64,000 bases of DNA from Prorocentrum cordatum (Eukaryota): assembly GCA_963575745.1 (NCBI GenBank), contig CAUYUJ010000172.1, forward strand, positions 1 through 64,000. Reading direction: 5' to 3'. The translations under genes and the position numbers were made by a program. Positions 1-64,000 of this stretch are shown piece after piece (the first letter of the stretch is position 1; each line of letters starts with the position of its first letter). Under the pieces are notes generated by a model that was not told the DNA's origin, ran no database searches, and saw only the letters and a list, made by a program, of their open reading frames with translations.

Positions 1-133
1 CTCCTCCTCCTCCTCCTCCTCCTCCTCCTCCTCCTCCTCCTCCTCCTCCTCCTCTTCCTCCTCCCCCTCCTCCTCCTCCTCCTCCCCTGACCACCGCGCC
101 CCCCCCCCTCCGCCAGCAGCCGCGGTCCTCCAC

Positions 134-197
134 CCGCAGGCTCCCAGGGGCCTCCTGCTTCTCCACAATCTGGGCGTCGGGCGGGACCGCGTACAGC
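134..197 (-). CDS. Candidate micro-exon (LYAVPPDAQIVEKQEAPGSLR)
   Basis: CGCAG|G acceptor, then an open frame with coding-like codons; donor position uncertain (CGG|GT at 134 or an earlier GAG|GC). Confidence 0.4.
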
Positions 198-2129
198 CTG
201 CGGGCCCACACGAGGAGGGGGCGAGGTGGGAGGAGGGGAGGAAGAAGGAGGGTAGAAGGGGGAAAAGGGTGGAGGAGGCGGAGGAGGGTGGAGGAGGACG
301 GCGAGCAGGAGGAGGGGGGATGGAAGAGGAGGGGGAGGAGGGGGGGAGGAGGCGAGGAGAAGGGGGAGAGGGTGGGGGGGGGGAAGGCGGTGGAAGCGGA
401 GGAGCACGGGGAGCAGGAGGACGGGGGGGTGGGGGATGGCGCGAAGAGGCGGGAGGCCGAGGGGAAGGAGGCAAGGAGGAGGAGGACCGGAGCGGACCCC
501 GGGGGTGTGCCAACGACGCTGCAGGCGGCACCGGCGCACCTCCGAGGCCCCCCGCCGCGCCGGGTGCTCCTCGGCGCCGCAGGGAGCGCCCGCTCGAGAG
601 AGAGAGAGAGCGAGAGAGAGACGATCGCCCAGCGTGCCCGCAGTGGAGCCGCCCGCCGACCTCGCAGCCCCTCTCTCCTCTCCCGGGGGCGAGAGGAGAA
701 GGGGGCGGGGAGGCTGGAACTGGGCGAGAGGACAAAAGGGGCGAGAGGAGAGGGAGTGGAGGAGGAGCGAGTACGTGCGTGAGGCGGAGCTCTCCGAACT
801 TGCATGCGACCAGGTTCGGAACACGTCACGGCGAGTCGCGAACTTGCATGCGAGCAGGTTCGGAACCTGGACCACCCCCTGCCCGCCTGCCCCCTCCGTC
901 GGAGGAAGTGTTCTGCTCTCGCGTCGCTGGCGGACGCTGGGGGGCGGGGGAGGGGGAGGCAAGACGAGGCCTGGGCGAGGAGAAAATCGGGCGAGGGAAT
1001 CTCTGAGATCCGGTGGCTGTCTCGGGCGCCGCGGCCTTCTCAGAGCGCTCGCTCCAGAACACTCCGAGTGCGTTCTGGAACGCTCCGGAACGGATGTATC
1101 ATTGTCCTAGCCCCGTCCGAGTTCGGCGGCAACTCATGGGAGCCTCCCATACCATCTTATGGCTTTTCCGAACCGACGCTTATCGACGCTAGCCGACGCG
1201 AATCGACGTTAACACGACGCCAATCGACGCAAATCGACGCTGAATCGGCGCTATCTCATCGACTCCCAGATGCTAATCGACGCTGACCGACGCAAAAGAC
1301 GGAATCACGAGGGTATACAAGGCTCCCATGATTTGCTGCCGAATCCGAAAAGGCAGCGGGGGGATGGTTGGAGGCCTAGAAATGGGCACCAACACCAGCA
1401 CAGGGGGTTACATCCACAGGGGGGAAGGAAGATGATCCTGGATTTCGGTGTTGGTGGTAATATTTCGGTCCCCTCGGCAGCCAGAATATGACCACCATCA
1501 CCGAGATCGGGATCTTCTTCCCTCGGTGGAGGCACACCGCCGATGCTGGTGTTGGTGTCAGCCTCTAGGCCTGCGAGGGGGGGCAGAACAAGACGCCCCC
1601 CCCCTCCCGCCGTGTGGGTCCCGCACCACAAGCTGCGGTGCCGGACGCGCTGCGGCAGTGGCGGGGACGGACCGGGGGGGGCGTCACGTTCCCACACCCC
1701 TTCGAGCAGCGAAAAGTTCACGACGGGAGGTTTTGTTCGCTATTTTCGGCCTCAGTGAAACCCTTACTGGGCCTCCGGACCGTCAACAGAAACGATTCGG
1801 GACGAAGAACCGGTCTCGAGGAATGGGTCGAGACCTCGGGGGGTCGACGTAGTGAAAAAAACATGACGTCAGGGGTCTGAGTATGGGGGGGAAGCAGGGG
1901 GGGGTGCATACCGCGCGTTATGGCCCAGTGGGCAAACAAAACACTCTCCCAGTAGCACTGGGTAACACTGCAAGGCGCGGCCGTGCGAGCACAGCAAGCG
2001 CGCGCCTGACAAGGATGCGGCCCTGCCCCGAAAATGTTGACCTTCACGTGACCCTGACATCTGAACAGTTTTCCCATGGGCAGGCCTCCCTCCCTCCACG
2101 TCACTCCGCACACCTCCACCCTCCTCCCC

Positions 2130-2470
<341 letters not shown>

Positions 2471-3839
2471 CGAGCCTTAGGCGCGTCGTCGTGCCGCCGC
2501 AGTCTGCAGAGAGCACGAGCTCCTCCTGTGCAGCTCGGGGGGTCCCTGGGGAGGCGGCAGCGAGACCCCACGGATGCACGAGCGGCGTTCGGCGGCTCAG
2601 AAAATTGAAACCTCGAGCACCTCGAGTGCGCTGACAACGGGTGCACACCGCGTGGTGGTCCTACGCTCGGGACTGTTTGAGAAGGACACCTGAGAGGACA
2701 CAGGTAGCTTCCGTGGGAAACCCGTGCTCCCAAGGATGGGGAGTCGGGGATTGCTGAAGGTGTCCCCGGCCCAAGGTGACCCCAGCTCTTCGCTCCATTC
2801 TGCAGCCTCTGGGGCCCTCTCGGCCTCGTGAGGGGTGCTCTAGAGTTAGGTCAGGCATGTCCCCCTAAAGGCAGATTTTGGACGGAAAAATAATCAAAAA
2901 ACAAATTGTTCGATCACATATATAAATATATATATATATATACACATATATATATATAACAAAAGACAACATAAATCGGGGGGCAAAAAAAAACGCCCCC
3001 TGACATTGTTTTGACTACTTGTGAGTATTCCTCCTGTGGGGGGACACGCCCGACGTAAGGGGTGCTCTGGATGGCCGCGGAGGGCCTCCTCGGACCGTCC
3101 CTGGGGGAACCTGTGGCGCCGGGGACCGTCCCTGGCAGCACCCGAAAGAGGCCATGAAGCTTGATGGGCAGCACACGCGGGCAAGTGCGGCAGGTTCGTG
3201 CCGTGTCGACCCCAGCGCGGGTTCCCGACACCGCGGGCATCGTTCCACCTGGAACGAGCGGCCGCGAACCGAAGCGTCACGTCCTTCAACATCGTTCGAT
3301 GCCGGCTCGCCGGCGGCGCTCAACGTTGGACGCGGGCGGCGGCGGGGTCGCCGCAGGTCGAGACGACGCGAGCCTCCCGCACGCGAGCCTCGCTCCACCG
3401 ATCCCTTTCCCCACTGGCGCGGCCTGCCACTGGCCAGCGCACCCCCCCGAGGTGGGGGTGTGGCCTGCTCCCTCCGGCCTTCGAGGGGCCCGTCCCCACC
3501 TGGGGTGACGGGATGGCGGCGCCAAGGTGCCATGGCCCCGTGGGCATGGGGATGGGCTAGACGATCCCAGACCCCCGACGTCATGATTTGTTCAGGACGC
3601 GACCCCCAGAGGTCCGGACCCTTTCCCGGGATCGGTTCTTCATCCTGAGTCGTTTGTTGGATGGTCCCGAGTCCCGGCAAGGGCCCCCAAAGGCCGAACA
3701 TGGCGAAAAACCTCCCGTCGTATCTTTCCCAACCATCCTGTGGTGTTGGGTCCTCGTTTTGCAGAGACAGCGCCCCGCGTGACTGCTCCTCCCGCTGCCT
3801 CCCCCCTCCTCCCGCGCAGTCTGCATGGCGGCGCCGCCC

Positions 3840-5425
3840 CGTTTTGGCACACCTCTCACACGGTTCGTGGCCCCATAGAGAGCTCCACCTAAGGTCCCAG
3901 CGGCAGGGTTCGCATGCAAATCCACCCTCATTTCGGCGCACCCCTCACACGGTTCGTGGCTCGATAGGGATCTTCACCGAATGCCTCAGTGGCAGGGTTC
4001 GCATGCAGTTCCACCCTCATTTCGGCGCACCCCTCAAATGGTTCGTGGCCCCATAGGGAGCTCCATCGAAGGCCCCATTGGCAGGGTTCGCATGCAATTC
4101 CACCCTCATCTCGGCGCACCCCTCACACGGTTCGTGGCCCCATCGGGAACTCCATCGAAGCCCCCGTGGCAGGGTTCGCATGCAGTTCCACCCTCATTTC
4201 GGCGCACCCCTCACACGGTTCGTGGCCCCATAGGCAGCTCCACCGAAGGCCCCAAAGGCAGGGTTCGCATGCAGTTCCACCCTCATCTCGGCGCACCCCT
4301 CACACGGTTCGTGACCCCATAGGGAGCTCCACCGAATGCCTCAGTGGCAGGGTTCGCATGCAGTTCCACCCTCATCTCGGCGCACCCCTCTCACACGGTT
4401 CGTGACCCCATAGGGAGCTCCACCGAAGGCCCCAGTGGCAGGGTTCGCATGAAGGCCACTCCCATTTCGGCATACTCCTATGAAGGCGCTCGTGTGAGAG
4501 GCCGGCCACGTCTGCAATGGAAAAATTATGTACATTCCCGAGCCTTGGAAGTTTCAGGGGGGAACCCCGGCAGGCTCCAGGAGCTCTTAGGGAACGAAGT
4601 GCAATGGCATGCTGCCGTCACAAGATGGTGCAAGTAGAAATGTGTTGGTTGTTTCCTCCTCTCCTTCTTCCCTCCCTCCTCCCTCCCTCCCTCCCTCCCT
4701 CCCTCCCTCCTTCCTCCCCTCCTCGCCGCGGATTGCCCGCAGGTCAACGCATCGCCTCCCATTCGGTACAAAGTTTGCCAATGGTGTGCAACCGAGCCGC
4801 CTGCAGCGCAGTCCATCATTTTAGCTATTTCTGCATGTGCCTAGCTACGCCATCACCTGCCGCAGTTCTCTTGCCAATGCGCCGTCTGGGCGCGGCTTCT
4901 CTGTCTGCCTGTCTGGCCTCACATGTTTCGTGGCCCACTAGGGAGCTCCTCCGAAGGCCCCAGTGGCAGAGTTCGCATGCGGTTCCCTGTCCCATTTCGG
5001 CACACCCCTAACACGCTTCATGGCCCCATAGGGAGCTCCACCGACGGCCCCAGTGGCAGGGATCGCATGGCGGCCCTGCCTCATTGCGGCACACCCCTCA
5101 CTCGTTTCGTGGCCCCATGGGGGACTCCACCGAATGCCCCAGTGGCAGGGTTCGCATGGCGGCCCCGCCTCATTTCGGCACACACCCCGCACGCTTCGTG
5201 GCCCCATAGGGAGCTTCACTGCAGGCCTCATCGGCAGGCTTCGCATGCTGACGTCGCCTCCATTTCGGCACACCCCTCACAAGCCTCGCGACCCCATATA
5301 GAGATCCACCGAAGGCCCCAGTGGCAGGGTTCGCATGCCTTCCTCTACCTATTTTGACACACCCCTCACATGTTTCGTGGCCCATAGAGAGCTCCGCCCA
5401 AGGCCCCAGTGGCAGCGCCCGCATG
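3840..5425. repeat. ~89-bp minisatellite array (GGCAGGGTTCGCATGC...GGCCCCATAGGGAGCTCCACCGAAGGCCCCAGT), interrupted at ~4490-4920
   Basis: Motif starts at 3902, 3991, 4080, 4168, 4257, 4346, 4437; diverged units resume after 4920. Confidence 0.9.
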
Positions 5426-5806
5426 CGTCCCCCAGCCCACCGCACACGTTTCGGGGCTTCCATCCGCGTTGCCCCGTGCTCCATCCCTCTCGCGGCGCGC
5501 TGCCTACGATGAGAAGGTGATATTCTACGTTGCTCGCAGCTCCACATGGTTGGGTCCTTCGCCAGGCTCATTTTCACAACGCGAAGGGGGCCTGGGATAC
5601 TGACGCACCATTGGCGTTGCAGGGCCGATCTCCTCCTCAGGCCCGACGCCACGCCACTCCGCGCCAACCGCTCGGCGGAGTTTTCCCCCCTTACGGCGCC
5701 ACGTCGGCGCCCGAAGCCCGCGCACGTGGGACACCCCGGCCGGCGATGCGGCGCCCCCGTCGCGAGGAGCCGGAGACAGGGCACGACGAAGAGCAGCGTC
5801 GACCTG

Positions 5807-6028
5807 CCCTGAGATCCTGACGCTGCGATTTTTTCACGACGGACGTTTTCGCTCAACTTTTTTTGTTTGTTTTCTCCCCTGCGCACTCCCCCTGACGTTT
5901 TCGCTCAACTTAGGGCCCTGGGACCCTGACAGATCGATCCGGCTCGAAGAATCACGCAGAGAGATAGGGTCCAGGGCTCTGGTGGCGATCTTCTGCTGCA
6001 ACTTTGTCTGCAGCGTCGGATCTCAGGG
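5807..6028. mobile_element. MITE family D (TIR CCCTGAGATCC)
   Basis: CCCTGAGATCC...GGATCTCAGGG; homologous copy at 25699-25872 and a reversed, diverged copy from ~54778. Confidence 0.75.
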
Positions 6029-6222
6029 TGCGTCAAGGACGGCGCACGAAGATCCCTTGATGTTGCAGGGCCGATCTCCTCGTCAGGCCCGACTCCACAC
6101 CACGCCGCGCCCCGCTCGGCAGATACCCCCCGGGGCGCCACGTCGGCGTCCGAGCCCGCGCACGTTTGACGCCCCGGCTGGCGATGGGGCGCCCCCGTCG
6201 CGAGGAGCCAGAGACAGGGCAC

Positions 6223-6430
6223 AAGGGGAACGAAGAACGACATAAACATAAAAACTCGGAGGTCCGCGCGGACTTCTCGGATCGGCGCTGAACACCCCGC
6301 CCTGGCGCGCGCCGCGCGCCAGGGGCGGCGCCAGAGGCGCCGCCAGGGGGGTCCAGCGAGGACCCGAGAAATCCGTGCGGACCTCAGAGTTTTTATGTTT
6401 ATGTCATTCTTCGTTCCCCTCGTTCCCCTA
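6223..6430. mobile_element. T-hairpin element, full-length copy with flanking GGCAC duplication
   Basis: ~70-bp inverted arms (AGGGGAACGAAGAACGACATAAACATAAAAACTC... / ...GAGTTTTTATGTTTATGTCATTCTTCGTTCCCCT) enclose two small palindromes. GGCAC occurs at 6218-6222 and 6431-6435. An empty site is present at 5773-5791. Confidence 0.85.
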
Positions 6431-6718
6431 GGCACGACGAAGCGCACCGTCCACCTGCGTCAAGGACGGCGCACGAAGATACACCAAAGGGGGGGGCACG
6501 ACCCTGCAGGCGTCGGGATCCACCAAAAGGGGTGGGGGGACCCTGAAGGGGGGCACTAGTTAGATCCGCTGGTTCACCGAACTGCCGCAGACAGCTGCCC
6601 CCCGCATGCCCCACCTGTCCGCAACTGTCGGGAGCTGCCGGAAGCTGGGGGGCCTGTCTTGGGCGGCTCGGTGCAAGAACCGCGCGATTTCACGCACGCC
6701 CCGGGGCACACACGCGCA

Positions 6719-6753
<35 letters not shown>

Positions 6754-6821
6754 TCTTGATTCGCGGGTCGAGAGCGAGCCTCTTCCGGTCGAAGCTAAGC
6801 GGGCCGCGCACAGCTTTGACA

Positions 6822-6872
<51 letters not shown>

Positions 6873-7387
6873 GCGCCCCCTGCGGGATCCCGAAGGTGCT
6901 CTCGGGGGCGGGCAGAGGCGGGCAGAGCAGGGCGAGAAGCCAGAGAAAGAGGCGGCTGGAGCCGTCTCGGATCTGGGCCGCGGGCGCCCAGGCGCTGCTT
7001 TCGGGAGGGAGGCTCTGTGGACGCGTTCAACGCGTCGTCGCCTGTGCAGGCGCGAGTGGAGCAGTGGCCCGCGTAGTTCGGCGTGCTATGTCGAGGGGTG
7101 ATGTTTCTCAGCCGTCCCTGGGTTCAGCTGCCGGTAAGGGCTCGCATTGGCTCATTGCGGGCGATGTCTCTGCCAGCGTAGTATGCGATGCACTAGAAAC
7201 CACTACAGCAACACGTTCACGTGCAGCGAAAGTGGCCACAGGGCCATAGCAGGGCAGCGCGCGTCATCCAGCGAAGACCGGCCTGGCCGGGAAAAAACAG
7301 GGACAGAGCCAGGGTGCGGAAAAAGGCAAGACCGAGCGCAACCAGGCCTCCAGGACAACCGCCGGGACAGCCCTCGGAACAGCACCC

Positions 7388-7722
7388 GGGACAACCATCC
7401 AGAAACCATCGGGACAACCATCGGGACAACCATCGGGACAACAATCGGGACAACAATCGGGAAACCATCGGGACAAGCATGGAAACAACCATCGGGACAA
7501 CCATCGGGACAACCATCGGGACAACCATCGGGACAAACATCGGGGCAACCAACGGAACAACCATCGGGACAACCATCGGGACCAACCATGGGGACAACCA
7601 TCGGGACAACCGTCGGGACAATCATCGGGACAACCATCGGGACAACCATCGGGACAACCATCGGGAAAACCAACCATCGGGACAACCATCGGGACAACCA
7701 TCGGGCCACACATCGGGACAAC
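7388..7722. repeat. 12-bp tandem repeat (GGGACAACCATC)n
   Basis: Direct reading. Confidence 0.95.
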
Positions 7723-8789
7723 CAGGAGCCACCAGGAGCAACGGCGCGGACACGGGGTGACCCTTCTCAAACACGCACGGCACGAACAAAAACGAAACGA
7801 TTTCATGGTTGAGGCACCTCCCCCTTCACTTCGGACTCACGGCGTCTTCAGCTCGGATGCCATCAGCAGAGCTCCGAACTGAGCGCCCGTCCTACAACAG
7901 GTTCGCATCGGAATCGAATTACCGCCTCATCCTCATGCTTCTGAATTGGTTCCTGCTTCGACGCCGTCAGAATAGGCTGTCCCCACACACGCCCGCGGGC
8001 TCCGAGAAGGCGCACGCGCGCGCGCTGGCAATTGACTGCGTCCACGGGGTGAGAAAATCGGACGGGGGGGCAGTGGGCGCAGGGCGAGACTGGCATCAAC
8101 TCTTCTGGAGGGGCCCTGGGACACACAAATCCGCGGACCCCTTGTGGGTCTCTAGGCGTGTGACATTGTTTTTCCCCCATAAGCCCCCCCCCCCGGGACC
8201 CCAAACCGGCAATTTGACCCCCCCCCCGTCGGATCCGACCCGCCCCCGAACTCATCAGGGGCGGTCGGGGCCCCGCAGGCTCCGCCTGGAGCTCCAAGAC
8301 AATTCGTAAAGCCTCCCAAGACACCCCCAAATCGCCGAATGATCGATCCAAGACGCCGCGATGACTCCCCAAGAGGCCTCCACGAGGCTTCCCAGAAAGC
8401 CCCCAAGATGCCGATATCGTCGAATTCCCATGGGGATTGTACACTTTTCGTATACACGCCTTTTCGCCCTTCGCGGCGCGGGCGAACACCCGCGAGGCAC
8501 CCAAAACCGCTCCAAGACAGCCCAAAATGTTCCCAAGATTCCCTCAATACTGCCCAAGAGAGCCCCAAGGCGGCCCCAGCGGCGCCCAAGACGGCACTCA
8601 AGCGCTCCAAGACGGCGTCAGGAAAAGGCCACAAGTGGCTGCCAGGAAGCCCAGAAGCCTCCAAAAGGCACACAAAAGGCCCAAAATGTCTCCGAGAGGC
8701 TGAAAAGAAGCTCTGGAACGGCGTCCAGGAGCCTTCAAAACTGACGCCCAGAGGCTCGCGGGAACCCTCCCCGCGAGATTCCTACGGAC

Positions 8790-10530
8790 GTTCCCGATGC
8801 TTCATACTCACAACTCAGGCAGGGCGGCGGGATGGACCGAAGGCTGCGAGACACTGTCGCGGAGTTCGACCGCACCGACAACGTCATACCCGGCAACTCG
8901 ACTCACCGCCTTTATACCACCTGCATAAGATTTGCCCCCCCTTGGCCTCCAAACCGAAACATCGACAAACTCCCTTCCTTTGCATCACCCCCTCCTCTCC
9001 CTGTCCCTCCTGACGGCACCGCGCACTCGCGCGCTGCTACAAGCGCTGCCACGGGTCTCACGCGCAGGCTTTGCACTTCAGCGTGCGGTTTCGGTGGGCA
9101 CGCGCGAAATGCGGTCCACCCGCGAACTGAGATTGCGGGAGCTTCCTCTTGCAAGCGCCGAAGCACTCGCCCGCTCGCGAACGCCGAGCCGCGAAGCCGA
9201 CGACAATGCACTCCGCGCGTGAAACTTGATTGTTCCTCGTGAAGTGGTCACTCTCTTGCCTGTCGCTGATGTGATGCTGCCGAGCGAACTGCTTCGTGCA
9301 CGCTGTACACGTCAACAGAGCCTTTTCAACCGCTTCGCCGCCTTGGCAACTCCCTTCGCGCTGACTCCTCCTGGCGACGCTGTGCGCACACCACCCTTTT
9401 TGTTTTCGTCGCCCGGTGGCTTTTTCACTTGATTCCTACTCAAACGGCCAACCTCCCAGAAAGACACCCCGCAACCGGGCGCACAGCACGTCAGCGGCTC
9501 CGCTTCCACCTCTGCTTTCTATTGTCGATTCTCTGCTTCGCAATGCCTCCGCAGCACCACCTTCTCTCGATCCTCCGCGCACTTCCGACGCAACCTCTGC
9601 CCCGCTGCGTTGAGTTTCTTTTGAGCCCCCCGACATATCCGCCTGTTCGTCGCACAGCGACAGGCACTTATCGTTCGTACATCGCACAGTGCCCACGCTC
9701 TCTGTCCACTTCGCGTCGCCGCTCCTCGACTTCTGCTGGGCTTGGACATGGCTGCACTTCGCGCAGCACATTGTCCGAATCCATTTCGTCTCCCGTCTCC
9801 CTCTCGTCGACCGCGCCGTCCGCTTTCCGACGGGCACAATTTCGAGTCGCCTCGTCACCCCCCGCTCTTTGTTGCCCACCCTGTGCACGTTGTGCACCAT
9901 TTCGTCCGCGTGTTCATCTCTTCTGCGCACTCCTCGCAGAACGCCGGCCGATCCTTCCTCTGGAACGCATACTTCGTGCATGCCTCTACAAGCAACCTCC
10001 GCCGGCGGCGCTCGCACTGGTCTCGCGGCATCAGTTCCGCCTCCCACGCATCCCAATCCACGCTCTCCTCTCGTAGCACCTGCAATAGTTTTTTGTTGCG
10101 CGCCCGCCATCTCACCTGCGTTGTAAGGTGTCCTATCAAAAAGGCCAGAAGATCAGCAGGTTCTCTCGCCTGCGCACGCGCGTGATGGCAACATAACTTG
10201 ACATCCAACTCACGCCGCGCCCTCTTTCAAGGTCCGCTATCACTGCCCCCATTGTCTGGCCTTGCGCAGAGTGCGCCGTCACTGCCAAAGCCAGGGTTAT
10301 CATAAACTGGGTGCCTTTCACACTCAACACTGGATGTTTCCTATACCCGCCCAAGAACCAATTCCGACCTTTCGATGGGAAGATCGGATACAGACCCAGC
10401 CCCCACCCTGGCAGGTGCCACTCCTTCGTGTGGAATACCAGAAACGCGAACCGAAAATACCAAGAGTCCAGCCCAAGAGAGCTCGAAGAGGCCGCACTGA
10501 CAACCCGAGGGAGACCCGAATGCCCGGGAA
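8790..10530 (-). pseudogene. Decayed Pif1/RecD-like SF1B helicase C-terminus plus CxxC-rich tail; probable Helitron-like transposon remnant
   Basis: Reads QFMITLALAVTAHSAQGQT..VIADL..SYVAITRV..LLIFWPF (SF1B motifs V/VI, ~10140-10310). After frameshifts it continues DRTPYNAGEMAG / LLQVLREESVDWDAWEAELMP and several CxxC pairs (CEEC, CTTC, CTAC, CLSC), with many stops. Boundaries are approximate. Confidence 0.75.
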
Positions 10531-13500
10531 AGCGACTCAAAATAGTGAGTCTCCAGTGCCCGAAAAAGAATGTCCCGACATCCCCTACGAGATTCTGAGT
10601 TGGCACCCATACCGAACCAAAGGGTCGGCGGATGCGGCGTAAGCCTGAAGAATAAACAGACACAAACAACAGGATCCCCCATATCTTCGTATATTTTCTG
10701 GGCTCCCGTCTTCCCCCCTCTGTGCGTTTTCCCCTCCTGATCTTCCCCATCTGAGGGGCAACGTCAGGGCGGGGCCGGCTCATGGGGGGGGGAGCATCGA
10801 GCAGGAATCGGCGGTACATCGTCGATGGATCGGCGACCGGCCGCCGAGAGCGACTCCGCACGTTCCTGGGCGGGGAGGGCTATCAGGCAATCGGCGATCA
10901 GTAAGCGATTGCGGGTCAATGCTTTCCCCCCCTGAGCCTACCGCCCGCCGGCATTGCCTCTGGAACTGCCTGAGAAGATTTGGGGGGGCAATCGGCGCAA
11001 GGTTTGACTGTCCTCTCCTCCTCTCCCTCCCTCCCTCCCTGCCTCCCTCCCTCACTGGCAATATACTGGGATCGGAGCCTGCGTAAAACAGGTCCTCCTC
11101 CCTCGAGCCTCGCACCCTCCTTATCTCCCTCCCTTCCCTCCCTCCCTCTCTCCCTCATCCTCCTCCTCCTCCTCCTCCTCCTCCTCCTCCTCCTCCTCCT
11201 CCTCCTCCTCCTCCTCCTCCTCTTCATCATCATCGTCCTACTACGCCTCCTCCTTTTCCTCCTCCTCCTCCTCCTCCTCCTGATCCTCTTCCTCGACATC
11301 CTCAGCCTGCTCCTTTTCCTCATCCTGGTCCTCCAGTTCCTCCTCCTCCTCCTCGTCCGCCTCCTCCTCCTCCTCCCCCTCCTCCTCCTGCTCTTCCTCC
11401 TCCGCCTCCTCTTCCTCATCCTCCTCCTCCTCGACTTCGAATTCGACTTCGAGCGATGCCAGAGAGGAGTCCTGGGCAGCCCGCGGGCCGCCCGTGCGAG
11501 CAGCGTCACCACTGCTCGCGGCCTGGCACCGGGGGCGGTTCTCCTCCTCTTCATCCTCCTCTTGTCTGGCTACCTACCAGACCACCCCAACCCAAGCCGA
11601 AGACCTGAGTTTCGGGTTGGGGGCGGCACGGGTTCCAGATGTGTTTTTGTCAATGCTCCCCGACCCCCCACACTGGAAATGGAGGGCAACTCGAGGCCTT
11701 CGTGATGGGTTGGGGTGGCTTGGTGGGTGGTGAATTTCCTACTCCTTGCTGCAGTTGTCCAAAAACATGCGTGCTTATCGAATGCAAGCTCAACGCGCCT
11801 AAGCAAAAAAACAAGTGAGCAAACCGCAAACATGATATCGTCCTCCCCCTGAAGAAGACGATAGCTAACAAACACAATCCCCCCTCCCCCCGCCCCGAAA
11901 CACACCACAACACAGACAAACTCACAACAGAACGGCCATGAGCATAAAGTTTGCAGGCTCGCGTGGACCATCGAACACGAAAACCTGTGGTAAGGTCACT
12001 TCTGCACCTGTTATCCTTATTCGATCCTTTTTGTTGCCTGCACCCGCCTCCTCCTCCTCCTCCTCCTCCTCCTCCTCCTCGCCCTCGTCCTCCTCCTCCT
12101 CCTCCTCCTCCTCCTCCTCCTCCTCCTCCTCCGCCTCCTCACCCTCCTCCTCCTCCGCCTCCTCCTCCTCCGCCTCCTCCTCCGCCTCTTGGACCACCCC
12201 CCTCCTGCGTCAAGGGCTCGCTGCGTCAGTCCCCCCCCCGAGCCCACTCCCGTCCCAGGCGGCCCTCGGGGCCAGCGCTCGGGCCCCCGGGCGCCCTCGG
12301 GAGCGAGCCCCGCACGCCCGCGGAGCCCCCTCGGCGAGGCGCAGCCGCTGCAGAGCACCCCGCGGCTGGCAGGCACCGCCGATCGGCGACACGCAAGAGC
12401 GACCCTGGGCAGCGCGCACAAGGGGGTGGGGGGAGGGGGGAGGGCTTCTTAGAAGGAGGCTGCTTCTCAGAAGGCGCCGGCCTTACACCTATAGAGAAGG
12501 CCCGCGCCTTCTAGGAAGCGGGGGTGCTTCTGGGAAGCCTTCCCCACCCCCCCCCCACCCCCCTCTGCGCGTGGCTGAGACCCTGGGCAGGAGTGACCTT
12601 AGGTGCGCGGAACAGGGGGTGCGTGGCCAGATCCAAGCACGCAAGCAGCCGCGAAAGCCTCGCGCTCAGCAATCGGGGGGGGCACCCCGTTGAGCCCGCG
12701 CCAAAGGTCACTCCAGCGAAGGGTCACTCTTAGGCGTAGTCGAGCCGAGGACCCACGGAAACGTCCAGTCAGCAGCCCCGAGCCTGAGCCTATCCTTAGG
12801 TCGTGCGTGTCCTCCTACAAGCGGATTTCGGACGAAACATTCGAAATACCAGAACGTCCCCAGACTATTTTTGACTATTTTAGAAGATTCCCCCTGTAGA
12901 GGGACAGGCCCGACTCAAGCCGATCCCATCCTGCATCCCTGGGCCTTCTTGAAAAGCCCTTGCCCTGAGGTGATGTTGAAAACGCTGGGGGTGTTTCTTG
13001 TCGCTTCTGGGATGGACTCCGTTTGGGGTCCGTTTGCTCTCCTCCTTTGGGGAGATTCTCGTTCGCGCCATTCTCGGTCCGGTTCTGGTCTGCACTGCGG
13101 TTGCGTTTCTGGCTTGGGCTGCCGCTGCTTCTTCCGTGTTGGTTGGCCGAGAAGCCCGAAAGGCTGCCAAAACGGGGAGGCAAAAACGCCACCCCTCGCG
13201 CTCAATCTCGACTAGACCCGTGCCTCCCCCCCCTCCCCGGGGCGGCGGCCGCCCCCGCGTCGACTCCGCGCCGAATCCGCGTCGAATCCGCGTCGAGCCC
13301 ACGCCGAATCCGCGCCGAACCCACGCACGTCGGAGCATGCGAGAGGCCCCCCAAACACGCAGAGTAGCCGCGAGGAGCTGTGGCAGCCTCCCCCGCCTCG
13401 CGCCGCGCCTCGCCCCCCCCCCGCCACGCAAGCCACGCGGGGCACGTCCAACCCAGCCACAAGCTGGGCAAGACGAACTCAGGAGGACGAGTATGATTTC

Positions 13501-14451
13501 GGGTGACGATAAGTCGAGAACCTCCGAGATCTGGCGGCTTTGGAAGATGTCTCGGGCGCCGCGGCCTTCTCAGAGCGTTCCGGAACGCTCTGCGAGCGTT
13601 CCGGAACGCCCTGGAACAGATTCATCCTCGTCCTGGCCCCGTCCGACTCGGTCAGGCCAGATATGGCCCACCTTGGCATCCCCCCAGCGTCGGCGATGAG
13701 TCAGCGGCGTCGATGCGAAGCAAATCGGGCTCCACATCGAGCCGCATCGGCGATACATCGGCGATGTGACGCGATCCTCCGACCCCATCTGTTCTGACTG
13801 CATCTAGGAAGCCTCGATCCCCCTCCTCCTCCTCCTCCTCCTCCTCCTCCTCCTCCTCCTCCGTTTACTCCTCCCTTCCTCCTTACTCCTCCTCCCTCTC
13901 CTCCTCCTCCTCCTCCTCCTCCTCCTCCTCCTCCTCCTCCTCTCTTCTTTTACTCCTCCTTTTTCTCCTCCTCCCTCTCCTCCTCCTCCTCTCATCATCC
14001 TCCTCCTCCTCCTCCTCCTCCTCCTCCTCTCCTCTCCTCCTCCTCCTCCTCCTCCTCCTCCTCTCCTCCCTCCTTTTCCTCTCCTTTTCCTCTCCTTTTT
14101 CCTCCTCCTTACTCTCCTCCTCCTCCTCCTCTCCTCCTCCTCCTCCTCCTCCTCGTACTCCTCCTCCTCCTCCTCCTCCTTCTCCTCCTCCCTCCTCCTC
14201 CTCTCCTCCTCCTCCTCCTCCTCCTCCTTTCTCCTCCTCCTCCTCCGCGGGCACCTTGGACCCGCCGCGAGGAGCCGCGGCGGCCTCCTCGCACCGCGCC
14301 TCCCGCGAGCCGGCCGCGGCCGCCAGCCCCGCGGCGGCCGCCACCGCCGCCAGCGCCGCGTGGCCGACCGCGTCGGGGCGGCGGGGCCGCTCTGGGGGCC
14401 GGTCGGTGTTTCTTGCACGGGGAGGCGCAGGACTCGGGGCTCGAACGCATC

Positions 14452-14505
<54 letters not shown>

Positions 14506-14823
14506 CATTTTACCCGAACGCTCAGTGTTCTCCCCAGTGCCAGGGTTTTCATGCGACGCCAGCCAATACCCCCACTTCGTGGGGGGGCAATGCAAGCTCT
14601 ACCAAACATCCACACGACTCTCGGGAACCACCCACACCCAGCTTCCCGCCCTATGACGTCAGGACACTTCACTTCGTGGCGCGCGGACGATCGTGGATAC
14701 TACACTGGCGTGGAGTACACACCCGCAGAGGTTAATCACTTGTTTGGGCCCCGCATGTGCCCCGCATCGTGCATTTGTTGCGCATGATATGAGAGCAAGA
14801 CAGAGAGAGAGAGAGAGCAAGAC

Positions 14824-14857
<34 letters not shown>

Positions 14858-15490
14858 AGACAGAGAGCCAGAGGAGAGCTACGGTGCGATTCGTGTGATT
14901 TTATGATGCGCGGTGCTAAAATTCTTAAAAACCCAATGATTTTTGGAGATTTCGGCGTGCGCGCGCGAAGAAAAAACGAATGTGTCCCGCATGGTATTAT
15001 TTGACAGGGATGATGGCCCTGGCAGGTGCGCAAACGTTGTCGCAGAAGTTCGAAAAAGTTGCTCGCAAAAGCCCGTTTGACAGAATTGTTTAAAAAGTGT
15101 TGGTTTTCCTACGAATCCGCAAGAGCGCGCGGAAGAACATTTTGACAATTTTTTCTTAAAAAACCATTGGGTTTTTGATGTTTTTATGTTAAAATCGCTA
15201 CGAAACCTAAGGTTTTGGAAGGATTTCGTCTTGCGCGCACGAATGTCCACTTTACCTTATTTTTTGCAAGAGATTCTTGCAATTTGATCAAGTAAGAACA
15301 AGAATTTTCATTTTATAGTGTTTTTTGCAAGGGAAAACGGAGTACAACAAAACAACCGGATCCGGTAATAATTCACTTTTCTGAAGCTTTCGCTAAAAAA
15401 TGATGAAAATGTAGCTGCGGCCTAGGTTTTGGAGGGGGGTCGCGCACCAGGGGTCCCAACAATAATTATTCTTTAGAAGTAATAATGTTC

Positions 15491-15571
<81 letters not shown>

Positions 15572-15623
15572 GCAACAACAACAACAACACCAACACCAAC
15601 ACCAACAACACCAACAACAACAA

Positions 15624-15670
<47 letters not shown>

Positions 15671-15671
15671 G

Positions 15672-15743
<72 letters not shown>

Positions 15744-16022
15744 AATCATCATCATCATCATCATTATTATCAGCATCAGCATCAGCATCAGCATCATCAG
15801 CAGCAGCATCATCAGCATCATCATCATCATCATCATCAGCGGCAACATAATCAGCATCATCATCGGCAGCAGCATCGTCAGCATCATAAGCATTATCATA
15901 GTCAAAAAAACATTATCATCATCATCATCATCAGCATCATCATCATCATCGGCATAATCATCAGCAGCATCATGATCATAAGCATCATCAGCAGCACGAT
16001 CGTCAGCATCAGCAACAGCAGT

Positions 16023-16059
<37 letters not shown>

Positions 16060-16596
16060 ACATCAGCATCAACATCATCAGCATCAACATTAGAGCAACA
16101 GCATCATCGAAGTCATCATCAGAATCAGCATCATCAGCAGCATCATCATCATCAGCATCATCAGCAACATCATCAGCATCACCATTATCATCATCAGCAG
16201 CATCAGCAGCAGCATCATAATAATCATCATCCTAAGCATCATCAGCAGCAAAATCATCATTGTCGTCATGATCACCATCATCATCATCAACATGAACAGC
16301 AGCATCGTCAGCACCATCATCAATACCATCATCAAAATCAACATCAACATTGTCACCATCACCATCAGCGACAGTATCATCGACGTCATCATCGTCATCA
16401 TCAGCATCATCATGAGCATCATCAGCAGCAACACCATCAGCATGATCATCAGCACAAATCTACAGCATCATCGTCGGCGTCGACGTAATCATCATCATCG
16501 ACATCATCGTCATCATCATCATCATCATCATCGTCATCGTCAGCATCATCATCATCGTCGTCGACGTCGTCATTATGATGATAATCATCCTCATCC

Positions 16597-16627
<31 letters not shown>

Positions 16628-17662
16628 GATCATCATCCCCGTCATCATCATCATCATCATCATCATCATCAGCGACAGCATCATCGAAGTCAGCATTACC
16701 AGCCTTGTCGACGTCGTCATCATCATCAGCATCGGCATCAGCATCAATATAATCAGAAGCACCAGCATCATCACCATCATCGTCGGCGGCATCGCCATCA
16801 CCATCATCATCAGCATCAGCACAATCATCATGATCATCATCGTCATCGTAATCGTCATCGTGGTCGGCGTCACAATGACCATCAACATCATCATTGTCAT
16901 CAGCATCATCAGACGCAGCATCAACATCATTTTCGCCGAAGACACCGTTATTAACATCAACAGCAGCAGCATCATCAACATCATCATCAGCATCACCATC
17001 AACAGCATCAGCGGTATCATCAACGTAATCGACGTCATCAACATCATTATCATCATCACCCTCAATATCAGCACCATCAGCATCCTCGTCAAGGACAGCA
17101 TCAGCATCATCATCATTATCAGCTGCATCCTCACAATCAACAGCATCGTCATCAGCATCATCATCGATGACGTAATCCTCATGATCGGCGTCATGATCAT
17201 CAGCACCATCAACAAAAACATCATCAGCACCATCAGGGTCGTCATCGAGGTCAACATCGGCATCAGCATCATCAGCATTATCATCATAAACAACAGCATC
17301 ATCATCATGATCATCATCAGCATTATCATCGCCGGCGACGTGATCATCATGAACATCGTCATCATCAGCATCAGCATCTGCATCATCAACATCACTAGCA
17401 TCGTCGTCAAGGTCAACATCACCATCACAATCAACATCGTCAACAGCATCGTCATCATCAGCATCATCGTCATCATCATCGTCGGCGACGTCATCCTCAT
17501 GAACAGCGTCATCATCAGCATCCTCAGCATCATCGACATCGTCAGCACCGTCAGCATCGTCGTCGAGGTCAGCATCTTCATCACCATCATCTGCGTCGGC
17601 ATCAGCATCGTCATCATCAACAGCACCAGCATCGTCGTCATCATCGTCGCCAGAATGCTAAT

Positions 17663-17707
<45 letters not shown>

Positions 17708-17734
17708 CATCATCATCATCAGCATCATCATCGG

Positions 17735-17769
<35 letters not shown>

Positions 17770-18242
17770 GCATAATCATCATCATCGTCCGCACCGTCGT
17801 CGGAGGCGCAGCATAATCATCAACGGCATCATCGGAAGCATCGTCATGATCGACTAGGTCATCACATCATCAACTGCATCGTCATCACCAGCGTAATCGT
17901 CGTCGGCATCAGCATCAACAGCATCAACATCGTCAGCGGCGTCGTCATCATCACCATCATCATCACCATCATCAGCATCATCGTCCTCGTCGACGTCATC
18001 ATCAGAATCATAATCATAATCAGCAGCATCATCATAATCAACGGCAAAACACAACATCATCAGCATCATCAGCATCATCATCAGCAGCAGCGTCGGCATC
18101 GTCGTCGACGAGGGCATCATCGTCGTCGTCGACGTCATCCTAGTCATCAGCAACAGCAAGGTTGTCATCATCATCCTCAGAATCGTCGTCGACATCATCA
18201 TCTGCAGCATCGTAGTCATCATTATCATCATCATCATCAGCC

Positions 18243-18278
<36 letters not shown>

Positions 18279-18279
18279 G

Positions 18280-18315
<36 letters not shown>

Positions 18316-18700
18316 CGTCAGCATCATCATCACCATCAACAACAGAAGCATCATCATCGTCATCGTCGACGTCAGCATCAGAATCATCAACATCATGAAC
18401 ATCGTTGAGGTCAACGTCATCACCACCATCAACATAATCATCGACAGCAACATCATCCTCATCATCGGTAGTATCACCACCACCACCACCATCATCGTCA
18501 TCATATCATCATCGTCGTCGTCGACGTCACCATCATCACTAACAACAACGCACTCGTCATGATCGCAGGCGACGTCATCCTCATCATCAACAGCATCATC
18601 ATCGTCGTCGGCGTAGTCATAATCATAATCGTCTTCATCATCATCAGCAGCATAAGGATCATCAGCAGCATCATCAGCATCATCGCCGTCGTCGGCGTGC

Positions 18701-18751
<51 letters not shown>

Positions 18752-19035
18752 ATTGCATCATCACCATCGTCATCATCATTGTCATCGACGCCATCATCAA
18801 CAACAGAGGCATAAACAACTGCAAAGTCACCATGACCATCGTCGCCGATTTCACCATCATCAAGGTCATGATCATCATCATCATACACGCCACCATCAAC
18901 GGCGTAGCCGACGTCGTCGGCACCCTTCTCATCATCACCATCAGTAGCAACAGCAGCAGCATCGTCATAATCATCATACTCATCATCACAACCATCATCA
19001 CCACCACCATCACTATCACCATCACCACCATCGTC
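15491..19035. repeat. ~3.5-kb degenerate (AAC)n then (ATC/AGC/GTC)n microsatellite field
   Basis: Direct reading; source of the poly-M/I/H/D pseudo-ORFs. Confidence 0.97.
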
Positions 19036-20786
19036 CTCGTCGACGCCGTCCCCGTCTCAGCAGGGCTTGCCCGGGACCCGCCCGACCCGCCGCCGCCACG
19101 CCGCCGCCCTCCCCCCCGCCCTCTCCGCTCGGGGCGGGCGAGACCTCGGAGGGCAACCGCAGGAGGGCGCGCTGGCACATCGGCCGCGCGCGCGCTGGCC
19201 CTCGCCCGGCGGCGGCAACGCTCACGTTCGGGAAGGCGCAAGGGCGGCGGGGCCGAAACCCAGGGGCAGGTACGCGGCAGGGGCCGCACCGCGCCCCAGC
19301 ATTCCCCGATCCCGCCCCAGCACCCGAGCAGATCCGAGAAAAGCACGCCGGCGTGCAAAGTCGCGACCCGAGCCCCGAGTGGGCCCCATCTCCCTGCGGC
19401 ACACTGCCCAGGCCAGCTTCGCCGTGACCGGGGAGATCGTCGAAGCGACCGCTGCGCTGAGGAGTCAACTGGGCAGCTTCCCAACTGAAGGGAAAGGGGG
19501 CTCCACCATGCCGAGCACCAGCCGTGAAGGCAACGAGACAGAGCCAGAGTTAGGTCTGGCCTGTCCCCCTACAGGGGGATTTTGGGCGAAAAAAACACAT
19601 TGACAAAACATGATCCTTAGACTATTTTTACGATATTTGAACGTTCCTTTTGTAAAGGGACAGGCCCGATTTAACAATACATAAAAGAAGAACCATAGGA
19701 GAACGAGTGGGCAGCGCGGTCGCCGGAACGGCCGCTCGGCTCGTCTGCCCCCTCGTGCGCAGCACCTGCCCGTGGTCGGCGGGCGAGGTGGCCACAACCA
19801 GCGGTCGGGCCGGCCTGGCGGCGGGACGCGTCAGACGAGGGCAGCAGAACCAACCAACGTTTAAGTCGGGCCTGCCCTCTACAGGAGGAAGTTTCCTGAT
19901 TGTGAAAAATAATCTGGGGACGATGTTCTGACTATTTGGAAATATGTTTTGAGTATGTGTGGGGTATGTTTCATTTTTCCTCCAAAATCCGCCTGTAGGG
20001 GGACATGCCCACCCTAACCCTACGTTGCCCATCGAGCGGAAGAGAAGAAGGTAGGAACATGTGATAGGAAGGCGTTGAAAGTAGATTGGGTTCCGTCCGC
20101 CTCCCTGGGAGGACGGAAAAGGTAACGCCATTCGATCATTGGAGCAGGAGGCCGCTCATGAAGTAGATTGGGATCTGGGACTCCAAGAACACCTACGTTC
20201 GGCGACCGATGGGTACTGGTGGGCAGCAGAACCGCCCTGACAACAACCCACAACTGGGCTGCTCGGGAGGCTACGTTCGGTTGGTCTGCCCGCCCGCGCA
20301 GAACTTGCTGTTTCGATCGGCGGCGAGCTGGGTCCACAGAAGGCGGTCGGTCAGCGGCGGGGTGCGTCGGAAGCGAACTCGGGCACAGGGGGAGAGGAGG
20401 TGGGGGAGGAGGAGGAGGAGGAGGAGGAGGAGGAGGAGGAGGAGGAGGAGGGGAGGAGTACAGTACAGTGCTCGATAGACATTGCTACGCCACCCAGTTC
20501 ATCATGTCGCCTAACAAGGCAACCATGCTGCTGCCGCAACACCTGACTTTCTGCTGATACTGCAGCACAAACAACAGCTGCTGGAAAAAAGACACAAACG
20601 AGCAAGTACAAGCAACGACACAATAATGAATACAACGCGCAAGTGTGCTGATGTCACAACACGAAAAATAATCAGAAGCAACTGCATAGAATACACAAGC
20701 AAGAGAAGATTGGAAGGCGCGGGCAGCAGGCTTATGGCCTGCAGGAAGAGGCCCAGCACGAGGGCGTGGCCGTAGGGACTACTCAC

Positions 20787-21470
20787 TCACTGTTTGCCTC
20801 CCCTGCGCTTCCCACCCAGCTGACGGGCCATGTTGTCGCGAGGGGCTCGGTTCATCTTCACGTCTCCTCCCATTCCTCTCAACTGATCAACTGCTCGACT
20901 GGAAACCAGAGCCCTGGGATCTGCATCATCTCTGACGGGACCTCCACGGGGCTGATCATGAGGCCTTTCACTGGGGTGTTGGGATCCTCGGGGTCTTCCT
21001 TGAGCTTCGCTTCGAGCTCGGCCGCGACCCCGTCCTCGTAGGGCAGGAGCATGTTGCCGTGCAGCGCGTACGTAATGCGACTCTTCTGAGAGACCCCTGG
21101 CTTGTCGAAGGTGGGGAGCGCCACGAGCTCTCGAATCCATCATGCCATCTGTACTGGAACCGAGCGCCCCATCATTAGCGCAAGCCTTTTGCAGCCTACT
21201 GCGACCGCTTTCATCCGCGGCGAAGTATCCTTGAAGCTGTAAGTCTCGATAACGGCTAGAAGTGCGAAAAGGGCTTGGGACGCGGGGCCTGCGAGCTCCT
21301 GCTTGCCTTTGGCCTTCTCCTGCTTGGTGCGCTTGAGGTAGTCCTGGAATGAGTTGTTGATGGCCTCGATGGCCGCTGACTTGCGATCGATGATCGCAGT
21401 GGAGAAGGCTGCGTTCTCGAGGCTCCTGACTCTGGCCTCGAGCTGGATCAGCAGGGCGTCCCTGGTCGAG
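20787..21470 (-). pseudogene. Disrupted ORF resembling a non-LTR retroelement ORF1 (coiled-coil start, RAP-x4-RQL C-terminus)
   Basis: Listed ORFs 21140..21826 and 20879..21124 share a frame and are separated by one TGA (ATG GCA TGA TGG). A frameshift near 20885 gives ...QLRGMGGDVKMNRAPRDNMARQLGGKRRGGKQ*. Composition is protein-like. The family assignment rests on recalled similarity only. Confidence 0.55.
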
Positions 21471-24400
21471 TTAGGAGGGGAGGAGGAGGAGGAGGAGGAG
21501 GAGGAGGAGGAGGAGGAGGAGGAGGAGGAGGAGGAGGAGAAGGAGGAGGAGGAGGAGGAGGAGGAGGAGGGGGGGGGGAGGAGGAGGAGGGGGAGGAGGA
21601 GGAGGGAGGAGGAGGAGGAGGAGGAGGAGGATAAAAAGGAAGAGGAGGAGGAGGAGGAGGAGGAGGAGGAGGGAGGAGGAGGAGGAGGAGGAGGAGGAGG
21701 AGGAGGAGGAGGAGGAGGGGGAGGAGGAGGAGGAGGAGGAGGAGGAGGAGGAGGAGGGGGAGGGGGAGGAGGGGGAGGAGGAGGAGGAGGAGGAGGAGGT
21801 GGAGGAGGAGGAGACATGGTACGCATGTGTTTTACACACTCGACGAAAAAACTCGGGGCACATCAGCTCTGCAATCGATCCCCTACTCGTCGCTGCACCG
21901 ACCTTGCAGACGTGCTGCAGCGGATTGCTGCGTGAATTTCTGTCAATGCAAGACCCGAAACGGCGAGCGAAAAACGAAGTGAATCACCCGTGGATGTTTT
22001 GTGGTCTTCACTCCTCGCCCCCAAATATCAGCACAACATCTTCCCTTCGAAATCTGGAACGATACTATCCAGGACAATCCGGGCCCATCCCAGTGTCTTC
22101 TGAACGGAATCCGGTCTGCGATGTTGGCGCCGTGGTACAGTGGAGGCCAGCCCACAAGAAACCTTTCGCGAGAAACCCAACCCTGAGACCCCAGGACGCC
22201 CGTTGCTCTCCGCTGTGGGAGCGTCACGCCCTCCACGGCCAGAACCATCGAAGCCCAAGAAGCCCAGGGCACCCCGGAGGCACGTGGGGCGCCTCTTGGC
22301 ACGGCCCCCCCCCCGTGCTCGACGGGCGCTCGACACTGCCGGCCCTGGGCACGGGCACGCCGCGAGAGCTGCCCGCGCACGGCACGCGAAACGTGCCGTC
22401 GCTCGGACGTCTATTTCCCGTGCACCTTTTCGGTTTCGCACGTGTTTTCGTTTGCTCGACGGTCCAGGATGGTCCTCGATGGTTCTCGCCGAGAAAAAAA
22501 GGCACGCGTCCGAGCGATGCCAAAAGGAAAGAGGGCCGCGGAGCCGCCCGGTGCTGTGGCGACAGCAGGCGGGGCGGGCCTCCCCCATCGGGAGGCTCGG
22601 GAGGCCCCCCCCTGCCTTCCGAGGAGCCGTCCCCTCGGATCGCCGTGGGTGCTGATAGGGGGTTGTCGTTGGGTCGGGCATGTCCCCCTAGAGGCGGATT
22701 TGGGACGACGAACCAAAGACAGTCGAAAAGATGTTCCAAAATTGACAAAAATAGTAGGCAGCCAGGCTATTTCTGACTCTTTTTGAATTCTCCTCCTGCA
22801 GGGGGGGGGACGCGCCCAGTTTCAGGCTAGCGGTGGGCGCTGAGGTGGGATGCGCCTGGCCCAGCCCAGCCTGTCCCCGTTCCAAAAGAAGCCGCCCCCT
22901 CGGATCGCCGTCGGCGTTGCTCAGGGGGGGCCGCGATCTCCCGTGTGCCCGTGCGCCTCTGCCTGCCCTCGCCCCCCTCCCCGGCAGGAGCGAAGGAGCC
23001 GCGGAGCGGCGCCGTGCCGCGAACGCGACCGCGGCGCCGACCGAGGGCGCGGGCGGGCGCGCCCGAGTCCCCAGGCCTTCGCCCCCCGCACACCCCGAGG
23101 GCGAGGAGAAGACACCGCCGCCCGCGGCCGCCCCGAGGCCCGCCCTCAAGCCTCGCTCGGCCGATCTCCGCTCCCACCGGCGTGGCCTGGGCGCCCCCCG
23201 CCAGCGGAGCCCTCTGCGGCAGGCGTCGTGCCCACCGCGGGGGTCGTTCAGCCTCGAACGATCGGCCGCTTCCGATACGGTACACCTTGGCGGCGCGCAG
23301 AGGGGGCAAGGCTTATCGGGAGGAGGCCGCTTCTTAGAAGGCGCCGGCCCTGTATCTTTCGAGAAGGCCCGCGCCTGCTGAGAAGCAGGGGTGCTTCTGA
23401 GAGGCCTTCCCCCCCCCATGACCCCCTCTGCGCGTGGCCGAGCATCGTTCAACATCGGCCGAGTCTGGGTCGCCGGCGGCATTCAACGTTGAACGCCAGC
23501 GACAGGGTCGCCGCCTGTTGGCACGACGCGGACCTACCGTAGGGCACACAAAAGAGGCATAAGCATACACTCTTGGAGCACCGAGCGGGGTTCTTGGATC
23601 AGCGCTGGCCCCCCCCCCGGCGGTGCCTCCCAGCGCCGACGCAAGAGATCCGCGCGGAGCTCCAAAAGTGCTCCTCCGAGGAGCAGCAGGCTGCGACGGA
23701 CTTCGCTCGCGTTCGCGTCGTCTCATTCATCGGCGGCGAGCGAGGGGGGCAAGTGAGAAGCGGCGGGCCTTCTCAGAAGGCTCGGAAGTCCCGCGGCCTC
23801 CTGAGCAGTTCTCTGAGCCGCCCCCGAAGAGACAAAACAAAAAAAAACGAAAAGCTAGGCGCGAGGGCATCCGGGCCTCCGAGAAGTCCCGCCGCCTTCC
23901 CCAGAGGCCTTCTCCTCCTCTCCCCCCCTCGCTCGCCGCCGATTGGTCAAGGGCTCCCGGGCTCCCAAGTTCGCTCCTCGCGCTGCGCGAAGCGCGAATG
24001 ACTTCGCGCCCTCGTGCCGCCCCCCCCGGGGGAGAAGAGGAGGACGAGGAGAAATCGGAGCCGAACCGCTCGCCGCCGAAGTCGGCGCCCCCGAGGGGCC
24101 CTCGGTCTCGCGCTGGCCCCGCCTGGGCTGCATTAGCGGCGGCCCCGCCGCGGCGAAGGCCTTCCCCCCACCCCCCCACCCCTGGGTTCTGGCGCCTCCC
24201 GTCCTCCTCCGCCTCCTCCTCCGAGCCTCCTCCTCCTCCAGCAACTCTGGGCGCAGGGTGGTGCGAGCATCCCTCCACCCCACGGCGCTCGAGCGGCCAG
24301 TTTTCCAAGGCAAGAGCGCGGGGGATTCGCAGGTTCGCCCAGACGGGTGGCAATGGGGGAGGGGGACCTGAAAATAGAGGCCGAAGGAAGGGGCCCCAGA

Positions 24401-24566
24401 GGGGCACTTTAGGGCCCCTTTTTTGGTCCCCTGCCAGCTCCAAACGGAGCCCTCAAGTGCCCCTCTGGGGCCCTTTTCTTCACCCCCCACGTTGGAGCCC
24501 CCTAATTACCACCCGCCCGAATCGCAGGAGGGCGGAACTCCCGCCGCCGCAGTGTGTGCCGCGCTC

Positions 24567-25609
24567 TCACGCGAGCAGCTCCTGTGCAAGCACCCTGAGA
24601 GCGCCGAACGAGTTCCCGCTGCCATGCACGAAGCACACGGCCTGGCCAGTGATCGCGTTCGTGAAAGACTTCGTGCCCGAAGAGGTTGTTACTGTGACGG
24701 GGATGCTCCCGTCCAGCTTCATGTTGTTCAGGGAGAGCACCAGGACACCAGCGTAGTCGAGAGCCACCTTGTCAGGGTTGTGGAGGAAGTACTCGTTGAC
24801 CAGGCGGTTCTCCGAGTCGGACCAGAAGTACATGTCGGCAAACATGTCCGAGATATCCCCGATGGGGCCCATGATGAAAGCCGAGCTCGCGTACTGGTAC
24901 TTGGGCGGAGTGGTGCAGTACCCGACCGTCGTATTGGTACAGTCGGCGTACGTGGTGGCAAAGGTGGGGTCGACGGCAAAAGACGACAGGAAGCCGGACA
25001 TGGTCGCCGTGATGGCGGGGTACTGGTCGTAACGCCATGCAATCTCCTCGGGCCAAGGGCTCACCTCAGCAGCCAAGACAATGGTCTGGGTTCCACCGCT
25101 GGCGGTGATGATCTCGTTGTACTTGTAGGAGATCGTGTTCTCGTCGCAGCCGGCATACAGGGTCTCGCCGCTGGCATGAAGGACGACGATCTTCTCGGTG
25201 TTGCGGGTCGCGAGGTAGTCAATCCACGTCTTCACGGCCAAGAACCTCAGCCTCTGCCAGCCCCAGACAGTCGTAGCTCCGGACGGGTTCACCATGCCGT
25301 TGAGGTGCCTCACCGTCTCGCCTCCGACGCCCGTCATGCGGTACTCCGTGGGCGGCATGGCCGGCTTCTTGTTCTCCTTGATCAGCACCCTGCCCATCGC
25401 TACATTGGGCGGGAAACCGTCCAGCTCGCGCTGAGTCTCGAGAGAGTCTGGAGCCACGTAGAGCTCGTACTTCTCCTCGATCGGGTGGTCCTGGACAGAG
25501 CCCACGTCCCTGTTCGACGGCCTGTTGAAGACGGCCTCCCAGGGGCTCGGCAGGATCTCCTCCGCCCAGGCGAGCACCTCCTCCGCGAGCTCGGTCGTCA
25601 GAGCCTCGC
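24567..25609 (-). CDS. Exon 2 (terminal) of a secreted PLOD/LH3-type GT-A glycosyltransferase-like protein, probably catalytically degenerate
   Basis: 1043-nt stop-free, non-repetitive frame with C/G-rich third positions, starting after the acceptor CTTCAG|GC. Motifs are collinear with the PLOD GT domain as I recall it: IVVLHASGETLY~VILFADSYDVLF, IVLAAEVSPWP~VVFSAEELIYP, YASSAFIMG~FLGSGGFIG, SDSENRLVNEYFL~DSDQLFYTKIFL, VALDYAGVLVLSL~ITLDHRCRIFQNL, NAITGQAVCFVHGSGNS~NLAYDTLPVLIHGNGP. Confidence 0.85.
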
Positions 25610-25905
25610 CTGAAGGGGGCGCCCACTGCACCGCCCTTGCACCCGGGCGGGCCGGCACCGCCCTGGGCCCTGGGTCGGCGACTGCGCCTGCCTGGCTTCC
25701 CTCAGATCCTGGCGTTGCAATTTTTTCACAACGGGCGCTCTCGCTCAACTTCGGGCCCTGGGACACTCACAGATCGATCCGGCTCGAGAAATGACGCAGA
25801 AAGATGGGGTCCGGGGCTTCCGTGGTGACTCGTTGCGATGTTGCAATGTTCTTGCAACGTCGGATCTCAGGGTTAACCAGAGATGCACGTGCACCGATCC
25901 CGAGC
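25610..25905 (-). other. Predicted 296-nt GC-AG intron containing a MITE
   Basis: Both junctions read AG|GC. The interior holds a CCCTGAGATCC-TIR element also present at 5807-6028, which explains the spurious N-terminus of the listed ORF 24567..25766. Confidence 0.65.
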
Positions 25906-26023
25906 CTAGGGTGGGCCTGGCCAGGATCGGCGTGGGGTGCACAGTTGGCGGCCCCCGATCTCCCTCCCCACGCACGCGGGCAGCGCCCAGCAGGGTCAGT
26001 CCCGTTGCAAGGCGGGCGAGCAT
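25906..26023 (-). CDS. Predicted exon 1 of the PLOD-GT-like gene (signal peptide MLARLATGLTLLGAARVRG...)
   Basis: ATG at 26023-26021. The 118-nt exon ends at CTAG|GC (phase-1 GC donor), matching the phase-1 acceptor TCAG|GC at 25609. Joined CDS is 1161 nt = 386 aa + stop, with a hydrophobic N-terminus. Confidence 0.65.
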
Positions 26024-28964
26024 GTGTGCGTACCAAGTGTGTGTATGTGGAAGCCGGTACCGCGGAAGCCGGGCGCCTGGGCGGGCCAGAGCAGCGCGAG
26101 GCACAGCGTCTCGAGCCGCAAGTCGGGACAGAGGAAGAAAACACTACACACGTGCAGACAAATTTCAAATGTGGCCTCAAGACGGCCCCACAGGCTCCCA
26201 AGTCGCACTCGCACTCTCAAGCCTCATGGCCCACGAGCGCGCGGTGAAAGCCAGGGCTCTGGCGCTGCCGACGGGGGCCTCCAGTGTCCTGTCGACTTCG
26301 GCGTCGGTTTCTGGCTCCGCGTGGATCGCTCAACCTTGGAAGATCGGCTGCGTTACGATCGCCACATCGTTCCATATTGGCCGATTCTGGGCCACTGGCG
26401 GCGTTCAACCTGGAACGCCGCCGGCGGGGTCGCCGCCGCGTAGACACGACACGAACCTGCCGTAAAGTGAAGCTGCCACCACAAGGAGTGCTACATGGGA
26501 AACGAAGCCCCTTTTCGGCCACAGAAGCGCCTGGGTGCACGAGGAGCGCGAGAGGAACAGTCGTCGAAGGACCTGAGGAACAGCGAGACCCTCCCGAACC
26601 CGAGCTGTCCCTATGTTAGCGTCTTGAGTGTGGAGGAAGACAGCACGCATGAATCAAACCTTCCAAGACGACCTCAAGGAGGTCCCCACAAGGCTCCTAA
26701 GAGGCACCAAAAAGCCTTCCCGACAGCATCCAAGAGCCCTCTGAGAGGCATCCTACGGGACCCTCGTGTTCATCCAAGCAGCTCCTGACCAAACAACAAC
26801 AGCCAAGGAACAGTGGCGGCTTGGGCCGAAAGCCACCAGATAACTTCCACTATCGTCGCAAGCTCTGACTCCTTCTGGGGGGCGGAGAAGGGAGGAGGAG
26901 GAGGAGGAGGAGGAGGAGGAGGAGGAGGAGGGAGAAGGAGGAGGAGCAGCAGCAGCAGGAAGGGAGGAAGGAGGAGGGGGAGGAGAAGGAGGAGGAGGAG
27001 GAGGAGGAGGAGGAGGAGGTGGAGACCACAGCGCTCTATTCAAAACGAGTACCCAGGCTGGGAAACAAAACACCCTGCGGAGGTCCAGGCGCGGGCCTGC
27101 TCGGAGCGGCGCTGGGCTCCCCCCCGGCGGCGCCCCCCCCCGCGCGCCACCCGCGGCGCGGGAGCCCCGCGCCGAGCCGGGACACCCGCGCGGACCAGCG
27201 CAAGCGAAGCGGCGCGCCCGGGGGAGAAGCGAGAAGAAGCCGGCCTGCTCAGAAGGCTCGGAGGTCCCCCCCGCCCGCCCTCTGAGGAAGCGTTCGGAGC
27301 CATTCCCCAAGGCACAACTACAGCAAAAGCCTTCTCGGCAGGCGCGAGGCGCAAGGGCTTCTGAGAAGTCCCGCCGCCTTCTGAGAAGGTCTTCTCGCTC
27401 TCAGTTCCCCCCCCCTTGCTCGCCGCCGAAGAGCTTCTGGAGTTGTGGATACCATGACAATGGACACCCTAGCAGTCCTCTCATTGAACTGAAACCTGAG
27501 TTCAAAATGTTTGAACAAATCTTCTAAAAATGGTGTAACCCTGTTTGAGACACGTGTAAGACATGTCTCAAACATGGTTTAGACATCTGGGAATTGTTTG
27601 GCAGCACGCTTCCTCTCCATTGACCGACTTCCACCACTTCTGGAGGCGGAGTCGCAGGGGTAAGTTGGGGGTCGCTCCTCCTCCTCCTCCTCCTTCTCCT
27701 ACTCGATCCTCCTTCTCCTCTTCCTGCTCCTCCTCCTCCTCCTCCTCCTCCTCCTCCTCCTCCTCCTCCTCCTCCTCCTCCTCCTCCTGGAGGCGGAGGC
27801 GTGCGAAGAGAGAGCGGCGGGGGCGGAAGGGAGAGGGGAGCCGCAGGGGGGGCCCGGCCCCTGGGCGCCAGAGGGGGGGCCTCGGAGAGCGCACACACAC
27901 ACGCACACACACACACACACGGCGAGGCGGCGGGGGGTCGGCCGAGGAGCTCGGCGGACAGACGCCGCAGCTTCCCGGGCTGCGGCACGGGACGCGCAGG
28001 AGGCACACCGTGGAGGCCAGTCCACGAGAAGCCTTCCACGAGAAGCCTGGCCCCGGGACCCCAAGGCGGCCATCGATGCTCGGTGTGGGACGCGGCTTCC
28101 AGGGCTGCGGCACGGGACGCACAGGAGGCACGTAAGCGTTCTTTCATATTCGGCGTGTCGGCATTGGGCGGCAAGGGGGCGGGGGGAGGGGGGGGGGTCT
28201 GGCTCGGGACCTCTGCCTAGTGCGACTGTCTGCAACCAGTGGCAACACTGCGTCCTGCAGGGGAGGGTCCCCGCCTGCTCGAAACAGGCGCCAAACACAG
28301 CCAAGATCCACTCCACGGGGGGGGGAGGGGGGGGGCGAGGGCCCGCGCCGATCGGCAAAACAGTGGATAAAAAAACGCGCACCATACAGTGGAGGCCATT
28401 CCACAAGAAGCCTTCCACAAGAAGCCCAGCCCTGAAACCCCAGGACGTCAATCGATGCTTGGTATGGGAGCGTCACGCCTCTCACAGTAAAACCATCGAA
28501 GCCCCAGAAACTCAGGGCACCCCGGAGGTAAGCAGGGTGCTTCTTGGCATGGGTCTCCACTGTAAACGCCGCAGCTTCCCGAGCTGCGGCATGGGACGCA
28601 CAGAGACACACTAAGCCTATATTCAGGTCGGGCGTGTCCTCCTACAGGGGGATTTGGGGCGAAAAACAAGTGGCACGCGTGCCCTGGCTCTTGCACAAAG
28701 GAGCTGCGAAGGACAGGAGGCCCCCGCTTTCGTCTTTCAGGAGGAGTTTACGAGGAGCCAGAAAGAAAGTGGAGGAGGAGGAGGAGGAGGACGACGACGA
28801 GGACAACAACGACGAAGACGACGACGAAGACAGTCGTCGGCGGCGCCACGCCGCGCGGCTCTCCGCCCGCGGTCGCCGCCGCGGCGCCGCCGCAGGGGGG
28901 GGGGAGCAGTCCCGGGAGGCTCGGGGGAGGGGGGGCCGCGGCCCAGGGGAGCCAGAGGGGGCCC

Positions 28965-29897
28965 AGGTGGACGAACCACAACGACGAAAATAAAGGGGTT
29001 CGAGCTCTAGAACACAGCTTTGCAAGAGAATAAACGGTTCCGTGGCCCAGGGGGGCTGCCCTAGGAAGCCTGGACGGAGGGGGGCTCCCAAAGGCTCCCA
29101 CGGGGGGGGGGCCAGAGGAGCTGGGTCTCAAGGGGAGGGGCCCAGGGGGACGAACGAACCACGACGAAAACAAGTGGCACGCGTGCCCTGGCTCTTGCAC
29201 AAAGGTTCCGAGGCTCAGGGGGGCTGCCCTGGGAAGCCTGGGCGGGGGGGGGCAGAGGGGGGGGGGGGGGGGGGGACGAACGACACGACACGACACGAAA
29301 ACAAGTGGCACGCGTGCCCTGGCTCTTGCACAAAGGAGCTGCGAAGGACTTGGAAGCCTGAACGGAGGAAGGCTGTACGGAGGAAAGCTCCCAAGGGTGG
29401 GTGGCTCAGGTGAGCTGGGTGGGGCTCAGGCTCAGGGGGGGCGAGGGGGACGAACCACCACGAGCCACGAACCACGACGACAGTAAAGGGTTCCGCGGCC
29501 CAGGGGGGCTGCCTTGGGAAGCCTGGACGGAGGAAGGCTCCCAAGGGTGGGTGGCTCAGGGGAGATGGGGCTCAGGCTCAGGGAGGGGGCCGAGGGGGAC
29601 GAGCCACCTCGAGCCACGACGAAAATAAAGGGTTCCGCGGCCCAGGGGGCCTGCCCTGGGAAGCGCCTGGACGGAGGGGAGGTCCCAAGGGTGGCCCAGG
29701 GAAGCTAGGGGTCAGGCTCGGGGGGGGGGGTCGAGGGGGACGAACCACCACGAGCCACGACGAAAATAAAGATGTCTGAGCTCTAGAGCACAGCTGTGCA
29801 AGAGAATAAAGATGTCCGAGGCCCAGGGGGGCTGCCCTGGGAAGCCTGGACGGGGGAGCTGGGTCTGGGGGGGGGCAGGGGGGGGGCAGGGGGACGA
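28965..29897. repeat. Irregular ~120-190-bp tandem array (GACGAACCAC..CGACGAAAA..GCCCAGGGGGGCTGCCCTGGGAAGCCTGGACGG) running into an assembly gap
   Basis: Repeated motifs at ~28970, 29150, 29280, 29450, 29600, 29740. Confidence 0.85.
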
Positions 29898-29997
29898 NNN
29901 NNNNNNNNNNNNNNNNNNNNNNNNNNNNNNNNNNNNNNNNNNNNNNNNNNNNNNNNNNNNNNNNNNNNNNNNNNNNNNNNNNNNNNNNNNNNNNNNN
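29898..29997. other. Assembly gap (100 N)
   Basis: Run of N. Confidence 1.
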
Positions 29998-30000
29998 GTA

Positions 30001-30062
<62 letters not shown>

Positions 30063-30316
30063 TGTTGGGTTGACGCCGATGGCACATTCCTGAGCCAAAA
30101 GCGGTCCCCATTCCCGAATCTTGACTGCACCGCCCACCATGCACTCGCTGTACCCTTGGTGCTTGCGACTGACCCGTGTTGCAGACTGGCGAGCCGCCCT
30201 CAAGCGTGACATGGATAGGATCAGCTCTCGAGCTTAAACAAACAATGGGCGCAGGTGCCGCGTTCGTTCAGGTCGGGCACGTCCCCCTACAGGGGGATGT
30301 TGGACGAAACACTAAT

Positions 30317-30388
<72 letters not shown>

Positions 30389-33300
30389 ACAACAACAACA
30401 ACAAAACAAAACAACAACCAAAAAATGCCCGAAACATTGTTCCCAGCCGTTTTTTTTATTATGTTTGAATATTCCTCCTGAGCAGGGACATGCCCAACTT
30501 AAGCGTGCGTCCCGATGTGGCGGCGCGCGCACAGGGGTAGAGGGAGGGAAGCAAAGGCTTCTTAGAAGGAGGCTGCTTCTTAGAAGGCGCCCACCCTCGG
30601 AGGGCCCCAGGGAGGCCCAACATGGCAAGAGAGCGCTCTCGGCCAGGCGCAGCTACCGGAGGGCACCCCGGGGCTGGACCGTCAGGAGCCCGCGAAAACA
30701 TAGGATGAACCCGGCGTGACCCCGATGAGGCGAGCGCTTCCTTAGCGGCGTTGCTTGGCACAGTCTGGCGTTGCGTTGCTTTGCTTGGCAGCGCATCAGC
30801 TCGCATTGCTTCGCGTAGCTCTGCATTGCTTGGCGTTGCTTGCAATTGCTTGGTTTTGCTTGGCATTGCTTAGCATTGCTCAGTATTGTTTGAAACTGCT
30901 CGGCATCGCAAAAGAAACAAAACCGAGCAAGCCCGACAAACGCCACTGTAAAGAAACAAGGCTGGGGAACCTCGAAGAACAAGCACTGCAAACAAACGAA
31001 ACCCAAAAAAGACGCTTGGTCTGCAGCGCTGGCGGACGCGAGCGCGTCTGCAGGCCGGCGGGGCGCGCCGGGCTAGGGCACTCGAGTGCGGCCGAAAAAG
31101 AAGAGGGCGGCCGCGGACGCAGGATGAGTGGGCATCGCCTGGCCCATCCCCAGCCCCACTGGCAAGGCCTGGGCCCCCAGTGGCCGATCAGCCCCCGTGG
31201 ATGGAGACATAGGCGGCCCCCCCCCGGGCTTCGAGGGGTCTCTTCCCGACGCGGGGGTGGGATGCCATCTTGGTTTTTCTGAATTATATGCCCCGGGCGT
31301 TATGCTGCCGTTTTTAACCCGGCGTGTTGGAAATCATGTTTCGAGCGTTTTTAGGTCCCAACAAGAATACCAAAGACGCCCCCCCCCCGGAAACAAGCAA
31401 AAACACACACACACACACAACACAAAAAAACGAGACATGATTTGCGTTTCAGCTGAATCAGTTCGGCGTATTCTTCAAGATTGCCATCGACGACGTCCTC
31501 GGTTCCTTCTCCTGGCGCGCAGTGCTCCCGACGTCTGCACGATCCTTCGTGTGTTTCCGCTTGGCTCTTCTCTTGCCCTCCCTGCTGGCCGGGGCGTCGG
31601 GCCTCCGGGCCCGATGGTCTCGAGTGCCCCCATCCGGGGGCCGTCGGGGCCTGCGGGCCTGCTTCGGGCCTGCGCTAAGCCCAGTGCTCTGGCGTGCTCT
31701 TGTAAAGGGGCGCTCTGAGACACACAAATAAAATAAATACACACAAACAAAAGGATCCCCCATATTTCTCCATATGTTCTGGGTTTTTGTCTTCCCCCCG
31801 CCTCCCATATTTTCCCATATCTTCCTGGGAGTGGACGATTCAGTGTGTCTGTGTTTTTGTTCCCTCCTGATTTCGGGCGCGCTTTCAGCTCTGAGGGGGG
31901 AGGGCTGCGGCAGAAACCACAGAGCGGGAGCGAAGACAGCAGGGGAAACCAGGAACAGGCTTCGACCAGAGAGCACAAAACGCAACAACAGACGGATCCA
32001 CAGCGACGGGCCTAAAAACGCCAAACAGACTGAAGCTAAAAACTTACATCTGGTAAAGAGCCCAAACTGCAAAATCTGATTTTTTTTGAAATGAGCGTTG
32101 CTTAGGGGAGAACCAAGGGAACCATGGCCCTCTTCATGCGGAGGACGGTCCTGAGGCAAGGTCAGACCCAACACCACGGAGGCGACCACACGTGGGGCCA
32201 CGACGTGGGCGATGGGCGAAGACAAACCGCCCCGGGCAGTGAGGTCTCCACGCGATCGGGCCACCACACGTCCAGGGCCACGCACCTCTTGGTCGCAGCG
32301 GCGAGCACCCTGGCCGCCATCTCAGGCAGACGTGGGATGCACGTGGCCGCGGTGGGCACGGCGGGGACCGGGATAGAGAGAGGAGCGCGCCGGAGGGGGG
32401 AGGGGGGAGGAAGAGCACGCCCAGAACACGCAGCCCTTGTGTGCGAGTTCAGGAGCGCGTGCACAGCGGGAGGGGGGGCCAGGGTCACAAAATGCGCCGC
32501 TCAGCAGTGGCCGCCGTCGCCTCCACGGCCCCTCCCGCGGCGCGCGCGCGGGCGGCGCCCGCGAAGCCCGCGGCGGCCGCAAGCGCCCGCGCCGAGGGCG
32601 CGCCCAGCGGGGGCGCCAACAGCGGCGGCCGCGGCGGCGGGGGCGCGGCGGCGAGAGGACGCTCGCCTGAGGGAGGACCTGCGCCGCTAGAGTATGTCCT
32701 CCTCCTCCTCCTCCTCCTCCTCCTCCTCCTCCTCCTCCTCCTCCTCCTCCTCCTCCTCCTCCTCCTCCTCACTCGAGCGCCCTGGCCTGTGCGACCAGCT
32801 CCTCTCGGGTATACACCAGAGTGACCCTAGGCAGGAGTGACCTTTTGCTGCGCGACTTCAGGGGGCCTGCGCCGCCAGAGTATGTCCATATCTCGGCTCC
32901 GCGCACGACCCAGACCCGCTTGCCTCGTGAAAAAACAAACGGCGCCACCTTCCGCGGTTTTCGGCCCACGAGGGGCCCTCGCCGGGCCCCGGGACGGTCA
33001 CCTAAGGACAGCGCAGAGTGAAAAAAAATTGTCCTGGGGAATGGGTCGAGACCTCTGGGTTCCACGCTGCCCAGACCCCCGACGTCATGATTTTTTCATG
33101 ACGCGACCCCCAGAGATCAGGACCCATTCCCTGGGACTGGTTTTCCATCCTGAGTCGTTTTGCTGACGGTCCCGAGGCCCGGTGAGTGCCCCCAGAGGTC
33201 GAAAATGGTGAAAAACCTCCCGTCGTGGTTTTCTCATGGCTCGAGGGGGTCTAGGCGTGCAGAGCTCGTGACGGCGGGGGTCTTCGGAGTGGCCCTCTGT

Positions 33301-33595
33301 GAGGGAGCGTGGCCTCGGGTGCGCGGCTGCCGGGGGGCCGCGGACGGTCAAATATCCAGGCGCGCAGGCCAGTGCCGGGGAGACCCCGGGGAGAGCGCGC
33401 AGCAGAGGTACTCCAGGGAAGGGCCCCTCCCCCTGGTGTGCCACTACTCGAACGATGGGCCTGTTTTCCACCACCAACACCACCATGAGTTGGAGGAGGA
33501 GGAGGAGGAGGAGGAGGACCCCCTAGCCCTCCTGCTTCTGGTGGTGGTGGTGGTGGTAAACAAGCCCATCATCCTGTTGTTTGCAACGGATCAAA

Positions 33596-33788
33596 TGCGG
33601 CAGGTTCGCGTCGTGTCGACCACGGCGTTGGTTTCTGACACCGCGGGAGTCGTTCCACCTTGCACGATCGGGCGTTCCCGAAAAGTCAGCTCGTGCCGCA
33701 TCGAACGATTCTGGGTCGCCGGCGGCGTTCAACGTTGAACGCCGAGCGGCGGGGTCGCCGCCCGTCGAAACGACGCGCACCTGCCGCA
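33596..33788. mobile_element. MITE family C (TIR TGCGGCAGGTTCGYGTCGT; internal palindrome CGGCGTTCAACGTTGAACGCCG)
   Basis: Inverted termini; related copies at ~3186-3381, ~23440-23540 and ~26345-26463. Confidence 0.75.
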
Positions 33789-34053
33789 GCCACTGCCGCG
33801 GGGTCGCGTCCTGGGGTTCTCGGGCAGCGGCGGATACGTAGGTGTATCTGCCCGCCCGAGCGGACGGGCAGATGTTCAGGTCCACCTCCTCCTCCTCCTC
33901 CTCCTCCTCCTCCTCCTCCTCCTCCTCCTCCTCCTCGTCGTCACCATCGTCTTCGTCCTCGTCCTCGTCCTCGCCTGCGCTCATCCTCGTCCTCCTCCTC
34001 CTCCTCCTCCACCTCCTCCTCCTCCTCCTCCTCCTCCTCCTCCTCCTCCTCCT

Positions 34054-34086
<33 letters not shown>

Positions 34087-34791
34087 TCTCCTCCTCCTCC
34101 TCTTCCTCCTCCTCCTCCTCCTCCTCCTCCTCCCCTCCTCCTCCTCCTGCTACTCCTCCTCCTCCTCCTCCTCCTCCTCCTCCTCCTCCTCCTCCTCCTC
34201 CTCCTCCATTCCCCGAAATCCCGGGACACCATTCCGAAGCGGTGGCCACGAGCACGTGCTGGCGGCGGAGGCCGTGCGGCCTCCTCGCACCCCTCCGCTG
34301 CCGCGGGCAGGCGCTGCAGCAGGCCCCCAGGAGGAGGCCTCCAACGTGGCCCGCGAGAGAGCCCAGAATCGGATCGATAAGTCGGATCGGCGATCGAAAT
34401 GAATCGGATCGGCGGAGATCGGCAGCCAGATCGGGAGAAGTCGAATCGACAGAGATCGGCAGGCTGGTGGGCCCCCAATGAAAGATGGTAATCCGAATCC
34501 CAGGTCGTATCGAACTGGCATCGGAAGCCATCGAAACCAAATCGAATTGAATCGGAGGCGTCGCGATGAGCCCTGCCCGCGAGAGACGGGGCATGAGGAA
34601 AGGGAATGGAAATGGGAATTCGAATAGGGGAGCATCTACAGTATTCATTTACCCCAGAATGCGGGATTTGTTGTCGATTATGCGAGAGATACGTCGGATA
34701 CTCCGTAGCTCTCCGGAGCATGCTGCGCAACTTGAGCAGATTCGACTGACAAATCAACTCAGGGGCAAGCCAACTCTGTAGTCGATCCCCG

Positions 34792-35023
34792 ATTCTAGAG
34801 GCCTCCTAGATGGGGTCCGAGTAGATTTGGTTGGAGGATCGCGCCGCATCGCCGATCTATCGCTGATACACTGGCGGTGCATCGGCGACGTCGGCGATGC
34901 TTCGGCGCCATCGGCGTGGAGAAACTCGGGCTCCACATATCGAGCCGCACTGGCGATGCATCGGCGATGCGGCGCGACCCTCTGACCCCACCTGCTCGGA
35001 CACCATCTGGGAGGCCTAGAATT
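34792..35023. mobile_element. MITE family B (TIR AGGCCTCCYAGATGGGGTCCGAGYA; internal GCATCGGCGAT repeats)
   Basis: Inverted termini here and at 47209-47450; partial copies at ~13690-13815, ~50775-50820 and ~55870-56030. Confidence 0.75.
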
Positions 35024-35956
35024 CTGGGGCGAACCAACTCTTCAGTCGATCCCCTACCCCTCGGTCGGAAAAAGTAGGCAGGAACATGAAGCAGGAAGGC
35101 GTTGAAAGCAGATCGGGTCTCCGCCCACCCCCCTGGGGAGGACGGAGAAGGTGAAGCCACTCGATCCTTGCAGTAGGAAGGCGCTAAAAGTAGATTGAAA
35201 TATGGAAATCCTACTTTCAAGTGAGCGTTTTCTAATTCAGCGTTTCGACAAGTGGGCGGAAGAGGGGGGGGGTCTGGCTCTGGACCTCTGCTTAGCGCGA
35301 CTGTTTGTAGACAGCGCGTCCTGTGGCGACAGGCTCCACCTGCTCGAAAGAGGCGCCAAAAACAGGGGCGGAGGGGGGGAGGGGTGGGGCGGGGCGGAGG
35401 GGGGAAGGGTTGCGAGGCCTTCCTCCTTCCTCCTTCCTCCTTCCTCCTTCCTCCTTCCTCCTCCTCCTCCTCCTCCTTCCTCCTCCTCCTCCTCCTCCTC
35501 CTCCTCCTCCTCCTCCTCCTCCACTGTAGCCCCGTCCGACTCCCCAACGCGGGCGCGCCACCGACCGACTGCACCCCCCCCCCGCGGCGGGGCGCCTCCC
35601 GCCAGCGGCGCGCCGCGGCGGGCCGCGCGCGAGAGCGGCCCGGGGCGCCAGTGCCGCAGCGGCATGGCGCGCCCGGGCGGGAGGGAGGGGAGGAGGAGGA
35701 GGCGGCGGAGGAGGAGGAGGAGGAGGAGGAGGAGGAGGAGAGGAGGAGGAGGAGGAGGAGGAGGAGGAGAGGAGGAGGAGGAGAGGGAGGAGGAGGAGGA
35801 GAGGGGAGGAAGGACCGAGGAGGAGGAGGAGGAGGAGGAGGAGAGGAGGAGGAGGAGGAGGGGAGGAGGAGGAGGAGGAGGAGGAGGAGGAGGAGGGGAG
35901 GAGGAGGAGTGCACGAGCCCAGAGGAGGACCGACGACGGCGAGCCGACACTCCGTC

Positions 35957-36016
35957 CTCGGCGCCGAGCTGCGACTGCAGCACGCGCACGCCGAGGGCGA
36001 GGGCTGCGCGCAGCAC
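35957..36016 (-). CDS. Candidate micro-exon (VLRAALALGVRVLQSQLGAE)
   Basis: ACGCAG|G acceptor, GAG|GA donor, 60 nt, phase 0/0, coding-like codon use. Confidence 0.4.
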
Positions 36017-36855
36017 CTGCGTCAAAAGGAGGGGCAGGAGGAGGGAAAAGGAGGGGCAGGAGGAGGGGCAGGAGGAGGGGCAGGAAGCGGGAAAAAATAT
36101 AAACAAAAAAAAAAAAAAAAAAAGTCCGAGCGGATTTATCGGATCTGCGCTGGACCCCCTCCCTGGCGCGCGCAGCGCGCCAGGGGCGGCGCCGGAGGCG
36201 CCGCCGGGGGGGGGGCCAGCGCGGATCCAAGAAATCCGCGTGGAGCGCCGAAAATTATTGTTTATGGCAGCCGGACTTCGGACGAAAGATCAGAAATAGC
36301 CGAAACATGTTGAACAAATTAAAAAAATACCTGAAAAATCGTCCCTCGACTAGTCTTGATTTTGGTGGGACATTGCTCCTGTAGAGGGCCTCGCCCGACT
36401 CATGATAACGCCGCCGCGAGCGCGCGCGGCCGCGGCCCCGCGCCGCGGCGCCCGCACAACGCCGCGGGGTCACGCCGCAGCGGCGGGCCGCTTGGCAGCC
36501 CGACGGGCCGCGATTGAGCGGCAGCGGCGGCGGCGGCGGCAGGGGCTTGGCCAGCAGGCCCTCGGCCCAAGGTGGCCCAGGAGGCGCCCAAGACGGCCCA
36601 AGAGGGCTTCGAGAGAGGTACAGGAGGGGTACAGTCAGAAATCCTAATAAGGACGCGCGGTAAGGACGCAAGACCCTTGGAAGCCGAAGTTGGGATTTTT
36701 GGGACGGCGGACGACGAAAACGTCAAAGACGCAAGAGCAAGGAAGAGCAAGGACGCAAGGGTACCCTGAGCAAAGTCGCGCGTCCTTATTTGGGCTTGAC
36801 TGCATCAGAAGAAGAAGGAAGAAGAAGAAGAAGATAACAACGAAAAAATATTAAT

Positions 36856-37004
36856 ATAAAGTTGTGGCGCTCCGAGCGGGTTTCTCGGATCTGCGCTGGA
36901 CCCCCCTCCCTGGCGCGCGGAGCGCGCCAGGGGCGGCGCCAGAGGCGCCGCCAGGGGGCCCCAGCGTGCATCCAAGAAACCCGCGCGGAGAGCCAAAAGT
37001 TTAT
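36856..37004. mobile_element. T-hairpin element copy (others at 23575-23668 deleted, 36125-36250, 46925-47093 reversed, 51664-51745 half, 53371-53550)
   Basis: Shared core TCCGCGCGGATTTCTCGGATC-GCGCTGG..CCCTGGCGCGCggaGCGCGCCAGGG-GCGGCGCCagaGGCGCCGCC..CCAGCGCGGATCCGAGAAATCCGCGCGGA. Confidence 0.85.
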
Positions 37005-39204
37005 GCTTAGGCCGTTTTCTCCTCTTTGGGGTATGTCGAACTGACACGTCGAGCCCTCGGCCCCCAGAAGGCTGCACCGCCAAAGGGCGCCGAAAAACAA
37101 AAAAAACGAGTGGCCCCGAAACGCGCCCAAGAGGCCAATGAGAAGCCCCCGGAGGCACCACACGGCCCCATCGTCGGCGGAATGGCGTCAACCTCTAGAA
37201 TTGCGGGACGGCGGCGGCGGCGCGGCGACGGCAAAGCCAACAGAGACTCGATCGTGGCCGTGATGCTCGCGAAAACGCCTGGGCCCAGCTTTTCAGCGAG
37301 CCGCAGCAGCACTCACTGGCCCGTGGCCGCGGGCAGGCCGCGCGGCTGCCGGAAGCTGCGCAGACTGGCGGCGCCAGTCGCGCTGACCGGGCACCCCAGC
37401 TCGGGCAGCGCTCTGACCAGGGCCGCATCGTTCACCGCCTCGAGCCCGGCCAGGCAGTGGTCCGCCATGCATTTTCCAATGTGGCTCGGCACTGGCGCCC
37501 ACGGCAGCTGGCACGATGGAGCCAGGGCGCTCGCTCCGCCAATGTGGCTCTCACCAGCGTGCCCGAACCTGCGGCGACCTCCCGAGCCTCAGGCAACCGC
37601 GGCGACGCAGAGCTGACAGAGGCGGGCACTCTTTTGGTCGAAGCCCGAGCAGTGCCTTCCCGGCCACCGGGAGCAAGCCGCGGGGACGCCGACCACCCTG
37701 AAGCGGCTTCTGACGCCTGCGCGGCTCTCTCCCAAACGCCCCGCGCCGGCCGACCGCCCCGGTGATTGATCGTGCGCACCGGCGGCTCCAGCACTGCACC
37801 GTCTGCCAGACGCTGCAGCCCAGGCCAAGCACCCACTACTCCAAATCCCTTATTCATCGACCCCCCCTAAAAAACCGGACCCCCCTCCAAATGCGACCTA
37901 ATATTCTGGAACCCCCTTTTCGACGGGGCGCCTGAATAAACCGGACACCCTAAGCTCCAATCCAAAGAAAGCGCTCTCATAAATCGGAGCCCCCCAGTTA
38001 CAAACAAGGCGCCTTTAAACACTGGACCCGGGGGACGACTATAAGGGATTTGGAGGAGATTCCACTGGCCAGGCCCCGACTGCACGACACGGCAGAGGCT
38101 CGACGATCCACGGCGCCACCTCCAAGACGTCGACGCCGACGCCCTCGCACCACCCCGGGCGTCCTGCCCTCGACGACCGACCAGCTGACCCGCTCGAGCG
38201 CTGGCGTGGCTGCAGAGAGGAGGCGCCGCCACACACCCGAGGCGAACTGGAGGCCAGGCACTGCTGCATGCCGCCTCGATGATGTGCTGCAGAGTACACT
38301 GCTCACACGCCGCCCTCCACCTGGCCATGACGCAAGAGGAGCATGAGCGTGGCACGGTCCAAGAACGGGGAGAGCATCAGGATCAGTGCCCCAAACCGGC
38401 ACGGAGATGGAGGGCGGGAGGGAGGGAGGGAGAGAGTGTGGGGTGGAGGAGGGGGGGAGAGGGGCGGGGACGGAGGGAGGGGGGGAGGAGGGCGGGAGGG
38501 GGAAGGGCGGGAGGGAGAGGGAGAGGGGGGGGGCAGGAAGGGCGGAGGGAGGCGGAGGGAGGCAGGGGGAGGAAGGGGGGGGCAATCGGCCCGCAATGGC
38601 TGCGGGTGGCACTGGCGGCGGCCTCGGAGCACGGCCCTCCCCGCTGCCCCTGGGCGGCCTGCCCCCTCAGGCCCCCTCCGTCCTGCACAACGCAGCTGCT
38701 CCCCACCGCACCCCCCCCCCGACGTGTCGGGCAGGGCGGGCCGGGCGGTGCGCCCAAGGGCGTCCTCGCCACGAGGGAGCCCGAAGCCTGGCCGCCGCAG
38801 CACTCGTCACGAGGACGGGGGCACGGGCGGTGGTCGCAGCAGGGCTCTCGCCGTGGCGAGCTCTCGTGCTGGTGCTGCACATCTGAAGGGGCCCTGGGAC
38901 ACACGAACAAAGAGACACAGATAACAGGAGTCCCCGTGTTTTCCCATATTTTCGGGCTTACTGTCTTCCCCCCCACTTCCCATATATAGTTTCTCATGTT
39001 CTCTGGGGAATCGACGATGAATTCTGTCGGTGTGTTTCTTCCCCTCCTGAATAGCTTGCTCCAAAAAAAAATGGTGCTTTGCCTCTGGGGCCCTCGCTTG
39101 CGTGTGAAGGAACCGGTCGGTGGGGGGTCCTTCGTCGGGGGCGCTGCTCGGAATTTCTCTGGGCTGCCCAGGGGTTTGCTCGAGGCTGCCCAGGGCTGCC
39201 GACA

Positions 39205-39620
39205 TCGAGCAACGCCAAGCCATACCACGATGCCAAGAAATGCCAAGCAGCGCCAAGCAATGTCAACAAATGTGAAACAACGCCGACAAAGCCTAGCAAC
39301 GTAAAGCAATGCCAAGAAATGCCACGAAGTGCAAAGGTAAGCCAAGCTACACCAAGAAATGCAAAGCTATGTCAAGCTATACCAAACAATGCCAAACAGC
39401 GTGTCTGAGCAACGATTCCAGGCAAGTACTCCAAGCGATGCTTACAATGCCAAGCAATACCGACCAATGCTAAGCTGTGCCAAGCTACGCCAAGCAACGC
39501 CAAGCAACGCCAAACAATGATTGCAGTGCCCAGAAATGCCAAGCAATACCACGCAACGATTCTAGGCAATACCAAGCAAAGCCAAGCAATACAAAGCAAT
39601 GCCAAGCAATGGCTTGCAAT
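39205..39620. repeat. Degenerate 10-bp repeat (GCCAAGCAAT)n; reverse-complement copy at ~30745-30905
   Basis: Direct reading. Confidence 0.85.
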
Positions 39621-42045
39621 GCACTGCGTTCCATTTCTAAAACCTGGTTCAACTCGCCTTGGATGAAGAGGAAAAAACTAATCGGGGTCGAGGCGGTCTC
39701 ACGTGATGTCTGCAAGATCTGAAGCTGCCCCGGCGTTCGTGCGTCTTCCAGCCGCGCATACAAACAATGTGTGTCCTTGGCTGGCGGTCGACTAGATTAA
39801 ACGGGACCGATAAAAACAACAGTTTCGCAGCCGCGAATTAATGACAGACGGAATCGCGGGGAGGGGTAGAGGGGGTATAAAACATTGTTTGCGGCCTAGT
39901 ACAGCTTACAAGTGGGTTGCAAGTGCAAGAATAGGCTTAGCAGGGCTAGATGCATCTGACATAGGGGCGGAGCCCACTGAGCCTAGATTTTTACCCCCTA
40001 GACAGTGAAGGCACATGTAAGCCACTGTATGAGCCAGGCTTGGTCAGGTACAACCCACCTTAGCATCCACTACTCTATCCCCATAGCAACCCCTGCGGTG
40101 ATCCAAGCAGAGGTCCTCAGAGGCCCCTGGATGCCTTCGGAGGCTTGCGGAGGACATGGAAACAATAAACGAACGCAACGCATTCAAAAAACAATGGATC
40201 CAATGTGCGAATTTGCTCGATACGGGAGCCTCGTGAGTCCCGCCCCTTTCCCTGGGGCCAGATTTTCCATGTCTTTTTAAGCCTGGGGTTCTCGCAAAAT
40301 CACCCATGGGCCGAAAACAATACCAAATGCCGAAGTGCTTGATTTATGTACGACGGGCGGTTGGGTTTGGAGGCCACGACCAAATACGCCTGGCGGCAAA
40401 GGCACGAAACAGCAGAATCAAAGAGGCAAGAGAGAAAAAGAGAGAGAGAGAGAGAGAGCGCGGGCGCGCGCATTCTGCTGCAGTGCACACACGGGCAACC
40501 ACGCAAGGAAAGCTCACGGGAGAACATGCGGGAGACCACACGGGAGAGGAGACGAGAGATCCCTAAGGAAGAGCACACAGCAGAACACACGGGAGAACAC
40601 ACGGGAGACCGTGCGGGAGACGATGCGGGCGAGACACGGGAGGCCGCACAGTATTCGGCCTGATCTAAGGAACGATAAGTAAGGAACGAAGCCCCTGTCT
40701 CCCCAAGTAAGACTGGGAAGTCCGAAGGAACACCAGGGGGGCTCGCCGCCAATAAGGTAGCGGAGCGCATGCAAACCCAAAGGCACGACCGAGCCCCTTT
40801 TGAAAAGGGAGCGCTCCTTATTCAAGCGGGACCCTGTACTGGAGGCCCTACGGGGGACCATACGGAGGACCAGACGGGAAGACAATCCAGGGAGACCACC
40901 AGGTCACCGATTCTGGAGCCGGCGACGGCCCACCTGGCCGTTCTTGCGAGCCACAACTGTACAACAGAACGACGGACCCGAACGGTTTTGCACCATCCCT
41001 GGGCGCGTACCCGAAGTGTGTTTCCGCGGTGAGGATCGTTGTTGGCTCCCCCCAAGACCCATCCACCTGCTACCCAGCCGCGACCCACCCCGCGACCCAT
41101 CCCGCGACCCTCCACATTTACACAATATGAATACGACCCTCCTCTCTCTCCCCTGGTGGTGTCTGGGAAATACTCGCCCCCCTCCGCGCACTGGTTTTTT
41201 ACAAACAGATTGCCCGGAGTTGGATTTTCGTTTCGGTTTTCAAATGCTGCTCTCGCTGAAGCGCTGGCCTCATTGTCGGGCTACCTTTCATTTCGAATCG
41301 CGTTCCCCCTGACGCGCTGGCCTCATTTCCGCGTTTCCGCTCGTTCCGAATCGTGCTCCCCCTTCATCGCTGGCGTCATTATTCCAGCGCCATGCCACGG
41401 CATGGTTCTCGGTCATTCAAAATAGGCCCCAAAATGGAAAGAAATGCCCCCAAGAAAAAACCATCGGAATTGATTACAAGTGCGGCATCGATTCGTTGAA
41501 TATCTGGGCCGCAGAAGCCCCCGTTCCTCATTTCCGCGTTTCCGCGCTTGGTTGTTTTTCGAAATGCTGCTTTCGCTGATGCGCTGGCCTCATTTTCGGG
41601 CTACCGCTCGTTCCGAATCGTGTTCCGGCTGCAGCGCTGGCCTCATTTCCGCGCTTCCGCTCGTCCCGAATCGTGTTCCCACTGCAGCGCTGGCGTCTTC
41701 ATTTCCAGTGTCATGCCACGGTATGGTTTTCGGTCCTTCCAAATAGGCCCCACAATCTAGAAAATGGCCTCCCGAGAAAACCATCGGAAGTGATTCACAG
41801 TCGGTGTCGATTCGTTGATTTTTGGGGGGCCTCAGAAGCCCCCCACTTTGGGGCGTCGCCACGCCATACTATGCCATGCTACGCGTTGATCTTCAACACC
41901 ATGCTATGTCATGTGATGTTATGCCATGATGCTACATCCGATTGTGCGAATAGAGAAAAGATCTACGCCACCGTTAGGGACGGGAAGGAGGGGTAGAAAG
42001 CCAGATGTGACGCGAGCGCACCTCGCTTGCATCCTCCCCCCTCCC

Positions 42046-42146
42046 CCCCGCGACCCACCCCGCGATCCACCCCGCGACCAACCCCGCGACCCACCCCGCG
42101 ACCCACCCCGCGACCCACCCCGCGACCCACCCCGCGACCCATCCCG
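42046..42146. repeat. 12-bp tandem repeat (CCCGCGACCCAC)n
   Basis: Direct reading; a short copy also at ~41078-41110. Confidence 0.9.
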
Positions 42147-43296
42147 TTATTTCCCGCCATTGGACGCGCCCGAAGGGGTCCTGCCCCTGGGGCGCCTCCG
42201 CACGCCCGACGGCGCGACCGCCGTCGGAGCGACCCGTCCCGCCGCACCTCCCCTGGGGAGCCCCCCGCCGTGCCAGCGGTCCCCCCCCTCCCCCCGCGCC
42301 CCGCCCACCGCCACTCGCGGCGCCCCGCCCGCGGCGTCCCCCCGCGGCGCGCCGAAAAAAACATAATAATTACTCCGACGGAAGGACCCCACATGAGAAT
42401 CCTCTGGGCGAATCTGGAAAAAGCCCTCACCGTCGTCCTCGTGGTTGGTGAGGCGTCCTGGCTGTCTCTTCTGCGTATATTTTTTCTCGCCCTGGCGCGG
42501 GCCCTCCCCCCGCTCCCTACGTTGCCCCCGACCTCGCCCTCCTGTTTTTTTTCGCGCCCCTCCACCCAGTGGATACGTGCCGAACACGACCCAAAGGAAA
42601 CGCACAGGGTGCGTCCCAGTGGATACGTGCGGGGGCACGACCCAGAGGAAGCGCACAGGGGTGCGTCCCAGTGGATACGTGCCGGGAATTCTGGGAACAC
42701 GACGAACACAAAGTGGCCTACGGTTGGCCCCGGACATTCAGAATGTGGCCCGGGAGTGGTGTTCTGGGAACACGAAAAGCACGAAGTGGCCTACAGCTGG
42801 CTCCCGGCATTCAAAATGTGGCCCGGAATGGTGTTCTGGGAGCACGAAGAACACGAAGTGGCCTACAGTTGGCTCCGGGCATTCAAAAGGTGGCCTGGGA
42901 ATGGCGTTCTGGCAGCGCGAGAGCCCAAAGTGACGACAGTTACAAAAATTGGGCGACCTGCTCGGATTAATAACATGATCCGCGGGCCCCATAGGGTGGC
43001 CTGGGAATGGCGTTCTGGCAGCGCGAGAGCCCAAAAGTGGCGACAGTTACAGGAATTGGATGACCCGCTCGGATTAGTAACATGATCCGCGGGCCCCATA
43101 GGGAGGGGGCTCCCGCTTGAGACTTCCTCGGGTTAGTAACATGATCCGCGGGCCCCACAGGGAGGGGGCTCCCGCTTGAGACTTCCTCGCAATTCACTTA
43201 CAGACAAGGCCCAAGGCGAGTGAGTGAGTGAGTGAGTGAGTGACTGACTGACTGACTGGTGATGATGATGATCACCACACTCTCTCACGCGCACAC

Positions 43297-43366
<70 letters not shown>

Positions 43367-44503
43367 ATGTGAGTTCATGAGCGTGTGAGTGAGTGAGTGC
43401 TGATGAGTCAGTGAGTGTGAGTGAGTGAGTGAATGAGTGAGTGAGTGAGTGAGTGAGCTAGTGAGTGAGTGAGTAAGCGCACGAAGACAGAAGAGGAGAG
43501 GGGGTGAGGTGAGGAGGTTCCTGCACGGGGTGTCCAGAGAAAACGAGAACCCCACTTTGGCTGTGGGGAATAATGAAAATAATAATAATAATAATAATAA
43601 TAAACGATCCTGGAAGCGCCGCCTCCCCGTCCCGTCCCGCCCCCTGCCCCCGCCCTCCCCCCTCCCCCCCGCCCCAGTGCGAGGCTGGATGCACAACAGT
43701 GTATACAGCCCTCACAAACAAGCTACTCAGGGAAGAACCAAAAGCACAACGATCGATCGATCTGTGTATATCGGAGGTTGGGGGGTGAGTCCGACGTGAA
43801 ACGGAGACCCCCCCTACCGGGAAATCGATTTCGGTTTCGGGTTCGTGTCGTGCGTGCCGTGCGTGAGTGCGGGCGAGGCGAAGCTGCGTGGGCGGGCGAG
43901 AGGAAATCCTCCTGTGGCTGGGCCGCGGCCGGACCAAATGTAAGTCCTCCGGCGGCTGGTGCCCCGCGGTGTCCCACCAGTGTCCCGCGGGTGTCCCGAA
44001 ATCCTCCTGTGGCTGGGCCGCGGCCGGATCAAATGTAACTCCTACGGCGGCCAGTGCCCCGCGGTGTCCCGCCGGTGTCCCGTGGTGTCCCGTGGTGTCC
44101 CGTGGTGTCCCGTGGTGTCCTGTTGAGTGAGATCGATCGTGAGATCGATAACCCTGGGAAGCAAACAGTAACCCCCCCGGCGATATCGTTAGCACAGAAA
44201 ATAAAATAAATAATTATTTGGGGCGGCGCCCTCTGGCGATATCGTTAGCACATAAAAAAATATAATGAAAGAATGAATTAATTTGCCCCCCCCGGGCCCG
44301 AAGCTGGCGGCAACGTGAGGCGACAGCCTGAAGAACCAATGCGCACGAACGCTTGCCAATGGGTGCCCGCCTTGCTAGAACACTGGGAAACTGACGCGCA
44401 TCGGAAATCTAAGGTAAATAAAAAATGACAAACAATGAGATCGAGGTCATAGAAAACCGTACGGAACCATAGGACGTCGCAGGAATCCGTGAGGACCCCA
44501 ATC

Positions 44504-45300
44504 GAAGGAATGTCACAGGAACTTGAAAGGACCCCCCAAAGGAATCCCAGAGGAATCTCAGAAGGAAGCCCACGCAGAATCTCAAAGGAACCCGATTGGA
44601 AATTCAAAATAATCTCAAAGGAACCCCACAGAAATCGCTAAGGGATCTCAGCGGCAGCTAAAAAGAACCACGAAGGAATCTAAGGAATCTGGAAAACGCG
44701 GGCTCGCGTGGACATAGGCAAACCCCATTGCGACCGCAATAGGGAATTTGTTTTTTCAGGGGGTACTATGGGAGAGTCCACGGAGGGATATCGCAGACGG
44801 ATTCCGCGAACCCCCCCGCGATATGTTAGCACATTTATTGAAAATCAGATAATCCACAGGCACCGGAGGTCGATGTGATGCTCCCTTCAGGGATTGTCGA
44901 AGGAATGTCACAGGAGCTTGAAAGGACCCCCAAAGGAACCCCATAAGAATATCACAAGGAATCCCACGCATAATATCAAAGGAACCAATGGAAGTTCAAA
45001 GCAATCTCAAAGGAGCCCAACAGAAATCCCAAAGGCATCTCAGCGGCAACTCAAACGAACCACGAAGGAGTCTAAGGAATTAGGAAAACGCGGGCTCGCG
45101 TGGACATAAGCAGTCCCTCTTGCGACCGAACTAGGGAAATTGATTCTTTCAGGGGATCCTATGGGAGAGTCCACGGAGAGATATCGCAAACGGATTCCGC
45201 GAACCCCCCCGCGATATGTTAGCACATTTATTGAAAATGAAATAATCCACCGGCCCCGGATGTCGATGTGATGCTCCCTTAAGCAATGGGGCATCAAAGG
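44504..45300. repeat. Tandem duplication of a ~395-bp unit (two copies plus a decayed partial third)
   Basis: AAGGAATGTCACAGGA at ~44505 and ~44900; GGAAAACGCGGGCTCGCGTGGACATA at ~44691 and ~45083. Confidence 0.85.
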
Positions 45301-45697
45301 GATATGACCGGAACCTCAAGGGACCCCCAGACTAATATCAAAGGAACACCAGAGGAGTCTCAAAGGAGTCCCAAAAGAATCACAATGGAAACGGCAAGGA
45401 ATCTCAAAAGAAGCCAATCAGAGTATCAAAGGAATCTCTGAGGAATCTCACAGAAACGCACCGAATCACAGGAAGCGACAACAATTGCGGCTTGAAAGCA
45501 GGGCCCAAGGGGACCGGGCATTCAGAGGCTTATGGAGGCCTTTCTGGATGCCTCCTGGGAACCTCCGGGGACCTCCCCTCCGCGGCTGGTGACCTGCGGG
45601 GGATATCGCTTCCGCCCCGGCCCCGGTGCCAGAAGCGTTATAATTTCCTCTGATGAGGGGGGGGGGGGAGGGGGGTTTACTGATTGCTTCCCAGGGT

Positions 45698-46292
45698 TAG
45701 TGAGATCGATACTGAGATCGATGTGGTGCCCCGAAGTGTCCCGTGGTATCCCGTGTCCCGTTGAGTGAGATCGATAGTGAGATCGATAGTGAAATCGACA
45801 AGTGTCCCGTGGTGTCCCGTGGTGTTCCGTTGAGTGAGATCGATAGTGTGATCGATACTGAGATCGATGTGGTGCCCCGAGGTGACCCGTGGTGTCCAAT
45901 GGTGTCCCGCTGAGTGAGATCGATAGTGAGATCGATAGTGAGATCGCCAAGTGTCCCGTGGTGTCCCGTGGTGTCCTTCCGTTGAGTGAGATCGATAGTG
46001 AGATAGATCGTGAGATCGATAGTGAGACCGATGTGGTGTCCCGTGGTGTCCCGTGGTGTCCCGTGGTGTCCCGCTGAGTGAGATCGATAGTGAGATCGAT
46101 AGTGAGACCGATAACGAGATCGAGAGGTGTCCCGAGGTGTCCCGTGGTGTCCCGTGTTGGCCCTTGGTGTCCCGTGGTGTCCCGTTGAGTGAGATCGATA
46201 GTAAGATCGATAGTGTGATCGACAAGTGTCCCGTGGTGTCCCGTGGTGTCCCGTGGTGTCCCGTTGAGTGAGATCGATAGTGAGATCGATTG
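45698..46292. repeat. Compound satellite alternating (GGTGTCCCGT)n and (AGTGAGATCGAT)n; related block at ~44060-44150
   Basis: Direct reading. Confidence 0.92.
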
Positions 46293-49200
46293 AGTCAGAT
46301 GTTGGTTCCCCACCCCCTCCCCCCCCCACAACCTCCTTTCACCCGAAGGGTGGTCGTATAGGTATATGTATATGTAGAATACCCTCACAGACAAGCTGCT
46401 CAGGGAATCACAAACAAAAACCTACAGCAAAGAACCTCGACACTGGAAGCGCCCTTTCACCCCCTCCCACCCCCTCCCTCTGGCTTGAGGCTGTATACAC
46501 AACCATTCATACAACCCTCACAGACAAGCAGCTCAGGGAAGCACCAAAAAGCATCCAACAAAGAACCTCAATCCTGGAAACGCCCGATCCCCCCCCGCGG
46601 CGCCCCCCGCTGTTTCGAGGACGTACTACCCCGGGTCAGCACAAACCCAGGTCGGCCAGGGACCTGTCGCGAACCCTAGCCGGCCGCTCAGCAGCTCCCA
46701 AACCCAAGTCAGCGGAAGGTGGAGAGAGGGAATCGGCCCCACGTGGCCGCCTAACCCGGGCCAGCCAAAAGGGGGAGTGGCTGGGCGGCGCGTCAAAGAG
46801 GGTAGGGGGAGGGGGGAAGGCTTCTGAGAGGGAAGGAGGCGGCTCATTGGAGGGCGCGGGCCCTAGACCTACAGACAAGGCCGGCGCCTTCTGAGAGGCA
46901 GGGGTGCCTCTAAGAAGCCTCTCCTAGGGGAACGGACAATAGCATAAACATAAAAAACTGGGAGGCCCGCGCGGATTTATCCTACCGGCGCTGGACCGCC
47001 CTGGCGGCGCCTCTGGCGCCGCCCCTGGCGCGCTCCGCGCGCCAGGGAGGGGGGTCCAGCACCGGTCCGAGAAATCCGCGCGGACCTCGGAGTCTCTTTC
47101 TGTTCGTGCCATGTTTCGCCCCCCCTATCTGAGAAGCCGTCCCCCCCCGCGCACCAACGCCCCCTCTGCGCGCGGCCGAGCTGGCGCTGAACCCCCCCGT
47201 CATACTCGAGGCCTCCTAGATGGGGTCGGAGTAGACAGGATCGGAGGATCGCGCCGCATCCCCGATGCATCGGGGATGCATCGGCGATGCATCGGCGATG
47301 CACTGGCGATGCTCTGGCGACGTCGGCGATGCATCGGCGACGTCGACTTGAAGCAAATCGGGCCCCACATCGAGCCGCATCGCCGATGCATCGGCCATGC
47401 AGCGCGATCCTTCGACCCCCCCTTTACTCGGACCCCATCCCGGGAGGCCTATAGACACACGGCGCCCCCCGCCGAGCACGCGGCGCCGCCGGCCGGGGCC
47501 TGCGCAGCGGCCCCGCCTTCGCGGGGCCCTCGGGCGCGGGCGGGGCGGCGCCCGCCGCCTCGGCCGCCGTCGCACGCGCGACCGTCGCGTGCCCCGCGTG
47601 TTCTGGGGCGCACAAAGACATACGGGTACTAATTGCACGTTCTGCTCGGAGGTGCGCGTCCGACCCGAGCATCTGGTACATCCGTCTTGTGGTATCTCGT
47701 TTCACGAGCGGTGTGGCAAGCAAGCGCCCGCCACGACGCAGATACTACGAGATTTCTCGGTGCGCGCGTCGCCCCTGGGGGGGGCGACGCACACATAGTG
47801 TTAGTATGTTGGGGCGACGCCGATGTTCCCCCTCTCCGCGGCTTGACGTTGGGCAGGCGGATGCCAACTGGGATCGTCGTCGGGATCATCGACTTAGGCC
47901 GGCGTGCTTGTTCTCGGAACGCTCTCTTGCTCCAAGAAAATCTCGTGGTCGGAGTGCTGGGCACTGAGATCGTAGCGTCGAGATGATGCACAAAGGAGGC
48001 CGAGTAAAAGAGGTAGCGACTTGGCGACCTGCGCGCTGCGGCTGGCACAGTAGCCTGCGTGAGCGCAGCTGGACAACAGAAGGCAACGGAGAGGGAGGAG
48101 AGGAAAGGAGAGGGGAGAGGGAGGGAGGGGGACAGGGGGGCGAGAAGGGAGGAGGGAGGGGGGGAGGGAGGCAGGAAGGAGGGGCTCTCTAGGGACTCTG
48201 CAAGGCGGCGGAAGGAGATAGGGGAAGAGCGTGGAGGGCGGATGGACGGGGCGGGACGCAGGGAGGAGGGGAGTGGAGTAGGAGACGAGGAGGGGGAGGG
48301 AGCGGCGAGGAGGGAGAAGCAAGAAGGGAGGAGGATGTTTGGGATTTCGCATCACAAGTTCGCCCAACTGCAAGCAGGATGAAAGTGGCATTACTTATGA
48401 TGTCGCTGCTAGGAAGCTCTTTGCCACCTCAGTGGCGTATGAGGGTCTCTTGAGGGAACTGGCTTCCAATAGACTTCGTTACCCCGCACTCACGTTTGCT
48501 AACTCCCAGGACAGCTTCCACATTGACCAGAAGGGAAGAGAAAGAGGAGAACAAAGAAGGAGGAGGACGACGAAGACGGCGGCAACACCAACGACGACAG
48601 CGGCGATGACAACGACGAACGACGACGATACGGTAGGTTCGTGCGGCGTCGGCGTGCGCAAAGGTGTTTGACACCGCATCGATCTTTCAACCTTGAACCG
48701 ATCGCGGCCCCGATCGGTCAAGGTTGAATTCCGTCGGGTCCTGTGGCGGTACCGTGCCCCTTGGTGCTTCCGTGTCGTTCTATCATGCGGAGTTCAACCT
48801 TGCACGCCGTCGCCAGCGTCGCTGGCGCGCCATCACCGCATGAACCTACCGTAGACGACGACGACGACGACGACGACGACCGACGACCGACGACCGACGA
48901 CGACGACGACGACGACGAGGACGACGAGGACGACGAGGACGACCGACCGACCGACGAACCGACGAGCCGAGCACATCAACACACATGCCGACAAACTGAC
49001 GAGCCGAGCAGACCTTTCTACAGGCCGTTCCCCTCACGACACCCCCTTGCGCGCGCGACCAAGCTGGGGGGGCAAACACAGATGGCCGCACCGCTGCTCC
49101 CCAGACCTCTCCCACTGGGGCACCTATCTTCGCGCGTCGCGCTCCGCACTTCGCGAGGCGCGATAATCTTGGCGTTTTCGCGACGCCCCCCCCCTGGAAC

Positions 49201-49300
49201 GGGATGAGGGACTCGCGCCTCGCTCTGAAACCGCCCAGACCGCGAAGCGCGACTGACTTCACACCCTCGTGACGGCGCTAGAAACACGGATATAGGCTTA

Positions 49301-51389
49301 GGTCGGGCGTGTCCTCCGAAAGGCGGAGCTTGGACGATTAACTCAAAATAGTCAAACAAAAATTCAAAAATAGCCAACAACTATTCCAAGAATCGTCCCC
49401 TGACTATTTTTTACTATTTTAGAATATTCCTCCTGTAGAGGAACACGCCCGGCTTAAATATAGGCACCGTTGCTCCCCGCCCGGCCGTGATCTCGAGGCG
49501 AATCTGGCCGCGTCGAAGAGGGCCAGGCAGCGACACGGTCAGACCACCGCCATTGAAAGGTCGGGCATGTCCTCATACAGGGGGATTTGGGACAAAAAAT
49601 CTACAAAAGAGTCAAAAGTATGCAAACATGATCCAAAAAAAAGCAAGAAATTGTCCCCTGACTATTTTGTAACTATTTTTGAATTTCCTCCTGTAGAGGG
49701 ACAGCCCCGATTTCACACCTGATGGAACGCCAAATGAGGAACGATGCCCCTCTGGGGCCGCGGGAGCGCCTGGGTGCACGAGGAGCGCAAGAGGGAGCAG
49801 CGATGGAAGGACCCGAGGATTAGGTCGGGCGTGTCTCCCTACAGGCGGATTTCGGACGAGCAAGAAGAAATATAAATTTAAATATACATATATATATATA
49901 TATACAAAAAGAAGCGAAAAAGCGTCCCCTGACTATTTCTTGACTATTGTTGAATATTCCTCCTGTCGAGGGACAGTCCCGACTTCAGCTGAGGATCGGC
50001 GAGCCCCTTCCGAACCCGACCTGCTCCGTGCCTGAGGGCCCTGGCTGCACCTCGGGCCTCCGGCGGCCGATCGGGGGGCTGCGGGCACCCCGGAACACCC
50101 TCGACGAGGCGAGGCGCCCGTCTGTCACCCCGGGCGGGGCGGCCCTACGAGAGGCCGCCCGTGGCGCCAGAGCGCCGAGAGCGAGAGCGAGAGAGAGAGA
50201 GAGAGAATTGCACAAACTTTGTATGACTACGTCTCTCCTGGCGCCTACGGATTAGCGGACAGCGGATGGCCGGTCTCAGTTGACATGAGACCGGCTATCC
50301 ACTAAGTCGTAGGCGTTCGGAGGTGGGATCCGGAGGGCGTCGGAGCCGGACGGCATAGATCAACCGCTCAGAATCGGATATGTGCGGGACTCTCCGACGA
50401 GGCGCAGTTGCTGGAAGGCAGCCCCGAAGCAAGAACACCCCCCAAAAGGCAAAGAATACGCAAGATCAGGTCGGGCATGTCCTCTTACAGGTCCCCTGAC
50501 TATTTTTAACTATTCTTGAACATTCCTCCTGTAGAGGGGCGTGCCCGACTGTAACGCAAGAGAACGCTGGAGGTCAGCAGCGATCTGCTCCCTGCGTCGA
50601 GAGCCTGGGGGCGAGGTGGCGGCCAAGCTGAGCCCCCAGCTAGGCCCCCCGCGTTCCTCGACCCCCGAACCTCGATCATCGATCCTCGACCCTGGGGACG
50701 AGCCTCGAACCTCGGATCCCAATCCTCGACCCTGACGGGCGACGACAGGAGGGGGGGGGGGGACCAGTTCACCTGGAGTCGGCGATGCATCGCCGATCCA
50801 TCGGCGGGAGGCCCCCGATAGCAGATCCGCACGCCCCTGGGCGGGGCGGGCTGTCGGGGGCCCTATGGCGAAGAGTGGATCACTGGGGGTCGATGCGTTT
50901 GCCCCCGAACAGGCACAGCCTCCTGAGGTTGCCCCTGAGGCTCGATCCTCGATCCTCGGCCCTGGGGACGACTGGTCGTGCACGGACGAGCCCGGCTCTG
51001 CGCAAACTCGGCTCAGCCGATTCAGAAAACCTGCGCTGCAGTTTCGGGGGGGGCCTCGAGCCCCGATACTCGAGCCTCGAGCATCAGACCTCGATCCTGG
51101 ATCCTCGGTCCTCGAGCCTCCGCCCTCGAGCCTCGAGCATCAGACCTCGATCCTGGATCCTCGGTCCTCGAACCTCCACCCTCGACCATCAGACCTCGAT
51201 CCTCGACCCTCGACCCTCGACCCTCGACTTAGGTCGGAGTTTCCTCCTACAGGCGGATCTTGAAGCAAAAATCAAGCATGGTTACACGTGTTTAAAATCA
51301 GTCCCAAAAAAATCATCGAAACATCGTCCCCTGACTAGTTGTTTTACCCACTTCTGCATACTCCTCCTGTAGGAGGGACGTGCCCGACT
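49301..51389. mobile_element. Cluster of five copies of MITE family A (TIR RGTCGGGCRTGTCCCYCTACAGG)
   Basis: Copies at 49301-49454, 49559-49712, 49823-49984, 50469-50550, 51232-51389. Further copies at 2849-3055, 12799-12915, 19553-19671, 19864-20014, 22672-22820, 30271-30499, 54019-54201, 54217-54528. They have ~25-bp imperfect TIRs, an AT-rich interior usually containing CCCCTGACTATTTT, and flanks often TTA/TAA/TCA. Confidence 0.8.
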
Positions 51390-53810
51390 CGACCCTCGAC
51401 CCTCGACCCTCGACCCCGGGGACGGCTGCGCGACCCGCCGCGGGGCCGGCGCCCCCGCCCAGCAGGCACGGCAGCCGCTCCAGCACGGCCGCGGCCCGCA
51501 GCTCCTGGAGGCCGCCACCGCCGCCGCCGTCGTCGTCGTTGCCGTCGTCGTCGTCATCGTCGTCGTCGGCGTCGGCGTCGCCGTCGCCGTCGGCGTCGGC
51601 GTCGGCGTCGCCGCCGCCGTCGTCGGCGTCGGCGTCGTCGGCGTCGTCGTCGGCGGCTCTCGTCAGCTCCGCGCGGATTTCTTGGATCCGCGCTGGAGCC
51701 CCCTCCCTGGCGCGCGGAGCGCGCCAGGGGGCGGCGCCGGGATCCAAAAAATCTTCGCAGAGCGTCGAAAGTGAATGATTGTGCAGCTCTTTCGTCTCCG
51801 AGCGGCGTCGAGGCCATCGGGGCCGACTCGACGATCTTCAGACCGAGTGTTAACGCAAACGCTGACGCAGACTCCAGAGTACTGGACAGAGCAGCGCAGA
51901 CTTGCTTCGACATGTTCGGCCCCTGGGGTCCCTCGCTGGCCGCCAGGACGCCAGGACCATCAGCAGAACACTCAGGACGAAAGGCTGGCCCCAGGGAAAC
52001 GGTCGGGGCTTCTGGTGGGCCGCATGGAAAAGAAGGCAGCTCGGATCTCTGCACGGATCCCCGCAGGGATACTGAAGGGGTACGATCTTCGCGCTGCCAT
52101 CAGGCACGCCGAACGAAGAACGGAGGGGCCCGTCTGGCCACGGCCCGCCTCATCCACGGGTGAGCTCCCCGACCTGGAACCCGGGGCGCGGCCCGAAAAC
52201 GCGGGCAAAGAACAGCTCACGCGTGTCGTCGACAAACACTCGGTGGCAACCCGTGGGGGCCTCCCGTGCCATGTGGTCGGCTCTTACGGATCGACGCTGG
52301 CCGACGCCAGATCGACGCTACATTCGACACTCATCGACGCTAGCCGACGCCAACTCGGCACTATCTCATCGACTCCCAGACACTACTTGACGCTAATCGA
52401 CGCTGAAGGCAAAATCGACGCTGATCGACGCTAATCGACTCCCAGACGCTAATCGACGCTAGTTGACGAGGGTACACGAGGCTCCCGTGATTGGCTACCG
52501 AACAAATACGCACACGCGACAGTCCTCGTGCTGCTGCCACAAGAGGAGCGCGGAAGAGAGAAAAAGAGGAACGGAGGGGGCGCTTCTGTGGCCAGGGCGC
52601 GCCTCGGACGCGACTAGCTCCCCCGACCTCCTGCTCCTCCTGCTCCTCCTCCACAAATCCTCCTCCTCGTCCTCTGAGAAACGGCCCGAAAACCAGAACC
52701 CCTCATGAGCCGAAAATTGTCTTATTGTTTGCAGCGTCGTGGCTGCAGGGGCGGTTCTCAGCGGGATGCTACGGCGGCGAATATATGTGCCTAACCGGCT
52801 GATTACGGAAGCTGTCTCCCCTACATGGCTCGGGGGGGGTCTGGGCCGTGTGGGGGCTCTGCCCACCTAACGGGGACATCGACCGCCCCTAGGACACTTA
52901 GGGCGCTTGTAATTCTCGCGCAAGCTATCTTAAGCCAAATGAAAGCCGCCGTAGTATCCACGTAGAGCACCCTATCCCCCGTAGCAACTCCCGCCGTAAG
53001 AGATCGACGGTGAGCGATAGGCCCGCCATTGAGCGATGCCTGGTCGCTGGGCGTTTCGTCGAAGATCGAGAATCGCCGACGAGGCTCGAGGATCGAGGGT
53101 CAGGGCTCAAGGTTTGATGATCGAGGATCAAGGACCGAGGTTGAAGGTTCGAGGATTCAGGACCTAGGACCGAGGATCGAGGATCGAGGGGCGAGGTTCG
53201 CGGCTCGAGGTCCGAGGTCATCGCGGCGACAAGGTTCAAGGAGCCAGGTCTTTCGACGAGTCTTTGTCGGATGTTGCTAGGAGTGCCCCTGGCCCAAGGT
53301 GCCCCCAGGATTGTCGAAGTGGCCCAGACGGCCTCCAGAGCACGCCCCACGAGGTCCAGGGTAGGAGAAGAAAAAAACACACAAACGTAAACTTCTGGCG
53401 CTCCGCGCGGATTTCTTAGATCCGCGTCGGACCCCCCTCCCTGGCGCGCGGAGCGCGCCAGGGGCGGCGCCGGAGGCGCCGCTGGGTGGGCCCAGCGCGG
53501 ATCCGAGAAATCCGCGCGGAGCGCCCAAAGTTTATGCTTGTGTGATTTTTGCTCTTCTTCGAGGGGGACAGGGGGATGGAAGAGGAGGAGGAGGGAGGAG
53601 GAGGTGGAGAAAGAGGAGGAGGAGGAGGAGGAGGAGGAAGGAGGAGGGAGGAGACAGAGGAAGGAGGTGTAGTTTGTGTGGTTTTCATGTTTGTGTGGGG
53701 CCCCCAAAAGGAAGCCAGAAGCTGGGGGCACCTCGGGCCAGGGGCACCTGCAGCCACCCCCGCCTCTGGACGCCCTCGGCTCTGCTGGGCGCCTCCGGAG
53801 CCCTCCAGAG

Positions 53811-53885
<75 letters not shown>

Positions 53886-54288
53886 CGGTGCTCGCGTCGT
53901 CGCCCTCTGCGAGCAGGGGCGCGCGCTCGCAGCTCGGCCCTGGCCGCCGCTCCGCCTACCCAGAGGCCGCCGGTGTCCGGAGCAGCTCCAGTCCGGCGCA
54001 GCAGGATCCTAAGGCGCAAGTCGGGCACGTCCCCCTACAGGGGGATTTTCCACGAAAATAAGAAATACCCCAAAAATGCCCCAAAAAGGTCAACAAGTAC
54101 TCAAAAATAGTCCCCGTACTATTTTGGGACTTTTTTTTGTACTATTTTTCGGGTATTTTTATTGTTCGTCGAAAATCCCCCTGTAGGGGGACAGGCCCGA
54201 CATAATCCTAAGCTTAAGTCGGGCACGTCCCTCTACAGGAAAGAGTACAGAAAAGTACTGAGAAAAATACTCCGGGGACCAGACGGAC

Positions 54289-54433
54289 GGGGCTGGACCT
54301 AGACGGTGTTTGGGGCGATTTCGTGAGCCGTTTTCGTTTCGACTTCGCTGCGCGGTGAAGGCGGAGTCGAGACAAAAGCGAGGGAAAACGAAAACAAAAC
54401 GAAAACGAAAAACACCGTTTAGGTTCAGCCCTG
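54289..54433. mobile_element. MITE family E (TIR GGGCTGRACCTARACGGTGT) nested inside a family-A MITE
   Basis: GGGCTGGACCTAGACGGTGT...ACACCGTTTAGGTTCAGCCC; a reversed free copy lies at ~55521-55666. Confidence 0.7.
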
Positions 54434-56455
54434 GACGATTTGTTCGATTATGTTTGACCATTTTCTGCAGTTTTGGACTATTCAAAACTTTTCTTCCAAA
54501 ATCGGCCTGTAGGGGGACATGCCCGACCTAATCCTAAGGATGCGACGCAGGGATGCAGGGGCCCTGGACGCCCAAGCTGAGACCAGCGATGATGGTCAAG
54601 GATGGGACCGAACATGCCAGGATCAGAGGGTGGCCAAGGGAAGCTGCTCCTCATGGTCCTCCTGTGCTCAATGCACATGGGCCCCTGGTGGACCTCGCGA
54701 CAACTTGCCGGGGGCCAGCACCTCGTCCAGCTGGATCGCTCACTGGCTGCACCCGGGGCCGAGAACGTCCCCTCCTCCCCGAGATCCGATGCTGCGAAAA
54801 ATTGCAACATCGCGACCAGAAGGAGGAGGAGGGAGGACGAAGAAGAGGAGGCCCAAGACCCCGTCTATCTGCGCCACTCTTCGAGCCCCCATCGATCTGT
54901 GATGATCCCAGGGCCCGGAGCTGGGCGAGAACGCGCCAGGGGTTACAGAAGTGCGACGCCTGGATCCCAGGGCTCGGGCCAAGAAACGCCCGCGTTGATT
55001 TCTGCCGGCGCCTTGGAGGTCTGGCCCCTCCTCCTCTCGTTGAGGGGTCGACGACTCCTGCTGTCCCTCGACTCGCGATGAAACGCCGACGGTCTGATCC
55101 GGATTTCCCTGGGGATCTCTGCATCTACCTCGATCGGTCTGGCTCGGCCTCGATCCACCTCGACCGACCCCTGCTGATCTGGCTGGACCTCCGCCGGTGG
55201 GTCGGCGGAAATGCGCCAAGACCCGAGGGGTTCTCGCCGTCGGCGGGCCCGGCGCCCCACCCCCTCGGGGGGGAGGAAGAGGAGGAGGGAGGAGGAGGAG
55301 GAGGAGGAGGAGGAGGAGGAGGAGGAGGAGGAGGGAGAGGGAGGAGGAGGAGGAGGAGGAGGAGGAGGAGGAGGAGGAGGAGGAGGAGGAGGAGGAGGAG
55401 GGGGGCGCGGTGGCGCGGCCTGCGCGAACCGCAGCAGCGTCCTCCCGCTGTGGTCCTTCCACTCCTGGGGGGGGGGGGCGCGCGCCGCGCCAGGGCGAGG
55501 GACCGCCCTCGGCCCTCGCGCAGGGCTGAACCCACTCGGTGTTTCTCGTGTTCGTTTTGTTTTCGTTTTCCCTCGCTCTTGTGTCGATTCCACCTTTGCC
55601 ACAAAACAAAGTCAAAACGAAAATTGCCCACGAAATCACCAGAGACACTATTTAGGTCCAGCCCTGCCCTCGCGCCCAGGCTCTTCCGGCTGGAGGCAGC
55701 CTTGCCGCGGCAACACGCGAGAGCCTCCCAGACCGTCTGGCTGGCTCTTGCGACGTTCGCCGACGCTGATCGGCGCAAATCGACGCCAAATCGGCGCTCT
55801 CCCATCGACTACCTGACGCTAGCGCACGCCAACGTGCACTCTGAAGACGGAATTGCGAGGACGCGCACGGCTCCCATGGTGTCCGAGCAGATGGGTTCGG
55901 AGGATGCATCGGCGACGTCGGCGTGGAGAAAAACGGGCTCCACATCGATCCGCATCGTTGATGAATCGGCAATGCGGCGTGATCCTCCGACTCCGACCGC
56001 GTCTGCTCGGACCTCACCTGGGAGGCCTAGAATTATGCTACCGAGCAACTGTGAGCTCTCTTCTAGACCGTGAGCGAGACTCGTGGCAAGACGTCCAGTG
56101 CCCTTGCACTTTTTACGTCGCAGCGCGGCAGAGGCGATCCGCACGCGCGCTCTTGTAGCCTGTGGCGCGTGGCGTACTACTTATCCCGGCAGCAAATAGC
56201 CCGCGGCCGCGGAACGTAGGCCAGCGGGTCCAGTGCCCTCACACGAGACCTCGTGGACTTCCGTGCATTCGGCGCAGGGGCAAGAACGGACGCCGGCGTC
56301 CCGCGGGCGGCCCCCCCTCCGCGGGGCGAGCTGCATCCCCGCCACCCGCTCCTCACCGCAGCTGGAGGGACAAAAAAAGCACACACACACACACCTCCTC
56401 CTCCTCCTCCTCCTCCTCCTCCTCCTCCTCCTCCTCCTCCTCCTCCTCCTGCTCC

Positions 56456-56555
56456 NNNNNNNNNNNNNNNNNNNNNNNNNNNNNNNNNNNNNNNNNNNNN
56501 NNNNNNNNNNNNNNNNNNNNNNNNNNNNNNNNNNNNNNNNNNNNNNNNNNNNNNN
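56456..56555. other. Assembly gap (100 N)
   Basis: Run of N. Confidence 1.
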
Positions 56556-56745
56556 CCTCCTCCTCGTGGCTCCTCCTCCTCCTCCTCCTCCTCCTCCTCC
56601 TATTCCCTCCTCCTCCTCCTCCTCCGCCTTATCCTCCTACTCCCTCCCTCCGCCCTCCTCCTCCTCCTCCGCCTCCTGCTGCTCCTCTCCGCCTCCTCCT
56701 CCCCCTCCTCCTCCCCTCTCCCCTCCTTCTTCTCTTCCTCCTCCG

Positions 56746-56776
<31 letters not shown>

Positions 56777-56993
56777 TACTCCTCCTCCTCCTCCTCCTCC
56801 TCCTCCGCCTCCTCCTTCCTCCTTCCTCCTTCCTCCTTCCTCGTCCTCCTCCTCCTCCTCCTCCTACTTCTCCTGCGCCTGCTCCTCATACTCCTCATCC
56901 TTAGCCTTTTTCCACTCGTGCTCCTCCACCTCCTCTCCTCCTTCCGCTAGGGACGCGCGCCGCGCGGGGGGGTGGATGAAGGGCCTTTTTCGC

Positions 56994-57041
56994 CTCGGCC
57001 CTGGAGCTCTGCTCGTCGTCCTCCGCGCCCTCGTCCTCGCT
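56994..57041 (-). CDS. Candidate micro-exon (SEDEGAEDDEQSSRAE)
   Basis: GCAG| acceptor, GAG|GC donor, 48 nt, phase 0/0; continues the acidic tract of the previous candidate. Confidence 0.4.
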
Positions 57042-58330
57042 CTGCCATCCAAGGTGGGGGGTGGGGGCAGGTCCGAGTGGCGGTGCGCACTCAAAGGTGG
57101 GGATGCACATCTCGCGGGGGTTCCTCCTCGTGTCCTCTTCAATCCTGCGTCCTCCTCTTTCCTCCATCCTCCCTCCTCCCTCCGTCCTTCTCCCCTCCCT
57201 CCCTCCCTCCCCATACCCGCTCTTTCCTTTCCTCTCCTCCTCCTCCTCCTCCTCCTCCTCCTCCTCCTCCTCCTCCTCCTCCTCCTCCTCCTTATTTCAA
57301 GCTTTAAGCCTTTAACTGCGTGATCCCACGACGTGAAATCAGCAGTCGAGACATAACACAGTTGAGGGCAAGCTGTGGGCACGCACAACACCTCACCTCC
57401 TCTTGATGGGGCTGCCGGGGTCGATCTAGTTCTTGGTAATGAGTTCACCCCACGCTTTAAGAGGCCGAAGATCAAGCGGCGTCTTTGTTCTGGGGGTGTC
57501 CCGCACTCCTGCCCCAGCTGCCACCATCGCGACGAGGTGGGCCCATCCACAAGAAGTTTCGGATTCGATCGTGGATTGTGAGCGGATGAAACAACAGACT
57601 GGCGAGCCAATTTGGCCCGCAACAGCAATGCCGTTCTGAAGTTCGCTGTTGCAAGCTCCTCGCCCGAAGACTTAAGAGCTAGAACGGCTCATTTCTTCTT
57701 CTTCTTCTTCTTCTTCTCCTCCTCCTCCTCCTCCTCCTCCTCCTCCCCCCTCCTACCTCATCTTCCCTCGTTCCTCCATCCTCCCTTCCTCCCTCCCCCT
57801 CCTTTCTCCCACTTCCTCGCGCATCCTCCTTCCTCCTTCCTCCTCCCTCCTTCCTCCTCCTCTTTCCTCCTGCTCCCCCCTGGGAGGGCGGGGTGGGGGC
57901 AGCAACTTGGGGAGGAGGCAAGGGGGGACAGGAGCAAGTGGGGGAGGAAGCCCGGCGGCCGCAACAGAGGCACGCCGAACCCACGGGGGAAGCACCGCAC
58001 GCGCCCTGGGGCTGCCACTCCCCCCCAGCAGCTGGACGGCGCTCGAGAACGAAGCGGTGCGGGCACGTGCTGCCCCCCTGGGAGCAGTCCCCGCTCCTGC
58101 TGTGGGCGCCGGGGAGGGGTGGGAGGGCGCCAGGCGGCCTGCGGCGCGCAGGCCACGGCCTGGCCCATCCCTGGGCCCAGGGCGCACCTGGCCACGGGGC
58201 CAGCGCGCGCATGCATGGTGTAACTCTCGCCGCCCGAGAGAGGAACGAGGCTCCCCTCCGCCCGCCCCGCCCTCCAACCGCAGCGCTCCGCCTCTGCCCG
58301 CGCGCGCGCGCGCGCCCCAGGCCGCTGGTC

Positions 58331-58372
58331 CTCCTCCGACTCGTCCGTCGTCTCCTTGGCGGCGGCCGTGCC
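58331..58372 (-). CDS. Candidate micro-exon (GTAAAKETTDESEE)
   Basis: TTGCAG|G acceptor, GAG|GA donor, 42 nt, phase 0/0. Confidence 0.4.
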
Positions 58373-58557
58373 CTGCAAGGGAGCCGCGGCGCCGCTGGGC
58401 GGCAGGCGGAGCGCCGGAAGAAGCACGAGGCACCCTCGCTCGTCCCACCCAGTATGTCCGTGAGCCCCTCCTCCCCCTCTCGCTCCTCCTCTTCCTCCCG
58501 CTCTTGCTCCTCCTCGGCCTTATCGTCCTCATCACAGAGGAGGTGAGAAGAACAGGG

Positions 58558-58785
58558 ATGATGATAAAAAAACGATGCTGATGACGGTGATGATGCTCGT
58601 GATGCTGATGCTGATGATGATGATGCTGACGATGATACTGATGCTAATGATGATGGAGATGATGCTAGTGGTATTATGACGATGATGGTAATGCTGATAA
58701 TGATAATAATAATAATAATGATGATGATGCTGATGATGATGGCGATGATGATGATGATGCTGATGATAATGATAATGATGATGAC

Positions 58786-58819
<34 letters not shown>

Positions 58820-58827
58820 CTGATGAC

Positions 58828-58875
<48 letters not shown>

Positions 58876-59190
58876 AGTGATGATGACGATGGCAATGCTA
58901 CTGATGATGATGTTGATGCTGACGACGACGAAGATGATGTTGATGACGATGACGATGACGATGACGATGATGACGATGATGATGATGATGATGCTGATGA
59001 TGATGATGCTGATGATGATGATGATGATGATGATGATGACGATGATGATGGATGATGATGCTGATTGGAATGATTATGATGGTGCTGCTGATGATGCTGC
59101 TGATACTGGTGACGATTATGAGTATGATGGGCATGATGTTGACGATGACGACGATGATGACGATAACGATGATGGTGATGATGTTGGTGG

Positions 59191-59231
<41 letters not shown>

Positions 59232-59272
59232 CAGATGATGATGCTGCTGATAATGATGATGCTGATGATGGT
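58558..59272. repeat. Degenerate (GAT)n microsatellite
   Basis: Direct reading. Confidence 0.95.
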
Positions 59273-59826
59273 GGAGAGGAGGAGGAGGAGGAGGAGGAAC
59301 GAGGAGGAGGCAAGAGGATGAGGAGGCGGAGTAGGAAAAACAGGAGGAGTGGATGGGGAGGAAAAAGGGATGAGAAACCACGAACATGAGGAGGAATCCT
59401 CTGCGTCACAGGTCCCGGATACATAGACAGTTGCATGCATATTTGATATCAAAGGAGAAAGGTGGATATAGAGAGAGGGAGACAGAGAGAGAGAGAGAGA
59501 GCGGGGGATGAGGAAGATAACGATAGAGTGGCGAGGGCGCCCAGACACAGCCCGCGATGCCTGCTCGTCGTCGTCCTCCTCCTCCTCCTCCTCCCGCCCC
59601 CCTGCTGCCGCTGCTGCTGCTCCTCCTCCTCCTCCTCCTTCTCCTCCTCCTCCTCCTCCTCCCCTCTTTCTCCTCCTCCTCCTCCTCCTCCTCCTCCTCC
59701 TCCTCCTCCTCTTCCTCCCCCCTCCGCCGCCCATTCCCATGTCCACTCTCCCTCCCCCTCCTTCTCCCCCTCCCCCTCCCCCTTGCCTCGCAGGTGGGGC
59801 ACCCCCTGCGTGCCGCCCCAGGCGTC

Positions 59827-59925
59827 CTCGGCCTCGCTGCCCTTCGCCCCGAGGTTGCCGCTCACCATGCGCAGCAGCGTCGGCATGGGAGGTGGCGCAG
59901 ATCGGGTGGCGTCTCCACGCTCGGC
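59827..59925 (-). CDS. Candidate internal exon (AERGDATRSAPPPMPTLLRMVSGNLGAKGSEAE)
   Basis: CAG|G acceptor, GAG|GA donor, 99 nt, phase 0/0; a unique island between microsatellites. Confidence 0.4.
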
Positions 59926-60232
59926 CTGCCCTCCCCCTCCGGGGGGGCCGCGGGGGGCGGACGGGGGAATGGGGGGAGGGGGGAGGAAGAGGGCGGAGGA
60001 AGAGGAGGAGGAGGAGGAGGAGGAGGAGGAGGAGGAGGAGGAGGAGGAGGAGGAGGAGGAGGAGGAGGGGAGGAGGAGGAGGAGAGGAGGAGGAGAGGAG
60101 AGGAGGAGGAGGAGGAGGAGGAGAGGAGGAGGGGAGGAGGGAAGAGAGGAGGAGCAGGAGGAGGAGGAGGAGGAGGGTCGGGACGGCCTGGCAGCAGAAC
60201 ATCCAGCTTCATCATCAGCAACGCCTGCATGC

Positions 60233-60300
60233 CTCCTCATTGGCCCGAATTCGGGCTGCTAACTCTCGCAATCGGTCCGACTCGACCAAGCGCGAGGAAC
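60233..60300 (-). CDS. Candidate internal exon (SSRLVESDRLRELAARIRANEE) of an unknown multi-exon gene
   Basis: CAG|GT acceptor and GAG|GC donor; ends in phase 0, compatible with the next candidate exon. Confidence 0.35.
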
Positions 60301-61051
60301 CTGCAGCACGGGTGCCTGGAGGGGCAAGGAGCACCGACTTGGGCGGCGCCCGCGCAGGAGCCACCGAATCGTCACCCTCGGGATTCTTTCTGTAATGAGG
60401 TTGGTGGCCAGCACGGAGGCGAGCGAGCGTACTTGCTCCTGAGGTGCTCAGCTTCCTCTCACACTCCTGGCCCAGCGAGGAGGGGGAGGAGGCGAGGGGG
60501 AGGAGGAGGAGGACGGGTAGGAACAGCAGTAGCAGCAGCATCAGCAATAGTCATTGTAGTAGCTGCAGGCGTCCGCAGCAACAGTAACAGCAGCCGCAGA
60601 AGCAGTAACATACTACCCCCAGTAGCATCAGTGATAGCAACAACAATTGCAATAACAGTAGTCGTAGTAGTCGGAGAAGGAGGAAGGCGAGGGAGGAGGA
60701 CGAGTAAGATTAGCATGACAGTAAGAGGGGGTGGAACAATACATGGCGGGGTAGAATGTCAGATACGGCGCCGGATGTACCTAGCGTAGGTCATCTGTCG
60801 TCTCCACGCTTTGATTCACCATTTGCTGCGCATTTAGAGAAGGGGGAGCTTTACACACTGGAAGAACAGGAAGAGGAGGCGGATGAGCTGGAGGAGGATG
60901 AGGACGGCGGAGCAGGAGAAGCAGGAGAAGCAGGAGGACCAGTGGAAAGGGGAGTGGGGGGGATGGGAGACAGCAGCGAAGAAGGAACCGGACCCAGAAG
61001 TGCGGCCGACGATGCAGCGGGAACACCCTTGAGACACACGTAGGAGCAACT

Positions 61052-61478
61052 TGTGCGTGCGTGTGAGAGTGCGTGTGTGAGTGAATGAGTGTATGTATGT
61101 GTTCTGTGCTGTTGCGCGTCGTGTTGTGTGTGTTGTGTGCTGTGCTGTGTGTTGCGTGTCGTGTGTTGTGTGTGTGTGTGTGTTGCGTGTGTTGTGTGTT
61201 GTGTGTTATGTGTGTTGCGTGTGTTGTTTGTGTGTTGCGTGTTGTGTGTTGTGTGTTGCGTGTGGTGTGGTGTGTGTGTGTGTGTGTGTTATGTATTGTG
61301 TGTTGTGTGTTGGGTGTTGTGTGTGCTGTGTGTTACGTGTTGTGTTACGTGTTGTGTGTTATGTGGTGTGTGGTGTGTGTTGTGTGTTGTGAGTGTGTGT
61401 TGTGTGATGTGTTGTGTGCGGTGTGTGGTGTGTGGTGTGTGGTATGTGGTGTGTGGTGTGTGTGTGTGTGTGTTGTGT
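61052..61478. repeat. GT-rich degenerate microsatellite
   Basis: Direct reading. Confidence 0.95.
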
Positions 61479-61789
61479 GGGGAGCTGCAGAATTATACGT
61501 GGGAGAGGAGGGAGCAGCACTGCAGATTGCCAGGGGAGGGTGGAGAGTAGCACTCACAAATAATATGTTTTTAGAAGTGTTCTGAAGCTTTCGCGCGCGT
61601 TCTACGCATGGGTTGGGCTGGTTTACCTTAGTGGGCCCTGGAAGCGACAGGGCATGTTTCCCAACCATCCTGTGGTGTTGGGTCCTCGTTTTGAAGAGGC
61701 AGCGCCGCGCGATCCTTCTTTCCTTCCTCCTCCCCCTCTTCCCTCCTCCCATCCCTGCTTCTGACCTCCGCATGTCCATTTCTGCACAC

Positions 61790-62512
61790 TCTCATGCGCT
61801 CCGCGGCCCCATAGAAGGCCCTAGAGGCAGGGTTCGCATGAGGTTTCACCCCAATGCGGGCACATCCCTCAGACGCTTCGTGGCCCCAGAAGGAACTTCA
61901 CCGAATGCCCCCTTTGCCAAGGTTCACGTGCGGTTTCCCCCCCATCCCGGGACACCCCTTGAACGTTTCGTGCCCCCATAGGGACCTCCACCGGAAGCCC
62001 CAGTGGCAAGGTTTGCATTTAGTTCAACCCCAATGTCGGTACACCCTTCACAGGTTTCGTGCCCCAAAGGGGGAGCTCAACCGAAGGCCGCAGTGGCAGG
62101 GCTCGCATGCGGTTCCACCCCCATTTCGGCGCACCCCTCATACATGTCGTCGCCTTCACCGAAGGCCGCCGTGGCACGGTTCGCGTGCGGTTCTATCCGC
62201 ATGTCAGCACCGCAGGGCTTCACCCTTCGTGCAGCCATAGGGCACCCCACCGAAGGCCAGTGGCATGGTTCGCATGCGGTTCCGCCCCCTGTTTCGGCGC
62301 ACCCCTTACCATTTCGCGCCGCCCGCTGTTTCGGCGCACCCCTCCCATAGGAAGCTCCACCGAAGGCCGCAGTAGCAGGGGTCGCATGGGGTTCTGCCCC
62401 CACCTTTGGGACACCACCATTCCAGCGCTTCGCGCCCCCATAGGGAGCTCCACCGAAGACCCAAGTGGCAGGGTTCGCATGCGGCTCCCCGTCAATTTCG
62501 GCACACCCCTCA
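61790..62512. repeat. Second, more diverged array of the same ~89-bp minisatellite
   Basis: Same motifs (CCGAAGGCC..GTGGCAGGGTTCGCATGCGG..TTTCGGCGCACCCCT). Confidence 0.85.
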
Positions 62513-63542
62513 CACATTCACACACTTCGTGCTCCCATACTTAGTTTCGTCGAAGACGATCTTCACAACAACGGTACCCACAATTGCATATGGTTGGTTC
62601 CTTCGCCAAGATATATTCTACCGGTTCCGTCTTGCAATGTTTGCCAATTGTGGTGTCGTTTTTTCCCTGTTCCGTCGCCGTTTCTTGTACGGTCCCGATT
62701 CCGCTTCCAATCCCAGAGCTGTTTTTCCGGCGCTTCCAGGAACAATTGCTTTACCGTTTCGTGCCCCAGAAAGCGGTTTTGGAAAACGACCAAAAACAGC
62801 TCTGCCATGTCTGGGGCCCAGGGGGGTACAGATTCCAGCCCCTCCGCCAGCCTCCACTGCTATTTCGCTTATTTTTCTCTCCTCATTTGGAAGGGGAGGA
62901 GTGGGACCCCCCTCATTTTCGCTCTGTTTCGCTTTTGTGTCACCCCTCATGTGGAGGAGGAGGAGGGGAGGGAGCGGGGGGACGGGTGAGGGCAGGAGGG
63001 GAAAGGAGAGAGGAGAGGGCAAGCTAGGCGCGCTCGCGCCACATCTGACATCCTACCCCTCCCTCCCATCCTTCACCCTCGCTCTGTTTTGTCTCTGTCT
63101 GCCAACGGTTTGTCACAGCGGACCCGGCACACCCAACAAGTCCCATCGTGTTGCGCGCAAATCTGAAGAGGGGAGCTGTGTGCCGCGGAAGAGGCGGTGC
63201 CGGATGAGCAGGAGGACGATGAGATGCACGAGGAAGAAGGCGTGGATGAACTGCAGCAGCAGAAGCAGTCGGAGCAGGAGGGGCAAGATGACCAGGGGAA
63301 GGCGGGGGAGGGGAGATGAAAGTGGCGACAACGACGAGGAACCGCTCGCATCCAGAAAGGTGGCCCGCGCTGGGGCGAGAGCACCGTGCACCGATCCCGA
63401 AATGAGGCTCCTGCTGCAGCGGGAGCGCCACTCTGGCAGGGCCAGAAACGTTCAGAGTGGAAGACCACATGAATAAACATAGTTCGGCACCATCCTGTCC
63501 TGATATATTCATACACGTGTACACATATAGTTAACTGTGTTT

Positions 63543-64000: not shown

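What the first reader, a model, noticed from the sequence alone, without database searches (positions are those of the whole stretch)
6223..53550. Dispersed mobile family folding into a parvovirus/AAV-ITR-like T-shaped hairpin
Seen: seven copies (6223-6430, 23575-23668, 36125-36250, 36856-37004, 46925-47093, 51664-51745, 53371-53550). Complete copies have a long stem capped by two adjacent 3-nt-loop ears, CCCTGGCGCGC-gga-GCGCGCCAGGG and GGCGGCGCC-aga-GGCGCCGCC. The centre is the best-conserved part. The outer stems fall into two subfamilies (AACTCGGAGGTCC.../...GGACCTCAGAGTT versus AAACTTCTGGCGCTCC.../...GGAGCGCCCAAAGTTT) with changes mirrored on both arms. Established: ordinary MITEs conserve their termini rather than their centre, and a stem with B-B'/C-C' ears is the architecture of AAV/parvovirus terminal hairpins used in HUH-Rep rolling-hairpin replication. 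Inference: a non-autonomous element whose functional signal is the T-junction, possibly copied via ssDNA by a HUH/helicase partner, or acting as a structural DNA signal.
Basis: partly seen in the sequence, partly recalled or inferred. Interest (0 to 1): 0.8.

Follow-up and report, generated by a model that had tools for sequence, protein, structure and literature searches.

The report
Palindromic mobile repeat with two-eared centre
This is a real, very abundant 200-base palindromic repeat, most likely a small non-autonomous transposon of a dinoflagellate-type alga, whose virus-like T-shaped fold is probably a by-product of its short palindromic motifs and not a replication signal.

Summary
All seven copies are there. 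The two ear motifs occur 6 and 5 times against 0.00 and 0.03 expected by chance. All 5 full copies folded as single-stranded DNA give a long stem capped by two 3-nt-loop hairpins.

The family is mobile and abundant. 842 contigs of one metagenome run lie on 6212-6435 only, and none on the flanks. 57 predicted proteins in public data are translations of copies. Of the 30 looked up, 6 are Prorocentrum cordatum (dinoflagellate) proteins and 10 come from transcriptome-type sets.

The parvovirus/HUH reading is not supported:
- The ears never vary in the window, so they show no covariation.
- In the wider sample they change about as often as the inner stem, without compensation.
- The consensus stem is a perfect palindrome, so flip/flop cannot be told from insertion orientation.
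- No Rep, helicase or transposase domain was found in 300 window ORFs or 25 carrier proteins.

Best reading: a MITE-like palindromic transposon, a new member of a known kind. Its target-site duplication and its autonomous partner remain unknown.

The parts
6223..6430 (+). Full copy, subfamily 1 (outer stem GGAGGTCC/GGACCTC). Termini are AAGGGGAACGAAG... and ...CTTCGTTCCCCTA. The right arm carries a 9-nt tandem duplication of its end (CGTTCCCCT twice).
   Evidence: nhmmer 6219-6429, E 9e-64. Metagenome contigs cover 6212-6435 only, with loose ends at 6224 and 6420. Fold -70.5 kcal/mol, z -11.1.
6300..6324 (+). Ear B of the reference copy: an 11-bp palindromic arm pair around a 3-nt loop. The loop is GCC here; the family majority is GGA.
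6324..6344 (+). Ear C of the reference copy: an 8-9-bp palindromic arm pair around a 3-nt loop. The loop is AGA here; GGA is the majority.
6263..6272 (+). 10-bp perfect palindrome TCCGCGCGGA inside the left inner stem. Its partner in the right arm is 6372-6381, with one mismatch. Together with the two ears the element holds four short GC-rich palindromes.
   Evidence: Read directly. This bin has the highest summed depth (6260-6275: 11867).
23541..23669 (.). Degenerate copy with a central deletion that removes ear B and half of ear C. The centre orientation cannot be decided.
   Evidence: nhmmer scores 48.5 bits on + and 48.6 bits on -.
36085..36278 (+). Copy whose left outer arm is replaced by an A-run. 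Ears and inner stems are intact. It shares left-arm markers CCGAGCGG and GATCTGCG with the copy 730 bp downstream.
36827..37037 (+). Full copy, subfamily 2 (outer stem GGCGCTCC/GGAGAGCC).
   Evidence: nhmmer E 2.8e-63. Fold z -9.9.
46918..47132 (-). Full but decayed copy, subfamily 1. Its centre is the reverse complement of the others (ear C with loop TCT, then ear B with loop TCC), so the whole element lies on the minus strand.
   Evidence: nhmmer 192.0 bits on - against 99.1 on +. Sequence. Fold z -10.9.
51665..51793 (+). Truncated copy. It has no left outer arm, and a 26-nt deletion removes the 3' half of ear C and the junction to the right stem.
   Evidence: nhmmer alignment.
53358..53566 (+). 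Full copy, subfamily 2 (GGCGCTCC/GGAGCGCC). Ear C has one change (GGCGCCGCT).
   Evidence: nhmmer E 2.7e-63. Fold z -12.0..

Best explanation
What it is: a high-copy, non-autonomous, MITE-like DNA transposon family of a GC-rich dinoflagellate-type genome, probably Prorocentrum or a close relative.

Anatomy: each unit is a near-perfect palindrome of about 200 bp.
- Purine-rich, A/T-containing outer arms that start with TA.
- A GC-rich inner stem that holds the 10-bp palindrome TCCGCGCGGA on each arm.
- An asymmetric 45-bp centre made of two more short palindromes, the 'ears'.

Inferred mechanism: an unidentified transposase encoded elsewhere in the genome moves copies in trans. It probably binds the conserved subterminal and central palindromic motifs as double-stranded dimer sites. 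After insertion, copies decay freely through private unpaired substitutions, internal deletions and truncations.

Mirrored differences between subfamilies arise in the source copies. Either both arms must keep matching the same protein, or one arm is corrected against the other.

The T-shaped fold is what any single strand of such a sequence would adopt. It is probably incidental to transposition, although transcribed copies would form long hairpin RNA.

Shown: family, copy number, sharp boundaries, unrelated flanks, both orientations, decay pattern, predicted fold.
Inferred: cut-and-paste mechanism, role of the palindromes as binding sites, host identity.
For: - Seven copies in 64 kb, far above chance.
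- Two further copies in unrelated metagenome contigs, L013 and L020. These are the only 2 family members among the 27 loci of the scan.
- 842 contigs of run X1 lie on the element only, with zero depth in all flank bins. Loose ends at both borders have no consensus (agreement 0.39 and 0.40), which indicates many different insertion sites.
- 57 predicted proteins in unrelated contexts are translations of copies. Of the 30 looked up, 6 are P. cordatum proteins, 9 carry a EukProt label, 1 is an MMETSP transcript, 13 are ENA and 1 is Logan.
- The inverted repeat runs from the TA-led termini to the centre.
- The copies hold no recognisable gene of their own: no Pfam domain in ORFs spanning them.
- Copies show the decay expected of dead insertions. 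41 of 294 main-stem pair cells are broken or gapped (my count from the table), and there are deletions in 23541, 51665 and L013 and a truncation in 36085.
- A second, unrelated palindromic MITE-like family with internal CGATGCATCG palindromes lies in the same window. Palindromic small elements with internal mini-palindromes are therefore usual in this genome.
- The P. cordatum genome paper reports a 4.15-Gb, 59.7% G+C, repeat-rich genome. It attributes inverted-repeat 'introner elements' to non-autonomous DNA transposons (PMC10666404, passages read). The window is about 60% G+C.
Against: - No target-site duplication could be fixed. GGCAC flanks copy 6223 on both sides, but AGGGCAC is also the terminus of copy 23541, so the left GGCAC is probably element sequence. 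Other copies give 4/5, 3/5 and 0/5 matches at the same offset (my reading).
- The outermost 15 nt, which a transposase normally needs, are the least conserved part: 50% and 62% pairwise identity. Summed depth there is 40-476, against thousands in the core.
- No autonomous partner or transposase was found. No whole genome was available.
- No empty site or insertion polymorphism was seen.
- In the six aligned copies the ear stems differ from the majority in 1 of 228 cells, against 60 of 491 in the inner stems (Fisher p 1.2e-9). Plain neutral decay does not explain this, although ascertainment through the ear motif contributes.
Confidence: 0.62

Rival explanations
1. Structure-dependent mobile element. 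The single-stranded T-shaped hairpin itself is the substrate: it is nicked and copied by a HUH-type or other structure-specific enzyme (rolling-hairpin or peel-and-paste style).
For: - The predicted ssDNA fold is very stable and T-shaped in 5 of 5 full copies.
- The core is better conserved than the termini.
- In six copies the ear stems are nearly invariant while their 3-nt loops vary: 1 of 228 cells against 6 of 36 (p 2.8e-5).
- Stem differences between subfamilies are mirrored.
- No clear TSD was found.
Against: - The ears show no covariation.
- In 57 translated copies the ears change about as often as the inner left arm (amino-acid mismatch 0.163 against 0.187, though only 5 copies have all parts).
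- Single ear changes are uncompensated. For example Gly to Asp in P0023 and Gly to Ser in P0020 and P0027, with the residues encoded by the partner arm unchanged.
- No Rep or helicase was found near any copy.
- The hairpins are solitary and do not bound a unit.
- No viral relative holds the exact 19-base ear junction in IMG/VR.
- Mirrored stem changes are equally expected for ordinary TIRs.
Confidence: 0.08
2. Intron-generating transposon ('introner') or hairpin-RNA source. The same MITE-like element, but one whose biological importance lies in being spliced out of genes, or in giving double-stranded RNA when transcribed.
For: - Dinoflagellate introns are reported to be enriched in elements with inverted repeats at both ends and 3-5-nt direct repeats, in Prorocentrum and Amoebophrya (PMC10666404 and PMC7789003, passages read).
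- Each end of the element reads, in the sense direction, as a pyrimidine tract followed by TAG. This resembles a 3' splice site (my reading).
- 10 of the 30 carrier proteins looked up come from transcriptome-type sets: 9 with a EukProt label and 1 MMETSP transcript. That the EukProt set is a transcriptome is recalled and was not checked.
Against: - The flanks of four full window copies show no coding signal and no frame restored by excision (no GC3 excess).
- No consistent 5' splice site lies at the ends.
- In the transcript-derived and annotated proteins the element is retained and translated, not spliced out.
- This sample can only contain unspliced copies, so it says little either way.
Confidence: 0.12
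3. Solitary terminal hairpins left behind by a larger element or integrated virus with hairpin or long inverted ends. These would be analogous to solo LTRs, formed by recombination between the two ends.
For: - The architecture resembles a viral terminal hairpin.
- The family has hundreds of contigs in one run.
- The termini are poorly conserved, while the core is conserved.
Against: - No longer unit bounded by two copies was seen. The two close pairs in the window (36085/36827 and 51665/53358) lie in the same orientation, and nothing with a Pfam domain lies between them.
- No viral contig holds the ear junction.
- The 25 longest carrier proteins have no domain.
Confidence: 0.08
4. Host structural or regulatory DNA signal. 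Examples are cruciform-forming or protein-binding sites used in chromosome organisation or replication, spread by transposition and then kept by selection.
For: - The ear stems are almost invariant in the window copies while the neighbouring stems decay.
- The element holds four short GC-rich palindromes of the kind dimeric DNA-binding proteins recognise.
Against: - In the wider sample the ears decay.
- Two of seven window copies have lost an ear by deletion.
- Copies lie in either orientation and in unrelated flanks.
- Position or synteny could not be tested.
Confidence: 0.05

Closest known systems
Palindromic MITEs of eukaryotes (Stowaway/Tourist-type and similar non-autonomous TIR elements; features recalled, not taken from a call)
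   Same: Short (about 200 bp), non-coding, high copy number and dispersed in both orientations. The ends are inverted repeats, the whole unit can fold into one long hairpin, and TA stands at most ends.
   Different: The inverted repeat runs the whole length. The outermost 15 nt are the least conserved part, while a GC-rich core with four short palindromes is the best conserved. No fixed TSD or parent transposase could be shown here.
Dinoflagellate 'introner elements' (Amoebophrya, Prorocentrum; PMC7789003, PMC10666404, PMC9860276; passages read)
   Same: Same kind of host. Non-autonomous repeats with inverted repeats that form hairpins and short direct repeats. Length is in the same range (the Amoebophrya A120 non-canonical introns average 240 nt).
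   Different: Those are defined by lying in introns and being spliced. For this family, intron location and splicing could not be tested. The carrier proteins retain the element, and the window flanks show no coding signal.
AAV/parvovirus inverted terminal repeat (features recalled)
   Same: The predicted ssDNA shape: a long stem capped by two small GC-rich hairpins with 3-nt loops.
   Different: The unit is a solitary hairpin and not one of two ends of a coding genome. No Rep gene was found. The stem holds no tandem tetranucleotide Rep-binding repeats and there is no unpaired D-like segment. Flip/flop is undefinable because the stem is a perfect palindrome. There is no sequence relative in the viral collection.
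Double-hairpin elements of fungal mitochondrial DNA, and prokaryotic palindromic repeats such as REP/BIME and Correia elements (recalled only)
   Same: Small GC-rich mobile repeats built of adjacent short hairpins. The structure-forming motifs are the conserved part.
   Different: Those live in organelle or bacterial genomes, are much shorter, and lack a 75-bp flanking stem. No relation by sequence was tested or is claimed.

Membership tests
MITE (non-autonomous TIR DNA transposon) | Short and without coding capacity of its own | tested here: met
   Units are about 130-210 bp. ORFs spanning them have no Pfam domain.
MITE (non-autonomous TIR DNA transposon) | Terminal inverted repeats | tested here: met
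   Left ends align with the reverse complement of right ends out to the TA-led termini in 5 of 5 copies examined. The consensus structure pairs 68 columns.
MITE (non-autonomous TIR DNA transposon) | Many dispersed copies with unrelated flanks | tested here: met
   842 contigs lie on the element, flank depth is zero, and border loose ends have no consensus. 57 carrier ORFs.
MITE (non-autonomous TIR DNA transposon) | Target-site duplication of fixed length | tested here: inconclusive
   5-mers at the same offset match 5/5, 4/5, 3/5, 0/5 and 0/5. The 5/5 case overlaps probable element sequence. TA stands at most ends and could be either a TSD or part of the TIR.
MITE (non-autonomous TIR DNA transposon) | Autonomous relative with the same ends that encodes a transposase | not testable with these tools
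   No whole genome is held. None was found in the window or in carrier proteins.
Parvovirus/AAV-type terminal hairpin | T- or Y-shaped terminal palindrome with two small internal arms | tested here: met
   Predicted fold of 5 of 5 copies. This is a prediction only.
Parvovirus/AAV-type terminal hairpin | Hairpins bound a linear genome that encodes a HUH Rep/NS1 | tested here: not met
   The hairpins are solitary. No Pfam family at E 0.01 or below other than low-complexity or sub-threshold hits in 150 ORFs. None at 1e-4 in 150 more. None in 25 carrier proteins.
Parvovirus/AAV-type terminal hairpin | Flip and flop forms relative to an asymmetric stem or adjacent unique sequence | tested here: inconclusive
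   The consensus stem is perfectly palindromic. The only shared asymmetric marker (CCGAGCGG) occurs in a copy of ambiguous centre orientation.
Parvovirus/AAV-type terminal hairpin | Structure maintained by compensatory change in the small arms | tested here: not met
   0 of 19 ear pairs show a change on both sides. Single uncompensated changes occur in translated copies.
Helitron (HUH rolling-circle transposon) | Asymmetric ends (5' TC, 3' CTRR) with only a 3' subterminal hairpin and no TIRs (features recalled) | tested here: not met
   The ends are inverted repeats, TAGGGGAACG... and ...CGTTCCCCTA, and the whole unit is a palindrome.
Introner (intron-generating transposon) | Copies lie in genes and are spliced at element-defined borders | not testable with these tools
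   No annotation or RNA reads exist for the window. The flanks lack coding signal. Carrier proteins retain the element.

The most novel reading that the evidence does not exclude
The conserved core (two ears plus the palindromic inner stem) may be a structure-specific signal. It could be extruded as a cruciform or three-way junction, or formed on single strands, and recognised by a junction- or hairpin-specific enzyme that moves or copies the element. Alternatively the host may have co-opted it as an architectural DNA signal in the unusual chromatin of dinoflagellates. That would make it a eukaryotic cellular counterpart of viral rolling-hairpin ends, without any sequence relation to them.
Probability: 0.08. 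Interest if true: 0.8.

Novelty: new member of a known kind. Interest (0 to 1): 0.3.

Why it matters
If the ordinary reading is right, this is one more abundant non-autonomous transposon family in a huge, repeat-rich dinoflagellate genome. It is still useful for three reasons:
- Repeat masking: several annotated and transcript-derived 'proteins' are just translations of it.
- Dating bursts of transposition.
- The question of how small palindromic elements shape introns and genome size in these algae.

Its inside-out conservation is unusual for a MITE: the core is conserved and the termini are loose. That points to transposase or host-factor binding at internal palindromes, which could be tested once the parent element is found. 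Only if the core proves to act as a folded DNA structure would it be of wide interest.

Tried and rejected
- Whole genome of the window: none is held.
- Earlier findings: none for this genome or sequence.
- Rfam: no match.
- Prokaryote genome scan with an inner-stem 20-mer: 8 loci, all chance hits in bacterial coding DNA.
- Viral scan with the ear junction: 1 chance hit.
- Metagenome scan with ear B: 25 of 27 loci are unrelated bacterial palindromes.
- Sequencing runs: one DNA metagenome run with a small share (0.06) and no RNA holder listed. Nothing can therefore be said on expression from reads.
- 'Opposite strands' joints in 8 listed rows (9 contigs): considered as flipped centres. Rejected as evidence, because near-palindromic arms with private changes can fit either strand by chance, and likeness was set to 80.
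- Host identification from window ORFs failed. An Atlas search of one ORF gave only scores of 0.82, and a homologue search of a likely exon gave nothing.
- The ORF next to the L020 copy has only unnamed relatives, plus a 0.88 lead to a DNA methylase family. It is not linked to the element.
- 5-bp TSD: first read as GGCAC at copy 6223 and TACCC or TAAGC at L020. Withdrawn as proof after the termini of other copies showed that part of these strings is element sequence.
- Flip/flop through the marker CCGAGCGG: abandoned because the centre orientation of copy 23541 is undecidable.
- Excision test for restored reading frames: no signal.
- Literature. No paper holds 'miniature inverted-repeat' + 'T-shaped' + 'hairpin'. 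A search on T-shaped, inverted terminal repeat, transposon and rolling hairpin gave only AAV and rolling-circle papers in the 12 of 19 listed. A dinoflagellate genomics review has 0 occurrences of MITE, palindrom- or hairpin. Huff et al. 2016 is not held. Supplementary tables of PMC10666404, which may list repeat or introner families, were not opened.

Full report
**1. What is in the window**

The window is about 60% G+C, full of tri- to dodecanucleotide tandem repeats, and has two 100-N gaps. It has no Rfam match. None of the 300 ORFs scanned gave a convincing Pfam domain. It looks like repeat-rich eukaryotic nuclear DNA. No whole genome was available, and the scan held no earlier notes.

**2.

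- Reading the seven places shows one family.
- A profile built from six full copies finds those seven places and nothing else convincing. E-values run from 9e-64 to 1.6e-14, and there are two weak possible relics at 27063-27196 and 55477-55581.
- Ear B occurs 6 times at up to 2 mismatches, in fact all exact, against 0.00 in 100 shuffles.
- Ear C occurs 5 times against 0.03 expected.
- As single-stranded DNA, 5 of 5 full copies fold into a long stem with two adjacent hairpins with 3-nt loops. Energies are -66.6 to -79.2 kcal/mol, z-scores -9.9 to -14.0, and 0 of 200 shuffles fold as well.
- Copy 51664 continues to about 51793 after a 26-nt deletion. Copy 23575 begins at 23541 and has lost ear B and half of ear C.
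- Copy 46925 carries the exact reverse complement of the centre. It scores 192.0 bits on the minus strand against 99.1 on the plus strand, so it is simply an element in the other orientation.

**3. It is abundant and dispersed**

- A scan of public metagenome contigs with ear B gave 27 loci. Of these, 25 are unrelated bacterial palindromes and two are family members. L020 is a full copy. L013 is a copy with about 50 nt deleted from one arm.
- Scans of viral contigs and of prokaryote genomes gave only chance hits.
- I laid the contigs of the one listed metagenome run on 6100-6550 at 80% likeness. 842 contigs lay on 6212-6435, and all bins outside had depth zero. Loose ends at 6224 and 6420 had no consensus (agreement 0.39 and 0.40). 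The flanks therefore differ from copy to copy.
- The same table shows which letters of copy 6223 are private. It gives GGA as the majority loop of both ears.

**4. Whose element it is**

All six reading frames of the element are open, so gene callers translate it.
- A word-based search with the translated L020 copy found 5 ORFs.
- A full HMMER search of 1.84 billion representatives found 57 at E up to 0.001, and 7 at up to 1e-10.
- I looked up 30 of them:
  - 6 are annotated proteins of Prorocentrum cordatum; the same records also carry a Polarella glacialis label.
  - 9 carry a EukProt label 'Pyramimonas sp. CCMP1952'.
  - 1 is an MMETSP transcript.
  - 13 are ENA metagenome ORFs.
  - 1 is from Logan.
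- The P. cordatum genome paper describes a 4.15-Gb, repeat-rich genome of 59.7% G+C. Its introns are enriched in inverted-repeat 'introner elements', which the authors attribute to non-autonomous DNA transposons (PMC10666404, passages read).

The window's composition fits. I infer a Prorocentrum-like dinoflagellate host. This is an inference, not a demonstration.

**5. Anatomy**

- The inverted repeat runs from TA-led, purine-rich termini (TAGGGGAACGAAGAA... and variants) to the centre.
- Each inner arm holds the perfect 10-bp palindrome TCCGCGCGGA, at 6263-6272 and 6372-6381 in the reference copy.
- With the ears, this gives four short GC-rich palindromes per unit.
- A second, unrelated palindromic family lies in the same window, at 34790-35015, 47195-47455 and partial copies at 13688-13817 and 55903-56034. 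It has internal repeats of the palindrome CGATGCATCG.
- Small palindromic elements with internal mini-palindromes are therefore a habit of this genome and not a peculiarity of this family.

**6. Conservation**

In six aligned copies:

| Region | Pairwise identity |
|---|---|
| Ear stems | 99.1% |
| Loops | 75.6% |
| Inner stems | 82% and 75% |
| Outer arms | 50% and 62% |

- Cells that differ from the column majority number 1 of 228 in the ears and 60 of 491 in the inner stems (Fisher p 1.2e-9).
However, L020 was found through an exact ear, and 'complete' copies were chosen partly by their ears.
- Less biased data soften the claim:
  - In the metagenome run the bin with the highest summed depth is the inner left stem (11867), against about 8500-8800 for the ears. 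Summed depth is no copy number, and each element has two arms but only one centre. The outer arms have 40-476.
  - In the 57 translated copies, per-position identity is similar in the left arm and the ears.
  - In the only 5 copies that have all three parts, the amino-acid mismatch fraction is 0.187 (left arm), 0.163 (ears) and 0.283 (right arm).
- The conserved unit is therefore the whole GC-rich core and not the T-junction alone. The termini are the loosest part, which is unusual for a MITE.

**7. Covariation**

- The long stem has 10 pairs with changes on both sides. Slid controls give 0-3, and 5 of 500 shuffles reach 10. 90.4% of cells are paired.
- The two ears have 18 of 19 pairs that never vary, and none with a double change. 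They give no evidence for or against a structure.
- In the translated copies, single changes in one ear arm leave the residues encoded by the partner arm unchanged. Examples are Gly to Asp in P0023 and Gly to Ser in P0020 and P0027. This is what decay looks like, not compensation.
- Mirrored stem differences between subfamilies are expected for any element whose two ends must match. They do not separate the models.

**8. Flip/flop**

- After the private letters of copy 6223 are replaced by the majority letters, the two arms are exact reverse complements. The window consensus shows the same.
- One sublineage has an unmirrored marker, CCGAGCGG, on one arm of copies 36085, 36827 and 23541. The centre of 23541 is mostly deleted, and its orientation is undecidable (48.6 against 48.5 bits).
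- The few 'opposite strands' joints (9 contigs of 842) can arise from near-palindromic arms fitting either strand.

**9. Target-site duplication**

- Copy 6223 is flanked by GGCAC on both sides at symmetric offsets. However, AGGGCAC is also the terminus of copy 23541, and copy 6223 carries a 9-nt tandem duplication of its end. The left GGCAC is therefore probably element sequence.
- At the same offset L013 gives 4/5, copy 46925 gives 3/5, and L020 and copy 36827 give 0/5.
- TA stands at most ends. It may be a 2-bp duplication or simply the start of the inverted repeat.
- The question stays open.

**10. Partner**

- No transposase, Rep or helicase domain was found in 300 window ORFs or in the 25 longest of the 57 carrier proteins.
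- The two close pairs of copies in the window lie in the same orientation, with nothing recognisable between them.
- The ORF next to the L020 copy belongs to an unnamed multi-copy family, with only a weak lead (0.88) to DNA methylases.

**11. Introner reading**

- Flanks of four full copies show no GC3 excess and no frame restored by excision.
- The carrier proteins and transcripts retain the element.
- Without annotation or RNA reads this cannot be settled. No RNA run was listed.

**12. Verdict**

- This is a genuine, very abundant, palindromic, non-autonomous mobile family of a dinoflagellate-type genome.
- The most economical mechanism is trans-mobilisation by an unfound transposase that binds the internal palindromes, followed by neutral decay.
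- The AAV-like shape is confirmed as a prediction. Every further feature that defines a parvoviral end was either not met or could not be tested.
- I found no description of such a T-shaped element in the papers searched. Repbase and Dfam could not be consulted, and the supplements of the genome paper were not opened.

Noticed in passing
window 34790-35015 and 47195-47455; partial copies at 13688-13817 and 55903-56034: A second, unrelated palindromic MITE-like family of about 230-260 bp. Its ends are of the type GAGGCCTCCTAGATGGGG... and ...CCCATC..GGGAGGCCT. Inside it has 11-nt tandem repeats of the palindrome CGATGCATCG. One copy lies 60 bp from the hairpin element at 46918-47132.
   Followed up: partly
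P0049, P0033, P0054, P0037, P0038, P0063: Six annotated Prorocentrum cordatum proteins, some named 'transmembrane protein', contain a translation of this repeat. These parts of the gene models are probably transposon sequence read as exon.
   Followed up: partly
P0021, P0023, P0024, P0026, P0030, P0032, P0044, P0052, P0057: Nine carriers come from one EukProt set labelled as a green alga (Pyramimonas sp. CCMP1952), with protein numbers up to about 471,000. A dinoflagellate-type repeat in that set suggests a mixed or mislabelled data set, or a wider host range.
   Followed up: no
L020 757-1248 (minus strand): An ORF 400 bp from the L020 copy belongs to a multi-copy family known only from unnamed metagenome and Atlas clusters: 15 relatives at 59-84% identity. 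The only functional lead is a 0.88 feature score to an N6/N4 DNA methylase cluster.
   Followed up: partly
window 7353-7760, 39208-39622, 42046-42146, 44054-44120, 45764-46264, 47263-47340: There are many arrays of 10-12-nt tandem repeats, besides long GAG, GAT, CAA and GAC microsatellites (for example 15462-18400 and 58565-59290, which are inverted relative to each other).
   Followed up: no
window 3807-5281: An 89-bp tandem repeat in two blocks (3807-4483 and 4960-5281), about 70-90% identical between units.
   Followed up: no
window 27063-27196 and 55477-55581: Very weak matches to the hairpin-element profile (E 0.004 and 0.009). They may be old relics or GC-rich chance matches.
   Followed up: no
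window 36085-36278 and 36827-37037: Two copies 730 bp apart in the same orientation share two unmirrored left-arm markers (CCGAGCGG, GATCTGCG). They may be a local duplication and not two separate insertions.
   Followed up: partly
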